Assembly (NCBI GenBank): GCA_016783135.1
Contig: JADHXC010000003.1
Coordinates: 11,605-75,604, forward strand
Reading direction: 5' to 3'
Source of the DNA: Dehalococcoidales bacterium
Lineage (GTDB): Bacteria; Chloroflexota; Dehalococcoidia; Dehalococcoidales; Fen-1064
DNA: 64,000 nt
Numbering within the stretch: position 1 is the stretch's first letter; each line of letters begins with the position of its first letter. The notes beneath the pieces are model-generated. The model had not been told where the DNA came from, searched no databases, and saw only the letters and a list, made by a program, of their open reading frames with translations. Of this stretch, positions 1 through 64,000 are shown piece after piece. A program made the translations under genes and the position numbers.

Positions 1-41
1 GGTAGCATTACCACCAGTGCCACTATTACTTGCCATTCCAT
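1..41 (-). CDS. Small membrane protein, partial (runs off the window edge); paralog of 120..302
   Basis: The reverse strand reads AAGGAGG-N10-ATG, then MEWQVIVALVVMLP, which resembles MQWEFVVALVLAIP of the neighbouring ORF. Confidence 0.7.
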   Translation of the reverse strand, partial: MEWQVIVALVVML

Positions 42-119
42 TCTAGTATCCCTCCTTCTTCTGATTTCCGAGTTTCGCTATCGGTCAGTCCTTGCCGGGG
101 AGCGGGTTGCCATGGAGCA

Positions 120-302
120 CTACTTGACCGCTTTCTGCTCCGCGACTACCTTATCTCCAGCCTGTTCACGGGCAGTTCGCCGCTTTCGAGCCTCCTTGAG
201 CATCGCAGCCATGCCTCCAATGTTCAGGTACCACACAAAGGCAACAGGAAACAGGACCGCGGGTATTGCCAGCACCAGCGCTACTACAAATTCCCACTGC
301 AT
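120..302 (-). CDS. Small single-pass membrane protein (60 aa)
   Basis: Strong SD AAGGAGGT upstream; hydrophobic N-terminal helix and basic tail; tandem paralog downstream. Confidence 0.75.
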   Translation of the reverse strand: MQWEFVVALVLAIPAVLFPVAFVWYLNIGGMAAMLKEARKRRTAREQAGDKVVAEQKAVK

Positions 303-636
303 GACTTACACCTCCTTTCCTGTGCTTGATTTCTTTAGAAGGAGGTAAGAACCAGAAATGGAACTGAACCGTAGGGATTCGTGTTCGCCTCTCTCCTTAC
401 CTCCGCTATTACTCTAGCAGTCTGCCGGCGTTCTCGACTTCCGTTGGACTATCCATTTTGCTGTCTCTCCCAGTCCTCGGAATCACCTAGGTTAACTACC
501 TTATTATTGCGCAATATACTTAGAGAGTGGCGGCTAAGAATAGGCCGATATGCGCAGGTAACTAGGCAGATATTGAGCTTGTCTCTATAACGGGCCTGGA
601 GTATGATAGGGTTGGTAGCAACAAGGAGGAAAGCCT

Positions 637-1302
637 TTGGCCAAGATACGGGTCCTCATTGCGGATGACCACGCCGTAGTGCGCGAGGGCACTCGAAAAC
701 TCCTGGAACAGGAACAGGACCTGATTGTAGTTGCCGAGGCCGGCGATGGTGAAGAAGCCGTCCGCCTTACCGGGGCTTTCATGCCGGACGTGGCCATAAT
801 CGATATCAATATGCCCAAGCTCGATGGCATTGAAGCCACCATAGAGATAAAGAACCTCTACCCGACAGTTGCGGTGCTGATACTTTCCGCCTATGACGAC
901 GACCAGTTTGTATTCCGTCTGCTGGAAGTAGGCGCTGCCGGTTACCTGCTGAAGAGTATCCGTGGCCAGGAGTTAATTGACGCGGTGCGGGCTGTAAATG
1001 CCGGTGACTCAGTCCTTCACCCTACAATTGCGCGCAAGGTATTGCAGCGTTTTCGCCCCTCATCCGATAAACCCCCTGAGGAGAAACTCGCTGAAAAACT
1101 CACTGAGCGGGAAAAACAAGTACTCATGCTGGCAACTCGGGGCCTCAGTAACCAGGAGATAGCTGATGAGCTATACCTCAGTCTGCGTACCGTTCAGACC
1201 CATCTCGGCAATATCTTTAATAAGCTACAGGTTGGTTCACGAACTGAGGCTGTGGTTCACGCCCTGAAACAGGGTCTCATTAAGCTTGACGATGTCCCCT
1301 GA
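637..1302 (+). CDS. NarL/FixJ-family response regulator (REC + LuxR HTH)
   Basis: IADDH...IIDINMP...GYLLK receiver; LTEREKQVL...SNQEIADELYLSLRTVQTH HTH; SD AAGGAGG before the TTG start. Confidence 0.95.
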   Translation: MAKIRVLIADDHAVVREGTRKLLEQEQDLIVVAEAGDGEEAVRLTGAFMPDVAIIDINMPKLDGIEATIEIKNLYPTVAVLILSAYDDDQFVFRLLEVGAAGYLLKSIRGQELIDAVRAVNAGDSVLHPTIARKVLQRFRPSSDKPPEEKLAEKLTEREKQVLMLATRGLSNQEIADELYLSLRTVQTHLGNIFNKLQVGSRTEAVVHALKQGLIKLDDVP

Positions 1303-1335
1303 GTATGAGACCTCGGGGAGGTGGTGGGTACGAAC

Positions 1336-2787
1336 ATGACGCTTAACTCTTCGGTAACCGGGCTCATTGGCGTCATTCGCCGGCCACAGTCGTGGCTGAT
1401 TCTTGCCCTGCTTATACTGATAACTCTTCCCCACTATAAGGAAACCTTTGAGCAACCGGGAGTCATCACGCATGTACTGACCGACTTCGGTCTGACGCGC
1501 CATGCCTTCGAGAGAATCCTCTACCTTGCGCCCATAGTCTGGGCCGGTTTCCTGTTTGGATGGCGAGGGGCTGCTGTAACGTCGGTCGCTGCTCTTGCCT
1601 GCATGCTGCCACGGGCACTAATTATTTCCCCCAGCCCCCTGGATGCCATACTGGAAACGGGAGCCGTGTTCATTCTTGGCAATGTACTGGCCATTACTGC
1701 CGAATCGCTCCGCCGGGAGCGCCGCCGCCGCTTCCAGTTAGAAGAGACCCGGCACGAACTGGAGGCATCTGAGCAGAGGTACCGTGCGCTGTTCGAGAAC
1801 GCCCACGACGCAATATGGGTCCAGGACATGGAAGGCAAAATAGTTGCTGCAAACCAGGCAACGGCAAGGCTCACCGGGTACGATGTGGAGACGCTGGTCC
1901 ACATGGATGTAAAGGCTTTCCTGTCCGAGGAAGGTCTGGAGCTTGCCAGAGTGATACGGCAAAAGCTCCTCCGAGGAGAGACGCTCGAGGGTCCCTACGA
2001 CCAGCGCATAATCAGAGAGGACGGAACAGAAGTGTTTCTGAGATTGAGTTCCAGTCTGGTTAGCGGTGAGAACGAACCGGCAGTGATTCAACACATTGCC
2101 AGGGATGTCACTGAAGAGAGACGGATGCATGAGAACCTGCGCTTCTACCTGCAGCAGGTTACCAGGGCTCAAGAAGAGGAGCGAAAGCGTATCTCACTGG
2201 AGTTGCATGACGAAACTATCCAGGCCCTGGTGGTACTCTCCCGACGGCTTGACGAACTTGCTTCCGGCAGCGACGGTCTGCCAGAGAGCGGTCGCCAGCG
2301 ATTGGAGAAGCTACGCCAGGACACCAACGATATCATGCAGGGGGTGCGTCGGCTGAGTCAGGACCTGAGGCCGGCGACGCTGGACCGTCTTGGGTTAGTG
2401 GCGGCGGCGGAGTGGCTGGCTACCGACATTTCCGGCTACTCAGGGATAGCCACCAGGGTGAGCGTGATTGGCAGTGAGCGACGTCTTAACGAAGAGGTTG
2501 AGCTGGTGCTTTTCCGGGTTACGCAGGAAGCACTGAGAAACGTATGGCGACATGCTGAAGCAACCGAGGCCGAGATAACCGTCGAGTTCGAAGAGGACAG
2601 GGTCAGGATATCCGTCACCGATAATGGCAAGGGTTTCAACCTGCCACAACGGATGGGTGACCTCGCCAAGGATGGAAGGTTGGGCCTCGCCGGGATGGAG
2701 GAGCGTGCAAGTCTGGTCGGAGGTACACTCACGGTGCAGTCTCAACCAGGTGTGGGAAGCACGGTAAGCGTAGAGTTGCCGGCATAG
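1336..2787 (+). CDS. Membrane PAS sensor histidine kinase (HisKA_3 type)
   Basis: N-terminal TM helices, PAS domain, EERKRISLELHDETIQ H-box, QEALRNVWRHA, DNGKGF, GLAGMEER; alternative start at 1321. Confidence 0.93.
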   Translation: MTLNSSVTGLIGVIRRPQSWLILALLILITLPHYKETFEQPGVITHVLTDFGLTRHAFERILYLAPIVWAGFLFGWRGAAVTSVAALACMLPRALIISPSPLDAILETGAVFILGNVLAITAESLRRERRRRFQLEETRHELEASEQRYRALFENAHDAIWVQDMEGKIVAANQATARLTGYDVETLVHMDVKAFLSEEGLELARVIRQKLLRGETLEGPYDQRIIREDGTEVFLRLSSSLVSGENEPAVIQHIARDVTEERRMHENLRFYLQQVTRAQEEERKRISLELHDETIQALVVLSRRLDELASGSDGLPESGRQRLEKLRQDTNDIMQGVRRLSQDLRPATLDRLGLVAAAEWLATDISGYSGIATRVSVIGSERRLNEEVELVLFRVTQEALRNVWRHAEATEAEITVEFEEDRVRISVTDNGKGFNLPQRMGDLAKDGRLGLAGMEERASLVGGTLTVQSQPGVGSTVSVELPA

Positions 2788-3114
2788 GGCTCCGCCGACG
2801 TGTTGTCGACCCGTTTCCTGGTACTTGAAGAGAAGCTCGCTGACTATCTTCAGACCAGGGATGCCCGGGAGGTCCCACGACTTCCCAAGAAAAGAGTACG
2901 CCGTCTCGTCGACCGGACCCCTTGCCCAGGATCCAACTGCCTGGCTCCAGACCAACATACCGACCCTACGCGGGCCTCACTCATCTCGTCCTTGGGTGCA
3001 AACCCTATGATGTTGCCTCTCTTCCCTTATGCTCGCTACCGACAAATCCTTGACAGTAACACTGGTGATAAAAATATTGACAATACCTCGCAGCAAATGT
3101 AAAATAATTATACG

Positions 3115-4233
3115 ATGCCTGGCTTGAAAATAACGCAAGTGCAATCCCAGCAAATGCGGCAGGAATTAAGACAGGTCCTCCGCATAGAGCAGGCCAACCT
3201 GCTGCAAATGTCTGAGGTAGACTTCCATAAGATTCTCAACGAGATAGAAAAGGCACCTCTTTTTATAAGGCTCTGTCAGAGAGATAAGATAATCCGACAA
3301 CAGAAAACTCCCAGAACCGATATTTCGACCCGCTTTTTTCAACCCAAAGATGAGTTAATAGCCGGTGAAGGTTCTCTCGATGCTGAATCCCTGATACAGA
3401 ACAAGGAACAAATCGTTCGTCTGATAGAAAAGCTGGGAATAGAAAAATTCAAGCGCTACTTCCTGTTTCCTGAATCAGGAATGACCCCGGAAGAGATTGC
3501 TGAGGAATGCAGTCTGAATATCTTGGAAGTCCGGGAGATAAACAGCCTTATCGATGACTTCTCTATACTAAGCGAGTTCTACCACCCTTCCGCATTAAGC
3601 TCAAAGGTAATTCATTATTCAAAGATTGCCTCGATAGAGAGGCAGGGTGATAGCTTCACAATCGGGTACTACAATGCATCTTCTGCCCGAGGACGGTATT
3701 TGATTGATTATGAGAGCTTTGAAGAGTTGAAGACTAAGGGGGCTCTTACTAAGGATGAGGCCAGGGAAGCTAAACAGCTATTCAAGAGGCTGGAATTAAT
3801 CAATAACCGCCAGGACACGGTAAATCAGATACTGCAAGGGATTATTGATAAGCAGGCACTTTACCTGGACTGTGGTGCTGTGAACTCGCTCTTACCCTTC
3901 AGCCAGCGGGAACTGGCTGAAAAAATCAGTATTGCTCCCAGCTCTATTAGTCGCGCTATAAACAGTAGAAGCCTGGAAACACCCTGGGGTGCAGAGATTC
4001 CCCTCAAGGATTTTTTCCCCAGGCCGAAGAAGTTTAAGAAGGAACTTATCAGAAAGCTCCTTGAAACTGAGGAGGGGCTTTCTTCAGATGAGGCAATCAG
4101 GGCCAAGCTCCAGGAGAAATATGGTGTGGTTCTCTCTCGCCGCTCAGTGGCTAATCTGAGGAAAGAATTGAAAGTCCCTGCCGCCCGGGGCAAGCGTAAG
4201 CACCTTCTCCGTGTAAGTAAGGGGGTCAAATGA
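3115..4233 (+). CDS. rpoN: Short, divergent sigma-54 (RpoN)-like factor
   Basis: Gln/Leu-rich region I; HTH ELAEKISIAPSSISRA...TPWG..PLKDFF; RpoN-box variant SRRSVANLRK; lies next to a bEBP gene and a -24/-12 promoter. Confidence 0.75.
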   Translation: MPGLKITQVQSQQMRQELRQVLRIEQANLLQMSEVDFHKILNEIEKAPLFIRLCQRDKIIRQQKTPRTDISTRFFQPKDELIAGEGSLDAESLIQNKEQIVRLIEKLGIEKFKRYFLFPESGMTPEEIAEECSLNILEVREINSLIDDFSILSEFYHPSALSSKVIHYSKIASIERQGDSFTIGYYNASSARGRYLIDYESFEELKTKGALTKDEAREAKQLFKRLELINNRQDTVNQILQGIIDKQALYLDCGAVNSLLPFSQRELAEKISIAPSSISRAINSRSLETPWGAEIPLKDFFPRPKKFKKELIRKLLETEEGLSSDEAIRAKLQEKYGVVLSRRSVANLRKELKVPAARGKRKHLLRVSKGVK

Positions 4234-6179
4234 GTATTGTTCATACCGACCGAGAGAAGTGCCAGGGATGCTATGCCTGCGTACGTAACTGTCCGGCCAA
4301 GGCAATCAAGATAAGAGATGGTCTGGCTGAGGTAATAGTGGAGCGTTGTATTGATTGCGGCAAGTGTATATGTGTCTGTGTTACGAAAGCAAAGCAGGCG
4401 GAGAGCGACGTAGAAAAAGTCTGGCAATTATTGTCCCATCATCCTGACGTGGTAGCTGTGGTTTCATCCTCCTTCCCCGCTGCCTTGCTTGATTGTAAGC
4501 CCGGTCAACTTGTGGCCTCTCTAAGAAAACTGGGATTTACTGATGTGATGGAGGCAGCCTTCGGCGCTGAGCTCATTAGCAGGGAATACGTCCGCATCCT
4601 GAATGAGAGTGAAGGTAGGCCTATCATCTCATCTAACTGCCCGGCGGTGGTAGCCTACATTGCAAAGTATTATCCCTCACTACTCAGCAATTTAGCACCG
4701 ATTGTTTCGCCTACTATTGCCATGGGTAGAATAATCAAGCAACGCTACAATGCGCAGGCCAAAGTGGTCTTCATTGGTCCTTGTATCGCAAAAAAAACGG
4801 AGACCACAGATGAAGATGTTACCGGTGCGGTGGATGCCGTACTGACCTTTGTAGAAATAAAGCAAATGTTTGCTGACAGGGGAATTAACCCGGGCGATGA
4901 TGAGGAACAGGAATTCTCCGGTCCTAAACCTGACCTTGGTCGGCTGTTCGCTATATCAGGGGGTCTGCTTAAGGTAATGGATATTACTGATGACATACTG
5001 CAAAATGATGTCATCAGTGTGCATGGCCAGGATTATGTCCTCAGGATTCTTGGGGAGATTGCTCAAGGTGACATCAATGCCAGATTTGCCAACCTGTATT
5101 TTTGCCATGGGTGTATCGATGGACCGTTTATTGATAATGAGCTAAGTGGCTTCAGCCGGAAGGGACTCATTGCCAGATATACTCGAAGTAATGCAGACCC
5201 GATTCAAACCGAGAACGATATCGAACAATATGCCGATATCGACCTCAACCGTAAATTTACCGGGCAAAATATCTACCTACCTACTCCCAGCGAGGAAGAA
5301 ATTCAGAGTGTCCTGGAGATAATTGGCAAGGTGGACCCTAATTACCGGATGGACTGTGGCTCTTGTGGTTACGCCTCCTGTCAGGAGTTGGCTGTCTCCA
5401 TCAGCCAGGGTCTGGCAGAAGTCAACATGTGCTGGCCTTATCTGCTTAAGAAATTGGAGGCTACCCAGGAAGACCTTATCCAGGCTGAGAAACTTACCTC
5501 TCTGGGTCAGATGGCGGCTTCTATTGCTCACGAGGTCAATAATCCTCTCGCCGGTGTCCTTATCTATACCAAGTTGCTGGCTAAGAATATATCTACTGAG
5601 AATATCGGTAAGGAAAAATCGCTGGACTACCTGAATAAAATGGATACGGAGCTTACGCGCAGTTCCAAGCTAATCCGCAATCTCCTGGATTTTGCGCGCC
5701 AGTCAACGCCAACCCTCAGGCTGGTGGATATTAACCAGGTTATCGAACAAGCCTTTGGCGTCGGTGGTCACCAGGCTGATTTGCAGAATATTAAGGTGAT
5801 AAGAGAACTGAGCCCTGACATACCTAAAGTTATGGCTGATTTTGACCAGCTTCAGCAGGTTTTCACCAACCTTATCATGAACGCTATCCAGGCAATGCCG
5901 GAGGGGGGGAAATTAACCCTCCGTACCTCGATAGGTAATGACGGCCAGCTCAAGATAGAGGTTGAAGATACGGGTAGTGGTATTTCTCAGGAGAACACGC
6001 GTAAGCTCTATACCCCCTTCTTCACGACCAAAGAGAAAGGGAAAGGCGTAGGTCTGGGACTGGCTGTGGCCTATGGAATCATCCAGCGACATCATGGAAG
6101 GATAGAGGTACAAAGTACGCAGGGAAAGGGAACCACCTTTACTATCTACATGGAGGCTAATCATGCAGAAAAAGGCTAA
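4230..6179 (+). CDS. [FeFe]-hydrogenase-like (group C/sensory) Fe-S domain fused to a histidine kinase
   Basis: Two CxxCxxCxxxC motifs; H-cluster-like motifs SSNCP, GPCIAKK, FCHGCIDG; DCGSCGYASC FeS domain; AHEVNNPL H-box; PFFTTK and GVGLGL ATPase boxes. Confidence 0.88.
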   Translation: MSIVHTDREKCQGCYACVRNCPAKAIKIRDGLAEVIVERCIDCGKCICVCVTKAKQAESDVEKVWQLLSHHPDVVAVVSSSFPAALLDCKPGQLVASLRKLGFTDVMEAAFGAELISREYVRILNESEGRPIISSNCPAVVAYIAKYYPSLLSNLAPIVSPTIAMGRIIKQRYNAQAKVVFIGPCIAKKTETTDEDVTGAVDAVLTFVEIKQMFADRGINPGDDEEQEFSGPKPDLGRLFAISGGLLKVMDITDDILQNDVISVHGQDYVLRILGEIAQGDINARFANLYFCHGCIDGPFIDNELSGFSRKGLIARYTRSNADPIQTENDIEQYADIDLNRKFTGQNIYLPTPSEEEIQSVLEIIGKVDPNYRMDCGSCGYASCQELAVSISQGLAEVNMCWPYLLKKLEATQEDLIQAEKLTSLGQMAASIAHEVNNPLAGVLIYTKLLAKNISTENIGKEKSLDYLNKMDTELTRSSKLIRNLLDFARQSTPTLRLVDINQVIEQAFGVGGHQADLQNIKVIRELSPDIPKVMADFDQLQQVFTNLIMNAIQAMPEGGKLTLRTSIGNDGQLKIEVEDTGSGISQENTRKLYTPFFTTKEKGKGVGLGLAVAYGIIQRHHGRIEVQSTQGKGTTFTIYMEANHAEKG

Positions 6180-7524
6180 AATCCTCGTTGTTGATGATGA
6201 AACTATTGTCCGTGAATCGCTTCGTGACTGGCTAGATGATATCGATTATCAGGTATTCACTGCAGAGAGTGGTTCTCAGGCCCTGGAAATCCTGGAAAAA
6301 GAGAGAATGGGGATTATCATTACTGATCTGGTGATGCCGGGGATGGACGGGATAGATCTCATGAAGAGAGCCAAGGAAATTGTCCCTACTGCAGAGGTAA
6401 TCATTATTACCGCTTTCGGGAGTATCCCCACTGCCATCAATGCTGTGAGGGAAGGTGCCTATGACTATATCGAAAAACCCTTCTGCCCGGAGAGATTAGC
6501 GCTGCTGGTTGAGAAACTGGAAGAGCATCAGGGGCTAATCGAGGAGAATATTTCTCTGAACAAGAAGCTGGAGCAGCGCTACGAGTTTGAGAATATCACT
6601 GCTAAGAGCCCCAAGATGCAACAGGTGATAGAGTTAATAAAAGTTGTAGCCCAGAGTAATGCCACTGTATTGATTACGGGTGAAAGCGGTACCGGCAAGG
6701 AGCTGGTAGCCCGTTCCATTCACTCTCAGAGCTATCGTCGGAAAAAGCCCTTTATCGCTGTCAATTGTGCCGCCTTGCCTGAGAGTTTGCTGGAGAGTGA
6801 GCTGTTTGGGCATGAGAAGGGTTCCTTTACCGGAGCTTATGCTCAGAAGAAGGGGAAATTCGAGGTGGCTAATAGAGGGACCCTTTTCCTGGATGAGATT
6901 GGCGATATGAGTACCAACATTCAGGTTCACCTGCTCAGGGTACTGGAGGAGAAGGAGTTCACAAGGGTTGGTGGTAATGAGCTGGTCAAGACCGATGTCA
7001 GGGTTGTTACAGCAACCAATAGAGATATTAAGAAGGCGGTGACCAGTGGGGCATTCCGTGAAGACCTCTATTATCGATTAAACGTAGTCACTATTGAATT
7101 ACCTCCATTGAGGGAAAGAAAAGAGGACATACCTCTCCTGGCCCAGCATTTTCTGGAGCAGTTTACCGTGGAGAACCAGAAGAAAACTATCGGATTTTCC
7201 CCTGAGGCTACCGATTTTCTTTTGAAATACGAGTGGCCTGGCAATGTTCGAGAACTGGAGAATGCTATTGAGAGGGCAGTCATATTAACAAAGAATTCCT
7301 ATATCGAGGTGGGAGACCTGGCTCAGGACAATCCGATTTTAGTTCGGTCCGCACTGTCAGGAAAAAGCCTGGACGAGGTTGAGAAAAACTATATTCTGGA
7401 TGTACTTGCTGGAACTAACGGGAATAATAGCGAAGCTGCCAGAATCCTGGGGATTACCAGAATGACTCTGTATAACAAAATCAAGACATTTGGGTTGACT
7501 GTAAAGAAATTAGGCAACGGCTGA
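6163..7524 (+). CDS. Sigma-54-dependent response regulator (NtrC/AtoC family)
   Basis: REC domain, GESGTGKE Walker A, ESELFGHEKGSFTGA, LFLDEIG, WPGNVRELEN and a Fis-type HTH. Confidence 0.96.
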   Translation: MQKKAKILVVDDETIVRESLRDWLDDIDYQVFTAESGSQALEILEKERMGIIITDLVMPGMDGIDLMKRAKEIVPTAEVIIITAFGSIPTAINAVREGAYDYIEKPFCPERLALLVEKLEEHQGLIEENISLNKKLEQRYEFENITAKSPKMQQVIELIKVVAQSNATVLITGESGTGKELVARSIHSQSYRRKKPFIAVNCAALPESLLESELFGHEKGSFTGAYAQKKGKFEVANRGTLFLDEIGDMSTNIQVHLLRVLEEKEFTRVGGNELVKTDVRVVTATNRDIKKAVTSGAFREDLYYRLNVVTIELPPLRERKEDIPLLAQHFLEQFTVENQKKTIGFSPEATDFLLKYEWPGNVRELENAIERAVILTKNSYIEVGDLAQDNPILVRSALSGKSLDEVEKNYILDVLAGTNGNNSEAARILGITRMTLYNKIKTFGLTVKKLGNG

Positions 7525-7538
7525 TAAAAACTTTTACA
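7500..7538 (+). promoter_or_regulatory. Putative bEBP enhancer (two TG-N13-CA boxes)
   Basis: TGTAAAGAAATTAGGCA (7500-7516) and TGATAAAAACTTTTACA (7522-7538), 65-100 bp upstream of the -24 element. Confidence 0.5.
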
Positions 7539-7566
7539 TATAGATAGTCTGCTTAAAGCAAAAAGT

Positions 7567-7599
7567 AAGGCTGTCCAGGATATCCTGGACAGCCTTTTT
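7567..7599 (+). terminator. Intrinsic terminator
   Basis: Perfect 30-bp palindrome AAGGCTGTCCAGGATATCCTGGACAGCCTT followed by a T run, just after the bEBP gene. Confidence 0.75.
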
Positions 7600-7602
7600 G
7601 TT

Positions 7603-7618
7603 TGGCAAGATAATTGCA
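7603..7618 (+). promoter_or_regulatory. Sigma-54 -24/-12 promoter
   Basis: TGGCAAGATAATTGCA has the GG-N10-GC spacing and lies upstream of the 7694-12135 operon. Confidence 0.8.
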
Positions 7619-7693
7619 CCTTATTAGTGTAGAGGTAGTGAAATGGTCGAGCCAGCAATCTTAAAGAGGCAAAATAATGAAGGAGGTCCGAAC

Positions 7694-8686
7694 ATGAAAC
7701 TCATACTGATTGTCGAGGACGAAGATATTATGAGGGAGTCTCTGAAAGACTGGCTTAAGAATAGTGGCTATCAAGTAGAAACCGCGAAGGAAGGGGGCGA
7801 AGCATTAAGAGTTATCGGGGAACGGGACTTTGGTATCGCCGTCCTTGACCTGAAGCTACCGGGTAAGGACGGGCTTGAGGTGCTACGTGAGGCAAAAGAG
7901 AGAAACCCACAGATTAAGGGAATCATCATTACCGCTTATCCTTCAGTAGAGACAGCCGTAGAGGCAATGAAAATGGGGGCCATTGATTACCTGCCCAAGC
8001 CTTTTGACCTTAATGAACTGGAGGAGCTAATCAGTAAGACTCTGGGACCGATCCAGGTGGAGATAAGACCCAAGGTAGCCGTTGAAGAAGCTGTAGTTGA
8101 ACCGGTTGAGGTAGAGGAGACTATTACCATTGTTCCAGGGGAAATCCCGGTTCACTTCAAGCAGGGTAAGGCTCATTTTGAGGCTGGTAGGTATGCTCAG
8201 GCACTCAGAGAATTTCAGGCTGTTCTGGAAATTACACCGGAGGATATCGAGAACAGGATATGGGTCCAGAAGGCGAGAAAGGCGTTAGCTGAACCGGGGG
8301 GTGAAGTCGCAGGACAGGGAGCTGTAAAAACCAGGAATTGTGTCTGGGTGGGTATGGGGATGGTCAGCTATCGTCTGTGCACCAGTGATTATAATTGCCT
8401 TAGCTGCGAGTTTGAGCAGATGATGAAGGAGAACATAGCCAATGGGGACGTAAAAGTTACTGAAGCATTGGAGAGACTTAAAAGCGTGCCGGGGAATCAG
8501 AGATTCTGCCGCTATGTTCTCAAGGGTCAGGTCTCCTACCGGTTATGCTCCCGTCTCTACACGTGTGATACCTGTGAATTCGGTCAGATGATGGAAGACA
8601 CTCTCGAGCAGCAGCTAACTGAAAGGTTAGAGGCTTTGCGCAACAAGGGGAAATCTTGGTGGTGGCCTTATTGGGAAAAGAAGTAA
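7694..8686 (+). CDS. Response regulator: REC + TPR + two Cys4 repeats
   Basis: SD AAGGAGG; REC domain; one TPR-like helix pair; repeats CxW/Y...VSYRLC...YxCxxCEFxQMM. Confidence 0.85.
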   Translation: MKLILIVEDEDIMRESLKDWLKNSGYQVETAKEGGEALRVIGERDFGIAVLDLKLPGKDGLEVLREAKERNPQIKGIIITAYPSVETAVEAMKMGAIDYLPKPFDLNELEELISKTLGPIQVEIRPKVAVEEAVVEPVEVEETITIVPGEIPVHFKQGKAHFEAGRYAQALREFQAVLEITPEDIENRIWVQKARKALAEPGGEVAGQGAVKTRNCVWVGMGMVSYRLCTSDYNCLSCEFEQMMKENIANGDVKVTEALERLKSVPGNQRFCRYVLKGQVSYRLCSRLYTCDTCEFGQMMEDTLEQQLTERLEALRNKGKSWWWPYWEKK

Positions 8687-8701
8687 GGAGGTATGAAATA
8701 A

Positions 8702-9172
8702 ATGGTTCCGGAAGTTGCTCAAATAGAGGAAATTGTAGATAACATTGTAGATAAATATGAAGGTGATAGGTCCGCCTTAATTCAGGTGCTTCTTGATATC
8801 CAGCGTGAAAACCACTGGCTGTCTAGAGATGCTCTAATGCAGGTCAGCCAGAGGCTCGAGGTTCCCCTGAGTCAGATCTATCATATATCTACTTTCTACA
8901 AAGCCTTCAGCCTGATGCCTAAAGGACGGCACTCAGTATCGGTCTGTCTGGGGACTGCTTGCCAAGTACGTGGTGCGCCTCGCCTTTTGGATAAAGTTAC
9001 AGAAACCGTGAAGATAAAATCAGGTGAGACCTCCGAGGATATGCGGTTTAGTTTAGATACGGTGAATTGTCTTGGCTGCTGTGCTTTAGGGCCGGTGATG
9101 GTGGTTGATGGCGAGTATCACAGTAAGCCTTCTACAAAGGAAATTGAGCAGATTTTTGCTGCGTGCGAATAA
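8702..9172 (+). CDS. NuoE/HydC/HoxE-like [2Fe-2S] subunit
   Basis: VCLGTACQVRGA and NCLGCCALGPVM motifs. Confidence 0.93.
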   Translation: MVPEVAQIEEIVDNIVDKYEGDRSALIQVLLDIQRENHWLSRDALMQVSQRLEVPLSQIYHISTFYKAFSLMPKGRHSVSVCLGTACQVRGAPRLLDKVTETVKIKSGETSEDMRFSLDTVNCLGCCALGPVMVVDGEYHSKPSTKEIEQIFAACE

Positions 9173-9193
9173 GCCATGAGGAAGGAGAGAGTT

Positions 9194-11101
9194 ATGCCTA
9201 GATTAAACTCAGCCACTGACATGGAAAGGCTTAGACAAGAGGTACTGGCGCAGGTAGACGGTAAGAGGATCGTTTCCGTAACTAATGGGACAGATGGTAG
9301 AACACGTCATAGTGACGCCGTGGTTAGAGCCTTTGTTGACGAACTACGAAAACAAGGCTTGGCAGATAAGGTAATTGTGAAGAGCACGGGCTGTCATGGC
9401 TTCTGTGAAAAAGAACCTAGCGCTGTTATCTTTCCGGAGGAGATTTGTTATGTGAGTCTCAAGCCTGAGGATGTGCCAGAAATTGTCTCCGAGACCTTGG
9501 CTGAAGGAAAGGTTATTGAGCGTCTCCTCTACGAAGACCCTACTACTGGGCAGAAGATTACAAAGGAACCTGAAATACCATTTTACAAACATCAAAACCG
9601 AACTGTCTTGGGGAATAACAGATTCATAGGTATGGAAAGCATAGAAGATTACATTGCTGTTGGTGGTTACTCAGCCTTAGCTAAGGCTCTTTTGGAAATG
9701 ACACCGGAGCAGGTCCTTAACGAGGTTAAAAAGGCTAATCTAAGAGGTAGGGGGGGGGGTGGTTTCCCGGCCGGGATAAAATGGGAGACCACCCGCAATG
9801 CACCCGGAGAGATAAAATATGTCATCGTTAACGCTGATGAGGGCGACCCGGGGGCCTATATGGACAGGAGCTTGCTCGAGGGCAATCCCCACAGCGTGCT
9901 GGAGGGCCTGATTATTGGTGCCTATGCTATTGGCTCCCACCAGGGCTTCGTCTATGTGCGACAAGAATATCCTATAGCTGTGGGAAATCTCTCCGTCGCT
10001 TTGGAGCAAGCGTACGAGTTTGGTCTTCTTGGGTCAAACATTCTTGGCTCTGGCTTTGACTTTGATATTAAAGTGCACCATGGTGCTGGTGCTTTCGTAT
10101 CTGGTGAATCCAGCGCTTTAATGACTGCCATAGAGGGCAGAGTAGGTGAGCCTAGACCCAAGTATATCCGCACCGCGGTAAGTGGTATCTGGGAAAAGCC
10201 CAGTAATCTGAATAACGTGGAAACCTGGGCTACCGTGCCGCTGATAATCGACAAGGGTGCTGAATGGTTTACAGGTATTGGAACCGAAGGGAGTAAGGGG
10301 ACAAAGATTTTCTCTCTAGTTGGCAAGGTAAATAATACCGGGCTGGTGGAAGTGCCTATGGGAATGACACTCAGGGAGATTATCTATGACATTGGTGGTG
10401 GCATTCCCGAGGGAAAGAAATTCAAGGCAGTCCAGACCGGTGGTCCTTCGGGTGGGGTCATCCCTGAGAGCTTCCTTGACCTCCCTATAGATTTTGATGA
10501 ACTTGCCAAAGTAGGGTCTATGATGGGCTCAGGTGGCATGATTGTAATGGATGAGGACAACTGCATGGTTGATATAGCAAGGTATTTTCTCAATTTCCTT
10601 GCCGGGGAATCCTGCGGCAAGTGCCTCCCATGTCGTGAGGGGATATACCAGATGCTCAAGGTACTGAATAGAATTTGCGAAGGGAAGGGGGAAGGAGGAG
10701 ATATCGAGCTACTGGAGGACATATCGGAGGTGGTCAGGGCTGCTTCCCTCTGCGCCCTGGGGCAGACATCTCCTAATCCGGTACTCAGCACTATTAAATA
10801 CTTCCGCGATGAGTATGAAGCTCATATTAAGGAGAAGCGCTGCTCGGCTGGTGTCTGTAAGGCGCTAATATCCTACTATATTGAGCCGGAGAAATGTCAG
10901 GCCTGTATGATTTGTCTGAGGAATTGTCCTACGGAGGCTATCACCGGTGGTAAAAACCTAATCCATACTATTGACCAAGATAAATGCACCAAATGTGGGA
11001 CCTGCCTTGAGGTTTGTCCACCACGCTTTGGTGCCATTACTATACTTTCCGGCGTGAAAGTACCTGAACTTGTTCCACAGGGGACAGAAGTAGCACGTTG
11101 A
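9194..11101 (+). CDS. NuoF/HydB/HoxF-like FMN/NADH-binding subunit
   Basis: LRGRGGGGFP, NADEGDPGAYMDR, ESCGKCLPCREG and a C-terminal 2x[4Fe-4S] domain. Confidence 0.95.
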   Translation: MPRLNSATDMERLRQEVLAQVDGKRIVSVTNGTDGRTRHSDAVVRAFVDELRKQGLADKVIVKSTGCHGFCEKEPSAVIFPEEICYVSLKPEDVPEIVSETLAEGKVIERLLYEDPTTGQKITKEPEIPFYKHQNRTVLGNNRFIGMESIEDYIAVGGYSALAKALLEMTPEQVLNEVKKANLRGRGGGGFPAGIKWETTRNAPGEIKYVIVNADEGDPGAYMDRSLLEGNPHSVLEGLIIGAYAIGSHQGFVYVRQEYPIAVGNLSVALEQAYEFGLLGSNILGSGFDFDIKVHHGAGAFVSGESSALMTAIEGRVGEPRPKYIRTAVSGIWEKPSNLNNVETWATVPLIIDKGAEWFTGIGTEGSKGTKIFSLVGKVNNTGLVEVPMGMTLREIIYDIGGGIPEGKKFKAVQTGGPSGGVIPESFLDLPIDFDELAKVGSMMGSGGMIVMDEDNCMVDIARYFLNFLAGESCGKCLPCREGIYQMLKVLNRICEGKGEGGDIELLEDISEVVRAASLCALGQTSPNPVLSTIKYFRDEYEAHIKEKRCSAGVCKALISYYIEPEKCQACMICLRNCPTEAITGGKNLIHTIDQDKCTKCGTCLEVCPPRFGAITILSGVKVPELVPQGTEVAR

Positions 11102-11133
11102 CGAGCTGAGGAAAAACAGGAGGAGGTGAAAGG

Positions 11134-12135
11134 ATGAAACCGATTCTGGTAGTAGAGGATGAGGCTATCATGAGGGAATCACTCCGGGATTGGCTAACGG
11201 ATGGTGGTTACCAGGTGGAAAGTGCGGAACAAGGGGACGAGGCGTTAGCAGCAATTGAGGAGCAGGACTTTGGACTTCTCATCCTTGACTTGAAGTTACC
11301 GGGAGAGGACGGGCTTGAGGTATTACGAAAGGCTAAGGAGAGACGCCCACAGCTTAATGGAATCATTATTACCGCTTATCCTTCAGTAGAGACCGCGGTA
11401 GAGGCGATGAAAGAGGGGGTTATCGATTATCTACCTAAGCCTATTGACTTAAATGAACTGGAGAAATTGGTCAGCAAGACTCTGGGGCCAGTTCAGGTTG
11501 AGATAAGACCAAAGACGGTCACCTTAGTTATCGATGACCGAGAGGTTAAAGCCGAGCAAGGAACGACTATTCTTGAAGCAGCACACAGTGCCGGAATTGA
11601 CATCCCCACGCTTTGCTATCACAAGAAGTTGGCTCCCTATGGTGCCTGCCGTCTGTGCACTGTCGAGATAGTAAGGGGGCAGCAGTCACAATTGGTCGCT
11701 TCCTGTTGTTATCCTGTTGTAGACGGACTTGTGGTAAAGACGGAGTCCGAACAAGTAGTCAAAGGTCGCAAGATGCTATTAAAGTTAATGTGGGCTCGTG
11801 CCCCCGGGATCGAGGCGCTACGGAATTATAGAATAAAATATGGCATAACTGGAGTCAAAACAGCAGAGGATTACGGAATAAGCAGCGCAAGCACAACGAA
11901 GTTTGAAATAGAGCCAACTTTCTGCATCCTTTGTGGATTATGCGTGCGCTACTGTGCAGAGGTGAAAGGGAGAAACGCCATTGGCTTTATCGGTAGAGGG
12001 ACAGAACGGGAGGTAGTTTTTTTGCCTGAGATAGCTCGTGATGAATGCTCCAAATGTGAGGAGTGTTTTCCACTTTGCCCTACAGGGGCACTTCCATCTC
12101 ACTTTGCCTTGATTAAGGAAGGTCATCCTGCATAG
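11134..12135 (+). CDS. Receiver domain fused to a NuoG-N/HoxU-like Fe-S subunit
   Basis: N-terminal REC domain, then IPTLCYH...GACRLC...SC [2Fe-2S], CILCGLCVRYC and CSKCEECFPLCP. Confidence 0.88.
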   Translation: MKPILVVEDEAIMRESLRDWLTDGGYQVESAEQGDEALAAIEEQDFGLLILDLKLPGEDGLEVLRKAKERRPQLNGIIITAYPSVETAVEAMKEGVIDYLPKPIDLNELEKLVSKTLGPVQVEIRPKTVTLVIDDREVKAEQGTTILEAAHSAGIDIPTLCYHKKLAPYGACRLCTVEIVRGQQSQLVASCCYPVVDGLVVKTESEQVVKGRKMLLKLMWARAPGIEALRNYRIKYGITGVKTAEDYGISSASTTKFEIEPTFCILCGLCVRYCAEVKGRNAIGFIGRGTEREVVFLPEIARDECSKCEECFPLCPTGALPSHFALIKEGHPA

Positions 12136-12264
12136 CTACTCATGGAGATGGGGATGGCTTGTTGTGCTCTGAACTCGTAACCGTGATGGGCCGGAAACCG
12201 TTTCGGTGGAGACAGAAGTAGTACGAAGCTGATTTGATGAAGAAATAAGAGAACAAGGTACTTG

Positions 12265-12343
12265 CGGCCTCGCGTTCGTAGCGCTCCGGCTTCACGTACA
12301 ACTCATTATAGTACGCTGCGATGTCCGCGAATATATCAACCAT
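12265..12343 (-). pseudogene. Possible N-terminal remnant of a SAM methyltransferase
   Basis: MVDIFADIAAYYNELYVKPERYEREAA resembles class I methyltransferase N-termini, then loses similarity at the edge of the AT-rich block. Confidence 0.35.
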
Positions 12344-12529
12344 ATTGTCACCCACTGGAGTATACTATTAAGCGACGACACTGCCCATCCTGATCTCGTC
12401 CGGATCACGAAGGGAGGGTGCTAACCGATTCTACTCGCTGCCCTTGGACTTGCCCCCATTACTGTACCACCTGCAATGTTAGTTTTGCGGCTCCACAGGC
12501 TCTTTGGGTCTCGGTACCTGCCGCCAAAC

Positions 12530-12946
12530 CTAAGCAGCCTTCACCTTCACCTCGGCGACACCCGTAAGCACCGATTCACTGTTCTGGTTCTGGCAGAGCA
12601 CTTCACATCTGGCGCGGCTGTGGCCTTCAGCTATATCAACCGCCGTTATCTTGCCGCTCACGGATATCGTGTCGCCGGGGCGGGCTGGTGCCCTGAACCT
12701 GACATCAAGCCTGCCACCGCTGAGCCAATCCCGGCCGAAGGCCGCCGTCATCATCTGTGAGACATAGGCCAGCACCAGCATACCGTGAGCAACGGTGCCA
12801 CCGAGCGGCGTACCCCTGGCATAGTCTTCGTCGATATGGATAGGATTGAAGTCCCCGCTGGCCTCAGCGTAGCGGTTGATGTTCGCCTGGCTGATGCCCT
12901 TGCTAATACCCGGGATACTTACCCCTTCTCTCAACTCCGGTAGCAA
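12530..12946 (-). CDS. MaoC-family dehydratase
   Basis: YAEASGDFNPIHID...AHGM motif; probable TTG start with a GGAGG SD. Confidence 0.9.
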   Translation of the reverse strand: MLPELREGVSIPGISKGISQANINRYAEASGDFNPIHIDEDYARGTPLGGTVAHGMLVLAYVSQMMTAAFGRDWLSGGRLDVRFRAPARPGDTISVSGKITAVDIAEGHSRARCEVLCQNQNSESVLTGVAEVKVKAA

Positions 12947-12962
12947 CGTTACAGACCTCCCC

Positions 12963-13391
12963 TCAGGGTGCACTATCCTCATTATTCTCGGGCAGTATGA
13001 AGTCCGTCCTTCCCTGGAAGACCACACGGTCGCCGTCCTTGCAGGCACTGAGGTTTATGCTGAGCAAATGAAACCGACCCCGCTTCTGCATCCGGCCCAC
13101 ACTGGCATAGCTGGTGATGGTGTCGCGGTTATCTGCCGTATCGACGAACTCCACTACCTGAGAGACATGGACCGCGCCGTCAGGAAAAGAGACCGCCTTT
13201 GACAGTGCCGCCAGAACCTGGGCAGCAATAGCCATCGGCGGGACCAGGTCTGAGCCCCGGTACAGGCTGCTATCCTCCTCCACAGCCTCAAGATAGGCAC
13301 CGACCACTGAGGAATCCACCCGGTAGCTGGCCGGTGGGAACTCGTAGCCCGCTTCCAGCTGATGATAGTCAATCTGTTCGTGTTCCGGCAT
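12963..13391 (-). CDS. MaoC-like hot-dog partner subunit
   Basis: Hot-dog-fold features (VPPMA, GAVHVSQ); co-oriented immediately upstream of the MaoC gene. Confidence 0.75.
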   Translation of the reverse strand: MPEHEQIDYHQLEAGYEFPPASYRVDSSVVGAYLEAVEEDSSLYRGSDLVPPMAIAAQVLAALSKAVSFPDGAVHVSQVVEFVDTADNRDTITSYASVGRMQKRGRFHLLSINLSACKDGDRVVFQGRTDFILPENNEDSAP

Positions 13392-13737
13392 CTGGCCCCC
13401 CCTGACGGCTGCCCGCAGTTGGTTAATACTCCTGAAATGATAACCATACGGATGTTACAGGTATGCGGGCTTATTGTTAGCCACCGGAGCAGCCTTTGTC
13501 AAGGGGTTTTCTCGTCCGGTACATCAGCGACACCCCGGTACAGCCGATGCTGGTTGCCACACAAGAAGAGAACTTCCCCTCCCGGCACAGTAGTATTGAA
13601 GCGCCTGAAACGACACTTCCCGGTGCCTGGATAGATGCGCTCAGGTCTTTCTGGAAACGGTACAACCCTGGTACCTGTGCTATAATCCATGTGACGGTAA
13701 TTTGTATCTGAGCAGGTCAGGAGAGGTTATAGGTACA

Positions 13738-15123
13738 ATGAATGATGTGAGCTACCGGATTGTCAGGACCATCCGCTGCAAGAACACCAACATCCCGGGC
13801 ACTCTGGGCAAGCTAACGACGGCCATCGGTAACATTGGCGCAGAAATCGGCAACATTAAGACCGTACACCTCGGTCATCACTTCACTGTCCGCGATATTG
13901 ACATCCTTATCGAGAGTGAAGAGCACCTCACACGCTTGATAGACGAGGTTTCCAGACTTCAGGAGGTATCCGTCCTCCAGGTCCGGGACGAGGTGCTGGA
14001 GCTCCACCGTGGCGGCAAGATAAAGATGGTGAGCACCGTCCCCCTCGATACCTTGGACGCCCTCAGCAAGGTATATACCCCCGGGGTAGCCGAAGTATGC
14101 CGGCTCATCGCGGGGGAACCGGACTGGAAGGATGTCTATACCGGCATCCCCTACTCCGTTGCCATCGTAACCGACGGCACTGCCGTGCTCGGACTGGGCA
14201 ACATCGGTCCGGAGGCGGGAATGCCGGTGATGGAGGGAAAGGCAGCCCTCCTCCAGCACCTCGCCGGAATCAGCGGGATACCGATACTGATCAGTACCAC
14301 TGACCCGGACGAAATCGTGGCCACCGTAAAAAACATCGCGCTCACTTTCGGAGGAATCCACCTGGAAGACATCGCATCTCCGCGCTGTTTCCAGATTGAA
14401 GACAGGCTGGAGGAAGAACTCGATAGGCCTGTGATGCACGACGACCAGGAGGGCACTGCGGTGGTGGTCCTGGCAGCCCTGATGAATGCCTGTGAACGCA
14501 CCGGCCTCGTCCTTGAGGAGGCCAGGGTGGGTCTCATCGGCCTCGGTGCCGCGGGACTGACCATCGGGGAGTTCCTCCTCCGGTACACCGGCAACCCGGC
14601 ACTGGGGGTCGCCAGGACCGAGGTCAGCACCAGGCGTCACGCCGAGCACGGCGGCATTCCCTCCAGCTTTGACGAAATCATGCAGACGGCAGATATCGTT
14701 ATCGCCACCTCAGGAGTGAGCGGCCTCATTGAGCCGAGTATGGTGAGAAAGGGGCAGGTCATCTTCGCTCTGACCAACCCGTTTCCGGAGATTATCCCGG
14801 AGCTTGCCGTGGCCTCTGGGGCAGCGCTGGCGGTCGATGGCAAGACGGTGAACAATGTTATTGGCTATCCGGGAATCTGGCGCGGTACGCTGGATGCCAA
14901 GGCGACCAGGATAACGTACGAAATGTACCGGGCGGCCAGTCTCGCCGTTGCTCGTATCGCCAGAGAAAAGGAACAGCTCGTTCCCAGTCCCATAGACCCG
15001 GATGCTCACCTGGCAGTAACTCACAACGTAGCCAGGGCCGCGATGGAATCTGGCGTTGCCCGACGGCAGCTTGACGCTGACTACTTCGAAGACACCGTTA
15101 TAGAGCCACCCCCCGAAGTGTAA
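13738..15123 (+). CDS. NAD(P)-dependent malic enzyme with N-terminal ACT domain
   Basis: VYTPGVA, TDGTAVLGLGNIG, PVMEGKA, LEDI, HDDQEGTA and GLGAAG motifs. Confidence 0.93.
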   Translation: MNDVSYRIVRTIRCKNTNIPGTLGKLTTAIGNIGAEIGNIKTVHLGHHFTVRDIDILIESEEHLTRLIDEVSRLQEVSVLQVRDEVLELHRGGKIKMVSTVPLDTLDALSKVYTPGVAEVCRLIAGEPDWKDVYTGIPYSVAIVTDGTAVLGLGNIGPEAGMPVMEGKAALLQHLAGISGIPILISTTDPDEIVATVKNIALTFGGIHLEDIASPRCFQIEDRLEEELDRPVMHDDQEGTAVVVLAALMNACERTGLVLEEARVGLIGLGAAGLTIGEFLLRYTGNPALGVARTEVSTRRHAEHGGIPSSFDEIMQTADIVIATSGVSGLIEPSMVRKGQVIFALTNPFPEIIPELAVASGAALAVDGKTVNNVIGYPGIWRGTLDAKATRITYEMYRAASLAVARIAREKEQLVPSPIDPDAHLAVTHNVARAAMESGVARRQLDADYFEDTVIEPPPEV

Positions 15124-15139
15124 GGTAAAGCAGGAAAAA

Positions 15140-16375
15140 ATGCTGGAAAGAAAACGAGGCCTGCCCCTGGTCCCTGAGAAACTGGATGCGCAACCGGTCA
15201 CCGATGGTATCCGCGTCGTCCAGAACAGCGTCGTCGGGCAGGACGCCCACACGGCGTACACCAGTTGGGTGACCACACCCGGTGGCACGGTCGTGATTGA
15301 CCCGGGCAACTTCCGCACCAGTTCCATGATAAACAAGGAGATTGCACGGGAATCGGGCAAGCCGGTCCGATACCTGATATACAGCCATGCCCACATGGAC
15401 CACATTGGCGGTGCCGCCGCCTTTGCCGACCAGCATCCCAGGATTATCGCCCACGAAAATACGATACCACGGCTGGAGCGCTACGCTCTCACTGCGGACT
15501 ATATTCGTCACATAAACAGCATTCAGTTCCACTTCAGCATCCCGCCGGGTCGGTACTCTCCGGTCTATCCCACGGAGACCTACCGCGACGAATACCGCTT
15601 CGAGCTTGGCGGCAGGACCTTCGAGCTGTTCCACGGCAAGGGTGAGACCGACGACCACACACTGGTCTGGGTGCCGGAGTTGAAGGCGGTGTTCTGCGGC
15701 GACCTGCTGGAGGCTTCGTTTCCGAACCTGGGCAACCCGTTCAAGGTGATGCGCTACGCCCGCGAATGGGCGGAAGCGCTGGAAAGGGCACTGGCACTCG
15801 ACCCCGACTTTGCCATCGGGGGCGACGTTGTCCTCGTCGACAGGGCCAGGATACGGGAGTTATTCAAGGATAACATCGAAGTGCTCAGGTTCCTGGAGGA
15901 CTCGGTGGTGAATGCCGCCAACGAGGGCAAGAACCTGGAGCAGATGATTGAGGATATCCAGCTTCCGCCGCACCTGGAGAACAGCCCCAATCTGCGGCAG
16001 GAGTACTCGCGCCGGGAGTTCGCCATCTACAGCATCTGGAAGCGCTACTGCGGCTACTTCGATTTCAGCCCCTCGGGGCTGTTGCCCCGTCCCAGACGCG
16101 AGATTGCCGGCGTGGTACGTGAACTGGTTGGCAGCGACGAGACAGTGCTGAATAAGGCACGGGAGCTTATGGAATCCGGCCAGTTGCAGCTTGCCCTGGA
16201 AACACTGGACATCATCCTGAAGGTAGACTATGAGGACATACCCGCACGCCGGGTCAGGCAGCAGATACTCAAGAAACTTACCGGTACGGACACCTGTATG
16301 ATGTCCCGCAATGTCTGGACACACTACCTTGAAGAGGATGAAGCATTCCTGGCGAAGCAGACGGAGGAAGGCTAG
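15140..16375 (+). CDS. MBL-fold hydrolase, alkyl-sulfatase-like
   Basis: SHAHMDHIGG, GETDDH and FPNLGNP motifs, plus a C-terminal dimerisation-like region. Confidence 0.85.
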   Translation: MLERKRGLPLVPEKLDAQPVTDGIRVVQNSVVGQDAHTAYTSWVTTPGGTVVIDPGNFRTSSMINKEIARESGKPVRYLIYSHAHMDHIGGAAAFADQHPRIIAHENTIPRLERYALTADYIRHINSIQFHFSIPPGRYSPVYPTETYRDEYRFELGGRTFELFHGKGETDDHTLVWVPELKAVFCGDLLEASFPNLGNPFKVMRYAREWAEALERALALDPDFAIGGDVVLVDRARIRELFKDNIEVLRFLEDSVVNAANEGKNLEQMIEDIQLPPHLENSPNLRQEYSRREFAIYSIWKRYCGYFDFSPSGLLPRPRREIAGVVRELVGSDETVLNKARELMESGQLQLALETLDIILKVDYEDIPARRVRQQILKKLTGTDTCMMSRNVWTHYLEEDEAFLAKQTEEG

Positions 16376-16406
16376 GCGGTAGCGCCGGCCGCTTGTGGAG
16401 GCAACC

Positions 16407-17018
16407 ATGGAAAACGCAGGTCCGGAGGATACAGGAAGGGATAGCGGGCAGACCGGGACTGACCCGGTGGCACTTCCCTCAGGCAAGAAGACCTGCTCCG
16501 GCTGCGGCATCGTGAATGAGGCTTCATCGGCCTATTGCTATCGCTGCGGCCTGAAGCTGCCCACCGAGATTCGTTCCGGGGCCGAGGTGATGGGAAACCC
16601 GGCCGGATTCTGGATAAGGCTCCTGGCCTTCATACTGGACCAGGTACTCCTTTCGGTTGTCGGAATTACCATCAGCCTGCTGGTCACGGACCTCACGCTG
16701 GCAGACATGCTGGCACGCGCAATCGACCCCGAAGCACCCTTCCTCTGGAGCGAGATGCTCACCACATTCGCCCTGGAAGCTGGCTACTGGACGATTATGA
16801 TAGGCACGTGGGGCAGGACGGCAGGCAAAGCACTACTGCGTATCAAGGTCACACGGGTCGATGGCTCAAGGGTCTCGTATCCCCGCAGCCTGGCCAGATA
16901 CCTGGCCTACTATATCTCCTGGTTAATGCTGGGTCTTGGCTTCCTGTCCATACCCTTTAGCCTACGGAAGAAGGGGCTGCACGACTTGGTGTGCGATACC
17001 AGGGTAATACGAGCGTGA
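16407..17018 (+). CDS. RDD-family membrane protein with zinc ribbon
   Basis: CSGCG...CYRCG; AGFWIRLLAFILD; GLHDLVCDTRV. Confidence 0.9.
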   Translation: MENAGPEDTGRDSGQTGTDPVALPSGKKTCSGCGIVNEASSAYCYRCGLKLPTEIRSGAEVMGNPAGFWIRLLAFILDQVLLSVVGITISLLVTDLTLADMLARAIDPEAPFLWSEMLTTFALEAGYWTIMIGTWGRTAGKALLRIKVTRVDGSRVSYPRSLARYLAYYISWLMLGLGFLSIPFSLRKKGLHDLVCDTRVIRA

Positions 17019-17037
17019 TACAGGAAAGCCTGCTCTT

Positions 17038-17940
17038 ATGCAGTTCATTGTAATCCTGGTAATTGCCTTCGCCCCGGGGGTATTCTGGCTCTGGATGGTC
17101 TACCGCCGGGACCGGTACCGTCCGGAGCCCAGAGCGCTGGTGGTCCGGACGTTCATCTGGGGTATGGTGGTCTCCATTCCGGTGGCTTTACTGGAGTTCG
17201 GCCTGATATTCATAGTAGACCCGGACGTAATCAATTTCCCCGAGGTCGGCCAGCTTTCCCTTGGTACCGCTGCCTACATATCCTTCGTCGTGGCCGGCGT
17301 GACCGAAGAGCTGGGAAAGTACCTGGTGGTGCGAAGAACGGTATACCGCTCACCCTACTTCGATGAGCCGATGGACGGCCTGGTTTACGCGTCAGCTTCG
17401 GCTCTCGGTTTCGCCTCACTGGAGAATCTCGGGTACCTCCTGACCTACGGCTGGGAGGTAATCTTGATGAGAGGCCCGTTCTCCACTCTGGCCCACGTGC
17501 TGTTTTCCGCGATGTGGGGCTATCCGCTCGGAGTGAGCAAGGTGAGACAAAGGGGAATGAGAGCCGGGACCTTGCTGGGACTGCTCTGCTCGATGGCGGC
17601 TCACGGCCTGTTTAACTTCCTCATCTTCACACAGAGTGCCTATTCCCTCCTGGTGATACCGCTGTTCCTCGGTGCGGGCGCTGTCTTCTTCTTTATGATG
17701 AGGCGGGCAACCCGGCTGTCTCCATTCAGAGAGATGGTCGGGCAACTACTGGTGGTCTGCCCGAATTGCGGTGACAAAGTGCCCTGCTACGCAGGCTTCT
17801 GCATGACGTGTGGTGCCGAGATGGCGGAGGCCGGGCAAGACGGACCTGCCTTCTGTGGCAAGTGCGGGGCTACCCTGAACTGCGAGGCCGCCTTCTGCAC
17901 CTCCTGTGGCAGTCGTATCCTCAGGAACCAGTCAAAGTAG
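17038..17940 (+). CDS. PrsW-family intramembrane metalloprotease with double zinc ribbon
   Basis: EELGK, GFASLEN, AHVLF and HGLFN motifs; four CxxC pairs at the C-terminus. Confidence 0.9.
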   Translation: MQFIVILVIAFAPGVFWLWMVYRRDRYRPEPRALVVRTFIWGMVVSIPVALLEFGLIFIVDPDVINFPEVGQLSLGTAAYISFVVAGVTEELGKYLVVRRTVYRSPYFDEPMDGLVYASASALGFASLENLGYLLTYGWEVILMRGPFSTLAHVLFSAMWGYPLGVSKVRQRGMRAGTLLGLLCSMAAHGLFNFLIFTQSAYSLLVIPLFLGAGAVFFFMMRRATRLSPFREMVGQLLVVCPNCGDKVPCYAGFCMTCGAEMAEAGQDGPAFCGKCGATLNCEAAFCTSCGSRILRNQSK

Positions 17941-18074
17941 CAATGAAGCCCTGAGTGTAAGCAAAGAATCTCGCCGAAAAGCTGTTCTGATGCGGTGTCC
18001 TGGTGTGGTATAATCGCGCAATATGGTACAATCCCGCCGCCTCTGCGGCATCGTTCACTGAGAAAGGAGACACA

Positions 18075-18698
18075 ATGACGGAAGAGAACAAGGTCCAGTG
18101 GGTCTACTCCTCGAAGAATAACCGTGAGCTGGTGGAGCGCTACGACCAGTGGGCCAGGGACTACGATGCAGACCTTGCCGATGATTTCGACTACCGCGCC
18201 CCGCAAATGGCTGCCGAGATTTTCACCCGATACGTTCCCCGGAACGCCAGAGTTCTGGATGCAGGCGCCGGTACCGGGCTGGTGGGAGAGATACTGGCCG
18301 GTATGGGATACAGTACCCTGGTCGCCATGGACATGTCGTCGGGAATGCTGGAGGAAGCTCGCAAGAAGAGCGTCTACACCGAGCTCCACCGTATGGTCAT
18401 GGGTGAGCCACTGGACTTCCCCACAGCTTCATTTGATGCCGTGATCTGCGTTGGCACGCTTACCGTAGCACATGCTCCGGCCAGCTCCCTCGACGAACTG
18501 GTGCGTATCACCAGGCCCGGGGGATACATAGCCTATACCCTCCGTCCGGATATCTATGAGAATAACGGCTTCAAGGAGAAGCAGTCCGAGCTAGAATCAG
18601 CGGGCAAATGGAAACTAGTGGAAGCGACCGAGCCGCTCCAGACACTCCCCAGGGGCGAGCCGGACGTCCTCATGCAGGTATGGGTATACCGGGTATGA
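18075..18698 (+). CDS. Class I SAM-dependent methyltransferase
   Basis: YDQWARDYD and VLDAGAGTGLVG; SD AAGGAG. Confidence 0.9.
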   Translation: MTEENKVQWVYSSKNNRELVERYDQWARDYDADLADDFDYRAPQMAAEIFTRYVPRNARVLDAGAGTGLVGEILAGMGYSTLVAMDMSSGMLEEARKKSVYTELHRMVMGEPLDFPTASFDAVICVGTLTVAHAPASSLDELVRITRPGGYIAYTLRPDIYENNGFKEKQSELESAGKWKLVEATEPLQTLPRGEPDVLMQVWVYRV

Positions 18699-18723
18699 CC
18701 GACGAATACGCTAGGTGCAGTGA

Positions 18724-21069
18724 CTAGCCCGGTCGGGTCCTGAGGCGGGGCATGCGCCTCACCAGGGAGGGGGCCAGCTCTACCCAGGTCTTCTGCAGTC
18801 TGCCTTTTTGCAGTCGACTTAGCTCCTTCCGGGAACTGAACTGGGTCTCGATGTAAGCCTGGGCGATTGCGCCGATTGCTTCGGCCTGAAGCGGCAGGGC
18901 CAGTGCCAACCGAGTACAGTACTCCAGGGGTGTTTCTTGCATTACCGGACCCATTTTGCCCAGTGCGGCCAGCCGACTCATCTTCCGGTAGGCATCCTCG
19001 GGGTTGTTGATACGCTTGAGACGCTGGAGCCAGAATGCATAGCCTCCCCTGACGGCAAAGAATATCACCACCGGAAAACCGATGATGAAGAAGTAGACGT
19101 ATAGCTGCGGCCCGGGCAGCGTTATACGGTTGGTACTTCTCCTCACTAAATCCTCCCCCGTCGGGCCGAATATCTCCTCTTGCGCCAGCATCATGGTGGG
19201 GTCTATCATCTCCATGAAATCCGCTTCATCCCCGACTCCGACTATGGCATCCGTACTCCCCCCGATGGGTGTGGCCGAGAACTCCACCCACCCGAGAGTG
19301 GGGAAGTAGACCTCGGTACGGGCGTGATAATGACGGACACGCAGGAGGTAGCTTCCCGTTTCCGCGTCATAATCGCCCTCAAGATACCCGGTGTTCAGCC
19401 GGGTCGGGACATCTACGCTACGCAGCATGACCGCCATCGCCGAGGCAAAAGAGGTGCACACCCCCTCCTTTGATTCAAAGAGGAAGTAGTCCACAGCATC
19501 GGCGTCTTCAGGAGGAACTTCCGCCTCTATATCATATTCCAGGCTGTTGATATATGTCTTGACCGCCACTACTTTATCGTACTGCGATTCCGCTTCCCGG
19601 GTTATATCTTCAGTAAGCTCCCTGACACGCGCCGGAAGACTGGCGGGAAGCTGCAGGTAGCGTTCCGTGACCTCTTCCGGATAATCCTCTCCGGCCAGGG
19701 ACAATTCGTCCGGTGTGTACGAAGCCACTCTGGTAACTACCGTATATTGCTGGTAGGGCTTCATCAATCGCGGCGTAACGACGGCGATAACGTCGCCAGG
19801 TTCGTGCAGACCTTCTTCGACGGCTTCGGCCGACCCATCAATGGTATCAGCAGGCAACGCTTCACCGGTTTCTTCTTCAGAGAACGTCTGTAGAATTACC
19901 GGCATGGCGGATGATTGGAAATCGCCCACGGTGAGTACGACATCAGTCTTCAGTTGATTCTCAACCGTATAGGTCGACTCCTCACCGATACTGAAGGGCC
20001 TGGCCTCAACTGCGTTCTCGTTGGCAGCGATTTCCCGGTCACCTATCTCGCTGCTCGTCCATCCCCACGGGTGATAGACATCATACCGCCTGGTACGCCA
20101 GTATGCCGGCTGGTCGGCCTTAACTATGAAATGCACCCGACCGCTTGTGCTCAGCGGGTCCTTAAAGGACAGTGTCTGTTGCTCGCTGCTATCAATCAGG
20201 CTCCACTTGGCGCTCACACCGGCAAAGATGTTAAACCACTGCCCCCGGGCACCCTCCTCGGTCAGGTAGCCGCCGACCGAACCCAGACCTATCCGGTCTA
20301 TCGGGGGCTGGGGCACGAACCAGGCCATAGCCACGGTCAACATGCTGATGCAGACTACTACCCCCACCAGGTAGACCACTCCCCGGTACGGGAAGCTGCT
20401 GGTCCGCTGGCCGAACCATACGCCCTGCCTGGCCAGGTTCACCTGCCCGATAAGCAGCATCGCCACCAGCATGTAGACAGGCAGAAAGGCGTAGTCCTCC
20501 CGTGGAAGGTTGCTGAGGTTAACCATGACAGCGAGTGTACCGAGACTGACGGCCACCCACACGTTCTGCCGGCGCAGGATATACCAGGTGGAGATAAATC
20601 CAATAACCCAGATGACCAGGCTGAGGAACATGGCAAAGTAGGTCGTCCCCTCACTGGGCCTTACCCCGCTGACCGCCACCCACCAGGCGCGAAACGCCGA
20701 TTCCGTCTCCGAAAAAGGCATCAGACCAACCGTCTGCCAAACAGTCACCCCCAGCCCGAGAACGACCATGAGGGGGTACGCAATCCTGGCGGACAGCCGG
20801 CTCCTGGCCAGCAGAAGACCGGCCAGCACGGCGAGGAGAAGGGTCGTTATCAGAGAGGGCTGTGGGCTTATCCAGTGGGCCTGCTCAATCGACCACGTAG
20901 CAACTGCCAGGGTAAGAAAAACCAGCAGGACACTGCCCCATTCCTGCGGACTGCCGACTCCGGCACGGATTACCGACCACAGCAGTACGGGCAGTCTGCG
21001 TCCGATTACCGTGCGAGACAGATATCCCCGTATCCCGCCACCACGTCCGGCAGATGACTTTTCCTCCAT
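18724..21069 (-). CDS. Membrane transglutaminase-like protein (TgpA-like)
   Basis: Multiple TM helices, YWR..YD, GVCTSFASAMAVMLR, HARTEVYFP.LGWV. Confidence 0.88.
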   Translation of the reverse strand: MEEKSSAGRGGGIRGYLSRTVIGRRLPVLLWSVIRAGVGSPQEWGSVLLVFLTLAVATWSIEQAHWISPQPSLITTLLLAVLAGLLLARSRLSARIAYPLMVVLGLGVTVWQTVGLMPFSETESAFRAWWVAVSGVRPSEGTTYFAMFLSLVIWVIGFISTWYILRRQNVWVAVSLGTLAVMVNLSNLPREDYAFLPVYMLVAMLLIGQVNLARQGVWFGQRTSSFPYRGVVYLVGVVVCISMLTVAMAWFVPQPPIDRIGLGSVGGYLTEEGARGQWFNIFAGVSAKWSLIDSSEQQTLSFKDPLSTSGRVHFIVKADQPAYWRTRRYDVYHPWGWTSSEIGDREIAANENAVEARPFSIGEESTYTVENQLKTDVVLTVGDFQSSAMPVILQTFSEEETGEALPADTIDGSAEAVEEGLHEPGDVIAVVTPRLMKPYQQYTVVTRVASYTPDELSLAGEDYPEEVTERYLQLPASLPARVRELTEDITREAESQYDKVVAVKTYINSLEYDIEAEVPPEDADAVDYFLFESKEGVCTSFASAMAVMLRSVDVPTRLNTGYLEGDYDAETGSYLLRVRHYHARTEVYFPTLGWVEFSATPIGGSTDAIVGVGDEADFMEMIDPTMMLAQEEIFGPTGEDLVRRSTNRITLPGPQLYVYFFIIGFPVVIFFAVRGGYAFWLQRLKRINNPEDAYRKMSRLAALGKMGPVMQETPLEYCTRLALALPLQAEAIGAIAQAYIETQFSSRKELSRLQKGRLQKTWVELAPSLVRRMPRLRTRPG

Positions 21070-21087
21070 ACCTCTCCCCCCAGACCC

Positions 21088-22314
21088 TTACATGAATCTC
21101 GCATGCAGTAACGAAGCCCGGTTATCCAGTGCCCGGGCAAGCTCGTCTCCCTGCCTGACGATATAGACCTGGACACCGGTTGAACTAAGGTTACGCGCCG
21201 CATTGGCCATACTGGTCTCCCCACCAAAGCTGGCGGGGTCAAGCAGCACCAACACAATGGAGTCCACACGGTTTCTCAGTTGCCGGACAGCGTCCGCCAG
21301 ACTCCCCGTAATCGCCGGCGTGACAATAATAACAGTAGAATTACCCCTGAGATACTCCATGTGGTCGGAGATGACCTGGCCCACGGATACCTCGCCGGTA
21401 GCCCTCATCAGAGCAAGGGCTTCCAGCATGCGCCATAGATGGTCATCGCCCCTCTCCGGCGGAATCAGATACGTCTGCTCGCCTGAAGCCGCCAAACCGA
21501 CTCTCATCCCGCTCTGCAGGTGCTTTCTGGCCAGTGATGCCGCGATGGTCACACCGTACTCCTCGGTGGTCTCCTCGCCGTGACCGAAGTGTGAAGTCTC
21601 CTGCATATCCAGGATAATCCACACCGTCTTCGAGCTGTCATAAGAGCGGTCGGCATCAAACACCTTGACCAGGAGCTTACCGGTGTGAGCTGTACCCGGC
21701 CAGTGGATGTGGTTGAGGCTGTCACCACTGCTGAATTCACGTACACTGGATGCGTTCGGGCTTATCTGGCTAATGGCCTGGTAACCGGAACCGTAGCCGA
21801 ATTCATTGAAGGAAGACGCCTTGAACAGGGGCAGGTCAAACGTCGCCGGGTAGATGAGGATACTGTGCGGTTCTCCCACGGTGCGCTGCCGCGAGAAAAG
21901 GCCGAAGGGGTCTGCTGCCGTCACGGTGACGGCACCCAGGTAGTACCTTCCCCGACGATGGCAGGTAAATGTGGACTGCCATTCATGGGAACTCCACCGT
22001 GGCAGGTTGAGGATAGCGGGCTCACGGCGCCCGGGCAGGTCGGTGCTCTCCTCCACCCTGAGCCAGAGCTTGGGTATCCGGCTATCATTGGTTACCGTAA
22101 TCCGCTGCTGGAACTTTTCCCCCACCTGGCTGTGCTCCGGCGGAGACTCGGCCTCGGCGCTGATACCATGTATGCCCAGTACCGACCAGATGTAGCCCAC
22201 CACCGGCACCAGCACAGAAAGGAAGAAGAGGCGCAGGAACAACGTGGAGCCTCCCACCAGTGCCAGTGCAAGGAGGACTACAGGGACTATGTAGACAACC
22301 GTTCGTACCTTCAT
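21088..22314 (-). CDS. DUF58 family protein
   Basis: RRGRY, DPFGLF and VREFSSGDSLNHIHW motifs; sits in a MoxR operon. Confidence 0.9.
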   Translation of the reverse strand: MKVRTVVYIVPVVLLALALVGGSTLFLRLFFLSVLVPVVGYIWSVLGIHGISAEAESPPEHSQVGEKFQQRITVTNDSRIPKLWLRVEESTDLPGRREPAILNLPRWSSHEWQSTFTCHRRGRYYLGAVTVTAADPFGLFSRQRTVGEPHSILIYPATFDLPLFKASSFNEFGYGSGYQAISQISPNASSVREFSSGDSLNHIHWPGTAHTGKLLVKVFDADRSYDSSKTVWIILDMQETSHFGHGEETTEEYGVTIAASLARKHLQSGMRVGLAASGEQTYLIPPERGDDHLWRMLEALALMRATGEVSVGQVISDHMEYLRGNSTVIIVTPAITGSLADAVRQLRNRVDSIVLVLLDPASFGGETSMANAARNLSSTGVQVYIVRQGDELARALDNRASLLHARFM

Positions 22315-22369
22315 CTCGTCACTGCGAAGAGATTACCCTGAAGTAGAAGCCTGCGGCGCATTCCCGACA

Positions 22370-23332
22370 TTACGGTCTGAGCACCGTGCCGGGTACGGGA
22401 ATGGTATCCAGTATTTCAGTAATACTGGCCCTGCCGCTCTTGTCCTGGGAGACATCGGTCAGCCGTATTATCAACCGGTGGGCCAGAACAGACTCTGCCA
22501 GTGCTTTGACATCGTCGGGCAGAACGTAGTCCCGCCCATGTACCAGGGCACGAGCCTGGGCAGTGCGGAACAGGGCAAGCGACCCTCGCGGTGAAGCCCC
22601 GAGGTATATCGTGGGGTGGTCACGCGTGGCCGCCACAAGAGATGTGATGTACTTCTTAAGCGTGTCGTCCACATAGATATCTTTCACCGCAGTCTGGAGA
22701 TCCAGAAGGTCGGCACCGGTGGCCACCGGGGTTATCTTCTCGATGGGATGAGCATACTGCTGCTTCTCCACAATGGCAATCTCGTCATCCTGTGACGGGT
22801 ACCCGAGGCTTATCCGCAACAAGAACCGGTCCAGCTGTGTCTCCGGGAGAGGGAACGTGCCCTCGTACTCAATGGGGTTCTGTGTCGCCAGGACATGGAA
22901 GGGAGATGGCATATTGTGGGTGACACCATCGACCGTAATCTGCCCCTCGTCCATGCATTCCAGCAGGGCCGACTGCACCTTGGGAGTTGCCCGGTTAATC
23001 TCGTCGGCAAGCACCATCTGCGCCATTACCGGCCCGGCACGGAACTCGAAGTCCCCCGTTTTCTGGCTGTACACGGTAATCCCGGTGATATCCCCGGGAA
23101 GCATATCCGGGGTGAACTGAATGCGTTTGAATGAACAGTCCAGAGACCTCGCCAGGCTGCGGGCCAGCATTGTCTTACCAACACCCGGTGCGTCCTCAAT
23201 GAGCAGGTGTCCATTACTGATGAGGGCAATCACGGCAAGCTCCACCGCATCCTCTTTACCGATGATGACCTGCTGCACGTTGTTCAGTATCGCCCTGGCG
23301 GTACTCTGCGCTTTGCTTATCGCTTCTACCAT
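22370..23332 (-). CDS. moxR: MoxR-family AAA+ ATPase
   Basis: EDAPGVGKT, RIQFTPD, DEINRA and ATQNPIE motifs. Confidence 0.95.
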   Translation of the reverse strand: MVEAISKAQSTARAILNNVQQVIIGKEDAVELAVIALISNGHLLIEDAPGVGKTMLARSLARSLDCSFKRIQFTPDMLPGDITGITVYSQKTGDFEFRAGPVMAQMVLADEINRATPKVQSALLECMDEGQITVDGVTHNMPSPFHVLATQNPIEYEGTFPLPETQLDRFLLRISLGYPSQDDEIAIVEKQQYAHPIEKITPVATGADLLDLQTAVKDIYVDDTLKKYITSLVAATRDHPTIYLGASPRGSLALFRTAQARALVHGRDYVLPDDVKALAESVLAHRLIIRLTDVSQDKSGRASITEILDTIPVPGTVLRP

Positions 23333-23515
23333 CTCCTCCCTCACATCCGGAATAATCCCTCGCATAGAAACGTGCCTCACTTTCGTCAGGCACCTACTTA
23401 TATTGTAGCATAAAGCGGATTACAAGGAGACACACCTGGCGTCGTTGCACGCTAATATTCCCCGAATGACTGCGGGCGGGTGAGCAACTGAAGACACCTG
23501 CCCTGGTAAAACAAG

Positions 23516-23552
23516 AAAACCCGCACTCCATGGTTCTGGAGTGCGGGTATTT
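23516..23552 (-). terminator. Intrinsic terminator
   Basis: Stem ACCCGCACTCCA/TGGAGTGCGGGT, followed by TTTTCTTGTTTT on the minus strand. Confidence 0.75.
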
Positions 23553-23622
23553 CATCGGTACAGTGAGCAGGCGAGTGCCTTGCCCACGATATGGTCTCTA
23601 AGTGCCAGCCAGGCGTGCCACG

Positions 23623-23805
23623 TTACCGGTCAGGGTTGGACCGTTCTGTTCCGGCGGTAATCGGTTGCTTCTTAGGCTCAGCGACAGCATCTACCTCACG
23701 CCGGTGAGAACACTGGAGGCACTGCGCGTACCAGACATCGAACTCCCGGTCAATAAACACATCGCCCCCACACCGGGGACAGCCCTTGAGCTTCCACACT
23801 ACCAT
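23623..23805 (-). CDS. Small zinc-finger protein (60 aa)
   Basis: CPRCGG...CLQC; G-rich SD upstream. Confidence 0.7.
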   Translation of the reverse strand: MVVWKLKGCPRCGGDVFIDREFDVWYAQCLQCSHRREVDAVAEPKKQPITAGTERSNPDR

Positions 23806-23844
23806 GTCCTTACCCCCCTTGAGATACTCGACCGCGCCTCGCTG

Positions 23845-24228
23845 CTAGAGGGCGGTCACTCCCGGATTCTGCCGCTGGTGCCTTACCCTCCGATACCGAT
23901 ACCCCAGCAGCAGGTTCTTCAGCGAGTCTGTTATTACAGTCCCCGAACCAGGGCCATCCCCGGTCAGGGCTTCCTTCGGGGTTGCGTAGTAATCACTGAG
24001 GCCGACCCGGAATCTGACCAGGGTGCCGTCTGCAGTAAGTCTTTCCAGGACGGCCGATGTCCGCTCGGTACGGTTGTCTCCCAGTCTGGCGGCAATCTCC
24101 CAGATGGTCACCGGCTTCCGCTCACAGAGCATCACCGTTGTCGTCCGGTCCGCGGGGTTCTCACGGAGACACTCAATCCCGTCCTCAGCATGGACACCTG
24201 CAATTCCCATCGCTTTCACCCTCGCCAT
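23845..24228 (-). CDS. Hypothetical protein, possible winged HTH
   Basis: PVTIWEIAARLG...LERLTADGTL; lies directly downstream of a regulon-type promoter; start may be 24210. Confidence 0.5.
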   Translation of the reverse strand: MARVKAMGIAGVHAEDGIECLRENPADRTTTVMLCERKPVTIWEIAARLGDNRTERTSAVLERLTADGTLVRFRVGLSDYYATPKEALTGDGPGSGTVITDSLKNLLLGYRYRRVRHQRQNPGVTAL

Positions 24229-24257
24229 GCATCATACTGTGATGATTTTGCACCACC

Positions 24258-24323
24258 ACTATCTCATACGCCCAACTAGCCCGTAAGGTCTCAAAAGACG
24301 ATAAACCTGGACCAAATGGATAA
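24258..24323 (-). promoter_or_regulatory. Regulon promoter copy 1
   Basis: TGAGACCTTA-N17-TGAGATAGT on the minus strand. Confidence 0.65.
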
Positions 24324-25038
24324 AATTCTTTCACGTGAAGGGGGTCGCAGGGATACAACCGGCGGCTGCATCCCTGACCCATATTACGGTCGCTTCACAC
24401 CGGTTTCCCTGCTGTGATACCAGAGTGGACAGCGTCTTTCCCCTATCTATTCACCGCCTGATATAGAAACAGGGCACCCAGCTTTGAGAAAAGCAGACCA
24501 ATGGGGTCATCAGAATGAACCAATCGTGTCTTACAGTAGTACCTTACAGGCACCAGAATAGAACGGTAACGATACGAGGAGAGTGATTGTCGCAGGAATC
24601 AGGAGTGTCACGCCGGTACGATAACTCGGTACGAATACGCTCCGAAATAGACAAACGTTGATAGCCAGGGCAATCACCATGATGACAGGAACGGACACGG
24701 AAAGTTATGAAGGGCAGCCAACGGGCTGTCCGAAAGGTATCACCGACGGCTACTCTGGCCATTCGTGCCGATTTACGAGTCAGGTACTGTCTTCCAGCGG
24801 CGGACAACCTGGAAGGATATCCACACTATATGTAAGGAGCGGGATGACTCGGCGTTAGGCCCTTCTGCCCGCCACCTGCGGAGGTAGAGTGCATCTTAGA
24901 GACGAAACAGACTTTAGATAGAGATCAGAAACAAGACATAGAGGTAGCCGGGCTTCTGCCCGGATATAGAGAGTAGAACTCTATAACTTCGGTATCATTC
25001 TCGGGCGCCGCTGGAAAAGAGACGGGAGGAAAAGAATA

Positions 25039-25332
25039 ATGGGTATACCTGTTGCATACTCGGTGAACTGCGGCTTCGGCTGGTTCATTGTCTTACTGGC
25101 TATAGCCGGGTACTTCCTGACATGGAGAAGGATGAGAGAAAGGTGGAGCTTCTGGATTATACTGGCGGTAGGCTGGGCATTCTTTGCCACGGCGCAAACG
25201 CTGATAGCCGCTGGTGTTTCTGCGGGGACCCCCTATCTTGCTGCCATCTGGCTGTCTTCCTTCGTGCTGGTCATTGCCTCCCTGGTGATGCTATTTGCTA
25301 AGCTCACCGGTCGTGTGAAGGAAAAGGAATAG
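25039..25332 (+). CDS. Small three-TM membrane protein
   Basis: SD GGAGG and three hydrophobic segments. Confidence 0.65.
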   Translation: MGIPVAYSVNCGFGWFIVLLAIAGYFLTWRRMRERWSFWIILAVGWAFFATAQTLIAAGVSAGTPYLAAIWLSSFVLVIASLVMLFAKLTGRVKEKE

Positions 25333-25578
25333 CACGGCACCACGGAGACCTGCTGGTGGCCGGTTATGGCCACCAGTCAGAGCAACCGGTGATTCCGGAA
25401 CCCCTCATAGTACCGGGGCATCCGGGGCAGTGGAACTTGGATTATACCAACGAAAGATAGACGGTAACCATTAGAAGAAAGCGCGGGAGGAAACAGCAGT
25501 ATGACCGCCAGGAAACCGTCCAGTCGTGTTGCGATGAAACCGGGTACTGTGTTCCTCCAACCCTGGGTCGGGTAGAAC

Positions 25579-28272
25579 ATGCAATTTGCTGAGAAGGTCC
25601 AACGCTACAAACGGGTAATACTGATTGTGGCGGCAGCTTTCATGTTTGGCGCCCTCTTCCTGTATGCCTCCATAGAGCGCGTCAGGGACATTCGTACTAC
25701 CGTTGAAGCAGTAGCGGCAGAGGAGACCTCATACCTCATGGAGAACCTGAATGCCCGCCTCCTTTCCATCGTCAGTGACCTGCCGGACGGGCACCATGAA
25801 ATCCTGCCCGATAGCCAGACCGAGCACCTCTCTCTGACCAGACATCTGGTTGAAGCCAATCCGTTCTTACAGATAGTGAATTTCATCGGGCCGGACCATC
25901 GCATCAAGTATATCGTACCGTTTGAGCCAAACAAGACCCTGGTCGGAACAGGGATAGAGGCCGTGGCTCCAAAAGCAGCGCTGGAGATGGCGGCATCTTC
26001 AAAGGAACCGTACCTCTCAGAGCCGTTTGAGGTCACTCCGGGGGAACATGGCTACTCCCTGACGATACCGGTAAGGAATGACGGTTTCTTCATGGTTGTC
26101 TTTACCGCTGAAAGCGTGTTCGGCAGCGATAGTCCATTCCGTCCCGGGGGAGACGTTCTCATTCGGGTCTCGGATAGTACGATCCCGGTCTTCACTCCCG
26201 AAGGATACCAGGACCAGCTAGCCCGGACAAGGACACACCAGGTGAATACGGAAGGAGCCCTACTCAATAGAACGGTACTACTGAATGTATTACCCACTGA
26301 TGCATTACTCAGCACCAGCTCACGATTCTGGCAGGTCCTCGGCATTTCAAGCCTTGCCATCTCTTTTGTATTGCTGCTGGCCACAATCTTCGCGCAGATG
26401 CTGGAAAGCAACCGGCGGAAGCGCACCGAAGAGGAACTGAAGCTGGAAGCACGGCTGCTGGATTCGGCCACCGATTCGGTCTTCCTGTGCGACCTTGAAG
26501 GAAACCTGACCTACGCTAACGAAATGGCCTGCCGTTCCTATGGCTATAGCAGGGATGAGTTCCTGGAGATGAACTTCAGAGACCTTGATATGCCCGAAAA
26601 TATTGAGGTCATTGAATCCGCAAGGCGGGCCCTGCAGGCAAGTGACGAAGTTACGATGGAGTCTATCGGCCGCCGCAAAGACGGTGGGACATTCCCTGTT
26701 GAGGTACACGCCCGCACAATCGAGTACGCCGGCCAGAGACTCGTCCTCAGCGTCGCCCGCGACATCACCGAACGCAATCTGGCCAGGGAAGCACTCAAGG
26801 AGAGCGAGGAGAGGTACCGGGCTATCTTTGACAACTCACGTGATGGCATTGTGCTGGTTGATAGGAATAGCGGCAGCATCGTTGAGTGCAACCGTGCGTT
26901 TGAGGTGCAGACCGGAAGGACTCTCGATCAGTTGAGGCTGATGAAGATCTGGGACGTGCGTCCTGAGGACAGGATTGAGGCAGCCAGGCAGAAGTTCCAG
27001 GACATAAATGAGGAAGGGACGGGTGGCTCGGCAGAACTCGATTTCCAAAAGCCAGATGGCCAGACGGTACCCGTTGAGTTCGCGTCTCGAAGCGTGGAGA
27101 TAGGCGGAAGGCAGTACCTGCAGAGCATGGTCAGGGACATCACGGAAGCTCGTCAGATGGCAGGGACGGTCAAACTCGCTTACGCTGAACTGGAAAGGAT
27201 ATTCAATGCCGCCGCCGACGGCATGTGCGTGATAGACAGGGAATTCAACGTGATACGCGTCAATGACGCCTACGCTTCCATTAGTGGTGCAGGTAAGCAG
27301 GGAGTCATAGGCAGGAAGTGCTACGAAAGCAGGGGCAATCAACTGTGCCACACACCCCGGTGCCCGCTGACACGTATCATTGACGGCGAGGATTACATTG
27401 AGGGTGAGGTGGAAAACGAGCGCAGTGACGGCACCAGGCTTAGCTGCATCCTGGCAGCAACACCACTGCACGGGCCAGATGGCGAACTGACCGGCATTAT
27501 CGAGAGCCTGAAGGATACCTCCGAACTGAGAAAAACCCAGGAGCAGCTGCAACACTCACAGCTTCTGGCCTCCCTGGGCGAGATGACTGCCGGCATAGCC
27601 CACGAGGTGAATAACCCCCTCGGCAGCGTCCTGCTCTATTCCGAACTCCTGATGACAGGTGACGTCCCCCCACAGACCAGGGCGGACCTGGAGGTAATAC
27701 ATGATGAGGCCAAGCGAGCCGCCCGGATAATGACCGACCTCCTCACCTACAGCCGCAAGGTTAAGTACCAGGTCCGGCGCCTGGACCTGCACCGGATTCT
27801 GAACAAACTGCTGGATATGCGCCGGTACACGGAACGGGTGCATAACATTGCTGTCTCCACCGACTTTGCGGAAGGTCCGCTATGGGTAAGAGGCGACTCT
27901 TCACAGCTAAAACAGCTCTTCATGAACCTCATGCTTAATGCTGAGGAAGCAGTCAAGGAGTCCGGAAGCGGACACATAAAGGTCACCACGCTCAGGGATA
28001 CCGAGTGGGTCAGAATATCCGTCTCGGATAATGGTACCGGCATACCACCGGAAAACCTCAGGCAGATATTCTACCCGTTCTTCACCACCAGGGATGTCGG
28101 CGAGGGTACCGGACTTGGCCTGAGTACCTGTTATGGTATCGTGACCAATCACAATGGACTGATACGCGCCGAAAACAACGAGGCCGACGGCGCAACTTTC
28201 ATCGTGGAACTGCCACTGGCATCGGGTGGAAAACAGCGTACCCTGGTTCAGGCAGGCCGGGAGACAGATTGA
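25579..28272 (+). CDS. Membrane sensor histidine kinase (extracellular CHASE/Cache-like domain, three PAS domains)
   Basis: Two TM helices flank a sensor domain; three PAS/PAC repeats; AHEVNNPL, PFFTT and GTGLGL motifs. Confidence 0.93.
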   Translation: MQFAEKVQRYKRVILIVAAAFMFGALFLYASIERVRDIRTTVEAVAAEETSYLMENLNARLLSIVSDLPDGHHEILPDSQTEHLSLTRHLVEANPFLQIVNFIGPDHRIKYIVPFEPNKTLVGTGIEAVAPKAALEMAASSKEPYLSEPFEVTPGEHGYSLTIPVRNDGFFMVVFTAESVFGSDSPFRPGGDVLIRVSDSTIPVFTPEGYQDQLARTRTHQVNTEGALLNRTVLLNVLPTDALLSTSSRFWQVLGISSLAISFVLLLATIFAQMLESNRRKRTEEELKLEARLLDSATDSVFLCDLEGNLTYANEMACRSYGYSRDEFLEMNFRDLDMPENIEVIESARRALQASDEVTMESIGRRKDGGTFPVEVHARTIEYAGQRLVLSVARDITERNLAREALKESEERYRAIFDNSRDGIVLVDRNSGSIVECNRAFEVQTGRTLDQLRLMKIWDVRPEDRIEAARQKFQDINEEGTGGSAELDFQKPDGQTVPVEFASRSVEIGGRQYLQSMVRDITEARQMAGTVKLAYAELERIFNAAADGMCVIDREFNVIRVNDAYASISGAGKQGVIGRKCYESRGNQLCHTPRCPLTRIIDGEDYIEGEVENERSDGTRLSCILAATPLHGPDGELTGIIESLKDTSELRKTQEQLQHSQLLASLGEMTAGIAHEVNNPLGSVLLYSELLMTGDVPPQTRADLEVIHDEAKRAARIMTDLLTYSRKVKYQVRRLDLHRILNKLLDMRRYTERVHNIAVSTDFAEGPLWVRGDSSQLKQLFMNLMLNAEEAVKESGSGHIKVTTLRDTEWVRISVSDNGTGIPPENLRQIFYPFFTTRDVGEGTGLGLSTCYGIVTNHNGLIRAENNEADGATFIVELPLASGGKQRTLVQAGRETD

Positions 28273-28304
28273 GCGAAGATACGAGACGAACCCGGGAGGC
28301 AACT

Positions 28305-28688
28305 ATGGTAACAGGCAATGCCGAAATCCTGATAGTCGATGATGAACCACATCTGTGCGATGTCCTGCACCGCATACTGACTAGGGAGGGATATCAGGTC
28401 AGGACAGCTCCGGACGGTGAGACAGCCCTAGAGCTCTGCCGGCAGAAAGCGCCTGACGTGCTTCTGCTGGATGTGATGATGCCCGGAATGGACGGCAGGG
28501 AAGTATGCCGTAGGGTGCGTGAGTCCGAAGTGGCAACCCATATCATCTACTTCACCGCCCGGACGGACAGCGCCGGTCTCCCGAAACTGCGGCAGCTTCG
28601 CCACGAGGCGGATGCCCTTATCGCCAAGCCTTGCACAACAAAAATGATACTATCCAAAGTAAGGAATGTGCTGGAGGGTGCTCTCTAA
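28305..28688 (+). CDS. Single-domain response regulator
   Basis: IVDDE, LLDVMMP, FTA and AKP motifs. Confidence 0.88.
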   Translation: MVTGNAEILIVDDEPHLCDVLHRILTREGYQVRTAPDGETALELCRQKAPDVLLLDVMMPGMDGREVCRRVRESEVATHIIYFTARTDSAGLPKLRQLRHEADALIAKPCTTKMILSKVRNVLEGAL

Positions 28689-28768
28689 TGAAGGGCACCG
28701 ACAGGTAGAAAACGGGCCTGGTCCCCGACGTAGTCCGGGCCACTACCCGAAGACCGAATGAGGTAACT

Positions 28769-29905
28769 ATGAGAAGCGAAAGGATTCTGATTGTTGAGGC
28801 TGACAAGCACCTCAGGCTCTCCAGAGTCGACGTTCTCACGCGGGACGGCTACTCCGTTACCGGCGTTGCTACCATTGAAAAGGCGGTCCGGGTAGCCAGA
28901 GAGGAGCCTTTGGACCTTCTCATCATTGGTGGGGAGCAGCCGGTATTGCTGGACGCACTTCCAGGCCAGTTCCCACCGGAGCTGAGTATTCTGATGATAG
29001 TTCCAGAAGATACTGTGGGTCGTATCACCGAGAATGCCGGGGCAGGAATACGCTCCTTCCTGATTCCACCGGTCACACCACGCAGATTGAAGGAAAGGGT
29101 TGCTCGGGTTATCGATAGCGCAAGGCAGGTCAAGGAGAGCATCCGGGGCGAACTCCTTACCTCACCGGAGAACACCAGGCTGTCCGGCAGCGGTAAAAAG
29201 CAGTATCTTCAAATGCAGAGACTGCTCCAGGAAATATCCACAGCCCAGGAGAATGAGCGCCGTCGGGTAGCCGTTGAAATCCACGATGGTGTTGCCCAGT
29301 GGATGGTCGGGGCCTCATACGGTATCAAGGCATGCAGCGTCCTCGTTTCTGAACTGAGACTGGACGACCTGCAGCGAGAACTGGCCGAGACCGGACAGGC
29401 AGTGCAGAGAAGTATCAAAGAGCTGCGTCGCACCATTGCTAACCTGCGCCCGCTCCCGCTGGAGGAACTGGGGCTTGTCGCTGCCGTTCGCAAGGAAGCG
29501 GCAACACTTGCCGAAGATGCTATCATATGTCACACTGAGGTAGACGTAGACCTGCCCAGGCTTTCTATCCCTGAGGAGACTACAACCTACCGGATAATAC
29601 AGGAGATGCTGACCAATGTCAGGCGGCACTCCGGGGCGAGCGAGGTAACCGTGCACATGCAATACCGCGACGGCATGTACTCAGTGGCTGTCAGCGATAA
29701 CGGGCATGGCTTCGCCCCGGAAGAGGTGCTGAACAATGAGATGTCGGTGATGCACATTGGCATTATTGGTATGAAGGAACGTGCCGGACTGCTCGGTGGC
29801 TGCCTGACAATAGACAGCGGTCACGAACAGGGAACCGTTATGCGTTTTTCCTTCCCCGTTTCCATCCGGGAGACTATGAAGGCAACAGCAACAGTACGAG
29901 ATTGA
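28769..29905 (+). CDS. Pseudo-receiver + HisKA_3 histidine kinase
   Basis: Degenerate REC (LLIIGG in place of the phospho-Asp); ERRRVAVEIHDG, QEMLTNVRRHS, DNGHGF. Confidence 0.88.
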   Translation: MRSERILIVEADKHLRLSRVDVLTRDGYSVTGVATIEKAVRVAREEPLDLLIIGGEQPVLLDALPGQFPPELSILMIVPEDTVGRITENAGAGIRSFLIPPVTPRRLKERVARVIDSARQVKESIRGELLTSPENTRLSGSGKKQYLQMQRLLQEISTAQENERRRVAVEIHDGVAQWMVGASYGIKACSVLVSELRLDDLQRELAETGQAVQRSIKELRRTIANLRPLPLEELGLVAAVRKEAATLAEDAIICHTEVDVDLPRLSIPEETTTYRIIQEMLTNVRRHSGASEVTVHMQYRDGMYSVAVSDNGHGFAPEEVLNNEMSVMHIGIIGMKERAGLLGGCLTIDSGHEQGTVMRFSFPVSIRETMKATATVRD

Positions 29906-29916
29906 GGGATGTAGCG

Positions 29917-30558
29917 ATGAGTGAATCACGAACTATTAAAGTACTGCTGGTCGATGACCATCATGTGGTCCGTGAGGGACTGCGGCGGATACTGGAAATG
30001 GACGATGCAATAGACGTTATCGGCGAGGCCAGGAGTGGCGAAGAAGCCGTGGCCAAAGCCGTTGCGCTGTCACCGGACGTCATTGTTATGGACCTCAAGA
30101 TGCCCGGGATGGACGGCATTGCCGCCACCCGCGAGATAAAGGGGAAACTACCCGATGTCAACGTGCTGGTGCTGACGCTTTATGCCGAGGACTTCGTGAA
30201 GCAGGCTATGGAAGCCGGCGTAGCCGGTTACCTGCTCAAGGACAGTGATTCCGAGCAGATAACCAGGGGAGTCCACCAGGTATATGAAGGCCTTTCTCCG
30301 ATTGCACCATCTCTCACCCGGGGTCTGGTGACCGAGTTTGCCAAGCTCAGCCGGAGCAGTCGCTCCTCAGTTCTTACCCCACGGCAGGTAGATATACTCA
30401 AGCTGATTGCCGAGGGGGAGAGCGGCAAGTCTATCGGGGAACACCTCTTCCTGAGCACATCCACGGTGAAGCGGGAGGTACGGCACATCTTTGACAAGCT
30501 GGGTGTGAACGACCGCGCCCACGCTGTCTCCGAGGCTATGAAGCGGGGGCTTCTCTAG
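29917..30558 (+). CDS. NarL-family response regulator
   Basis: VDDHHVVREG, MDLKMP and a LuxR HTH. Confidence 0.95.
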   Translation: MSESRTIKVLLVDDHHVVREGLRRILEMDDAIDVIGEARSGEEAVAKAVALSPDVIVMDLKMPGMDGIAATREIKGKLPDVNVLVLTLYAEDFVKQAMEAGVAGYLLKDSDSEQITRGVHQVYEGLSPIAPSLTRGLVTEFAKLSRSSRSSVLTPRQVDILKLIAEGESGKSIGEHLFLSTSTVKREVRHIFDKLGVNDRAHAVSEAMKRGLL

Positions 30559-30680
30559 TCACATGTCATCTCCTGCACTGTCTTCACCCCGCAGCCTTTC
30601 CTGCCCCGGAATCCTGGTTCGTCTGGGTCATGGCTATGCCCTACAGGTGCTATGTAAATGTTCTCTTTAGCCACGGAAGA

Positions 30681-30746
30681 TTACCTCTTTAGTCCTCTTT
30701 TGCTGACTATTTAGACCTTACAGATGATTGGAGAACATGAGAAAAT
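30681..30746 (+). promoter_or_regulatory. Regulon promoter copy 2
   Basis: TTACCTCTTTAGTCC...TTAGACCTTA-N17-TGAGAAAAT. Confidence 0.7.
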
Positions 30747-30804
30747 GGTATCAGAGCATGAGAGAATAATCTCATTGAAGATGATTGGTTAGAGAGAGGA
30801 CAGG

Positions 30805-31488
30805 ATGAATACTGGGCTACTTTCCGATACCATTGCAGCCATAACGGCGGAGAAGACCGGGATTATCCGTGTGCTTGTCGTCGATGACCATCACGTGGTA
30901 CGTGAAGGTCTGCGGCGGATGCTTGAACTGGAAAGCAGCATACAGGTAGTCGGTGAGGCAAGAAGCGGCGAAGAGGCTATCGCCAAGGCTATCTCGCTGT
31001 CACCGGATGTCATCGTCATGGACCTTAAGATGCCCGGAATGGACGGTATCACCGCCACTCGTGAGATAAAACAGAGAATGCCCGATATAGGCATACTGGT
31101 ACTGACACTGTACGCCGAAGATTATGTGAAGCAGGCCGTGGAGGCCGGCGTATCCGGCTACCTGCTCAAGGACAGTGATTGCGAGCAGATAACACGCGCC
31201 ATAGAAGAAGTATATCGAGGCCTTTGCCCGATAGCCCCCTCTCTCACCCGGGAACTGGTCATGGAGTACGCCGAGCTCAGTCGGACCAGCCGGTCTTCGA
31301 TACTGACCAAACGACAGGTCGAGATACTGAAGCTGATTGCCGAGGGGGAGAGCGGCAAGGAAATCGGCAACCGTCTTTTCATCAGCACCTCCACCGTGAA
31401 GCGGGAAATTCGCCAGATTCTTGCCAAACTCAAGGTAAGCGACCGCGCCCAGGCAGTATCCGAGGCCATCAAGAGAAGGCTCATCTAG
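30805..31488 (+). CDS. NarL-family response regulator, tandem paralog of 29917..30558
   Basis: REC and HTH segments nearly identical to the upstream gene. Confidence 0.95.
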   Translation: MNTGLLSDTIAAITAEKTGIIRVLVVDDHHVVREGLRRMLELESSIQVVGEARSGEEAIAKAISLSPDVIVMDLKMPGMDGITATREIKQRMPDIGILVLTLYAEDYVKQAVEAGVSGYLLKDSDCEQITRAIEEVYRGLCPIAPSLTRELVMEYAELSRTSRSSILTKRQVEILKLIAEGESGKEIGNRLFISTSTVKREIRQILAKLKVSDRAQAVSEAIKRRLI

Positions 31489-31497
31489 CCCATACCA

Positions 31498-31538
31498 CCC
31501 ATGCCCCATGGCCCCATGCCCCATGGCCCCATGCCCCA
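31498..31538. repeat. 15-bp tandem repeat (CCCCATGCCCCATGG, about 2.7 copies)
   Basis: Directly visible just after the stop codon at 31488. Confidence 0.85.
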
Positions 31539-31631
31539 CTGCCATCCACCTGTTACCCCCTTCCTGACCTGATGAGGTCAGCCCGTTTGCCCCCCGGTGC
31601 TACCGCATTGCCCCACACAAGGCCACGAAAC

Positions 31632-31697
31632 CTGCTTGTTTGGTTCCCTATTCCTGTCTACTAAGACCTTACGCCCTACTCATATGCATGAGACAAT
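31632..31697 (+). promoter_or_regulatory. Regulon promoter copy 3
   Basis: TAAGACCTTA-N17-TGAGACAAT. Confidence 0.65.
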
Positions 31698-31858
31698 TAT
31701 TACTATGAGACGCAGTATGTCTTATATGGTGGCGAGCAGGACCACCGGCAGGCCAGGTACTGACCCCGAGCCACGAAATCGTGGGGGGTGTTTTTGTACC
31801 CGACTTCGGGGAATAATGCGCCTGGCTGTCACCCGGGACGGCTCCCTGCTCTCAGGAG

Positions 31859-34282
31859 ATGTATCTTGCAGTGGTGTATCGGAGAATGGAGGTTTTGAGT
31901 AGCGGAATGACCGAGCTTCAGAAGACGGAGAGAGATTACCGGCGGATAGACCGGAACTCCCTGTTCCTGCTGCTCCTGCTGACCGTACCGGCAGGAGTGA
32001 TGGCGGTAGTCCTCTACCTGTGGCCGGATGCAGTGTGGACCGCCCCGGTACCTTATAGTGCGGTGGGAATACTCGGCTCATTTGCCGCCCTGCTCCTGGC
32101 GGTCTTCCTCTTCGCACGATACCGGACACAACCTCGAATCCTCTATCTCAGCGCCGGTCTCCTGGCTATGGGCATAATCGATGGCTTCCATGCCGTCTCA
32201 ACACCGGGGTCCACGGAGTTCGTCTGGCTGCATTCAATCGCCGGCATCATCGGTGGGACCTTCTTCGTTCTCTACGCCCTCGCCGAAACAACGAGTCTCC
32301 GTGTACCGTCGGTCAAGGTCACAGCCAGGGGAGTCGGCGGGTTGCTCGGTGGGTTAGCCGCGGCCGCATTAATCTGCAGCGTTCTCCCGATGGTTCTTTC
32401 GGACGGTCTGCCCGCCGTGGCACAGGATGGCCAGCTTACCGCCGTTGCCTGGACCTTGAACGCCGTACCGGCGGCACTCTTTTTCATTGCCGGTGTCAGC
32501 CTGTTTCGCCAGTACCGCAAGACCGGCGCTAATGAGCTATTCCTGCTGACCGCGATACTTATCTTCCTGTTCCAGGCATGCGAGGTTTTCTACTTCGCCA
32601 CGTTATGGGGTGTCATCTGGTGGTTCTGGCAGGCAATGCGACTGGTGGTCTATATGGCTGTTCTCGCCTATGTTCTCAAGGAGTACATACAGACCAGCGA
32701 GTCGCTATCGGTCGAGATTGAGGAACGCACCAAGGCGGTACAGGCCCTCAGGGTGGCAGAGGAGGACTGGCGTAACTCCTTCAACTCACTGGAAGAGGTA
32801 ATGCTCATCATTGACAGGGACTACAACATCGAGAAGGTGAATAGCAGCGGGCTGGTACTCCTCAAGAGAACTCAACGAGCCGTCACGGGGCGGAAATGCT
32901 ACCGCGTTATGCGCCATATGGATAAGCCCTGCGGATTCTGCCCCATCCGGCACACGCTGGAGAACAAGACCGTAGAATCCGTAGAGCGGTACGACGAGAT
33001 CTATAAACGGCATTACCACATGAAGAGTGCCCCGATACTTGATGAAAACGGCGAAATCACCAAGGTTGTCTTTTCCATGAGTGATATCACGGAACGAATC
33101 AACGCCGAGGCCAAGGAGAAGATACTGCAGAGGGAGCTCAGCCTGACCAGCCGCCTGGCTTCTATCGGCGAGGTAGCCGCCGGGATTACTCACGAGATAA
33201 ACAACCCGCTGACCGGCGTGATTGCCTTCGCCCAGATGCTGATGCAGATGGATGTTCCCAAGAATATGAGAGAAGCGGTGGAGGTGATTCACAACGGGGC
33301 AAACCGGGTGGTCGGGATTGTGGATAAGCTCCTCACCTTCGCACGCCGTAACCGTCCTGATAAAGAGTACGCAGACATCAACGACATCCTGACCAACACC
33401 CTGGCAATGCGCTCCTATGAAATGCGTATCAACGACATCAACGTATCGTACGACCTCGATGAAGACCTGCCTAAGACCATGGCCAATATCGGTAAGCTCC
33501 AGCAGGTATTCCTGAATATCATCGTGAACGCAGAACAGGCAATGGGAAGGGCACACGACGGGGGAGAGTTATCCGTGAGGACCGAGAGAATCGACGACAA
33601 GATACATATTTCCCTGGCCGATGATGGTCCCGGGGTTCCCGAAGACATCATCGATAAGCTGTTTGACCCCTTCTTCACGACGAAGATAGATGACGGTGGG
33701 ACAGGACTGGGACTGAGTATCTCCTACGGAATTGTCAAGGAGCATGACGGCAGGATATACGTCAGGAGTGTTCCCGACAAAGGGGCTACTTTCGTGGTCG
33801 ACCTGCCGATAGTGGCCGCAGTCCAGCAGCCGGAGCAGGAAGAGTTCTCTGTCCAGGAGTCGGCCAGGGTGACCTCGGCAAGGATACTGGTGGTGGATGA
33901 TGAGCCACACATCTGCCGTGCCCTGGACAGGCTGCTAACCCACGAGGGGCACAAAGTAGACACCGCAGGCAATGCTAAAGTGGCCCTGCGCAAGATGTTA
34001 AAAACGCAATATAACCTTATCCTGCTGGACATCAGGATGCCAGGCATGAGTGGTATCGAGCTCTACCAGCAGATGAAGGAGGCAGTCCCGGCATTACAGC
34101 AAAGGGTAATCTGTGTAACCGGGGACGTTATCAGTGCCAAGAACAAGGCCTTCCTGGAGGAATCAGGAATACCTTGTATAGTCAAGCCATTCGGCGTTGA
34201 TGAACTAATGAGTTTGGTAAAACAAGTACTGGGAGGAGAGACTGAAGATGCACAAATCACGTATTCTCATAGTGGACGATGA
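31859..34282 (+). CDS. Hybrid histidine kinase (multi-TM MASE3-like sensor, PAS, HisKA, HATPase, REC)
   Basis: About eight TM helices with MGIIDGFHA/WLHS, PAS, THEINNPL, PFFTTK and a C-terminal REC; exact start uncertain. Confidence 0.92.
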   Translation: MYLAVVYRRMEVLSSGMTELQKTERDYRRIDRNSLFLLLLLTVPAGVMAVVLYLWPDAVWTAPVPYSAVGILGSFAALLLAVFLFARYRTQPRILYLSAGLLAMGIIDGFHAVSTPGSTEFVWLHSIAGIIGGTFFVLYALAETTSLRVPSVKVTARGVGGLLGGLAAAALICSVLPMVLSDGLPAVAQDGQLTAVAWTLNAVPAALFFIAGVSLFRQYRKTGANELFLLTAILIFLFQACEVFYFATLWGVIWWFWQAMRLVVYMAVLAYVLKEYIQTSESLSVEIEERTKAVQALRVAEEDWRNSFNSLEEVMLIIDRDYNIEKVNSSGLVLLKRTQRAVTGRKCYRVMRHMDKPCGFCPIRHTLENKTVESVERYDEIYKRHYHMKSAPILDENGEITKVVFSMSDITERINAEAKEKILQRELSLTSRLASIGEVAAGITHEINNPLTGVIAFAQMLMQMDVPKNMREAVEVIHNGANRVVGIVDKLLTFARRNRPDKEYADINDILTNTLAMRSYEMRINDINVSYDLDEDLPKTMANIGKLQQVFLNIIVNAEQAMGRAHDGGELSVRTERIDDKIHISLADDGPGVPEDIIDKLFDPFFTTKIDDGGTGLGLSISYGIVKEHDGRIYVRSVPDKGATFVVDLPIVAAVQQPEQEEFSVQESARVTSARILVVDDEPHICRALDRLLTHEGHKVDTAGNAKVALRKMLKTQYNLILLDIRMPGMSGIELYQQMKEAVPALQQRVICVTGDVISAKNKAFLEESGIPCIVKPFGVDELMSLVKQVLGGETEDAQITYSHSGR

Positions 34283-34943
34283 TATCGGTGTCGTGAAATC
34301 AGTCCGTGCCAATCTAAAGGCACGGAACTGGGAGACATTGGTCGCCATGGATGGTGTCGAGGCGCTCGAAGTCATCGGACGGGAACAGCCTGACCTGATT
34401 CTTCTGGACATAACCATGCCCAAGATGGACGGCTTTGAGGTCTGTCGACAGGTCCGGGAGTGGTCACGGGTGCCGATTATCATGCTCAGCGCCCGCCGTA
34501 ATGTCGAAGAGAAGGTCAGGTGCCTGAATATCGGTGCCGATGACTACATCACCAAACCCTTCGGTGTGAACGAACTGACAGCAAGAGTCACGGCGGTACT
34601 GCGCCGCACCGGTGAATCAGGCGTAGAGCCGTCCGCATCCAGCTTCAGTAGCGGCGACCTTTCCATCAATTTCGTAGAAAGACGAGTAACCATCGACGAT
34701 AGGGAAATCAAACTCACGCCAACGGAATACAACCTGCTGCAGGAACTGGTGCTTGGCGCAGACAGGGTCTTCTCCCACTCTACGTTACTTGGCAAGGTGT
34801 GGGGACCGGAGTACGTCAGCGAAAGGGAGTACCTGCACGTCTTCGTAGGGCGTCTACGGAAGGAAATTGAATCAGACCCGACACATCCACAGTATATTAT
34901 CACCGTGCCCGGAGTGGGCTACAAGTTCCAGACCGCATCCTGA
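34248..34943 (+). CDS. OmpR/PhoB-family response regulator (KdpE-like)
   Basis: GADDYITKPF, LTPTEYNLL, VWGPEY and TVPGVGY motifs. Confidence 0.95.
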   Translation: MHKSRILIVDDDIGVVKSVRANLKARNWETLVAMDGVEALEVIGREQPDLILLDITMPKMDGFEVCRQVREWSRVPIIMLSARRNVEEKVRCLNIGADDYITKPFGVNELTARVTAVLRRTGESGVEPSASSFSSGDLSINFVERRVTIDDREIKLTPTEYNLLQELVLGADRVFSHSTLLGKVWGPEYVSEREYLHVFVGRLRKEIESDPTHPQYIITVPGVGYKFQTAS

Positions 34944-34970
34944 AGTCCAACCCGTATCCCCGACCACTAT

Positions 34971-35006
34971 AAAGGGTATCCGGACTCCTCCCCCGGATAC
35001 CCTTTT
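34971..35006 (+). terminator. Intrinsic terminator
   Basis: Stem AAAGGGTATCCGG/CCGGATACCCTTT ending in a T run. Confidence 0.8.
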
Positions 35007-35299
35007 ATATTACATCTATATTGCCTGAGCTTCCCCAGGACCCCTCAAAGGCATCTTGGCAGTACCTCTCCCCAGCCCTAACGACACCCACCACCTGGTG
35101 AATATGTAGCCAGCCCTCCCCAAACGTGAAGAAACTCGCCTCTATCTCCGGTATGACCATCCTTTCCTGTTACCCCAGCTCTGTGTTCAAACCGCTGTTC
35201 GCTCCATCATAACCCTCGCGGGCCAGCCCGGCCGGACTTATCTCACTCTCCAGTCATTATCTTCAGCGGAGACCTGCCTCTACCTGTACTGATACGTGA

Positions 35300-35337
35300 T
35301 GACCCAATTCTGACCCTTTTTTGACCCAATTATGACC
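35300..35337 (+). promoter_or_regulatory. Four TGACC boxes at 11-bp period (OmpR/PhoB-type array)
   Basis: TGACC at 35300, 35311, 35322 and 35333. Confidence 0.65.
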
Positions 35338-35463
35338 TGCCAGGGGGTGTTCATTGTTGGCCAAAAGGACTATCATTCTGATACTCGGACCACCAATCTG
35401 ACACCAAAAGGTCATGATTGTGACCCCGGGGTGAGCAGAACAGCATAATGCTGGTCCTCTGGC

Positions 35464-35925
35464 ATGCTGCCAGGGAGGGTGTGTACTGTATTGGGCAAGT
35501 CGATAGGCGGATTACTAGTCGGTGTAATACTGGCAACGGTGCTCTTCATATGCCTGCCATCCCCCTTTCCGATGGCGGTCACAGCGGAGAATGCCAGCCA
35601 GCCGGATACCCTCAGTGACAACTTGACGGACAGTTACCAGACTATCTCCTCGGTGCTGACGGAAGCGGCCGGCCAATTTCAGGACGAAGACCTGGCAATA
35701 TTCTACGGCAAGCTGATAGACAGCTACGAGCTCGATGAAGGGTCTTCATGGCTGGCTCCGGACGACGGCTCGGACGACCCCGGGGTAGTGCCCGACATTG
35801 AGAAGATAACCCGTATGGCAATCACCATGCCGCTGCTGGAAGTACGCGCTCAAATCCAGGATGAAGACATCGCCGCATTCTACCAGGACTTCCTGGAGAA
35901 GGTCGGCTGGATAGAGGTAGAGTAG
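35464..35925 (+). CDS. Hypothetical exported protein with internal duplication
   Basis: Signal/TM segment; QDEDLAIFY and QDEDIAAFY repeats. Confidence 0.65.
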   Translation: MLPGRVCTVLGKSIGGLLVGVILATVLFICLPSPFPMAVTAENASQPDTLSDNLTDSYQTISSVLTEAAGQFQDEDLAIFYGKLIDSYELDEGSSWLAPDDGSDDPGVVPDIEKITRMAITMPLLEVRAQIQDEDIAAFYQDFLEKVGWIEVE

Positions 35926-35940
35926 ACGGACAGAGGCCGA

Positions 35941-36228
35941 ATGAAGTACCTCATCACTCTTCTGTGCGGGTTCGAGATTTCCGATGGCATAATCACGCAT
36001 CTCCTCGTCGGCAACGGCCAGTTCCGGGAAGGCAACCCCCTGATGGCACCCATCGTTGGAGAAGGCAACTTCCTGCTGCTCAAGGTTGTGGGGGTTCTCC
36101 TATGTACGCTGGTACTGCTGAAAATGTACCGGCGTTTCCCCAGGGTCACTGTACTGACCACATCCAGTGTCGTCACGTTCTACGGGGCGGTCATCGCTTG
36201 GAACCTGGGCCTGTTCCTGGCAGTCTAG
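35941..36228 (+). CDS. Small membrane protein (DUF5658-like)
   Basis: D.IIT...G..REGNPLM...K pattern. Confidence 0.7.
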   Translation: MKYLITLLCGFEISDGIITHLLVGNGQFREGNPLMAPIVGEGNFLLLKVVGVLLCTLVLLKMYRRFPRVTVLTTSSVVTFYGAVIAWNLGLFLAV

Positions 36229-36423
36229 CAAGGTGCTGAAAAACCCTTTCGACCAATCCCCGTGCGGCCCAGATGGGTCGCCTTCCCCCTTCCTGGTCAG
36301 GAAGGGGGAAAGATTATGCCTGGGGATACCCCCAGGTCTGGGGGACACCCCCAGACCCCTGCCAAAGGGGCTTGGCCTCTTCTGAGGGGCACCCCCTCTG
36401 GACTCCCCTTATTCAGCAGCCTC
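36229..36423. mobile_element. MITE-like non-autonomous element
   Basis: Flanked by CTAG on both sides; imperfect terminal inverted repeats (CAAGGTGCTGAA / GAGGCTGCTGAA); internal GC-rich hairpins. Confidence 0.65.
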
Positions 36424-36600
36424 CTAGTACTACATCACCAGTGCCGCGCCAGCAGAGTAGCCCTGCTTCGTTACGAGCCCGCCGCACCAGTAACAGTCCA
36501 TCCGGTGTGCCCTGCTTATCCACCCCCGGAGCATGTGACCCGCACGTATCATGCTGCTGGCCCCTGGTACTATCACCACGCCCGCTTGAGCCAAGGAAAC

Positions 36601-36666
36601 TTGCGTTTTCAGGTCTCCCCAAGTAGCCGCTTAGACCTTATATGGGCGACGTTCATATGCGACAAT
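36601..36666 (+). promoter_or_regulatory. Regulon promoter copy 4 (cheY)
   Basis: TTAGACCTTA-N17-TGCGACAAT. Confidence 0.7.
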
Positions 36667-36684
36667 GAGACTATTGGCGAAGTC

Positions 36685-36756
36685 ACGGTGAAGCCGTCAG
36701 AACGGTGAAGCCGTCAGAACGGTGAAGCCGTCAGAACGGTGAAGCCGTCAGAACGG
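36685..36756. repeat. 17-bp perfect tandem repeat, four copies (ACGGTGAAGCCGTCAGA)
   Basis: Units start at 36685, 36702, 36719 and 36736. Confidence 0.95.
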
Positions 36757-36836
36757 CACCAGTGTACTTCCAGTAGTCTGGCCCTATGGGTGCCCGACCG
36801 TTAGATTTATGTCCTGTGACCGGGAGGAGACTGAAT

Positions 36837-37193
36837 ATGGCAAAGATACTGGTCGTAGAAGACGCCGTCTTCGTACGCAACTGGTGTTCCAAGTTACTTA
36901 GAGAGAAGGGCTATGACGTGGTTGAGGCAGCAAATGGTGACGAAGCCCTAAAGATATACAGGGAGGAAAAGCCGGACGGAGTATTACTGGATATCACCGC
37001 ACCCGAGACAGACGGTGTGGTAACGATACAGGCGATAATGAGGATGGACCCGGAGGCCCGGGTGGCCATGGTCACCGCTATGGGTCAGAATGCCGTGGTA
37101 TTGACCGCCATAGAAGCGGGAGCACGAGATTCCGTGATGAAGCCCTTCGACAGCAACAGGGTGCTGGATGCGGTGGAGAAGCTGGTCGGCTAG
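36837..37193 (+). CDS. cheY: CheY-like single-domain response regulator
   Basis: MAKILVVEDAVFVR, LLDITAPETDG, TAMGQ and KPFD resemble Bacillus/Thermotoga/archaeal-type CheY. Confidence 0.8.
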   Translation: MAKILVVEDAVFVRNWCSKLLREKGYDVVEAANGDEALKIYREEKPDGVLLDITAPETDGVVTIQAIMRMDPEARVAMVTAMGQNAVVLTAIEAGARDSVMKPFDSNRVLDAVEKLVG

Positions 37194-37313
37194 CTACCTC
37201 TCCCAGGCGCAAAACACACCCGCCGATAGCACAGATAGGAATATCAGGACATTGATTACTGTATTTTACCAATCCGGACCTTTACTGGAGCAGGTGGGAG
37301 ATTGGAGTAAGCC

Positions 37314-37892
37314 ATGAGTGATGACGGAAGTGGACTGCCTCAGGCAGTAATCGATGAGATGTTTGTTAAGCAGTCTGCCAAACAGAGCGCTGCCCTGCCG
37401 GAGGCGTCAGTGGCAGTCCTGCCAGATAGTGCGAATGAGCCGGTAGACGAGGGCGGTACTACTACCGCACGACCACACCAGAAGATAGAGTCGGAGACCC
37501 TGAGTACAACTGCGGCACCGCCGGTGACCCCGGTACTCGATGATGAGACCCTGGAGATAATGCGGCAGACCATGATTGCCCTCACAGAGCAAACGGCCAA
37601 ACTGGAAACTCACCTCCACCAGGTTGAACAGAAACAGAATACGACTGCCGAGTTTGGTGCGGCCATCCTGCAGCTGAAAGAGAAGCTGGAAGCCATGACC
37701 CGGCACTTCCTTGAGATAGACGGTCGCGTCATGACGGTCCTGAGAAAACTCCGGGATACTCCCTCTTACGGTGTCCGCAGCGATTTCACCTGCGAATCCT
37801 GCGGCTCTCAAGGTTTCGTTGCCATACCGCTCAAGTGCACCAATTGCGGTAAAGAGGGCTGGTGGGGTTGGTGGCCTGACCACAAGGAATGA
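37314..37892 (+). CDS. Hypothetical protein: FliM/CheZ-like peptide, coiled coil, C-terminal zinc ribbon
   Basis: LPQAVIDEMF; helical middle region; CESCG...CTNCG..GWWGWWP. Confidence 0.7.
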   Translation: MSDDGSGLPQAVIDEMFVKQSAKQSAALPEASVAVLPDSANEPVDEGGTTTARPHQKIESETLSTTAAPPVTPVLDDETLEIMRQTMIALTEQTAKLETHLHQVEQKQNTTAEFGAAILQLKEKLEAMTRHFLEIDGRVMTVLRKLRDTPSYGVRSDFTCESCGSQGFVAIPLKCTNCGKEGWWGWWPDHKE

Positions 37893-38017
37893 GGCCATTT
37901 ATTGTCCCCGACCCTTCGCATTTCGGAAAAAGCAGGGAGTAAAATACTCCGGTTATGCCGCACCGGGAGTGCGGACGCATATCAGGTACACCTGTCTGTT
38001 TCTCTCCCATGCTCAGG

Positions 38018-38821
38018 CTAGCGAGACGAAGTACGATGGGACCGGGCCTCTCTCACACTCCTTAGTTCTGCTAGAACCTGCTGTGCTTCTGACAGAAGGT
38101 CGTGGGCATCTAAATCATCAAGTGTGGCGGCAAGCTGGCCGGAAGTATTCTCCTCTTCTATCTCGGTTGAGAAAAGCTCAAACAGTGAATCCGTGTCTCC
38201 TGACTTACCGGCGGAATCCTTGCCAGAGACATCATCTGATTCCTCGTCTTCCAGGTAGTCCACCGAATCCTTGGACTCGGCCGAGTCTGCGGACTCGGCT
38301 GAGTCTGCGGGCCCGGTTAGCTCTTCGGAGAAGTCGTCAAGCAGGTTGGCCTCGGGGGATTCGAGGGTGGTCTGTTCCGTTTCCGGTGTTCCTTCAGTTT
38401 TGAGTACCGGATTGGAATCTTCTTCCGGCTCTGGAGTGACATTCTTCAACATGGGCACCTCCTTAGCTGCGGTAAGGCTTGGTCCGGCATCGACCGCCGG
38501 CTGCGAAACGGTATCCTCTGACGAGGGTTTTGAGAGGCGCTTTGCCGGTGTGGGCAAAACCTCAACCGGTAAACCCCCATCCGCACCAGACCGGAGCTTG
38601 CCGAGTTTATCCCGCACCTGCCTGGTGAAATCACGCTTTCTTCTCCAGAATGGCTGCCTACCGGTATCATTCGGTTGCGGCTGCTTCGCAGCAGCCAGCA
38701 CTAAACCCTGCTTCGGCGTGGTTTCCCGCATAAGGAGCGGGAAAAGCGTGACAACCATTGCTCCCAGGACAGCAAGACCTGCGAACATGTAAAGGTATAC
38801 ATCAGCACCTAACATTGACAT
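38018..38821 (-). CDS. Single-TM acidic protein ending the archaellum operon
   Basis: SD AAGGAGGT; N-terminal TM helix, low-complexity linker and acidic helical C-terminus. Confidence 0.75.
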   Translation of the reverse strand: MSMLGADVYLYMFAGLAVLGAMVVTLFPLLMRETTPKQGLVLAAAKQPQPNDTGRQPFWRRKRDFTRQVRDKLGKLRSGADGGLPVEVLPTPAKRLSKPSSEDTVSQPAVDAGPSLTAAKEVPMLKNVTPEPEEDSNPVLKTEGTPETEQTTLESPEANLLDDFSEELTGPADSAESADSAESKDSVDYLEDEESDDVSGKDSAGKSGDTDSLFELFSTEIEEENTSGQLAATLDDLDAHDLLSEAQQVLAELRSVREARSHRTSSR

Positions 38822-38860
38822 TACTTATGTACCTCCTTCCTGTATCGTTTCGGAGAACAC

Positions 38861-40381
38861 TCATCCCATTCCGGAAAACATCATGCGGACGACGGGAGGA
38901 CCAAGGATTACGGCGACTCCCGAGGCCCCCAGTGTGAGGGTGAGGTAGAAAAAGAGCTTATAGATATGTCCGCCGCTGGTGGCATAGATGGCGGTGGCGT
39001 TGGCGAAAGCAAGCACCAGGACTATGGCAATCACCATGAAATGGAGCAGGTCCAGTTCTGTGGTAGCGCCGCCGTAGAGACCAAAGGCAGGAATACCGGT
39101 TGCCGCTATGGATTCTACGCCCGCATCTCCCGGCATCACATCCTCGATTAGAGCGGTAAAACTGACCAGAACCTGGTAGACAAAGACCACCAGTATTGAA
39201 AGTACCATGTGCATGACAACCGCCAGCCACAGCATACCGGACTCTATCAGCCGGCGCTTTGCCCGGAGGAGCGTGATTTTCATGGCGAAGCCACTGGCGC
39301 TATTCCCCACAAGCTCCGGCTCGCCGCCCAGAAGGACGCCGTCCAGGAATGTGCGTACGCTCCGGTTCACTTGCTCGGACCCTGTTTCACCAACAAACTG
39401 GTTCCAGCAAAGGCGAGGGTCTATCCCGGCCAGTATTCTGGTATAGAGCAGGTTGACATCTTCCTTCAGGGAACCCAGCGAGTGGAAGTCGAGTCTTGCC
39501 ATAGCCTCGTTTACAGTGGCACCTATGGCCTGGCTGACACCGCCGAGGGAACGGAGAAGGCCAGCGATTTCGTTGTCCCGCTTGTCTATCTTGCCGTCAT
39601 CAATCTTACTTATCAGCCCCAGCGGGAATATGAAGATGGCGACAGCTATCATGACATAACCAAGGTCAATCTTCATTACCAGCATGAGCACTGCCACCAC
39701 AACCACAACGGGTATGGTAAGCCTGACCAGATTTCTCGCCAGGTTCTGCTCCTTGGAGCGCATCGGAAGCGAATGTACCTTGTATTCCCGGGGAGCAGCA
39801 TGGTATATCAACCACACGCCGGCAATGGTCACCACTATGGTCAAAGAGGACAAACCCATGACAAAGACTGTAGTCACGTTACCTATCATCATGGAAACCA
39901 CCGATACGATAGTGACGATGGCTGTGGTCATAATAAGCGCTACATAGGCATCGGTCCACTTCCGTAGTGTCTCCAGTCGGCGCTCATATTGATTGCCGTA
40001 TGCATCCGAAGAGACATCAGCCTCCCTCTGCAGGAACGTAACGATATCTTCTCCGGAGGACAGGGCACCCGACATACGCAGGAGAAACGCCTTTACATCC
40101 GGCTCCTGGGTGTTCTGGCCGACGATTCGGCACGCCTCAGCGTAGTCATGGTTGAACGCTTTAGCAACAAATACCGCCCGTTTGAAGTAACTTGCCGAGG
40201 TGTAGGGCATCTTGGCAGCGTACTCGAACAGCCCGCTCCGCGAGATACCGGATGTGGCTATGGCCGCCATGTAGCTCAAGTGACAGAAGAAGTCCACCTC
40301 CAACAGCTGGTTGTCAACAGACTTACTGGCGTCCTTCTTGCCGCCGTCCTTTCCCTTTGCCCAGAACTTGTACCATACCAT
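38861..40381 (-). CDS. arlJ: Archaellum membrane platform protein ArlJ (FlaJ)
   Basis: LSYMAAIATSG, FLLRMSGALSSGE, L.KWTDAY and ETGS motifs; multi-TM; follows arlI. Confidence 0.88.
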   Translation of the reverse strand: MVWYKFWAKGKDGGKKDASKSVDNQLLEVDFFCHLSYMAAIATSGISRSGLFEYAAKMPYTSASYFKRAVFVAKAFNHDYAEACRIVGQNTQEPDVKAFLLRMSGALSSGEDIVTFLQREADVSSDAYGNQYERRLETLRKWTDAYVALIMTTAIVTIVSVVSMMIGNVTTVFVMGLSSLTIVVTIAGVWLIYHAAPREYKVHSLPMRSKEQNLARNLVRLTIPVVVVVAVLMLVMKIDLGYVMIAVAIFIFPLGLISKIDDGKIDKRDNEIAGLLRSLGGVSQAIGATVNEAMARLDFHSLGSLKEDVNLLYTRILAGIDPRLCWNQFVGETGSEQVNRSVRTFLDGVLLGGEPELVGNSASGFAMKITLLRAKRRLIESGMLWLAVVMHMVLSILVVFVYQVLVSFTALIEDVMPGDAGVESIAATGIPAFGLYGGATTELDLLHFMVIAIVLVLAFANATAIYATSGGHIYKLFFYLTLTLGASGVAVILGPPVVRMMFSGMG

Positions 40382-40383
40382 CG

Positions 40384-42126
40384 TTAGAAGAGCCCCTGTC
40401 GCTGTGCTTTACTGAGAACCTCCAGGATTTCGTAGAAACCGGTAATATGCTTCTCCTTATGTAGTGTCTCCAGTATCTTCGCCCGGCGGTCTACCTCAGC
40501 GTACATGCGCTGTTTCTTGGTAGCCGGGATGCCCATCCTGGGGGCAACCTTGTTTTCCAGGACCATGCTGGTCATCCGGCCGGTGAATTCAAAGACGTCC
40601 GTTTCCTCATTCCAGTGGAATATCTCAACGAAGGTAAATGAATCAAACACGGGGTCATAGGCCACAATCTCATTGATGCTGGTTATACGCCGGCCCGTCT
40701 TACCATTGGGGAGTTTGACCGCGCTGGTAAAGACTATCACGTTCAGGTTGTCAATATAGCTCTTTGGCACCGAGATGGGGTTACCCGTCATACGCTGGAT
40801 AAGCTTCTCCACGGAAGCAGCATGGAATGTGGCCATAACGGCGTGGCCGGTCTGCATTGCCTGGAAAGCCACATTACCTTCCGGGCCGCGAATCTCTCCT
40901 ATGATAATCTCGTTGGGGCGCTGTCTCAGTGCCGCCTTGAGCAGGTCAAACATGTCTACCCCACTACCCTCTCCTACCTTTGTGGTCTGAACCACCTCTC
41001 TTATCCAGTTCTTGTGGGGCACCTGGAGCTCGGGCGTATCCTCAATACTGACCACCTTGGCCATGGGATGAATGAAGGTGGTCACAGCGTTGAGCAGCGT
41101 TGTCTTCCCGGAGGCTGTCTCTCCGGATACGAAGACATTCATCTCGTTACCAATTACAAGTGAAAGATAGGCCAGCATCTGGTAGTTCAGGCTGCTAAAC
41201 TCCACCAGCTCAAAGATAGATATCGGTGTCCCGGCAAACTTACGGATGCTGAAGTTGGAGCCTCGCCTGGACACGTCCCGTCCAAACACTATGTTGATAC
41301 GGGAGCCATCAGGAAGGGTGGCATCTACAATGGGATTCCGGAAGGTAACCGGTTTCTTTATCCGTTCCGAGAGCCACAGCACGAACTGGTCAAGGTCCTC
41401 ATGGGTCTTAAAGTCAACCGAGCTCTTCAGCGCCTTGAAAATTTTGTGCTCAATGAATACCTGTCCTTTACCGGAACAACTTATGTCTTCAATGAGGGGG
41501 TCAGAAGTCAGGGGGTCCAGAGCACCCAGCCCAAGCCTGTCCCGGATGAACATATACCTCAGCCCTGCCTTCTCACGCTCGGTGATTCTGACTCTGGAAA
41601 CCCTGGCACCACCCTTGCGCAGAAACCCGACCTGCCCTTCAATAAAACCCATACCCGAATCGTTACCAAGCGTGGTAACAGTGTCAAGGTATTCATACAA
41701 TTGCTCTTCCAGGTCGCCGTCCGGGTCAAGTCGTGGAAGCCTGTCCCTCAGTTCAAGGAGCTTACTGTCCACTCTGGACATCAAAGAAGTAAGGTCCATG
41801 CCAAAGTCCGGTTCTATAGTAATATAGTCATTCCTGGTATCATCCGGGTTGTGCTGGATATGAATGAATACACCTGTCCGTTGTGTGGGGTAGATGTAGT
41901 TTGGTTCCTTATCATCGCCCAGCTTCCGGGACGGCTCGGCGACATACTTGGGAACCCCCACTTCAGCAACAGGCAGCGTCTGGATGTAGTCCAGGACATA
42001 CGGATACTGCTCGGTAACCTCCTGCAACGGACCCGACAACATCCCGGAAACGCCGGCGCGAGGGGCCGCCGCTTCCCGGCTATCCGGTGTTCCCTCTTCA
42101 GCAGGGGGCAGGACTGTAGTTGTCAT
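40384..42126 (-). CDS. arlI: Archaellum ATPase ArlI (FlaI), copy 2
   Basis: DPLIEDISCSG, GETASGKT, ALRQRPNEIIIGEIRG and AMQTGH motifs. Confidence 0.9.
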   Translation of the reverse strand: MTTTVLPPAEEGTPDSREAAAPRAGVSGMLSGPLQEVTEQYPYVLDYIQTLPVAEVGVPKYVAEPSRKLGDDKEPNYIYPTQRTGVFIHIQHNPDDTRNDYITIEPDFGMDLTSLMSRVDSKLLELRDRLPRLDPDGDLEEQLYEYLDTVTTLGNDSGMGFIEGQVGFLRKGGARVSRVRITEREKAGLRYMFIRDRLGLGALDPLTSDPLIEDISCSGKGQVFIEHKIFKALKSSVDFKTHEDLDQFVLWLSERIKKPVTFRNPIVDATLPDGSRINIVFGRDVSRRGSNFSIRKFAGTPISIFELVEFSSLNYQMLAYLSLVIGNEMNVFVSGETASGKTTLLNAVTTFIHPMAKVVSIEDTPELQVPHKNWIREVVQTTKVGEGSGVDMFDLLKAALRQRPNEIIIGEIRGPEGNVAFQAMQTGHAVMATFHAASVEKLIQRMTGNPISVPKSYIDNLNVIVFTSAVKLPNGKTGRRITSINEIVAYDPVFDSFTFVEIFHWNEETDVFEFTGRMTSMVLENKVAPRMGIPATKKQRMYAEVDRRAKILETLHKEKHITGFYEILEVLSKAQRQGLF

Positions 42127-42155
42127 TGAGCCTATCTCCTCCCGACGCCCTATGG

Positions 42156-43901
42156 CTAGAGCAGACCATCCTGCTGGGCCTGGCCCAGCACCCGCAGGAC
42201 CTCATAGAAATCGGTAATGCCTCGCTCCTTGTGCAGCTTGGCGAATATTCGGGCCCGCTTGTCTATTTCAGCGTATATCCTCCGCTTTGCACGACTTGGT
42301 ATGCCCAGCATGGTAGCAATCTTGTGCTCCATGACGTGGCTATTCATGTAACCAGTGAACTCAAAGGTATCCGTAGTCTCATCCAGCTTGAAGGCCTCGA
42401 CGATATCAAAAGACTGCGTGGGAGGGTCGAAGCCTACTATCTCATCTATCTCGGTGACACGCCGGACTGTGCCACCGTTGGGGAGCTTGATGGAGCGCAT
42501 GAGAATGGCCACGTTAAGGTTATCCATATATGACTTCGGTACCAGAATCGGGGCGGCGGTCATGCGCTGAATCAGCTTCTCCATGGTAGAGGCATGGAAG
42601 GTGGACATAACGGCGTGCCCGGTCTGCATTGCCTGGAAGGCAACGTTGCCCTCCGGCCCACGAATCTCCCCCACGATAATCTCATTGGGGCGCTGCCGCA
42701 GTGCCGCCTTGAGCAGGTCGAATGTGGTCACCGCGCCGGTGCTGTCTTCCAGTTTGTCCGATTGTATCACTTCCCTTATCCAGTTCTCGTGGGGTACCTG
42801 GAGCTCCGGGGTATCCTCGATAGTGACTATCTTGGCTTTGGGAGGAATGAAGGTGGTCAGTGCGTTGAGCATACTTGTCTTCCCGGAAGCCGATTCACCG
42901 GCAATGAAAAGGTTCATGCCATTCGGGATTACCAGTGACAGGTAGCCGAGCATCTGGTAGTTGAGGGTGCCGAAGTCCACCAGATCGAAGATGGATATTG
43001 GTACTGCGCTGAACTTGCGGATGCTGAAGTTGGAGCCCCTCTTGGAGACATCTCGACCGTAGACGATGTTGATACGGGCCCCCACGGGAAGCGTGGCGTC
43101 GGCAATGGGTGACCTGTAGGTTACCGGTTTTCCTATCTGCTCGGCCAACCTCAGGACAAACACATCCAGGTCATCCAGTGAAGAAAATGATATTGGACTC
43201 TTACAACCCTTGAATATCTTGTGCTCGATAAAGAGATGCCCCACACCGGAGCAGCCGATGTCCTCAATGTATGAGTCGGACACAAGAGGCTCGATATCAC
43301 CCAGACCGAGTTTATCCCGGATGAACAGATACTTGATACCCTCGAGCTCACGCTCGGTAAGCCTGACCTTGGTCAGCTTGGGCTCACCCTTGCGAAGCAA
43401 GCCTGTTCGCCTACCAGTACTGGTGGGCTCTTCCGACTGGCTGCCGAGGGCCGTCATCTGTTCAACGTAGTTGGTCAGCTGCTGCTTCTTATCTCCATCG
43501 GCATCGAAGTTGGGAAGCCGGTCACCAAACTGAATGCAACGACTTTCCACCTGGGACATTATATTGCCAAGGTCCATGGTGAGAGTCGGCTCAACGATAA
43601 TGTAGTGATTACGGGTGTCCTTATCGTCAGTCATCACGTGGGCGAAAATACCGTCGCCTAGCGGATAAATGATGTTCGGCTCCTTGATATCTTCCATCTT
43701 TTTGGTAAGCCTGGGGTAGTAACGGGGAACACCCACCTCCTCGATTGGCAGCCAGTGCAGGTATTCGAAGAGATGAGGATACTCTTCCGCAACCTCCTGT
43801 AACGGGGGCGCGAAAGTCTGGAAGAACTCGCAGTTATGAAAGCCTTTCCCGTGGTCGTCTACTTTATTCTCCCTGGTGAAAGGGAGGACTATCTCCGCCA
43901 T
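42156..43901 (-). CDS. arlI: Archaellum ATPase ArlI (FlaI), copy 1
   Basis: YPHLFEY, IIYPLGDGIFAHV, GESASGKT, GEIRG and AMQTGH motifs. Confidence 0.9.
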   Translation of the reverse strand: MAEIVLPFTRENKVDDHGKGFHNCEFFQTFAPPLQEVAEEYPHLFEYLHWLPIEEVGVPRYYPRLTKKMEDIKEPNIIYPLGDGIFAHVMTDDKDTRNHYIIVEPTLTMDLGNIMSQVESRCIQFGDRLPNFDADGDKKQQLTNYVEQMTALGSQSEEPTSTGRRTGLLRKGEPKLTKVRLTERELEGIKYLFIRDKLGLGDIEPLVSDSYIEDIGCSGVGHLFIEHKIFKGCKSPISFSSLDDLDVFVLRLAEQIGKPVTYRSPIADATLPVGARINIVYGRDVSKRGSNFSIRKFSAVPISIFDLVDFGTLNYQMLGYLSLVIPNGMNLFIAGESASGKTSMLNALTTFIPPKAKIVTIEDTPELQVPHENWIREVIQSDKLEDSTGAVTTFDLLKAALRQRPNEIIVGEIRGPEGNVAFQAMQTGHAVMSTFHASTMEKLIQRMTAAPILVPKSYMDNLNVAILMRSIKLPNGGTVRRVTEIDEIVGFDPPTQSFDIVEAFKLDETTDTFEFTGYMNSHVMEHKIATMLGIPSRAKRRIYAEIDKRARIFAKLHKERGITDFYEVLRVLGQAQQDGLL

Positions 43902-43959
43902 GGAATGAATCCCCAGTCCGCCTGCATTGACCAGCAGGCAGTGTTAGACCTTCGCGCTA

Positions 43960-44691
43960 CTAGACCTTTGCTCTGGAGAGAGGCATAATCTTCATACCTA
44001 TCTCCGGTTCTACGTCAAAACTCAGTATGTTTCCCGTGGTCTGGGTGGCCCCCCTGACCTTGGCCACCTCAAGGGTCTTGACCAGCCTGTCACCCACCCT
44101 CTCGATGGCCAGCTTGAAGTGGGCATCGCATACGGAACGGATACGTACCAGTAAGTCCTGCTCGAAGGCATAGGTATGAGCAACGTTGATTATCGTTTTA
44201 CCCCGGTCACAGAGGGTCTTACAACGCTCGAAATAGGCCAGACACTCCCCACCGGTGGCGCCAGCCGCTATCTGAGTGATGGAATCCATGATGGGCAGGT
44301 CAAAATCCTGAAGGTCCTCGATAGTGTTCAGAATGGACTGTAGAGCGACGGCGGCATTGGACCTCACCAGTGAAGGCCTCATGGTATAGATTTTTATCCG
44401 GCCAAGCAGCAGATAGTCCGTTATACTCAGACCGAGGCTGTCCATCTGGGTGACCAGGCTCTTCACCGTGTTCTCCGTGGTGAAGAGGACTACTTTGAAA
44501 TCGTCCTTCAGGGAGCCCCATATCATCTGCTGGCAGAGCACCGATTTCCCCGCATCGGACTGACCCTCCACCAGGGTGAGGGAGCCAATCGGGATACCGC
44601 CACCCAGCTTTTTATCAATCTCACCGTGGCCGGTGGAGATGACGTCCTTCTTTGCTTCTTCCTGTACTTCGTCCAGTTCAACCTCTGGCAT
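43960..44691 (-). CDS. arlH: ArlH (FlaH) KaiC-like ATP-binding protein
   Basis: LGGGIPIGSL, GQSDAGKS, TTENT, IMDS and F.VEP.IG motifs. Confidence 0.9.
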   Translation of the reverse strand: MPEVELDEVQEEAKKDVISTGHGEIDKKLGGGIPIGSLTLVEGQSDAGKSVLCQQMIWGSLKDDFKVVLFTTENTVKSLVTQMDSLGLSITDYLLLGRIKIYTMRPSLVRSNAAVALQSILNTIEDLQDFDLPIMDSITQIAAGATGGECLAYFERCKTLCDRGKTIINVAHTYAFEQDLLVRIRSVCDAHFKLAIERVGDRLVKTLEVAKVRGATQTTGNILSFDVEPEIGMKIMPLSRAKV

Positions 44692-44709
44692 GGCTACCTC
44701 CCGATATGC

Positions 44710-46317
44710 CTAGTATCTCGTTACCAGGCACTGCGCTGTGACACCATTGGGCGTGGATATCGTTATCCTTGCGGTCGTCCCGCACTCTGTGCCCGGGTTC
44801 AGGACGATGACCAGCTTCATCTTCTCCTCAGGGTTGAGTATGCCCGGGTCGTAGACCTCGGCGTTCCCGTTAGGCAGGTAGATACCAGCCACCATCCACT
44901 GGTTATCGCCGGGGGGGGTGTCCGTCGTGTATTCCAGATAGGTTGCATAGTCGGTACCACTATTCTGGTACTCGACAATAACATCCCACCTGGCGAACTC
45001 GGCCAGGTCTGTCTGGCCCTCGTTGGTTACCGCCAGATGGAAGTTGCCGTAGAGCTGGATTATATGTGGTGTATCGCCACCGGACGTATCGTACTCCAGG
45101 GAGTCCACGACCGTACCCGTAATCCGGCCACTGTCGGCAATCTCAACCGTCCTCACTTCGCCGTCGTCGCCGCCATTAAGGTAGGCTATGGCATACACAG
45201 TATCAGAGACTGCCACGATGCTGGGGTTGAATGTGTTCCCGGTGTCAAACTCCAGGCTGTCTATCACCGTATCCGTTATCTGGCCATCGGTGGCTATCTC
45301 AACAGTCTTCAGGTAACCGTCATCACCACTACCGCGGTAGGCTATGGCATATAGGTTGCCCGAGGCATGGACCATGCTGGGTGTTCTGCCTCTGTCAGTG
45401 TCAAACTCAAGATTGTCTATAACCGTGTCCGTAATCTGGCCATCAGTGGCTATCTCAACCGTCTTCAAGCGACCGTCATCGTCACCATCAGCGTAGGCTA
45501 TGGCGTATATGTCACCTGAGACATGGATTATGCTGGGCTCCAGCCAGCAGTCGCCGGTGTCGAACACAAGGGTGTCGATAACCGTCTCCGTAATCTGGCC
45601 ATCAGTGGCTATCTCAACCGTCTTCAAGAAACCGTTCCATCCATCACCACCGTAGGCTATGGCATATATGTCACCTGAGACATGGATTATCATGGGCTCC
45701 CAGCTGTTGAGGGTGTCGAACTCCAGGCTGTCTATAACCGTGTCCGTAATCTGGCCATCAGTGGCTATCTCAACCGTCTTCAAGAAACCGTCATCGCCAT
45801 CACCAGTGTAGGCTATGGCATATATGCCACCTGAGACATGGACTATGCTGGGCTGGTAGCCACGAGACGTGTCAAACTCCAGGCTGTCTATCGCCGCATC
45901 CGTGATCTGGCCAGCGGCGGTGATCTCAACCGTCCTCACTTCGCCGTTTTCACCGGAGTCACGATACGCTATGGCATACACATTGTCGGACACATGGATG
46001 ATGCTGGACTCGTAGCTGTTGTCGCCGTCGAACTCCAGGCTGTCCGTCACTGCTCCCGCGATTTCACCCCCCGTGGTGATGCCGAGTGTCGCTACGAAAC
46101 CATCTTCGCCGCCCCCCTGATAGGCTATGGCACACACGATGTCAGACGCCCACGACGACGCGTCAATTTCGGTCAACCTTATTTCGCTGGCCTGCTGCTC
46201 CATCTCCCTCAGCGAGTCAGCCACCGAGGTCGCTGCATCAAAGGCGTTAAACGTTAGCGTCACCACGCCCACAATGAGCATGGCGATACATATCAGGGAG
46301 ACAAGCGCTGTTTCCAT
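44710..46317 (-). CDS. arlF: ArlF (FlaF)-like stator protein with a seven-repeat insertion
   Basis: N-terminal TM and helix; C-terminal V.NEG...ILNPEE...ISTPNG archaellin-like domain; located between arlG and arlH. Confidence 0.75.
   Translation of the reverse strand: METALVSLICIAMLIVGVVTLTFNAFDAATSVADSLREMEQQASEIRLTEIDASSWASDIVCAIAYQGGGEDGFVATLGITTGGEIAGAVTDSLEFDGDNSYESSIIHVSDNVYAIAYRDSGENGEVRTVEITAAGQITDAAIDSLEFDTSRGYQPSIVHVSGGIYAIAYTGDGDDGFLKTVEIATDGQITDTVIDSLEFDTLNSWEPMIIHVSGDIYAIAYGGDGWNGFLKTVEIATDGQITETVIDTLVFDTGDCWLEPSIIHVSGDIYAIAYADGDDDGRLKTVEIATDGQITDTVIDNLEFDTDRGRTPSMVHASGNLYAIAYRGSGDDGYLKTVEIATDGQITDTVIDSLEFDTGNTFNPSIVAVSDTVYAIAYLNGGDDGEVRTVEIADSGRITGTVVDSLEYDTSGGDTPHIIQLYGNFHLAVTNEGQTDLAEFARWDVIVEYQNSGTDYATYLEYTTDTPPGDNQWMVAGIYLPNGNAEVYDPGILNPEEKMKLVIVLNPGTECGTTARITISTPNGVTAQCLVTRY
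45050..46145 (-). repeat. Intragenic ~156-bp (52-aa) tandem repeats
   Basis: Seven AIAY-containing units of the type DSLEFD...YAIAY...LKTVEIATDGQITDTVI; boundaries approximate. Confidence 0.92.
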
Positions 46318-46319
46318 CT

Positions 46320-46787
46320 CTAGTCCACACTGAAGGTTGTTTCGTCAAAGATACCGTTAGGGACCACTATCTTGAATATATGAGTGCCCGTGGCGGGGGC
46401 GGACGCCAGGTGAATTGTTACCCTGACGGTAACCGTCGGCTTCCACTGGGTGTAGCTGCCCTCGAACTGGTAGTCCCAGTAGGGGGGGGTATCGCCACCG
46501 TAGGTCACATGGTAGAAGTCGCCCTCGGGCCCGAAGAAGATGTCGCTCCGCTCGACACTATTGATATCTACTGTACCAATGTTCTTTATCCAGGCATCCA
46601 CCCCCGTGGAGTTGTCCGCTACCTGAATGATGTCAATACGACACTCAATACGGTCGCTTACCTTGCTGGTGGCGCTGGTCACCGCCCCGCTGCTTTCAAT
46701 GATTGCGGGGTAGAAACCGTTGAATACCGCGAGAGAAGCTACCACCCCGCCTATCATCAGCAGGATGGTAACAATGACTTTATCCAC
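46320..46787 (-). CDS. arlG: ArlG (FlaG)-like protein
   Basis: N-terminal TM; I.II...WIKNIG, W.P..T and VPNG motifs. Confidence 0.8.
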   Translation of the reverse strand: MDKVIVTILLMIGGVVASLAVFNGFYPAIIESSGAVTSATSKVSDRIECRIDIIQVADNSTGVDAWIKNIGTVDINSVERSDIFFGPEGDFYHVTYGGDTPPYWDYQFEGSYTQWKPTVTVRVTIHLASAPATGTHIFKIVVPNGIFDETTFSVD

Positions 46788-47601
46788 TATCGTTTCCCTG
46801 GCACAGAATAGAGAGCAGGGCTATCTCGAACTTGGTGGCCTTTCCGAGAATGCTGTCAAGCTCCTTGAGCGAGGTCAGATAGTCCCGGGTTGTTACCTTA
46901 CCCTCATACTCGCCAGGGGTGGCATAAATGAACCTGGTCAGGACATCCTTGAGCTCCAGGTCGAGAAATCCAACCATCTCGGAGATATCAAGGATTGACT
47001 GCGCCCTCTTGCTTCCCAGCCGTTTCACTACGTCCGCCACCCAGTCAGCCAGGCTGGATATTGTAGCCAGGTCTATCTGTCCTTTGGTACCGCCATTTCC
47101 TCCAGACTCAAAATTCATCTCAAATTCTTTTACTGGTCGCCATGCCCTCATCACCTCCTCATGGGCTGTTTCATCAGTGGCGACAACGACCGGTCCGGAG
47201 ACCGGCTCAGATTCAGTAGTCATCTCAGGTTCGGACTTCGGTCCAGGCTCTGGAAGCGGCTGTTGCTCGGTGGTTAGTTCTGGCTTATAGAGAGGTTCCT
47301 GCGTATGCGAAGACGACGCTTCCCGGGCTGGTTCTGGCGTGTGGGTCGGTTCGTCTGCGACTGAAGGTTTGTTGCTTGTATGGTTTTCCGGTCCGGCCTT
47401 ATGTGACCCGTTACCCGTGGGCTGAGACTGCGGTGGGTTGCTGATAACAATGTGCTGCTCGGGAAACGGTGGCAGTTCCCGGCTGACAGGGTTCTCGAAG
47501 TTCAGGTAACTCTCCCTGAGGTCGAGCAGGACCGCCTGGACCTCGTTCTTCAGTATCTTGATTTCGTCCTCTAGCTGAGTTACCTTATCATTCAGCTCCA
47601 C
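46780..47601 (-). CDS. Coiled coil + ArlD/E (FlaD/E)-like C-terminal domain
   Basis: DWVADVVKRLG...ILD..EMVGFL...TRDYLTSL resembles the W..FL...G...LDYY..IGWI...DH..SL pattern of ArlD/E; lies between arlB and arlG. Confidence 0.6.
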   Translation of the reverse strand: MELNDKVTQLEDEIKILKNEVQAVLLDLRESYLNFENPVSRELPPFPEQHIVISNPPQSQPTGNGSHKAGPENHTSNKPSVADEPTHTPEPAREASSSHTQEPLYKPELTTEQQPLPEPGPKSEPEMTTESEPVSGPVVVATDETAHEEVMRAWRPVKEFEMNFESGGNGGTKGQIDLATISSLADWVADVVKRLGSKRAQSILDISEMVGFLDLELKDVLTRFIYATPGEYEGKVTTRDYLTSLKELDSILGKATKFEIALLSILCQGNDSG

Positions 47602-47622
47602 TTGCCTACCTCCATTATCCGA

Positions 47623-47661
47623 GTCTCAGTGCCCCCGGGACCTCCCCGGAGACACTGAGAC
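47623..47661 (-). terminator. Strong hairpin after the archaellin genes (partial terminator or mRNA stabiliser)
   Basis: GTCTCAGTGTCTCCGGG/CCCGGGGGCACTGAGAC stem without a U tract. Confidence 0.55.
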
Positions 47662-47719
47662 CTGGGTGTGCATCTCTTCCGCAGCCCCCGACTTACTTTC
47701 TCACTGTTGCTGAACGAAC

Positions 47720-48295
47720 CTACTGCAGGTCTATCACCTTCCCTAGGTAGGCAGGTAGAGTCCTCTGAATGGTGAGAGTGGCGCCGGTGGGCGGGATGAC
47801 CTGAAGCGTAAATCCTTCGTAGATCTCCCGGGTGGCTGTGGCCGGAATCGTGACAGTCACTACGTGCTGCTCGTCGAACTCCATCATATTGGCCGAGCCG
47901 CGCTCCGTGCTGCCCCCGCTGATGGCGCTGGACCAGGTCACATTTTCCGAATGCACCTCATCGTCGAAGTAATTAATGACGATGGAATCCATATCCACTT
48001 TCTCGTCCTGCATTGTTAGACCGACGCTGAAGATGACCTGCTCGAGTTCACTCTGGTTGGGGCTCAGGCCGAGTACGGAACCCTGGATCTCCATTGTGGC
48101 CTGGGCTGACTCTAGGCCCTGGTAGACTGTCGCCTTGCCCCGCTCTGCCGAGAAGATACCGGCGGAGAGGACACTGTACGCCAGTACTGAGGCCACCGTG
48201 ACGAAGGCAATCAGGATGATGGCTGTCTCCAGCCCGGTCATACCTCTCTGACCACGGTACAGGTTCGTTAGCGACCTGAAAATCCTGTTCAACAT
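47720..48295 (-). CDS. arlB: Archaellin ArlB (FlaB), copy 2
   Basis: Class III signal peptide RGQRG|MTGLETAIILIAFVTVASVLAY; C-terminal VIPPTGA...R.LP...IDL. Confidence 0.92.
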   Translation of the reverse strand: MLNRIFRSLTNLYRGQRGMTGLETAIILIAFVTVASVLAYSVLSAGIFSAERGKATVYQGLESAQATMEIQGSVLGLSPNQSELEQVIFSVGLTMQDEKVDMDSIVINYFDDEVHSENVTWSSAISGGSTERGSANMMEFDEQHVVTVTIPATATREIYEGFTLQVIPPTGATLTIQRTLPAYLGKVIDLQ

Positions 48296-48317
48296 CTCTC
48301 TCCATCCCTTCCGGGAC

Positions 48318-48893
48318 CTACCGCAGGTCCATTACTTTGTCGAGGTAAGCCGGCAGGCTCCTCTCAATGGTGACAGTGGCGCCGGTGGGCGGGATAACCT
48401 GGAGAGTGAACTCTTCGTAGGCCTCTCGGGTTGCCGTGGCCGGTATCGTCACCGTGAACACGAACTGCTCGTCGCCCTCAATTATGACGGTCGAGCCACG
48501 CTCGGTGCTGCCCCCACTGATGACGGCTGTGAAGGTCACGTTCTCGGAGTGAATTTCCTCGTCGAAGTAGTTGATTACGATGGCTCCCGTGTCGACCTTC
48601 GTGTCCGGAACTGAAACGGCAGCGGTGAACTGCACCGTCTCCAGCTCACTCTGGTTCGGGCTCAGGCCCAGTACGGAGCCAACGAGTTCCATCGTGGATT
48701 CCGCTGATTCAAGACCCGAGTAGACTGTCGCCTTACCTCTTTCCGCCGAGAAGATACCAGCTGACAGGACGCTGTAGGCGAGGACTGATGCAACCGTTAC
48801 GAAGGCAATCAGGACGATGGCTGTTTCCAGTCCCGTCATGCCCCGCTGACGCCGGTGCATGCTCTTTAGAGCTTTGGTTAATTTGTGGTACAT
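48318..48893 (-). CDS. arlB: Archaellin ArlB (FlaB), copy 1
   Basis: RRQRG|MTGLETAIVLIAFVTVASVLAY; close paralog of 47720..48295. Confidence 0.92.
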   Translation of the reverse strand: MYHKLTKALKSMHRRQRGMTGLETAIVLIAFVTVASVLAYSVLSAGIFSAERGKATVYSGLESAESTMELVGSVLGLSPNQSELETVQFTAAVSVPDTKVDTGAIVINYFDEEIHSENVTFTAVISGGSTERGSTVIIEGDEQFVFTVTIPATATREAYEEFTLQVIPPTGATVTIERSLPAYLDKVMDLR

Positions 48894-49015
48894 TTCCTAC
48901 TCCTTTTTACTACTAATGGATAACCTCTTATGGAATCATGTCCAATAACAGCCTTGACTATCACATCCTTCTGTACCTCCTTCACTAACCTCATCTGCAC
49001 GTGGCACCCTCTGGC

Positions 49016-49444
49016 CTATCCGCAGCTTTGCTGCAACGAAAGTGTGTAAGGTGACCACTGGCGTATTCTGTATATTATTGAAAGTAGTTCCTCGCTGCCG
49101 GCACCGGGTGAAAAGAGACCGGCCGCTCCGGCCTTGATTGCCGGCACCAGGTTCTCTGCTATATTCTCCGTAATGATGACCACCCTGGCAGACAGCCCTT
49201 CCCTGGTGATTGCGCGGGTAGTCTGAATACTGTCCATTCCCGGCATTTCACTATCGGCAAGCATCACTATCACGTCCGGGGAGAGGTGTCTGGCGGCTGC
49301 CAGGGCTTCCTCACCACTGCCTACCTCACCGGCTATGATGATGCCTATTCCAGTACTCAACGTCTGGCGCAACCTCCCCGTGGTGGCCTCATCGCCACCG
49401 CCGTCCACTACCAGTACACGGATAATATCGTCAGTATTCATCAT
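49016..49444 (-). CDS. Atypical stand-alone receiver domain (NarL-like, no HTH)
   Basis: IRVLVVD, SGEEAL and PDVIVMLAD; the phospho-Asp position and conserved Lys are altered. Confidence 0.75.
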   Translation of the reverse strand: MMNTDDIIRVLVVDGGGDEATTGRLRQTLSTGIGIIIAGEVGSGEEALAAARHLSPDVIVMLADSEMPGMDSIQTTRAITREGLSARVVIITENIAENLVPAIKAGAAGLFSPGAGSEELLSIIYRIRQWSPYTLSLQQSCG

Positions 49445-49544
49445 TCATCTGCGGCTGTGCGGGCGTCCTGAGTGAGAAAGCGGTGCCCGCAACATCATCT
49501 TTCTCAGGAGCACGCTCATCAACTCAGGACGACCCTGCATCATC

Positions 49545-49610
49545 AGTGTCGCATAAGGTAATATTCGTTGTAAGGACTAACTGGACAAGAACAAAGGGCT
49601 AAAGAGGTAA
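49545..49610 (-). promoter_or_regulatory. Regulon promoter copy 5 (archaellum operon)
   Basis: TTACCTCTTTAGCCC...TTAGTCCTTA-N17-TGCGACACT; 33 of 42 positions identical to copy 2 by hand alignment. Confidence 0.72.
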
Positions 49611-49650
49611 CGTTATTCTGCGTCTTGAGGACTACCCGATAGCCTCCCGG

Positions 49651-49668
49651 GGGTCATGAATTTGACCC
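49651..49668. promoter_or_regulatory. Palindromic operator GGGTCA-N6-TGACCC
   Basis: Perfect copy lying between the divergent archaellum and glycosylation loci; five variants elsewhere in the window. Confidence 0.6.
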
Positions 49669-49855
49669 GGAAGAGTCATCGTACGCACTAATGGGCACAC
49701 AATTGCAGGTTGCTTCCAGGAAAAAGAACGCCGGCCAGGGTACTTGATTTCACCCCGACTAATGACTTAACATCAGACTGACAGCTTGAGATGCTACCGC
49801 AACGCAACGAGGCGGCCATCGGTTCAACACGCCTGGCGGGAGTAAATAGAGATAG

Positions 49856-50710
49856 ATGCGAAACCGGAAGATGGTGATTGACAACCGCCGGGCCATGGTG
49901 TGCATGCTCACCATAACGTTGCTGCTGTTCCCTGTGGTTGCCTTCACCACGGGCACGCTGCGCATCATCCTGGCCCTGCCCCTGGCACTTTTCTTCCCCG
50001 GCTATACCCTCCTCTCCGCCCTGTTCCCACGCCGGGAGGATATGGACAGCTTTCGGCGCATGGTCTTCAGCGTTGGATTGAGTATAGTTGTTCTACCTGT
50101 TAGCGGGCTGGTCCTCAACTACACACCATGGGGAATAGAGCCTTTCCCCATCCTGGTTAGCATATTCCTCTTCATTCTAATCACGTCCTCAATCGCCTGG
50201 TACCGCCAGCGGGAACTACCGGAGCCAGAGCGGCTGAGTTTCACACTGGAGATACGGCTCTCCGGTTGGAAGGACATGAGCGGGCTCACCAGAACCCTGG
50301 CCGTCATCATGCTGGTGGCCGTCCTGACCACCATCGGCAGCCTGGGCTATGCCATGACCACCCCGGGGCAGGGCGACAGGTACTCCGAGTTCTATATTAT
50401 GGGACCGGAGGATGATGCTGCAGAGTACACGTACGAGACCACGGCAGGGCAACCGGTATACCTTACAATGGTTATCGTCAACCACGAACATGAACCACTG
50501 GGCTACCGTGTGGAGATGGTGAGTGGCGGTGACTCAATTCGCAGTCTTACCACAGGGACCATTGACCACGACGAAGAATGGCAACGCGAAGTTGACTTCG
50601 TGCTCAGCGTGCCCGGCGAGAACCGGAAGGTCGAGTTCTACCTGTACACCGATAACTCATCCGAACCGTACTTCGATGAACCGCTTCATATCTATATAGA
50701 CGTCCGCTGA
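49856..50710 (+). CDS. DUF1616-like membrane protein
   Basis: LFFPGY.LL.ALFP, SVGLSI, LNYTPWGI, SEFYI.G and VNHE motifs. Confidence 0.8.
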   Translation: MRNRKMVIDNRRAMVCMLTITLLLFPVVAFTTGTLRIILALPLALFFPGYTLLSALFPRREDMDSFRRMVFSVGLSIVVLPVSGLVLNYTPWGIEPFPILVSIFLFILITSSIAWYRQRELPEPERLSFTLEIRLSGWKDMSGLTRTLAVIMLVAVLTTIGSLGYAMTTPGQGDRYSEFYIMGPEDDAAEYTYETTAGQPVYLTMVIVNHEHEPLGYRVEMVSGGDSIRSLTTGTIDHDEEWQREVDFVLSVPGENRKVEFYLYTDNSSEPYFDEPLHIYIDVR

Positions 50711-50784
50711 CCCTCAGGTCGAACGGTTTGACCCTCTCACGGAACTCTGATTTACCACATGAGCATGAGTTCTCTGGCTCACAA

Positions 50785-50850
50785 TTACCAATTTGGCTCA
50801 CCATCATGAACCTTCTATGTCTTACCGATGACCCCGCCTGATGCCAGAAT
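50785..50850 (+). promoter_or_regulatory. Glycosylation operon promoter
   Basis: GGCTCA-N6-TGAACC, then 29 nt, then TGCCAGAAT; the same layout occurs upstream of aglB. Confidence 0.6.
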
Positions 50851-50899
50851 AGGTCTTGAGATTATTATACTGGCCCAGGAACGGGGGTAATGAAGGACT

Positions 50900-51655
50900 A
50901 TGATGCAATTCCAGAAATCGCGCCAGATATCTACCACGGTCATCGTACCCGCGTATAATGAAGAGGACGGGCTGCCAGTGACGCTGGACAAGCTCCAGAA
51001 GGTCCTGGACGATAGCTACGAGGTCATCGTCGTTGACGACGGCTCGACCGACCGGACCCTAGAAGTCGCCTGCCGGTTCTCCTGCCAGTTCGCCCGCCGG
51101 TTTTCCTGCCGGTTCATACGGCACGAAGTGAACCAGGGAAAGGGGGAGGCCCTCAGGACCGGGATAAAGCACGCCCGTGGTCACAACGTCATCTGGATTG
51201 ATGCCGACGACACCTATCCCGTGGAGACCATCCCCAGGATGGTCGAAGCCCTCAATGCGTATGACGTGGTGGTTGGCTCACGCGCCTACGGGAACGAGAA
51301 CATCCCTCGTTTCAACCGCCTGGGCAACTGGGTCTTCCGCACCATGATAAAGGTGCTCTACGGGTTTCAGGCTCACGACCCGTGTACCGGACTCTATGGT
51401 GCCAGGAAGGTCTACCTGGAACTGATGGACCTGTCCTCAAAGCGCTTTGCCATTGAGCCGGAAATCTCCATCAAGAGCAGCCGTATGAAGCTGAAAACGC
51501 TTGACATCCCCCTGCGGTACCGTCCCAGGATTGGTGACTCCAAGCTCAATGCCATCCAGGTCGGCTATGAGGACTTGAAGACGATTCTCGGTCTCGTTTT
51601 CTGGCGGGGAAAAGTAAACGACGCGGCACATGCGGCTGGCACCGCCGCGAAGTAA
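50900..51655 (+). CDS. GT2 glycosyltransferase, DPM1-like (polyprenol-phosphate)
   Basis: VPAYNEE, VDDGSTD, NQGKG, DAD, GSR and F.IEPE motifs. Confidence 0.9.
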   Translation: MMQFQKSRQISTTVIVPAYNEEDGLPVTLDKLQKVLDDSYEVIVVDDGSTDRTLEVACRFSCQFARRFSCRFIRHEVNQGKGEALRTGIKHARGHNVIWIDADDTYPVETIPRMVEALNAYDVVVGSRAYGNENIPRFNRLGNWVFRTMIKVLYGFQAHDPCTGLYGARKVYLELMDLSSKRFAIEPEISIKSSRMKLKTLDIPLRYRPRIGDSKLNAIQVGYEDLKTILGLVFWRGKVNDAAHAAGTAAK

Positions 51656-51675
51656 CCTCCAGAGGTGGCAGAACT

Positions 51676-52674
51676 ATGAGTCTCAAGGAACTGCGGCAGC
51701 CTGCGGGAATCGCTGAAAGGCCCCGCCCGGTGACCGGTGCTCTCTCTCCGGTTCCGAGAGTGTCAGTCGTCATTTGCGCGTACACTATGGAACGTCTGCA
51801 TGACATCTGCGAGGCGGTGGACTCAGTACTTGCCCAGACAGAAAAGCCTGATGAAATAGTTGTGTCCATAGACCATAATGAGGAGCTTCTCCAAAAGCTT
51901 AAGACAGAACTCCCGTCTGAGGTCAAGTTCGTGCTGAATCAAGGTACTATTGGTAGCGCAGAGACAAGAAACACAGCTATTCGCTTCTCAGATGGCGATA
52001 TTGTTGCTTTCATAGATGATGATGCCATAGCTGAAAAGAATTGGCTGCGCAATCTAAAGGAACATTACCGAGACCCCTCCGTCATGGCAGTAGGAGGCAG
52101 ATTAAATTCTGTTTGGAGGGATGGCCGTCCTGGTTGGTTTCCTGAGGAGCTTGATTGGGTTGTAGGTGGCACCTATAAAGGCCATCCTGAAGGTAGAACT
52201 CACGTTAGAAATCTAATTGCGGCCAATATGTCCTTTAGGTCAAAGGTTTGTGACCATATAGGCTTCATTCTAACCGACCTGGGCGCTCTTGGAAAGACGG
52301 CTAGAGCCGGAGACGAGACAGAATTCTGCATGAGAATCGGGCATCATATACCTGATGCAATCATACTCTATGAACCGAACGCTATTGTCTACCATAAAGC
52401 ATCACCCCGTGAAGCCACCTTAAAGCATCTGATCACAAGGTCTTTCAATGAAGGCCGATATAAGGGGAAAAGTACCAGGATTTACTCTGCCTTATCTCAA
52501 AATCCGTTATCAACAGAGAGTGCCTATCTTCGCTACCTTCTTTCCACCGCCATTCCTCGGAGGCTAAGGAGCTTCTATAAGAAGGGTAGCATTGTCCACT
52601 TGGGCGCTATCATCCTGAGCATAGCTGTCGTGGGAGCCGGCTATCTGGTAGGCAAGGTAAGCCAGACCCCGTAA
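51676..52674 (+). CDS. GT2 glycosyltransferase
   Basis: VVICAYT, FIDDDA, ANMSFR and DETEFC motifs. Confidence 0.92.
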   Translation: MSLKELRQPAGIAERPRPVTGALSPVPRVSVVICAYTMERLHDICEAVDSVLAQTEKPDEIVVSIDHNEELLQKLKTELPSEVKFVLNQGTIGSAETRNTAIRFSDGDIVAFIDDDAIAEKNWLRNLKEHYRDPSVMAVGGRLNSVWRDGRPGWFPEELDWVVGGTYKGHPEGRTHVRNLIAANMSFRSKVCDHIGFILTDLGALGKTARAGDETEFCMRIGHHIPDAIILYEPNAIVYHKASPREATLKHLITRSFNEGRYKGKSTRIYSALSQNPLSTESAYLRYLLSTAIPRRLRSFYKKGSIVHLGAIILSIAVVGAGYLVGKVSQTP

Positions 52675-52694
52675 CGGGAGTGCAGGAAAGCTAG

Positions 52695-53456
52695 GTGACG
52701 CAGATGGAAAAGGGTATCGCGCTGAAGCAGTACTACAAGACGCGGGAAGGAGTAGAGGAGTACTCATCCGCCACTGGAGGATTCATCCTCGAGGCCGCAG
52801 AGCTTGTCTGCGCGGTGCTTGGCGAGTGGGTCCGGCCGCAGAGAGCCCTGGACGTAGGCTGCGCCAGAGGCGAACTAGTCTCTGCGTGGCGCCGGCGCGG
52901 TGTTGAGGCCTACGGTGTTGACATATCGGACTACGCGGTCAGTCATCCTGAAGAGGCCAGGATAGCCGAGTACCTGCATGTCGTGGACGTGGAGTGCGAA
53001 CGCCTGCCATTCGATGACGACAGCTTCGACGTAGCCACTATTCGAGAAGTCCTGGAGCATCTGGGGCAGTCATCTTTCCTGCTTGGGGAGCTCAGGAGGG
53101 TTGTGAAAGATAACGGCTTCGTGTTCATGACAACGCCGGTTCTTCCCTTCGAAACCAGGTTATGGCGAGCCCTGGGGATTCAGTCGGACCCGCTGCATAT
53201 AAACGTCCACAGTAAGAGATTCTGGGTGCGGTCCTTTGACAAGCACGGTTTTACCTGCACCAGTGATTTGCGCAGCTATATCCGACAGGTCAATACCTCC
53301 ATTGTCCCCGCCGACTGTCCCGTTCAACACTGGGCACTGAGACTGCTCGGCACCAGACTGGGCAAGCTCGGAAAGAAAGCCCGTATAAAGCTCAAGTGCC
53401 TTATTCACGCCGCGCTCCTTTTCCAGAACCGTAAGGGCGGAATAGGGTCTTATTAG
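52695..53456 (+). CDS. Class I SAM methyltransferase
   Basis: LDVGCARG, GVDIS, EVLEHL and TTP motifs. Confidence 0.9.
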   Translation: MTQMEKGIALKQYYKTREGVEEYSSATGGFILEAAELVCAVLGEWVRPQRALDVGCARGELVSAWRRRGVEAYGVDISDYAVSHPEEARIAEYLHVVDVECERLPFDDDSFDVATIREVLEHLGQSSFLLGELRRVVKDNGFVFMTTPVLPFETRLWRALGIQSDPLHINVHSKRFWVRSFDKHGFTCTSDLRSYIRQVNTSIVPADCPVQHWALRLLGTRLGKLGKKARIKLKCLIHAALLFQNRKGGIGSY

Positions 53457-53493
53457 GTGGTCGCATGCTAATTCCCCCGCCTGGAGGAGCCAG

Positions 53494-55272
53494 TTGCTCG
53501 CCAGAGGCGTGCAGATGATGGCGCTAACCAGGAAACATATATCAATGGTGCTGATGGCCATAGCACTCCTGCTCTGGTCGCACAGTATCGTCTGCGCAAG
53601 GTTTGAGATTGGCTACTTCGGGCTAATTCACGGCCTGCCCGTTACCTTCTTCCTGGCCCTGGCCTTCCTCACCACTGCCTCCGGCGTCCTCTGGGCCTCA
53701 AAGCAAACCCACGGAAGACTGCTCGGGGTACAGATGGTTATCCTGGTCTGTGCCCTCTGGCTGGTGCCACAGATAACGGGAGGCTCATCCCCGTTTGACG
53801 ACCACGCCTACCGGAACCTGAGTCTCATCGACCACATCGTGCGTGAGGGCCACTTCTCGGCACAGGAATTCATCTATCTCTCCTGGCCGGGCGCTTTCAT
53901 CTGGTTGGCATCTCTTTCCGAGGTATTCGGTATAGACCCTAAGACCATGCTGCACATCTTCCCCGTCCTGATGCAGTTGCTCATGCTCCTGCCGCTCTAC
54001 ACTTTCCTCAGAAACACTCTGGGCAGCTCACGAAGCAACTACTGCTGGGCGGGAGCCTGGCTCTTCTATCTGGCTAGCTGGACGGAGCGCCAGTACCTCG
54101 GCAGTGCTCCGGGAGTAGCCTTCTTCCTGCTACTCACCTTCCTGACACTGGTTACCACACCGGTCCTCTGGGAAAAGAGCCGCCGGAGCCTTCCCTGGCT
54201 AGGTCTGACGGTGGCCGTTTTCATTGGCCTGACGATGACGCACCTGCTCACGTCTCTGGCTGCCCTGTGTATCCTGGGAGTGCTCACCCTGGTCAAGAAG
54301 AGCAAGGTAATGATTCCAGTCACTACCCTCTGTCTGGTGCTGGTAGTATCCTGGAATCTTACCGGCATGGAAAGACAGACGATACTGGGGGCGTTCTCGT
54401 CGGACGTCATTGCGCCCGGTGAAGCTATGGAAGCGCCCGACATCCAAGCCATGAATCTGCCGGGCGGGGCTCTCAGCATCCCCGGTAAGGCACCGCTTGT
54501 GGGCGGCAGGGCTCTGGTCTTCTCTCCGGACATTCTCATTAAGTCCCAGATTACGGGTCACCTCGCCGGGAGTGGGTCTCACAGCGCGGTCAGCCAGACC
54601 CGACTGTGGTTCTCCGTTTTGTTCGCCGTCATCGGCCTTGCCGGAGCAATCAGGGCTATCCTGACCAGGCGGGACCGCAGAATGGCCTTATTCGTCTTGT
54701 TTCTCGCATTAGCTCCGATGGTACTGGCCATCATCCCGTACGGAGGAAGGTCTATCGACCACCTCTACGTGTTCTCACTGGCACCAATGGCCTACTTCGG
54801 GGCGCGGTTAGTAGACTTCAGAAGAAGAGGCGCGGTGTTTGCCTTCTGCCTGCTGCTGGTCGTTGCCCTGCCCTTTCACCTGATATCCCACTACGGGAAC
54901 CAGGCGTACGACTACTTCCCGCCCAGCCTGGTGAGGGGGCTGGACTTCTCCTACCAGAGCACACCGGCAACGCCGGGCAGTACTCCGACGTATCCCTGGG
55001 CAACGCTGGGGCCGGTCAAGGAACCGTTTGTCGGGCTGAGCCTGCTGGAGTGGCAGGACCACGTAGTTGTGCCCAGCGGCGGCTTCAAGGACGACAGCCC
55101 GCGCTGGTTTTACCTCCACCGCCAGAATTACGCATATTACAGCTTCCTGCTGGGCGAACCGTACTTTCTGGAAGTAGTAGAGGCCGCTCTGGGTGATACG
55201 ACCAACTGCCAGCTCATCTACCATAATCCGGACTTCAAGCTGTACCGTCTGGAGCCGGTCGCCCTGCAATAG
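53494..55272 (+). CDS. Polytopic membrane protein, possible GT-C fold
   Basis: About 12 TM segments; D.AY...I..EGH, Y.SWPG and THLLTS motifs; located in the glycosylation operon. Confidence 0.65.
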   Translation: MLARGVQMMALTRKHISMVLMAIALLLWSHSIVCARFEIGYFGLIHGLPVTFFLALAFLTTASGVLWASKQTHGRLLGVQMVILVCALWLVPQITGGSSPFDDHAYRNLSLIDHIVREGHFSAQEFIYLSWPGAFIWLASLSEVFGIDPKTMLHIFPVLMQLLMLLPLYTFLRNTLGSSRSNYCWAGAWLFYLASWTERQYLGSAPGVAFFLLLTFLTLVTTPVLWEKSRRSLPWLGLTVAVFIGLTMTHLLTSLAALCILGVLTLVKKSKVMIPVTTLCLVLVVSWNLTGMERQTILGAFSSDVIAPGEAMEAPDIQAMNLPGGALSIPGKAPLVGGRALVFSPDILIKSQITGHLAGSGSHSAVSQTRLWFSVLFAVIGLAGAIRAILTRRDRRMALFVLFLALAPMVLAIIPYGGRSIDHLYVFSLAPMAYFGARLVDFRRRGAVFAFCLLLVVALPFHLISHYGNQAYDYFPPSLVRGLDFSYQSTPATPGSTPTYPWATLGPVKEPFVGLSLLEWQDHVVVPSGGFKDDSPRWFYLHRQNYAYYSFLLGEPYFLEVVEAALGDTTNCQLIYHNPDFKLYRLEPVALQ

Positions 55273-55311
55273 TACATCCGACATCGGGAGAATAATGCAC
55301 GGAAACAAAGA

Positions 55312-56634
55312 ATGACAGTGTTGAAAGATAGGATAAGGAAACTCCTGCGCGTTTCACTTTACCGAAACGCGGGCTATCTGATTCTGACCTCCGGGGTCAA
55401 CAGCCTGGCAGGCTTCGTCTTCTGGGCAGTGGCCGCCCGACTCTATCCGGCGGAGGGCGTAGGACTGGCCGCGGCAGCAATCTCGGCAATGGGTTTGCTG
55501 GCCCTGCTGTCCACCCTGGGTATGGACTACGGCCTGATAAGGTTCCTGCCCGGCTCAGGCGACAAGGCAAAAAATATCCTTAACTCCTGTTTTACTCTCA
55601 GCGGTCTGGTATCAGTAGCCCTGGCCGTCATCTTCCTGGCGGGACTCAAGCTCTGGTCGCCCGCCCTGCTTCGAATCCAGCAGAACCCGGTGTTTTTCAT
55701 CAGCTTTGTCATTTTTGCCCTGGCCGCCGTCTACAGGGTTTTCGCCGAACGGACATTTGTCGCCGGGCGCAGGGCAGGATTTACGCTTACCCAGGGACTG
55801 GTCTTCAGCCTCCTGAGGTTCATCCCCCTGATTATCCTGGCACCTCTCTTCAACGTTTTCGGCATCTTTGCGTCCTGGGGAATCGGACTGGCCCTGGCGG
55901 TAATCGTGAGCATACCCTTCCTCATCCCCCGCGTCCAGCCGGGCTACCGCCCCGCACCGACGATAGACAGGAAGGCAATAGGCAACATGATGCACTTCTC
56001 CTTTGCCAACTACGGTGCTAACATCTTCTGGGCAATTCCCATTCTGTGTCTACCCTTGATGGTGGTGAACCTTCTCGGAGCGGAGGCGAACGCCTACTTC
56101 TATATCGGCTGGGCGCTGGGCTACCTGCTGGTGAACATACCGGTGACCGTCTCCCTCTCCCTGTTCGCGGAGGGCTCACACAACGAGGAACAGCTAGGCC
56201 ACAACATCGGCAGAAGTCTCAGGCTGCTCCTGCTTCTGGTCCCGGTGATAGCCATCGTTTTCCTGGCAGGTGAAAGAGTGCTGGCCCTCTTCGGCAGCAC
56301 TTACGCGGAAAACGCCACCACCCTTCTCTGGGTCCTGGCCGTCTCCGCCATTCCGGCCGGTATCAACCATACCTACTTCACGGTGAAAAGAGTGCAGAAG
56401 AGAATGCGGGACGTCATCGGCCTGAGTGCGTTCATCGCCGTGGTAACGATGGTACTTAGCTACCTGCTTCTGCCCCGGATAGGCATTATCGGAGCAGGGA
56501 TAGGCTGGCTCATTCCCCAGGCCATTGTGGCAGTGGCAGTCACGCCATCACTACTTCGATGGCGCCGCCATTCGGTGGTGGGAACAGAGCAGCAGCACAG
56601 TCCGGCTTACAGGAAGGGGTTAATAGCGAATTGA
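55312..56634 (+). CDS. Oligosaccharide flippase (Wzx/MOP family)
   Basis: GFVFW.VAARLY...VG and LG....LIRFLP motifs; about 12 TM segments. Confidence 0.85.
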   Translation: MTVLKDRIRKLLRVSLYRNAGYLILTSGVNSLAGFVFWAVAARLYPAEGVGLAAAAISAMGLLALLSTLGMDYGLIRFLPGSGDKAKNILNSCFTLSGLVSVALAVIFLAGLKLWSPALLRIQQNPVFFISFVIFALAAVYRVFAERTFVAGRRAGFTLTQGLVFSLLRFIPLIILAPLFNVFGIFASWGIGLALAVIVSIPFLIPRVQPGYRPAPTIDRKAIGNMMHFSFANYGANIFWAIPILCLPLMVVNLLGAEANAYFYIGWALGYLLVNIPVTVSLSLFAEGSHNEEQLGHNIGRSLRLLLLLVPVIAIVFLAGERVLALFGSTYAENATTLLWVLAVSAIPAGINHTYFTVKRVQKRMRDVIGLSAFIAVVTMVLSYLLLPRIGIIGAGIGWLIPQAIVAVAVTPSLLRWRRHSVVGTEQQHSPAYRKGLIAN

Positions 56635-57440
56635 AGAAGACCGAGGTAATGCAGACAGTGGACCGCCGGTCCGTGCTGGAACAGAATATCAGGCTGCACG
56701 AGACCGAGGCGTATTTCTACAACGCCACGCACCCGGAGAACTTCAACGTCTTCGAGCAGAAGCGATTGAAACGTCAGGTCACGAAACTGGCTATGGAAGC
56801 CGGACCATCGCTGCCGGTCCTGGACCTGGCCAGCGGAACGGGAAACGTCTCCGACCACCTGCGGGCAACGGGTCTCCGTCCTGTTGCCTGCGACCTTTCC
56901 CTGGACATGCTGAGAGAGAACCGTGCGGAATACAGGGTCCGGTGCGATATCACGCGGCTGCCCTTCAAAGAAGGATGCTTTGGAGCCGTCACGGCGTACT
57001 CGGTATTCCACCACTTGCCCGACCCCGCCGGGGCTATGCAGGAGATAGACCGCGTAGCCGCGGAGAAGTGCGTACTCTACTTCGACCATGACCGCTTCCT
57101 GCCCCGGGACAGCAGGACGCTGGGTGATTACCCGTTCACGGTATCCGACCTTTTCGGCTGGGTGCCCTGGCTGGTACTGCACCCGAAATACCTGAGGCGT
57201 CTCTTCCAATATGCTCTGTGGGGGAGGAAAGTGCACCTGCGGAATATTCGTGGACTGGATCAGGCGGAATCACACGAACGGGTCGAGCCTGAAAGGCTGG
57301 TGAGAGTCCTGGAAGGCAACGGATTCCGCGTGCAGCTTGGTCGTCACCGGGGCGGGAGCTACCTGAAAGCCTGCCGTGAGAAACGAACCAGACCGAGTCT
57401 GGAAGCTGACAGACCTGCCAGCCTGTCAGCGGTGAGGTAG
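56631..57440 (+). CDS. Class I SAM methyltransferase
   Basis: VLDLASGTG, DLSLDML, LPF and VFHHLPD motifs; TTG start overlaps the flippase stop. Confidence 0.85.
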   Translation: MKKTEVMQTVDRRSVLEQNIRLHETEAYFYNATHPENFNVFEQKRLKRQVTKLAMEAGPSLPVLDLASGTGNVSDHLRATGLRPVACDLSLDMLRENRAEYRVRCDITRLPFKEGCFGAVTAYSVFHHLPDPAGAMQEIDRVAAEKCVLYFDHDRFLPRDSRTLGDYPFTVSDLFGWVPWLVLHPKYLRRLFQYALWGRKVHLRNIRGLDQAESHERVEPERLVRVLEGNGFRVQLGRHRGGSYLKACREKRTRPSLEADRPASLSAVR

Positions 57441-57445
57441 GGGAT

Positions 57446-58672
57446 TTGAAGATAGTCCATCTGGGAACAGGCTTCCTGCCGGTATCATCGAATGCCGACC
57501 GGTCGGTGGAGGGGACAATCTACGAACTGACCCGACATTTGACGCGGCATTTGCCGCCGAATCCGGCGCAGGCAGACAGCACTGTGATAATCATTGACAT
57601 AAGAATGGCCGGGGGAAGCCGAGGCAATACCGGGGCCAGCTTCCACGAAATCACGACGCTACCACTGCACGGGGCCAACCTGTTCAGCTACTTCCTGAAG
57701 GTTATCTGGTTCTCCCTGCGACTGCTCCCTGCACTGCGTCGCCTGATGAGGGAAGCCGGAATTGATATCATCCACGCCCACAGCCAGTTCCCCGCCACGG
57801 CAGTACTGCTTGCCCGAAGGCTGTTCCGCTGGAAAGTACCGGTGGTCTACACGGCACACAACCCCTACCTGCTGGCTCCCCCCAGCCTCGTAAACTGGCT
57901 ACGGCACACGCTGATTGAGGGATGGGTGCTGAGGAGAGTCGACCGGGTGCTGGCCCAGACCGAAGCTGTGGGCAGAGAGCTGGGCCGCAGGTTCCGGATA
58001 TCACCGGAGCGGATAGAACAGGTCTTCGCCGGAATCGACCTGGCTGCGATTGACGATTTCATAGAACATCACCCGCGCCAGGAGAATGGACACCGGACGG
58101 TACTGTATCCGGCCGTAATCAATCCCCGGAAGAACCAGATGGCGGTCGTGCAAAGCATACCTGATGTGGTGAAGGCATACCCCGAGTGCCGGTTCGTCTT
58201 TGCCGGTGCGATTGACGACCGGGCCTATTTCGGCGCTATTCAGGACATGGTTCGCACGCACGGCCTCTCTGATTATGTGGAGTTCACCGGCCAGCTACCC
58301 CTGGAAACACTATACCAGCACTACCGGGATGCCACCGCCCTGATCTTCCCTACCCTGTATGAGAGCCAGGGGAAGGTACTTATCGAGGCGATGGCATTCG
58401 GCCTACCGGTGATTGCTTCCCGCATTGGCCCGATTATGGATGTGGTAAGTCTGGAAAAAGGCAGCGCGATACTCATCGAACCGGACAACCCGGAAGAAAT
58501 CGCAGGCGCGATTACCGGATTACTCCGTAACGAGTGCAAGAGGGCAGGACTATCTGCCAGAGGGAGAAAACTGGCCTCGTCACGATTCCCCTGGAGTCGG
58601 ACCGCCCGGGACACGCTCGCCGTGTACCAGGAGATTATTCAAGACGAGGACATCAAGAAACAGGAGGGTTAG
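57446..58672 (+). CDS. GT4 glycosyltransferase
   Basis: DIIHAH, PRKN and ESQGKVLIEAMAFGLPVI motifs. Confidence 0.93.
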   Translation: MKIVHLGTGFLPVSSNADRSVEGTIYELTRHLTRHLPPNPAQADSTVIIIDIRMAGGSRGNTGASFHEITTLPLHGANLFSYFLKVIWFSLRLLPALRRLMREAGIDIIHAHSQFPATAVLLARRLFRWKVPVVYTAHNPYLLAPPSLVNWLRHTLIEGWVLRRVDRVLAQTEAVGRELGRRFRISPERIEQVFAGIDLAAIDDFIEHHPRQENGHRTVLYPAVINPRKNQMAVVQSIPDVVKAYPECRFVFAGAIDDRAYFGAIQDMVRTHGLSDYVEFTGQLPLETLYQHYRDATALIFPTLYESQGKVLIEAMAFGLPVIASRIGPIMDVVSLEKGSAILIEPDNPEEIAGAITGLLRNECKRAGLSARGRKLASSRFPWSRTARDTLAVYQEIIQDEDIKKQEG

Positions 58673-58674
58673 CC

Positions 58675-59442
58675 ATGGAGTCGATAAAAGAATTGAGAAA
58701 GATTTGCCAGGAGACCAGGGACGACTTACTCTACCAGAGGAACTGGTTCGACCGGAATTTCACGCGCAGGATATCGATGTACCTCACCAAACCCTTCCTG
58801 ATGATGGGCCTGTCCGCTAACCAGGTCACCGCGATTAGCCTTCTCGTCGGTCTGGCGGCGGGAGTGCTGATGGTATTCCCGGACCCGGTGCTCTGGCTCA
58901 TCGGCATACCGCTCTTTTACCTGTACTTTGTCCTCGACTGCGTGGACGGGGAGATAGCCAGGTATCGCAAGACGTCGTCGCTGATAGGCTCATACCTGGA
59001 CGGCGGGCTGGGCATGCTGATGTGGCCCTACGTGCTGGCCTGCATGACCTTCGGAATCAACAATGTTGTGCAGAACAACCTGGTGTTTGCCTTCGGGTTC
59101 CTGGCGGCAGTCGGCTGGCTGCTCTATACCACCTCGGCACTGTTCCCGTACCCCATCCTGCACTCGCGTGGACGCCTGCCGGAAGCAGTTGAGACCTCAG
59201 GCCGGACAACGGAGCCACTGATAATGCGACTGGGGCGGGCCGTCTTTGGCATACGAGGCTTTTTCCCGGTGGTAATCGCAGTAACTATCGTGGACTTACT
59301 TATGACCCCGCTCACCTTCGGCCAGTTCACAGTGAATGCGCGGTTTGCCTACCTGGCGGTATTCGCTCTGGCAACGCTGGCAGGGATTGTCCTCAGGGTA
59401 TCGAGTGTGATGCGCCACGGAGTCAGCCTGCAGAAAGCCTAA
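58675..59442 (+). CDS. CDP-alcohol phosphotransferase family protein
   Basis: SANQVT and DCVDGEIAR...G.YLD motifs. Confidence 0.9.
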   Translation: MESIKELRKICQETRDDLLYQRNWFDRNFTRRISMYLTKPFLMMGLSANQVTAISLLVGLAAGVLMVFPDPVLWLIGIPLFYLYFVLDCVDGEIARYRKTSSLIGSYLDGGLGMLMWPYVLACMTFGINNVVQNNLVFAFGFLAAVGWLLYTTSALFPYPILHSRGRLPEAVETSGRTTEPLIMRLGRAVFGIRGFFPVVIAVTIVDLLMTPLTFGQFTVNARFAYLAVFALATLAGIVLRVSSVMRHGVSLQKA

Positions 59443-59453
59443 CGTGAGCCGCG

Positions 59454-60953
59454 CTACTCAAACTTGCCGGCACTGAGCAGACGGTCTACCTGGAACCTCT
59501 TCAGCAGCCGTACGGCTGCACGCTCAACAGGCCATCTGAAGAACAGGTACCGGCATCGCAGAGAGCCTACCGCCCGGGACATCCTGGTGAGGAAAGGTAC
59601 GCGTAATCTCAACCCGGCCATCCACGAGTAGAATATCAGCCGGGTGAGGTCTTCCATCGGATAGCGTGCCCAGGGAAACAGGTAAAAATCGGCAGGACGA
59701 ATCTCGCTGCCCACGTAAGGACTTACCGCCCACTCCTCCAGCGTCGCCGGTTCCTTCATGCCCTCTTTAAGGCACTGGAAGTACAACTCCGAACCCGGGT
59801 ACGGCCGGTAGATAAATGGACCGAGGACACGGAAGGAGCTATTGATACCGGTGATGTTCGTAATCAGTTCCACGGTCTGCCTGATGTCCTCGGCTTCCTC
59901 GCCGGGAAGGGCAATCATGAAGGAGAAGGTGGCATCTATGTCAACGCTGTCCACCATCCGGGCGGCATGGACGGTATCCTCAACCGTGATGTCCTTCTTG
60001 AGGTAGTCAAGTATCCTCTGCGAGCCTGACTCCACCCCGAAACCGAGTTGCTGGCAGCCGCTCTCCTTTATCCTGGCAAGCAGGTCCGTGTCCATGCGTC
60101 CGGCACGGAAGTAGTCCACCCGTGTGGCGGCAAACCAGCGGAACTTCAGTCCCCTGGCGGTTATCCCATCCACTATCTGCACCAGCCGCTTCCGGTTGGC
60201 AAAGAGGTCTTCATCAAAGAAGGAGATACAGTCCACACCGAGGTTGACGATATCTTCAATATCCTTGAGTACCAGCTCAGCATCCCGGAACCGGTACTTG
60301 TTCTTCAGGACCGGGTTTATGCAGAACGTGCAGCGATGCGGGCAGCCTCTGCTGGTAAAAATCGGCAGACCGACACCGGTGCGCCTGGCAACCTCGGTTA
60401 TGTCGCCAATAGAGCGTATATCTTCTGCCAGGTCCCACTCCAGCGGGGGCAGCCGGTTGATGTCCACAGGCTCCCGGTCTTCGGTAGTCACCACCCCGTT
60501 TTCCGCCTTGAAAGCAATTCCCTTCACCTGTTCCGGGTCGGTCTGCCCACCGATGGCGGCAAGCAGTTCTACGATGGTATCTTCACCTTCACGCTTCACG
60601 GCGAAGTCAGCGTACTCACTGGCGGCAACCTGCTCCAGGTACATCGTGGGGTGTGCGCCTCCCCAGATAATACTGGCGGCGGGGTTGACCTGCCGGACAC
60701 GACGGGATATCTCAATGGCGCTGGTAATCTGGGCTGTCATCACGCTGAGTCCCACCGCAAACACACCCTCCAGTTCCTCTTCCAGTCTCTCCATGAATGC
60801 ACGCTGGTTCGGGTAGTTATTCACGTCCAGGATATTCACCTGATACCCCTGACGGCTGGCGGCCGTACCGACATAGAGCAGGCCGAGGGGGATATTCAGC
60901 CGCATCAGTCTCTCCGGATGCCGCGGATTGACCAGCAACAGTTTCTCAGTCAT
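59454..60953 (-). CDS. B12-binding radical SAM protein
   Basis: PLGLLY, GGAHPT, EGE, SRGCPHRCTFC and GVESGS motifs. Confidence 0.92.
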   Translation of the reverse strand: MTEKLLLVNPRHPERLMRLNIPLGLLYVGTAASRQGYQVNILDVNNYPNQRAFMERLEEELEGVFAVGLSVMTAQITSAIEISRRVRQVNPAASIIWGGAHPTMYLEQVAASEYADFAVKREGEDTIVELLAAIGGQTDPEQVKGIAFKAENGVVTTEDREPVDINRLPPLEWDLAEDIRSIGDITEVARRTGVGLPIFTSRGCPHRCTFCINPVLKNKYRFRDAELVLKDIEDIVNLGVDCISFFDEDLFANRKRLVQIVDGITARGLKFRWFAATRVDYFRAGRMDTDLLARIKESGCQQLGFGVESGSQRILDYLKKDITVEDTVHAARMVDSVDIDATFSFMIALPGEEAEDIRQTVELITNITGINSSFRVLGPFIYRPYPGSELYFQCLKEGMKEPATLEEWAVSPYVGSEIRPADFYLFPWARYPMEDLTRLIFYSWMAGLRLRVPFLTRMSRAVGSLRCRYLFFRWPVERAAVRLLKRFQVDRLLSAGKFE

Positions 60954-63294
60954 CCGTTTCCATCCTCACAATCTGGTCTGCTTCACTGGTATACTCAAAT
61001 ATCTTAACCGTGGGAATCCAGTTCCGCTCCAGGTGCTCGGTAAGTTCCTCTGAGCTGTACACCAGCCGGTAGCGTTCCAGTGCTGCCAGGGGCACGGGAC
61101 TCACCATCGGGTCGGGACTGACTATCCGGTACTTCCCGGCATCCTGACCTGAGAGATAGACCTCGGCCTCTTCGTAGCCGGGGAAAGACCTGGCGCTGGT
61201 GACCCGTTTGTAAGCGGTACCGGCACGGTCAACATCATCCTCAAAGGAGATGACCATTGTGCTGTCCGGGACCACTGCCTTACCGTCGAAGTTATACAGC
61301 CGGCTGGACAGGGAGCGGAAGTACTCGGGGTAGAAGAAGATTATCGGCAGGAGCTTGCCGTCCTCTTCCATGTAGTAGATACCACGAAAATCGTCCGGAC
61401 TTATCCCGGCAAAGGTTGCCATAGCATGGAACTTCCCCGTAGCAGTATCGTAGTCGATGACCACGTATCTGGAATCCAGCTTATCGATTATCTCGTTGGC
61501 CGGGGCTTCCTCCTGGGCAGTGAAGCAGAGAGCGACCGGGTAAGACCAGTTCCCCCCCGGGCCGTGGTTGGGCAAGCGCCGGGCAATACGCGTTATCCAG
61601 TGGCCGTAGTCCCACCAGGCCATTACGCCGTAGGCGGACTCAGGGTAGTCATAGGCCTTGCCGGGCAACGGTGCCTCGTAGAGTTCGTAGTAGAAGTCCG
61701 GGTCACCGAAGGGGTCCGGAGTATTATCCCTGAGCCATGAAAGCGAACTGTACCAGGCATCGGAAGGCGTCAGAAGCCTTGCCTCTTCTATGACATTCGT
61801 GGTCGGGCCGTTCCAGGCGGGTGGCACCCCGGTATTGGGAACGAAAACGACGAATAGCACAACCAGCATTCCTATGCCGGAGGCAATCCGACTTGCTGCC
61901 AGACTCACGGTCCCGGTCGTCTTCCCCGGTCTACCCTCACCGGCAACCCATTTACGGATATCGACCCACCCCAGGAACCACGAGGAGAAATATCCGGCGA
62001 GCAGGGCAACATTGATGGCGTAGTAGTAGGCAAAGCGGCGCTCTCCCAGGGCTGCTGCCAGCATCATCACGCTCCACAATACCAGTATGGTATTATGTGC
62101 CTCCCCACGCCGTACCAGCAGGTAGACCAGCATGCCCAGAGAAATGAAGCTGATAAAGAACCCGGTGGTGAAAACCTCCCAGGCAAGCGAGAAGGAGAAG
62201 CTATCGCCGACGGAAAGCAGGGGCTTCACCTCAGAGATGGTCAGGCCTACCCCCGAGGGCGAGAAAATGCTGAGCCTGCTCAGAACTGATGTCACGAAGG
62301 AAGGGTTGGTAAAATGTAGCACGACGAAGCCAACCACACCGAGCCCGAGTACTGCCAGTGGGTAGTAGGCCGGTCGTATCGACCGGAGGGAGAAGAGACG
62401 GGAAACACCGTTGAGTACCAGCGGGGTAACCAGGGCGATAACGATGGACATCAGCAGCAGGGTGCCGGGAGAAAACGGTAGCAGTATCAGCAGTGCCACC
62501 AGCATGGTGACCACACCCACAATCAACAGGTCGTCTGTGGCACTTCCCCGGAGATGGTCGATGATTGTCTGGACGACTAAGTAGGCAAAGATGATAAAGA
62601 TAAAGAGCGGGCCACCAATCCATGTAAGCAGGTAGACCCCTAGAAAAACACCGGCCAGCAAGCTAAAGGTCAATGGCCGACGGATACCTGCCCAGTTCAG
62701 GTTCCTCAGGTCGGTCAGGGACAGCCGTTTATGTCTGGCCGACTTAAGTGCCATGATGAAGAACATCATGGCCACGGTACTGAACAGGACTTCGGCGGCA
62801 TGATGGTCGGTGGCACCCAGGACAGATCGCCCCATGAACTCGCCGGGAAGTATCGCAATCAGCGCCGCCGCCAGCAAACCGGCCCGCCGGCCAAACAGCT
62901 CTCTGCCGATGAAGTAGACCGGGATAACGGTCAGGGCACCCAGTATTGCGGGAAGATAGGCACCGACCGCCTCGATGGTATGCAGTGTCGGAGAACCGAG
63001 GCCGACCAGCAGGGCACTGCCGGCAATGAGCCAGTCGAAAAAGGGCATGTACGGCCAGGTGCTGCCGTAGGGATAGTAAAGGTAGGGGTCGAAGGTTATG
63101 TACGTGGGGAAGTTGCGCACCAGACTGTCCACCAGCCGCATGTGGTAGTGGGCATCGGCACCGACAAATTTAACCTGGTCGCCTGCAAAGACCCAGTCGT
63201 GCGGGAGATATGCCCGGAGGAAAAAGGCAAGACCGGACAGCAGGGCGACGGCCACGACGGTAACAAGCCCTGGAGAAAACCTAATCTTGCCCAT
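60946..63294 (-). CDS. aglB: Archaeal-type STT3 oligosaccharyltransferase (AglB-like)
   Basis: DAHYHMR, FDPY.YYPYG, DHHAAE, TISE, WLRDNTP, YGVMAWWDYGHWI and DYDTATGK motifs. Confidence 0.9.
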   Translation of the reverse strand: MGKIRFSPGLVTVVAVALLSGLAFFLRAYLPHDWVFAGDQVKFVGADAHYHMRLVDSLVRNFPTYITFDPYLYYPYGSTWPYMPFFDWLIAGSALLVGLGSPTLHTIEAVGAYLPAILGALTVIPVYFIGRELFGRRAGLLAAALIAILPGEFMGRSVLGATDHHAAEVLFSTVAMMFFIMALKSARHKRLSLTDLRNLNWAGIRRPLTFSLLAGVFLGVYLLTWIGGPLFIFIIFAYLVVQTIIDHLRGSATDDLLIVGVVTMLVALLILLPFSPGTLLLMSIVIALVTPLVLNGVSRLFSLRSIRPAYYPLAVLGLGVVGFVVLHFTNPSFVTSVLSRLSIFSPSGVGLTISEVKPLLSVGDSFSFSLAWEVFTTGFFISFISLGMLVYLLVRRGEAHNTILVLWSVMMLAAALGERRFAYYYAINVALLAGYFSSWFLGWVDIRKWVAGEGRPGKTTGTVSLAASRIASGIGMLVVLFVVFVPNTGVPPAWNGPTTNVIEEARLLTPSDAWYSSLSWLRDNTPDPFGDPDFYYELYEAPLPGKAYDYPESAYGVMAWWDYGHWITRIARRLPNHGPGGNWSYPVALCFTAQEEAPANEIIDKLDSRYVVIDYDTATGKFHAMATFAGISPDDFRGIYYMEEDGKLLPIIFFYPEYFRSLSSRLYNFDGKAVVPDSTMVISFEDDVDRAGTAYKRVTSARSFPGYEEAEVYLSGQDAGKYRIVSPDPMVSPVPLAALERYRLVYSSEELTEHLERNWIPTVKIFEYTSEADQIVRMETDD

Positions 63295-63505
63295 GATTCG
63301 CTTCCTGATGCCCGTTGTGGTTATCAGTCATAAACCCCTGGTTATCGAACAGGCGCAAAGGTCTCTTGGCATCCTGGCTTTACTCTTCCGGCTCTCTCTC
63401 GTCAGCGTCATTATCGGTCTTCTCTCCCTGTTCCCGTCGGGCATGAATTCCTATTTGACAGGTCCTGCCGAAGGATAACCGGACTGCCCTTATCTGCTGC
63501 ACTCT

Positions 63506-63561
63506 ATTCTGGCACAGTACCGTATTCTGCGCAGGGCAATGGGGGTTCAATATCATGACCC
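63506..63561 (-). promoter_or_regulatory. aglB promoter
   Basis: The minus strand reads GGGTCA-N6-TGAACC, 29 nt, TGCCAGAAT, the same spacing as 50795-50850. Confidence 0.6.
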
Positions 63562-63729
63562 ACGGGTCTCAACGTTTGAGCCGAAAGGGTCATACAACTC
63601 CTCAATGCCCGGATATCCTCCTTCTGCGCTGGAAGCAGCCTTTCTCAGCAGTGAACCTTTTGGTCAACCATGCAGGGCTGCCGGTATAACAAGATTTGGT
63701 CTCTGGCGTCTTACACAGGAAAGACAGTC

Positions 63730-64000
63730 GTGCGAGAATTAGTTGTTGGATACGGGAGAATACACGTTACGGAAGGAGAGGTAGTTCCTGAGTTGATTAT
63801 CAGGAACGGTGATATGAAGATGCTCGAATGCCATAATACGCAAGTCAAAGACCCGGTGCAACGGGTAACCGAGACCCTGATTTCGGGGGAGGATGTCACC
63901 GCACTACGGAAGACCCGGGAGCTACTACAGCATTCACAGTTGCTGGCCTCACTGGGTGAGATGACAGCCGGCATTGCCCACGAAGTGAATAACCCTCTGG
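63730..64000 (+). CDS. Histidine kinase, partial (PAC remnant + HisKA; runs off the window edge)
   Basis: LISGEDVT...LQHSQLLASLGEMTAGIAHEVNNPL matches the H-box region of 25579..28272; start uncertain (63670 or 63730). Confidence 0.75.
   Translation, partial: MRELVVGYGRIHVTEGEVVPELIIRNGDMKMLECHNTQVKDPVQRVTETLISGEDVTALRKTRELLQHSQLLASLGEMTAGIAHEVNNPL

Follow-up and report, generated by a model that had tools for sequence, protein, structure and literature searches.

An uncultured Dehalococcoidales family most likely drives archaellum, sugar-decoration and signaling genes through one shared bacterial-type promoter, activated by a neighboring two-component regulator

Results

Genes and promoter sites at the locus

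The window (the whole 64,000-nucleotide stretch of DNA that was analyzed) carries a long archaellum operon on its minus strand: two Arch_flagellin matches (E 3e-21 and 2e-19), an ArlG-like protein, KaiC, two T2SSE proteins and one T2SSF protein lie together in one locus, which identifies it as an archaellum cluster. The same window holds two NarL-type regulators, sensor kinases, an OmpR-type regulator, glycosyltransferases and a MoxR/DUF58 operon (Table 1). An earlier sequence-only reading had described six copies of a two-box motif with exactly 17 nt between the boxes; all six lie where it placed them, and copies 2 and 5 are indeed identical at 33 of 42 nt (from -30 to +11 relative to box 1). 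It had missed two further sites: a weak one near the end of the window (site 7) and one on contig C81. The genome thus has eight credible sites, seven of them in the window, and all are intergenic and aimed at the next gene.

The genes that had been assigned to these sites were the right ones, save for the target of site 1 and the label “cheY.” Site 1 really heads a gene for a 127-aa protein of no Pfam family, followed by MoxR and DUF58, none of which had been named; the “cheY” behind site 4 is a stand-alone receiver, 63% identical to a CheY within the che operon of a relative, G058 (genome, genus and contig labels are our own), and a search of this 95%-complete genome gave no CheW domain. Site 6, although degenerate, ranks seventh in the genome (20.6 bits) and lay outside the matrix training set; its orthologue in G007, which belongs to another genus, has the full consensus and stands before the orthologous glycosyltransferase. 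Site 7 precedes a PAS kinase gene whose ORF runs past the end of the window; its orthologue in G001 reads CCTTAC and is followed by a PAS kinase gene that shares 64% identity with the 25579 gene. The Receiver-HisKA_3 kinase gene abuts that of NarL218, and this pair is a candidate input pair. Contig C63 carries a third archaellin gene, which is without a site (best score -14.8).

Table 1. Promoter sites carrying the shared motif and the genes around them (window coordinates; scores from the 61-nt matrix)
Feature	Position	Strand	Sequence elements or genes	Remarks
Promoter site 1	24258-24338, boxes from 24293	-	TGAGACCTTA/TGAGATAGT; CCTTAC first C 24288; TGAGATAGT 24266-24258	Upstream array plus both boxes; 53.4 bits; 29 nt to start codon of 127-aa gene
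Promoter site 2	30666-30746, boxes from 30711	+	TTAGACCTTA/TGAGAAAAT; CCTTAC 30716; TGAGAAAAT 30738-30746	Top score in genome, 65.5 bits; 58 nt to narL227 ATG
Promoter site 3	31617-31697, boxes from 31662	+	TAAGACCTTA/TGAGACAAT; CCTTAC 31667; TGAGACAAT 31689-31697	55.7 bits; 161 nt to hybrid-kinase ATG
Promoter site 4	36586-36666, boxes from 36631	+	TTAGACCTTA/TGCGACAAT; CCTTAT 36636; TGCGACAAT 36658-36666	26.2 bits; upstream array weak; conserved in G002
Promoter site 5	49545-49625, boxes from 49580	-	TTAGTCCTTA/TGCGACACT; CCTTAC first C 49575; TGCGACACT 49553-49545	57.4 bits; 100 nt to ATG; at head of archaellum operon
Promoter site 6, degenerate	50770-50850, boxes from 50815	+	CTATGTCTTA/TGCCAGAAT; TCTTAC 50820; TGCCAGAAT 50842-50850	See text
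Promoter site 7, weak	63659-63739	+	TCTTAC 63709; TGCGAGAAT 63731-63739	16.6 bits
Site outside the window	Contig C81			Before GHMP-kinase/epimerase/SIS sugar operon
Operon after site 1	21088-24228	-	127-aa protein without Pfam family 23845-24228; MoxR AAA ATPase 22370-23380; DUF58 21088-22314	
Kinase and NarL218	28769-30558	+	Receiver-HisKA_3 kinase 28769-29905; NarL218 (NarL-type regulator) 29902-30558	No motif upstream
NarL227	30805-31488	+	Receiver plus GerE/LuxR HTH response regulator	Own gene behind site 2
Hybrid kinase and OmpR-type regulator	31859-34943	+	Hybrid histidine kinase MASE3-PAS-HisKA-HATPase-REC 31859-34282; OmpR-type regulator 34248-34943	
Stand-alone receiver and partner	36786-37892	+	Receiver 36786-37193; 192-aa protein 37314-37892	192-aa protein ends in paired CxxC motifs
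Archaellum operon	38018-49444	-	RR142 receiver 49016-49444; arlB 48318-48893 and 47720-48295; further genes: 273-aa protein, ArlG-like, 535-aa repeat protein, arlH (KaiC), arlI x2, arlJ, 267-aa protein	
Genes after site 6	50900-53456	+	Family-2 glycosyltransferases 50900-51655 and 51676-52674; methyltransferase 52695-53456	

Rarity of the motif

A genome-wide scan, which the sequence-only reading had proposed as a check, found the motif to be rare, concentrated in the window and aimed at gene starts. The pattern TWAGWCCTTA-N17-TG has four matches in the window, compared with a mean of 0.02 in 100 shuffles, and the core CCTTAY-N16-TGNGANANT has six in the 2.28-Mb assembly, five of them in the window (reversed pattern, 0). 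At 16 bits or more, a 61-nt matrix gave nine matches in the 2.28-Mb genome, none in the reversed genome and none in any of five Markov-2 simulated genomes; eight of the nine are intergenic and co-oriented with the next gene, 29-161 nt before it. Because this matrix was trained on 17 non-redundant sites already filtered by the regex, it scores those sites too high; the regex also fixed core positions during site selection, so that ascertainment accounts for part of the invariance that CCTTAC and TG seem to have. Orthologous sites found by the matrix include CCTTTT, CCTTCC and TCTTAC.

A two-block matrix with spacers of 15-18 found no further site in this genome, and because its reversed control gave eight matches at 12-14.5 bits, we take scores below about 15 bits to be noise. 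Two candidates, C50:14065 (12.0) and C51:57204 (12.9), were rejected at this level. Two others are likely false: C10:1957 (16.8 bits), which is without AAT and whose downstream ORF resembles, by eye, the interior of a dehydrogenase, and C11:421210 of G021, which lies at or within a tRNA-synthetase gene.

These controls bear on the idea that the motif is non-regulatory, i.e., a dispersed repeat, the end of a mobile element, a transcribed RNA structure or a chance match. The 33 of 42 nt shared by copies 2 and 5 could suggest duplication, but shuffles, the reversed genome and the simulated genomes gave close to no matches, from genus to genus the boxes persist and the spacers bear no relation to each other, and every credible site stands at the 5' end of a gene. 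Further, RNAalifold, run on 28 sites and both strands, gave no consensus structure (energy 0.0), and Rfam had no family at gathering score anywhere in the window. We consider a non-regulatory origin extremely improbable.

Architecture of the promoter

The second box had been read as an extended -10-like element, and its composition agrees with this: A at -11 and T at -7 are present in every one of the 28 non-redundant sites (the matrix that selected these sites favors both bases), and 25 of the 28 have TG one base upstream of the hexamer. The G that was said to replace T at -12 is preferred but not fixed (G in 22 sites, A in 3, C in 2 and T in 1). The tRNA promoters of this genome, which stand for its housekeeping promoters, are the canonical TTGACA-N17-TAnAAT, often with a TGn extension, so the second box differs from them mainly at -12. 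At the motif sites the -35 position reads TTAC(n)(n), in contrast to the TTGACA before tRNA genes, and a consensus scan called no sigma-70 promoter there.

The first box had been interpreted as an activator box over the -35 region; it turns out to belong to a longer conserved array, predicted to bind protein, that lies over and upstream of the -35. About 50 more bases upstream of CCTTAC are conserved, with a 22-bp period: a direct shift of 22 bp gives the highest self-similarity (4.09), followed by 10 bp (2.54) and 23 bp (2.31). The array consensus is ..TGTCTA-TT-TAGACCTTAC, with arms of only 4 bp (GTCT/AGAC), and within each 22-bp unit one half does not directly repeat the other. The best dyad is centered at -5.5 from CCTTAC and its symmetry is weak (1.29, vs. 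4.09 for the direct 22-bp repeat); if the second box is the -10 element, as its sequence suggests, the dyad would be centered at -42.5, though only with a transcription start 7 nt after that box. A search for sequencing runs matching window positions 44000-52000 listed no RNA run; two runs of unspecified kind contain 0.20-0.22 of its words as contigs. We abandoned the idea of a direct repeat, suggested by the TnAGAC that the two boxes share 27 bp apart, since only genera g1 and g4 keep the AGAC of box 1.

The array might instead be a repressor operator over a weak constitutive promoter, its genes being turned on by release. The proximal unit overlaps the -35, which is a position that repressors use as well, and an extended -10 can function without a -35. 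However, with no usable -35 and a -12 base other than T, basal activity is expected to be low, which is the usual mark of activator dependence; the array also reaches far upstream on one helical face, as is typical of recruitment, and no site lies over the -10 or the predicted start. Repression seems to us quite improbable, and we take the array to be a probable activator target.

Sigma factors

The genome has four sigma-70-family genes and no TBP (the search gave no match here and matched 4 of 4 archaeal control genomes), in keeping with the earlier proposal that an archaeal machine is under bacterial transcription control. An alternative sigma factor had also been suggested as the reader of the motif; CCTTAC and TGnGAnAAT would then be the -35 and -10 of a dedicated sigma, and the upstream conservation would be secondary. 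Two conserved blocks at a fixed 16-nt spacing would fit such a factor, as would the poor match of CCTTAC to TTGACA and the G at -12 in 22 of 28 sites, where T stands in the housekeeping promoters of this genome and where a base preference is more natural for a dedicated sigma.

The sigma genes themselves do not favor it. Sigma region 3, the part that reads TG, is found in this genome only in RpoD; the other three sigmas are small and of the ECF type, and none of their genes has the motif upstream. No ECF tracks the distribution of the motif: one is represented by orthologues of at least 51% identity in the majority of the 61 relatives, among them the motif-less G008, G013 and G026, and G006 has five sites with RpoD and that widespread ECF as its only sigmas. 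(In G011, a single contig, RpoD is joined by four further sigma-r2 matches; three lie in frames of 180-188 aa, the fourth in a frame of 405 aa.) At -12, A, C or T also occurs in orthologous sites, and a dedicated sigma would leave some 50 conserved upstream bases with a 22-bp period unexplained. We regard this option as distinctly unlikely.

Conservation and co-occurrence in relatives

Orthologous sites occur in genera g1, g4, g5, g6, g7 and g8 and in family f36, with the boxes kept and the 16-nt spacer diverged. The genes behind them recur as well: arlB lies directly behind the motif in G006, G009, G012 and G021, NarL227 and hybrid-kinase orthologues also follow it in other genomes, and in G007 it stands before the GT2 orthologue. 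A site in G011 that is orthologous to site 1 is followed by genes for a small Zn-ribbon protein, MoxR and DUF58, and in G058 the motif precedes CheC/X-CheD-CheY-CheY-CheB. The HisKA_3 kinase/NarL218 pair adjoins NarL227 in G002, G005, G007, G011, G012 and G021, and the hybrid-kinase/OmpR pair is behind a site in G002, G005, G006, G007, G011 and G021 (the G012 locus ends just past the site).

The motif keeps company with the regulator clade. Fifteen of the 61 relatives have a NarL227-clade gene (at least 58% identity) and together hold 46 strict matches, whereas the 46 genomes without one hold 8 (the reversed pattern gave 11 in the 61 genomes), counts that overstate the support because related genomes are not independent. 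None of 300 other genomes of the class has more than two matches. On metagenome contigs, 35 of 58 matches have a homologue of a window-regulon gene within 600 nt downstream (NarL 13, hybrid kinase 12, ArlB 4, RR142 3, and GT2, hyp127 and PAS kinase 1 each). About 15 of the 23 matches with no recognized downstream gene lie, by eye, in unrelated AT-rich contexts, in line with a rough calculation of chance matches; contig ends truncate several others.

The archaellum is a less constant member of this set. Genus g4 keeps the regulator module and four sites per genome, but its divergent archaellum loci are without a site (in the G011 loci, none of 10 bits or more), and G005 has the module with no match in an archaellin search. 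The “archaellum regulon” of the sequence-only reading is therefore a real regulon, but one that belongs to the regulator module and not strictly to the archaellum; with the module present in g4 and no site at its archaellum, the regulatory module is older or broader than its archaellum cargo.

The candidate regulators

NarL227 and its paralogue NarL218 both have a receiver domain (Response_reg E 1e-29 and 6.5e-28, respectively) and a GerE domain (E 5.6e-16 and 4.5e-15). They are 72-75% identical and have in common the residues STSTVKRE, which are taken to lie within the recognition helix. The Asp in VIVMDLKMP, assigned by eye as the phospho-acceptor, is invariant in 8 of 8 aligned members of the clade. 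NarL227 falls below all NCBIfam equivalog cut-offs (MadR, 176 bits against a cut-off of 300; NarL, 152 against 250); its nearest solved structure is VraR (E 2e-43), with DevR among the nearest solved homologues. A NarL227 scan of the genome collection returned mostly generic NarL-family genes, one of 80 loci being a close relative (70% identity).

The tandem NarL regulators, which had been put forward as readers of the motif, are the best candidates for that role: their clade co-occurs with it, and the narL227 promoter is the top-scoring site in three genomes (G000, 65.5; G011, 64.0; G002, 62.9). The OmpR/PhoB-type regulator encoded next to the hybrid kinase might bind instead, head-to-tail on 22-bp units that replace the -35, within the same promoter architecture. 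The direct 22-bp repeat is, after all, the strongest symmetry of the array, with a secondary peak at 10 bp, and the weak dyad would suit such a protein too; the left arm of the array (CTGTCTA/CTGACTA) resembles the PhoB half-site, and the ompR gene itself follows a motif site and stays with the module in the same six relatives as the hybrid-kinase/OmpR pair above. Yet in G027, where a weak site (20.1 bits) precedes arlB and a NarL-clade gene neighbors the archaellum operon, neither the OmpR regulator nor the hybrid kinase has an orthologue (best 42%, or a partial match). Between genera NarL227 is better conserved than the OmpR regulator (82-86% vs. 76-77% identity) and its own gene has the top site, and the two halves of the 22-bp units are not mutual direct repeats. 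Binding by the OmpR-type regulator is, in our estimate, unlikely.

Discussion

We favor the reading, with a probability of roughly 60%, that the motif marks lineage-specific, activator-dependent sigma-A promoters whose array is bound by the adjacent NarL227 and/or NarL218. Housekeeping sigma-A RNA polymerase would read these promoters, the second box serving as an extended -10 element (TG-n-[G>A,C,T]AnAAT) and CCTTAC being at most a vestigial -35 (TTAC..). CCTTAC would chiefly close, on the promoter side, a protein-binding array about 55 bp long, made of 22-bp units that each have a weak GTCT-N4-AGAC dyad. Phosphorylated NarL227 and/or NarL218 would bind this array, with the proximal unit near -42.5, where a regulator can recruit polymerase. 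The strongest sites belong to narL227 and to the operon of the hybrid kinase and ompR, which would make the module self-amplifying; its next targets would be the archaellum operon, the CheY-like receiver and its partner gene, further sensor kinases and the MoxR/DUF58 operon, together with the glycosyltransferases and the sugar-nucleotide operon, which probably serve archaellin glycosylation.

A bolder form of this proposal is that a self-amplifying two-component cascade of NarL type became the master switch for an archaeal motor gained by horizontal transfer. It would act via a private promoter class that is silent without its activator (non-T at -12, missing -35) and would coordinate archaellin glycosylation and the CheY-like receiver with a possible motor adaptor. 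We hold the chances of this form to be evenly balanced. The cascade members in it are the HisKA_3 kinase with NarL218, NarL227, and the hybrid kinase with the OmpR-type regulator.

Several known systems offer comparisons. DevR/DosR of Mycobacterium tuberculosis, also of the NarL family, uses tandem Dev boxes, the proximal one overlapping the -35. The arrangement predicted here resembles it in having a NarL-family regulator, at least two phased sites of which the proximal covers the -35, sigma-A dependence and autoregulation, but the box sequence is unrelated, the 22-bp units have a weak dyad, and the cargo is a motility machine instead of dormancy genes. The 7-2-7 sites of E. coli NarL/NarP are inverted TACYYMT heptamers 2 bp apart. 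The combination of a REC domain with a GerE HTH, a HisKA_3 kinase partner and paired half-sites with a short spacer is common to both; the half-site here (GTCT-N4-AGAC, TTAGACC) does not fit TACYYMT, however, and the direct 22-bp period outweighs the dyad. The cell-envelope regulons of VraR/LiaR, whose regulators are the closest sequence relatives with structures, likewise have autoregulated operons and sites close to the -35, but their targets differ and NarL227, as noted, reaches no equivalog cut-off. PhoB, for its part, binds pho boxes, 22-bp units in place of the -35; the likeness in unit length and in the replacement of the -35 is relevant only if the OmpR-type regulator binds, and the unit halves here are not direct repeats.

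Two further comparisons concern the motor. In the bacterial flagellar hierarchy, FlhDC or FleQ stands above sigma-28 promoters (TAAA-N15-GCCGATAA). There, as here, one promoter class ties a motility machine to accessory and signaling genes, but no group-3 sigma gene was found in this genome, the motif is unrelated, and the control that we propose is by a two-component activator. The archaeal regulators of the archaellum, EarA in Methanococcus and ArnR/ArnR1 in Sulfolobus, act on BRE/TATA promoters. They control the same machine, and the activator proposed here would similarly act upstream of the arlB promoter; however, this genome has no TBP and the regulators are of unrelated families, which shows that the control layer was replaced after transfer.

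Chloroflexota archaella were established only in 2025 (PMC12488501). The list of 244 clusters that belongs to that paper may already contain the archaellum loci of this family, though, to judge by its main text, not their promoters. The words promoter and transcription are absent from the main texts of that paper and of a 2026 preprint on chemosensory coupling; archaellum cargo under such promoters, and the regulon itself, are unreported in the literature searched. The mechanism, a response regulator activating weak promoters, is ordinary in kind.

Most likely, then, judging from sequence comparison, this uncultured Dehalococcoidales family drives its archaellum, sugar-decoration and signaling genes via one shared promoter of bacterial type, activated by a neighboring two-component regulator. 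For one family this would be a concrete, testable answer to how a bacterium expresses a machine whose evolution took place under TBP/TFB control. The promoters are defined, a start is predicted, candidate regulators are named, and the targets listed connect the motor with glycosylation genes and with partner proteins that are uncharacterized. If the master-switch cascade is true, no transcriptional regulon of an archaellum would have been described in Bacteria before it, and it would illustrate in detail how an archaeal machine, once transferred, is connected to the signaling network of a bacterium.

Motif Sites and Their Downstream Genes

The six sites with 17 nt between a CCTTAC-like first box and a -10-like second box lie exactly where the sequence-only reading had placed them, and copies 2 and 5 are identical at 33 of 42 nt, as it had counted. 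TWAGWCCTTA-N17-TG matches four times in the window, whereas 100 shuffles average 0.02 matches. Across the assembly (2.28 Mb, 87 contigs, 95% complete), in which the window is C3:11605-75604, the core CCTTAY-N16-TGNGANANT has six matches, five in the window and one on contig C81, and the reversed core has none. A 61-nt weight matrix, trained on 17 non-redundant sites from this genome and related ones, gave nine genomic matches of at least 16 bits, among them a site absent from the earlier reading (site 7), and none in the reversed genome or in any of five Markov-2 simulated genomes; permitting spacers of 15-18 gained no extra site in the genome. Because the motif is rare genome-wide, the controls are zero and variable spacers add nothing, it is not equally common before unrelated genes, the outcome that the sequence-only reading had named as refuting its proposal.

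Motif sites and neighboring features. Unprefixed positions are window positions. Matrix scores of training sites are inflated, since these sites were pre-selected by regular expression. Distance is from second box to start codon (sites 4, 6, and 7 counted by hand); targets of sites 1-6 are by Pfam.
Feature	Position	Strand	Bits	Distance (nt)	Target or description
Site 1	24288	-	53.4	29	127-aa protein without family, then MoxR, DUF58
Site 2	30716	+	65.5	58	REC-GerE (NarL-type) regulator NarL227
Site 3	31667	+	55.7	161	MASE3-PAS hybrid kinase, then OmpR-type regulator
Site 4	36636	+	26.2	119	stand-alone receiver, 192-aa protein
Site 5	49575	-	57.4	100	receiver RR142, 2 archaellins, ArlG-like gene, arlH, 2 arlI, arlJ
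Site 6 (previously the weak sixth; outside training set)	50820	+	20.6	49	2 GT2 glycosyltransferases, methyltransferase
Site 7	63709	+	16.6	~74	PAS kinase paralogue
C81 site	C81:9857	-	37.8		GHMP kinase, epimerase, SIS isomerase
C10 match	C10:1957	-	16.8		probably within a gene
MoxR/DUF58 operon	21088-24228				small protein, MoxR, DUF58
Further -10-like box	30759-30767				TGAGAGAAT, 20-22 nt downstream of site 2's own -10-like box
Tandem repeat	31498-31543				CCCATGC / CCCATGCCCCATGGC, directly 3' of NarL227 stop codon
Further -10-like box	31709-31717				TGAGACGCA, 20-22 nt downstream of site 3's own -10-like box
Terminator-like hairpin	31771-31794				CCACGAAATCGTGG, then T-run; 3' of site 3, in the 161-nt hybrid-kinase leader
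17-nt tandem repeat	36685-36756				perfect, ACGGTGAAGCCGTCAGA, 4.2 copies; between site 4 and receiver gene at 36786
192-aa protein	37314-37892				no family; C-terminal paired CxxC motifs, zinc-ribbon-like
Tandem arlI	40384-43901				two full-length paralogues (T2SSE ATPase)
535-aa gene	44710-46317				in archaellum operon; no Pfam family
Repeats in 535-aa gene	45239-45938				156-nt (52-aa) tandem repeats
Third archaellin gene	C63:6616-7176				outside cluster; preceded by receiver-only-like ORF (by eye)
Small ORF of G011	L068:9750-10170				excisionase- or MerR-type-HTH-like by eye

Every site faces its gene, and the orthologue of the C81 site in the related genome G001 lies 69 nt before the start codon. 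The gene behind site 4 had been called cheY; a receiver is indeed encoded there, but the chemotaxis name is a mere label, since a search of the genome (95% complete) turned up no CheW domain. PMC12488501 describes CheF as missing from Chloroflexota. The 192-aa protein is probably co-operonic with this receiver, and its homologues adjoin archaellum genes in G002 (same genus) and in G058 (another family; 33%); it could be a connector of receiver and motor. The MoxR/DUF58 operon lies under the motif in two genera that differ in its first gene: here it encodes 127 aa with a winged-helix-like segment (by eye), whereas in G011 it encodes a Zn-ribbon protein of 77 aa.

Several smaller features lie close to the promoters. 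The hairpin in the hybrid-kinase leader, possibly an attenuator, is conserved in G002, and short inverted repeats directly follow the predicted start at sites 2 and 3. The 17-nt repeat unit has no exact copy in G002, where about two degenerate copies were seen by eye, so its copy number varies within the genus. Within the archaellum operon, the 535-aa protein shares only 57% identity with its G002 orthologue, while neighboring genes share 91-96%; the tandem arlI genes are kept in G002 and G021 and also occur in G007, G009, and G058, with one copy cut by the locus end.

The Second Box and the Sigma Factors

The genome carries four sigma-70-family genes and no TBP and is therefore bacterial. Its tRNA-gene promoters are canonical (TTGACA-N17-TAnAAT, often with a TGn extension), and the second box, as had been suggested, resembles this housekeeping -10, differing mainly at -12. 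The G said to replace the -12 T proved to be preferred but not fixed (G 22, A 3, C 2, T 1 of 28); all 28 non-redundant sites keep an A at -11 and a T at -7, a core invariance that is in part a product of site selection.

A sigma factor that has escaped recognition might read the motif instead, but no sigma gene fits it: genome-wide, only RpoD has sigma region 3, the other three are of ECF type, and no motif lies upstream of any of these three. One ECF sigma occurs in most of the 61 relatives, motif-free genomes included, and G006 (92% complete, five sites) has only RpoD and that widespread ECF. The gene downstream of two of the ECF sigmas could encode an anti-sigma factor.

The Upstream Array and Its Candidate Regulators

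Conservation extends about 50 nt 5' of CCTTAC, with the consensus ..aaGccAaa.AA..TTatCT.tT.GGcTCtc.tTTa.TAtCC.TTTAGACCTTAC. Direct self-similarity is greatest (4.09) at an offset of 22 bp. The region also holds a GTCT-N4-AGAC dyad, weak and centered at -5.5 from CCTTAC, which would fall at -42.5 if transcription started 7 nt past the second box.

Genes of the NarL227 clade (at least 58% identity; next best match 50%) occur in 15 of the 61 genomes, 13 of which have archaellin and 13 at least one match to the strict pattern. Of the 54 strict matches, 46 fall in these clade-bearing genomes; the 46 genomes lacking the clade hold eight, which is the control rate, and none of 300 further genomes of the class has more than two. 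The GerE domains of NarL227 and its neighbor NarL218 have STSTVKRE in common, and the Asp in VIVMDLKMP is invariant; the nearest solved structures to these paralogues are VraR, NarL, DevR, and DesR, and no NCBIfam equivalog cut-off was reached.

An OmpR-type regulator might alternatively bind the array, but G027, which has no orthologue of the OmpR regulator or the hybrid kinase, retains a NarL gene and, before arlB, a weak site. Repression is a further alternative. Taken together, the -10 likeness, the leeway at -12, the lack of a fitting sigma, the clade co-occurrence, the upstream conservation, the shared STSTVKRE, and the gene content of G027 lead us to favor sigma-A promoters that would be activated by the NarL pair; of these, the co-occurrence and G027 support the earlier suggestion that the tandem NarL regulators probably read the motif.

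Conservation in Relatives and Metagenomes

Archaellin homologues occur in 19 of the 61 related genomes, and the strict pattern has its 54 matches in 20 of the 61 vs. 11 matches for the reversed pattern, in genomes that are not independent of one another. The module RR139, receiver-HisKA_3 kinase, NarL218, site, NarL227, site, hybrid kinase, OmpR regulator is found in G002, G005, G007, G011, G012 (where the locus stops just past the second site), and G021, where it adjoins the archaellum operon as it does here; in G006 it runs from the first site on, at a contig start. The motif lies immediately upstream of arlB in G006, G009, G012, and G021, with weaker variants (TCTTAC...GATAAT) in G016 and G027 and a site of 21.0 bits in G007, whose GT2 orthologue also stands behind the motif; here the spacer is visibly orthologous to that of site 6. 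It further precedes a CheC/X-CheD-CheY-CheY-CheB operon in G058 and, in G011, both a MoxR/DUF58 operon headed by the gene of a small Zn-ribbon protein (mirroring site 1) and the genes of a 7TM-GAF kinase and an OmpR-type regulator. Variants before the NarL227 and kinase genes of G009 and G058, seen by eye and missed by the matrix, have one more spacer base, or TAATAGAAT, or TGAGAAGAT.

On metagenome contigs, TTAGACCTTAC-N16-TGNGANAAT has 58 matches on 53 contigs, and in 35 cases a regulon gene of the window has its homologue no more than 600 nt downstream. Some of the contigs are probably from populations that also yielded the genomes, and so are not fully independent. Other matches precede phosphomannomutase and sugar nucleotidyltransferase, GT2 and HAD phosphatase, or more kinase/regulator pairs.

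The genes behind the motif are not strictly an "archaellum regulon". G005 has the module and no archaellin match, and the third archaellin gene has no motif upstream (best matrix score -14.8). The genus g4, which includes G011, keeps the module with four sites per genome, but the archaellum loci of G011, which are divergent (36% identity in archaellin), have no site. The small ORF of G011 precedes this motif-free g4 cluster, which suggests that the cluster was acquired or is controlled separately.

Discussion

Archaellum clusters in Dehalococcoidales, and arlB expression that rises on motility plates, are described in PMC12488501. The terms promoter, transcription, NarL, LuxR, and response regulator do not occur in its main text; nor do promoter, transcription, NarL, or LuxR in that of bioRxiv 10.64898/2026.05.11.724246. 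Among the papers listed by full-text searching of the archaellum and Chloroflexota/Dehalococcoid literature, none has a title or abstract that deals with how archaella are regulated in Bacteria.

DevR, of the NarL family, activates from phased sites overlapping the -35, and PhoB uses 22-bp units in place of the -35; the arrangement described here is similar to both, in a form predicted from sequence. The proposed promoter mechanism is thus of a familiar kind, and the interest lies in its cargo.

Follow-up and report, generated by a model that had tools for sequence, protein, structure and literature searches.

The archaellum itself is already known in Chloroflexota, in which loci have been described for Litorilinea aerophila and 243 other genomes, with the Dehalococcoidales named among the carriers (Sivabalasarma et al., Nat Microbiol 2025, PMC12488501); the original prediction for the DNA discussed below, that arl clusters have precedents in this phylum, is borne out by that publication. 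As presented in its main text, these loci display a G-then-F gene order, a gene at the ArlCDE position and a response regulator in or near the locus, while the prepilin peptidase is encoded outside the locus and is of the PilD type in non-SAR202 members. The terms "AglB" and "oligosaccharyl" are absent from the main text, and the authors propose a repurposing of the O-glycosylation machinery of bacteria (PMC12488501). The euryarchaeal (Methanotecta) arl2 clusters, e.g., that of Archaeoglobus fulgidus, are composed of arlB, an arlD/E-position gene, arlG, arlF, arlH, arlI and arlJ. Protein N-glycosylation in Haloferax volcanii is performed by the Agl pathway (AglJ, AglG, AglP, AglR, AglS and AglB), and in the Campylobacter PglB system an STT3-family oligosaccharyltransferase is found beside glycan-assembly genes in a bacterial cell.

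Here, we describe a 64,000-nt stretch of DNA (referred to as the window) from a Dehalococcoidales bacterium (assembly GCA_016783135.1, contig JADHXC010000003.1, positions 11,605-75,604 of the forward strand). It harbors the genes arlB-arlB-orf273-arlG-arlF-arlH-arlI-arlI-arlJ-orf267 on the minus strand (38018-48893) and, at 49856-63294, genes for a DUF1616 protein, two GT2 glycosyltransferases (AglJ/AglD-like and AglG-like), two methyltransferases, a GT-C-like membrane protein, a flippase, a GT4 glycosyltransferase, a CDP-alcohol transferase, a B12-radical-SAM enzyme and an intact AglB (Table 1). The gene set, the G-then-F order, the ArlCDE-position gene, the nearby response regulator and the external PilD-type peptidase are those of the published Chloroflexota loci, but, unlike the loci in the main text of that study (PMC12488501), the one in the window abuts an AglB N-glycosylation cluster and has two arlI paralogues and a predicted β-propeller insert in ArlF. 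With the Methanotecta arl2 clusters it shares the gene order, an archaellin N-terminus of the G/xTGLE type and ATPases that score above the FlaI equivalog cut-off; it differs from these in the bacterial host, the duplicated arlI, a PilD-type peptidase with a bacterial N-terminal domain and the lack of any chemotaxis gene found in the genome (CheW being the one searched). In other words, the machine is a known one, and its pairing with an archaeal N-glycosylation pathway, at the level of one family, is new. No description of an archaellum next to archaeal-type N-glycosylation in a bacterium was found in the literature, and the AglB side of the Dehalococcoidales seems to be unreported. We consider it reasonably probable that the window contains a complete G-before-F ("arl2") archaellum locus of the Chloroflexota kind, with a divergent euryarchaeal-style N-glycosylation unit whose AglB acts on surface proteins.

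Table 1. Features of the archaellum and glycosylation genes, in window positions (model cut-offs in parentheses)
Feature	Position	Strand	Basis
Two terminator-like hairpins after orf267	37966-37936	-	
orf267	38018..38821	-	One membrane helix, acidic low-complexity tail
arlJ, membrane platform protein	38861..40381	-	NF004703 ArlJ/FlaJ 418.3 bits, best match
arlI2, second motor ATPase	40384..42126	-	NF058587 629.9 bits
arlI1, archaellum motor ATPase	42156..43901	-	NF058587 607.9 bits (550)
arlH, KaiC-like regulator of ArlI	43960..44691	-	NF004723 286.2 bits (194)
arlF, 535 aa	44710..46317	-	Position, sub-threshold matches
ArlF insert, aa ~56-425	45043-46152		
arlG, stator component, 155 aa	46320..46787	-	Arch_flagellin 31.3 bits (29.5)
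orf273	46780..47601	-	Coiled-coil N-terminus, low-complexity linker, conserved C-terminal domain
arlB2, second archaellin, 191 aa	47720..48295	-	Pfam Arch_flagellin 76.9 bits (29.5)
arlB1, archaellin, 191 aa	48318..48893	-	Pfam Arch_flagellin 70.7 bits (29.5)
Conserved SD-ATG-stop ("start-stop") element, arlB1 leader	48961..48980	-	
RR142, receiver-only response regulator directly upstream of arlB1	49016..49444	-	Response_reg 44 bits
DUF1616 membrane protein, first gene of divergent glycosylation unit	49856..50710	+	PF07760 228.9 bits
GT2, polyprenyl-phosphate hexose transferase type (AglJ/AglD-like)	50900..51655	+	Glycos_transf_2 120.1 bits
GT2, AglG-like	51676..52674	+	NF041394 GtaseAglG_Halo 229.9 bits, E 4e-68 
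SAM-dependent methyltransferase	52695..53456	+	Methyltransf_23/11 67.5/66.5 bits
orf592, polytopic membrane protein, GT-C-like predicted fold	53494..55272	+	AF2 model
Flippase, Polysacc_synt (MOP) type	55312..56634	+	PF01943 31.7 bits (28.2)
Second SAM-dependent methyltransferase	56559..57440	+	Methyltransf_11 60.3 bits
GT4 glycosyltransferase	57446..58672	+	Glycos_transf_1 102.7, Glyco_transf_4 84.2 bits
CDP-alcohol phosphatidyltransferase family protein	58534..59442	+	PF01066 31.4 bits (22)
B12-binding radical SAM enzyme	59454..60953	-	Radical_SAM 85.6, B12-binding 66.3 bits
aglB, archaeal-type oligosaccharyltransferase, 782 aa	60946..63294	-	TIGR04154 625.1 bits (450)

The archaellum genes

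All genes listed in the original prediction are open frames, and curated models recognize most of them, which supports the proposed identity of both the archaellum locus and the neighboring AglB pathway; this is a true archaellum locus in a bacterium. The two ATPases exceed the cut-off of the "archaellum motor FlaI" model NF058587 and score far lower, at just 144-149 bits, with TadA, so that a Tad/T2SS identity was rejected, in line with the original prediction. The best PDB match of ArlI1 is S. acidocaldarius FlaI (4ii7, 4.8e-125; CpaF, 2e-45), and in a pairwise alignment ArlI2 is 58% identical to ArlI1, with the nucleotide-binding motifs intact in both. The arlI pair is conserved in the related genomes G482, G523, G622 and G057, as is the position of orf273. 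ArlH also matches Pfam KaiC (73.8 bits). Assignments of ArlF, ArlG, ArlJ and orf273 lie below curated cut-offs: ArlJ has an equivalog cut-off of 570 bits (Pfam T2SSF, 33.4 bits, cut-off 25.2), the sole NCBIfam match of ArlG is the ArlG model (25.4 bits, cut-off 110), and ArlF reaches 17.8 bits with FlaF_Ig-like and 17.1 bits with Arch_flagellin, each under its cut-off.

ArlB1, which matches the TIGR02537 N-terminal domain (21.2 bits), has a class III signal peptide with a predicted cleavage site between RG and MTGLE. ArlF is composed of an N-terminal membrane helix, an insert of ~370 residues and a C-terminal FlaF-type Ig domain. An AF2 model (pLDDT about 90 across residues 60-420) and a fold search predict that the insert is a seven-bladed β-propeller; matches in G482, G622 and G057 cover only residues ~1-55 and 424-534. 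The gene called "arlD/E-like" in the original prediction, orf273, does occupy the ArlC/D/E place of archaeal loci and is by position a candidate member of that group; it has no Pfam or NCBIfam match even at E<=1. Its profile has no match in the PDB, and among its 181 homologues, one source gives the name "archaellum component FlaD/FlaE" to 4 of the 120 matches listed. The final gene of the transcription unit in the window's genus, orf267, has no Pfam or NCBIfam match and follows arlJ as an 82% identical copy in G523 and G542. As predicted, an A24 peptidase is absent from the window; the search found a PilD-type peptidase (A24_N_bact and Peptidase_A24) on other contigs of the genome.

Shine-Dalgarno-like motifs precede 16 of 24 genes, not all of them, and several of the others are tightly coupled; the original prediction had listed Shine-Dalgarno sites or tight coupling for every arl gene. 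A copy of RR142 (94% identical) is found at the same place in G523, and in G057 a receiver 34% identical to RR142 precedes arlB. Two-component regulators do surround the locus, but the predicted bacterial control circuit is a putative one, suggested by the adjacency of receiver proteins; a Chloroflexota arl locus that contains a response regulator has already been published (PMC12488501, main text). From the protein families, the machine is expected to work as follows. The PilD-type peptidase would cut ArlB1 and ArlB2, ArlI and ArlJ with ArlH would assemble and rotate the archaellins, ArlF and ArlG would form the stator, and two-component receivers, not chemotaxis, would control the locus.

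The adjoining glycosylation genes

AglB (Pfam STT3, 101.3 bits; AglB_core-like, 73.2 bits) aligns with A. fulgidus AglB (3waj, 4e-70), including WWDYGHWI, the DHH motif and TIxE, and with eukaryotic STT3A (1.6e-10), while no PglB chain was found in the PDB at E<=0.01. Unlike Campylobacter PglB, it passes the archaeal TIGR04154 model and its relatives are Methanosarcinales-type AglBs, although the bacterial cell and the adjacent glycan-assembly genes are common to both systems. Among the best 80 of 518 matches, the closest archaeal AglBs (34-42% identical) are from Methanosarcinales, Methanocellales and Methanophagales. In a phylogeny (91 rows, FastTree only), all Dehalococcoidia AglBs lie together on the same side of a branch whose SH-like support is 100, i.e., as one clade apart from the Methanosarcinales-type AglBs; since the tree has no root, the direction in which the gene was transferred is deduced from its distribution.

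As in H. volcanii, the cluster combines AglJ/AglD-like and AglG-like GT2 enzymes, SAM methyltransferases, a MOP-type flippase, a GT-C-like membrane enzyme and an AglB of the TIGR04154 subfamily. Polyprenyl-phosphate phosphoglycosyl transferase families have no match in the cluster, which fits glycan assembly on a monophosphate lipid; a UppS-type cis-prenyltransferase is encoded in the genome. The accessory enzymes differ from those of H. volcanii in that all score under haloarchaeal equivalog cut-offs (NF041391, 107.9 bits, and TIGR04182 AglJ, 100 bits, for the first GT2; NF041394, cut-off 440, for the second, with a Glycos_transf_2 score of 68.7 bits), archaeosortase A was not found, and a B12-radical SAM enzyme, a CDP-alcohol transferase and DUF1616 are added. 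Of 14 control genomes, H. volcanii and M. acetivorans alone have a match to the last of these families; in the window's family it is present in 12 of the 24 genomes. The CDP-alcohol protein scores 45.9 bits, under cut-off, with an archaetidylinositol-phosphate synthase model, and the second methyltransferase probably starts downstream of the listed start. No Pfam or NCBIfam family matches orf592; its AF2 model (pLDDT 80.4, pTM 0.83) has best PDB fold matches that are all GT-C (AglB, ArnT, STT3, PglB, AftA; TM 0.36-0.46), with a best E of 4.7e-4, the sole match at E<=0.001. The radical SAM gene overlaps the aglB stop by 8 nt, and a 70% identical copy adjoins AglB in G482. Transcribed divergently from an intergenic region common with the arl unit, these genes would encode a euryarchaeal-style, polyprenyl-monophosphate-based N-glycosylation pathway composed of the AglJ-like and AglG-like GT2s, GT4, methyltransferases, flippase, GT-C-like enzyme and AglB.

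Distribution and alternative readings

It is very improbable, and largely refuted, that the locus is a product of misassembly, with an archaeal fragment falsely joined to bacterial DNA, or a decaying, inactive relic of transfer. The draft genome comprises 87 contigs (95.5% complete, 7.4% contamination), two PilD loci that are 93% identical show strain mixtures in the bin, several components miss curated cut-offs, and the stretch is not covered in full by any one Logan contig. However, exact short pieces from both the arl and agl halves were found in an independent run (X7), every frame is open, and dN/dS is 0.16-0.59 in 14 of 14 genes tested (G000 against G523, a congener 92-96% identical), which shows that purifying selection maintains the locus genes. 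In G523 and G542 the locus has the same junctions with bacterial genes (RR135-orf192-orf267-arlJ and arlB-RR142-DUF1616-GT2), and in G482, of another genus, AglB-rSAM-CDPOH-GT4-MT-orf592-GT2-GT2 adjoins arlB-arlB-orf273-arlG-arlF-arlH-arlI-arlI-arlJ on a single contig, both junctions being also present in G523. ArlJ and AglB homologues are carried by megabase-scale or single-contig Dehalococcoidia chromosomes (e.g., G057, G533, G437, G524, L103), and the bacterial AglBs form their separate clade. The genome's 16S rRNA, which is on a different contig from the arl/agl genes, is bacterial. The window's contig (GC 0.55; genome 0.56) encodes a sigma-54 DNA-binding domain, an NtrC-type activator and LuxR- and OmpR-type regulators; because of these regulators and the repeated gene order, it is bacterial and non-chimeric, contrary to the possibility raised with the original prediction, and the host is most likely a Dehalococcoidia bacterium of the order Dehalococcoidales. 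It is also unlikely that the filament is a non-rotating type IV pilus-like fibre, used for adhesion, conduction or DNA uptake, even though CheW was not found in this nearly complete genome and the stator proteins are weakly recognized. To our knowledge, ArlH and ArlF/G are archaellum-specific, and ArlH and genes at the ArlF/G positions are present together with two ATPases above the FlaI cut-off. The first cultured arl-bearing SAR202 strains, as quoted in the main text of PMC12488501, displayed no filaments, but a homologous Chloroflexota locus described there yields a rotating, swimming filament.

A more serious, though still doubtful, alternative is that archaellum and AglB pathway are functionally independent neighbors, where AglB decorates S-layer or envelope proteins, archaellins are not substrates, and adjacency is a by-product of the clustering of surface-structure genes. 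Dehalococcoides relatives reportedly possess a protein surface layer and no peptidoglycan. Among 301 sampled genomes of the order, AglB was found in 109, ArlJ in 66 and both in 45; ArlJ has no match in 64 of the AglB genomes, and 21 of the ArlJ genomes lack AglB. Five of the ArlJ genomes (93-99% complete, two single-contig) have zero STT3 family matches, and therefore the archaellum does not need AglB. Agl genes reside beside arl genes in just 4 of 58 ArlJ loci fetched, all in one family, and in 14 loci of the best 80 of 518 matches AglB is followed by its own flippase (GT2 also in 7) with no arl match. Thirteen of these are titled Dehalococcoidia, Dehalococcoidales or Chloroflexota (34-55% identity to the window flippase in Dehalococcoidia loci), and one, L094, is a 4-kb contig titled Nitrospirota (41%). 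The "cross-domain motility island" of the original prediction describes the window, where arl genes adjoin an archaeal-type AglB pathway among bacterial two-component regulators, but does not hold in general. On the other hand, in the window's family (24 genomes) AglB is confined to genomes with ArlJ (6 of 12, vs 0 of 12 without), AglB and arlJ are 16-21 kb apart on one contig in G000, G482 and G622, and two genera share the divergent intergenic region.

Both archaellins contain sequons at N80 (NQS) and N118 (NVT), which are kept in both G482 paralogues and at 3 of 4 positions in G523, while G430 has AglB yet neither sequon. By archaeal standards, two sequons in 143 residues is a low number. 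Per 100 aa, the archaellins have 1.49 sequons in 35 genomes with AglB and 0.78 in 13 without, but this signal is mostly composition: observed/expected ratios are 1.19 (159/133.9) and 0.89 (36/40.3), a small corrected excess. The STT3-free ArlJ genomes G561, G551, G533 and G057 have the lowest densities (0-0.68), G123 (1.44) being the exception. The sole bacterial archaellum solved so far, that of L. aerophila, displays O-linked, not N-linked, densities (PMC12488501, main text). The predicted coupling of filament and glycosylation is weakly suggested by the conservation of two sequons and by a slight excess of sequons. In our preferred reading, AglB would N-glycosylate exported surface proteins, likely mainly envelope proteins other than archaellins, with the archaellins probably among its targets at N80 and N118.

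AglB is an old resident of the Dehalococcoidales, which the window's family inherits together with, and beside, the archaellum genes. This pairing suggests that these bacteria may glycosylate their own surface in an archaeal manner.

The archaellum locus, its peptidase and its bacterial host

The archaellum (arl) and glycosylation (agl) genes lie side by side in the window, and their coordinates are collected in the table below with those of the other features discussed here. Both archaellin copies have an archaellin fold (PF01917, 70.7 and 76.9 bits, cut-off 29.5) and a class III signal peptide with the N-terminus RG|MTGLETAI(V/I)LIAFV. The two ATPases were originally assigned as ArlI, and the alternative that they group with Tad or T2SS proteins fails: with NF058587, NCBI's model of FlaI, the archaellum motor, at equivalog level, they reach 607.9 and 629.9 bits against a cut-off of 550, but with TadA only 144-149 bits; their best solved relative in the PDB is FlaI of S. 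acidocaldarius (4.8e-125, compared with 2e-45 for CpaF). The paralogues are 58% identical, with intact nucleotide-binding motifs in both, and orthologous pairs are found in the relatives G482, G523, G622 and G057. Among 58 fetched loci around ArlJ genes, 19 harbor two full-length ArlI, nine harbor one and 30 have none within the fetched stretch.

The KaiC-like ArlH is above its cut-off (NF004723, 286.2 bits, cut-off 194). For ArlJ the top family is ArlJ/FlaJ at 418 bits, which is below the equivalog cut-off of 570, and the Pfam T2SSF match is above cut-off. Of the putative stator pair, ArlG is above cut-off with PF01917 (31.3 bits) and below it with NF052591 (25.4 bits), while ArlF is called from its position and a sub-threshold Ig-domain match (FlaF_Ig-like, 17.8 bits); read from the positions, the order is ArlG then ArlF. 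The gene that had been described as arlD/E-like (orf273) occupies the ArlC/D/E position, but nothing is matched in Pfam or NCBIfam even at E<=1 or in a profile search of the PDB; these searches give no support for naming it ArlD/E, and it is a candidate by position. The name FlaD or FlaE is carried by four of the 120 homologues listed.

Coordinates of features in the window
Feature	Position	Strand	Content
Lower-GC stretch	3115-12135		GC 0.46-0.49; includes sigma-54 DNA-binding protein, NtrC-type activator, receiver-TPR protein, NuoF-like flavoprotein
Hydrogenase-like kinase	4230-6179		[FeFe]-hydrogenase-like domain fused to histidine kinase; in lower-GC stretch
Sigma-54-like site	7603-7617		TGGCAAGATAATTGC, 26 nt before gene at 7643
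Iron-sulfur receiver	11134-12135		receiver fused to 2Fe-2S/4Fe-4S domains; in lower-GC stretch
arl unit	38018-48893	-	ten tightly packed frames; two archaellins, ArlG, ArlH, two ArlI and ArlJ matched by curated models
ArlI paralogues	40384-43901
ArlF insert	45043-46152	-	residues ~56-425
Start-stop mini-ORF	48961-48980	-	87 nt upstream of arlB1
agl unit	49856-63294		DUF1616, two GT2, two methyltransferases, 592-residue membrane protein, flippase, GT4, CDP-alcohol transferase, B12-radical-SAM, AglB
DUF1616	49856-50710
orf592	53494-55272		the 592-residue membrane protein

The genome of the window (G000) is a 2.28-Mb draft, 95.5% complete with 7.4% contamination, in which a bacterial 16S rRNA is located on another contig; the GC content of the contig agrees with that of the genome. 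The window encodes a sigma-54 DNA-binding domain protein, an NtrC-type activator, LuxR- and OmpR-type response regulators and many histidine kinases. In the congener G523 the order RR135-orf192-orf267-arlJ...arlB-RR142-DUF1616-GT2-GT2 is repeated, and in G482, which belongs to another genus of the family, the agl genes directly abut arlB on a single 26.6-kb contig. Because of this synteny chimerism is excluded, and together with the bacterial regulators it establishes the contig as bacterial. In a comparison of G000 with G523 that covered 14 genes, dN/dS lies between 0.16 and 0.59 for every one of them.

Read continuity, proposed earlier as a check, is supported in part. The Logan contigs are short; those of two sequencing runs, X1 and X4, match 44-64 kb with no difference when laid end to end, but no piece spans the whole stretch and X1 leaves 58.0-60.0 kb without cover. 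Each of these runs is a possible source of the genome. None of the runs listed as matching the sequence is an RNA run. Exact short pieces of both the arl and the agl halves are also found in an independent estuary run. Both X1 and X4 also have contigs of low depth (about 4, compared with 18-44 for the main form) that join position 63025, inside aglB, to 50194, inside DUF1616, with an identical 40 other letters between them in both runs; a minor strain may have a variant arrangement here, or the junction may come from similar DNA of another organism.

The original prediction had found no prepilin peptidase in the window, and the search of the genome yielded a PilD-type gene (A24_N_bact and Peptidase_A24) on two other contigs, C26 and C35. 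Because the copies (L002 and L003, respectively) are 93% identical and each is followed by a glycerate kinase, they are read as the same locus from two strains in the bin, which is in line with its contamination.

The AglB pathway, its distribution and its origin

From its sequence, the AglB looks intact and archaeal-type. Both its STT3 domain (PF02516, 101.3 bits) and its AglB core (PF22627, 73.2 bits) are recognized, and the protein passes the curated subfamily model TIGR04154 (625.1 bits, cut-off 450), which was above cut-off in 2 of 14 control genomes. Over 614 residues aligned with A. fulgidus AglB (3waj, 4e-70), the G-x-D, DHH, TI(S/A)EV (TIxE) and WWDYGHWI motifs are in register; the WWDYG motif and the acidic and TIxE loops are reported to belong to the catalytic site of A. 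fulgidus AglB. The match to eukaryotic STT3A reaches only 1.6e-10, and identity as a bacterial N-oligosaccharyltransferase of the PglB type was rejected because a PDB sequence search at E<=0.01 matched no PglB chain and the relatives are AglBs. The name of TIGR04154 implies an association with archaeosortase A, which does not hold here: TIGR04125 found no archaeosortase A in the 95.5%-complete genome, with positive controls in H. volcanii and M. acetivorans.

The two GT2 enzymes are AglJ-like (107.9 bits) and AglG-like (229.9 bits), both under the equivalog cut-offs, and no agl gene matches a phosphoglycosyl transferase. Together with the methyltransferases and the flippase, these observations point to a glycan that is assembled on polyprenyl monophosphate, the carrier used in euryarchaeal N-glycan assembly; a UppS-type prenyltransferase is present in the genome. 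The membrane protein orf592 has no family match, and the top PDB neighbours of its model (pLDDT 80) are all GT-C proteins, i.e., AglB, ArnT, STT3, PglB and AftA, at modest TM scores of 0.36-0.46. Judged by this model, orf592 may serve the pathway as a second transferase that depends on a lipid-sugar. The DUF1616 protein may be another archaeal-type gene resident in the lineage: among the 14 control genomes its family is found only in H. volcanii and M. acetivorans, and within the window's family 12 of the 24 genomes have it.

Searches with the window proteins (E<=1e-10) across a phylum-wide sample of 401 genomes found AglB in 13 and ArlJ in 7, all in the window's class. Among 301 genomes of the order, AglB is present in 109, with 49 of these among the 125 of high quality, and ArlJ is present in 66. 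The two are found together in 45 genomes, whereas 64 have only AglB and 21 only ArlJ, which corresponds to an odds ratio of 5.7 among kin that are not independent. Five ArlJ-positive genomes that are 93-99% complete have no match to the STT3 family, and neither system needs the other. Within the window's family (24 genomes), AglB is found in 6 of 12 ArlJ-positive and 0 of 12 ArlJ-negative genomes. Genes of the agl type adjoin arl only in G000, G482, G523 and G622, all of that family, among the 58 fetched ArlJ loci. The proposed cross-domain island thus stands insofar as arl genes lie beside an AglB pathway in bacterial DNA, but across the order the two systems also occur apart.

A scan of one genome per species yielded 518 AglB relatives. 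Among the best 80 of these, Dehalococcoidia metagenome-assembled genomes come first (36-52% identity), followed by Methanosarcinales, Methanocellales, Methanophagales, Methanothrix and Syntrophoarchaeum (34-42%). An unrooted FastTree phylogeny was built with 91 of 95 candidates (the window and 94 loci), the four loci left out having no uninterrupted frame of at least 550 aa with a WWDYG-type motif. All Dehalococcoidia rows fall on one side of one branch (43 rows, SH-like support 100), a side that also includes three short contigs binned to other phyla, and the four AglBs of the window's family cluster with a support of 91. This topology fits one old acquisition followed by vertical descent, and we infer transfer from archaea to bacteria from the distribution rather than from a root. 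Four AglB genes on 3-4 kb contigs are binned as Nitrospirota, Verrucomicrobiota, Thermodesulfobacteriota or "bacterium"; L094, L112 and L101 lie within the Dehalococcoidia clade and L146 beside a Methanosarcinales sequence, and all four are probably binning errors. Atlas neighbours hint at AglB_core proteins in Acidobacteriota.

The joint transfer of aglB and arl from archaea was also considered. Of the archaeal loci, 29 have a flank of 8 kb or more, and in seven of these arl genes are found 1-6 kb from AglB (L134, L138, L147, L149, L150, L152 and L154, from Methanolobus, Methanococcoides, Syntrophoarchaeum and Methanosarcinaceae), with arlJ-arlI(-arlH) downstream of and convergent to AglB. 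However, the archaeal arrangement differs: Methanolobus (L154) has the F-G order and three biosynthesis genes of coenzyme-B type between aglB and arl, and in Syntrophoarchaeum (L149) arlI and arlJ alone are recognized near AglB. Co-transfer was not adopted as a reading, and the archaeal loci are a precedent for adjacency, not evidence for one transfer.

Archaellin sequons, the ArlF insert and regulation

ArlB1 and ArlB2 each have two N-X-S/T sequons, at N80 (NQS) and N118 (NVT), which are kept in both paralogues of G482 and at three of four positions in G523. In the globular part of archaellins from 48 genomes, the density of sequons is 1.49 per 100 aa in the 35 with AglB and 0.78 in the 13 without (Mann-Whitney p = 0.004); corrected for composition, the excess is small (observed/expected 1.19 and 0.89, respectively). 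Archaellin frames outside 150-300 aa or without a recognizable signal-peptide motif were dropped from these counts, among them the only archaellin found in one sampled genome, G340. The pattern is consistent with, but far from proof of, a filament that is N-glycosylated by AglB.

The ArlF insert (~370 residues) is composed of seven repeats of ~52 residues and is predicted to form a seven-bladed beta-propeller (pLDDT about 90). Its top PDB matches are the Photorhabdus sugar-binding lectins PLL and PHL (TM by target 0.65-0.80, E about 3e-10). G523 has this insert too, as do database homologues that are full-length (527-557 aa), and ArlF of G482, G622 and G057 lacks it. More than 950 database proteins contain the repeat module; the few of them that are source-named come from Chloroflexota/Chloroflexi or Dehalococcoidia, and some of those listed have pilin-type N-termini.

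Receiver-only regulators flank the arl locus, and in G523 and G057, too, such a regulator stands ahead of arlB; a search of the 95.5%-complete genome yielded no CheW. Ahead of arlB1 there is a start-stop mini-ORF made up of a strong Shine-Dalgarno sequence (GGAGGT), an 8-nt spacer and ATG followed directly by TGA. Of 48 loci of the order, 14 have GGAGG-N4-13-ATG-stop upstream of their first archaellin gene, with TGA, TAG and TAA all used and flanks that are not conserved; the own-genome background of 26 matches in 4.57 Mb (both strands) gives an expectation of 0.055 matches. Control of arlB by sigma-54 was rejected, because TGGCAC-N5-TTGC (at most two mismatches) gave 61 matches where 57.8 were expected, none of them in the arlB1 leader. 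Sigma-70 promoter and terminator scans of 37-51 kb did not rise above shuffled sequences (10 against 9.7 and 14 against 9.7), and Rfam and tRNA scans of the window returned nothing.

Relation to known archaella and implications

Archaellum loci have been described in 243 of 3,780 Chloroflexota genomes, Dehalococcoidales among them, with the G-F order, ArlCDE homologues and a peptidase outside the locus that is PilD-type outside SAR202 (Sivabalasarma et al., Nat Microbiol 2025, PMC12488501). The window fits that account, with orf273 at the ArlC/D/E position and the PilD-type peptidase elsewhere in the genome, and its archaellum is thus a further member of the published kind, as the precedent cited in the original prediction implied. 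The same work reported swimming and a solved filament structure for L. aerophila, traced the Chloroflexota archaellum to Methanotecta, and described bacterial archaella as O-glycosylated, probably by repurposed bacterial machinery (PMC12488501). A response regulator within the L. aerophila arl locus has also been published. The words "AglB" and "oligosaccharyl" are absent from the main text of PMC12488501, whose supplements or source data may list this genome or its neighbourhood, and AglB is absent from two 2026 papers on archaeal type IV filaments and on chemosensory coupling. Full-text literature searches for AglB, STT3, oligosaccharyltransferase or N-glycosylation in Chloroflexi, Chloroflexota or Dehalococcoidia returned nothing relevant; Lombard (2016) noted just "a few bacterial homologues" within the euryarchaeal AglB clade. 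The genes observed in the window were confirmed and their interpretation is supported in part: what is apparently new is a widespread, undescribed AglB pathway in Dehalococcoidales and its family-level joining with archaellum genes.

A more far-reaching reading, which we consider unlikely, is that Dehalococcoidales took over a Methanotecta-like surface toolkit whole and that it became one co-adapted module in the window's family. In such a module, archaellins and envelope would be N-glycosylated by AglB, the lectin-like propeller of the stator protein ArlF would grip the glycan coat and so anchor the motor in a wall-less bacterium, and the conserved start-stop mini-ORF in the arlB leader would gate the synthesis of filaments. 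Were this reading to hold, Bacteria would have a first motility organelle with AglB-dependent N-glycosylation, and the published inference of bacterial O-glycosylation for bacterial archaella would be overturned.

The locus bears on AglB-dependent N-glycosylation in Bacteria beyond the PglB lineages, on archaeal-style N-glycosylation of bacterial archaellins and on glycan recognition in motor anchoring, and it offers glycoengineering a set of AglB enzymes from bacterial hosts. The bacterial archaellum is a recent textbook exception, first published in 2025, and raises the question of how a bacterial envelope can accommodate a rotary machine of foreign origin. In Dehalococcoidales, part of the answer may be a second imported system, AglB-type N-glycosylation, a pathway that roughly one in three of the order's sampled species has and that is physically joined to the arl genes in one family.
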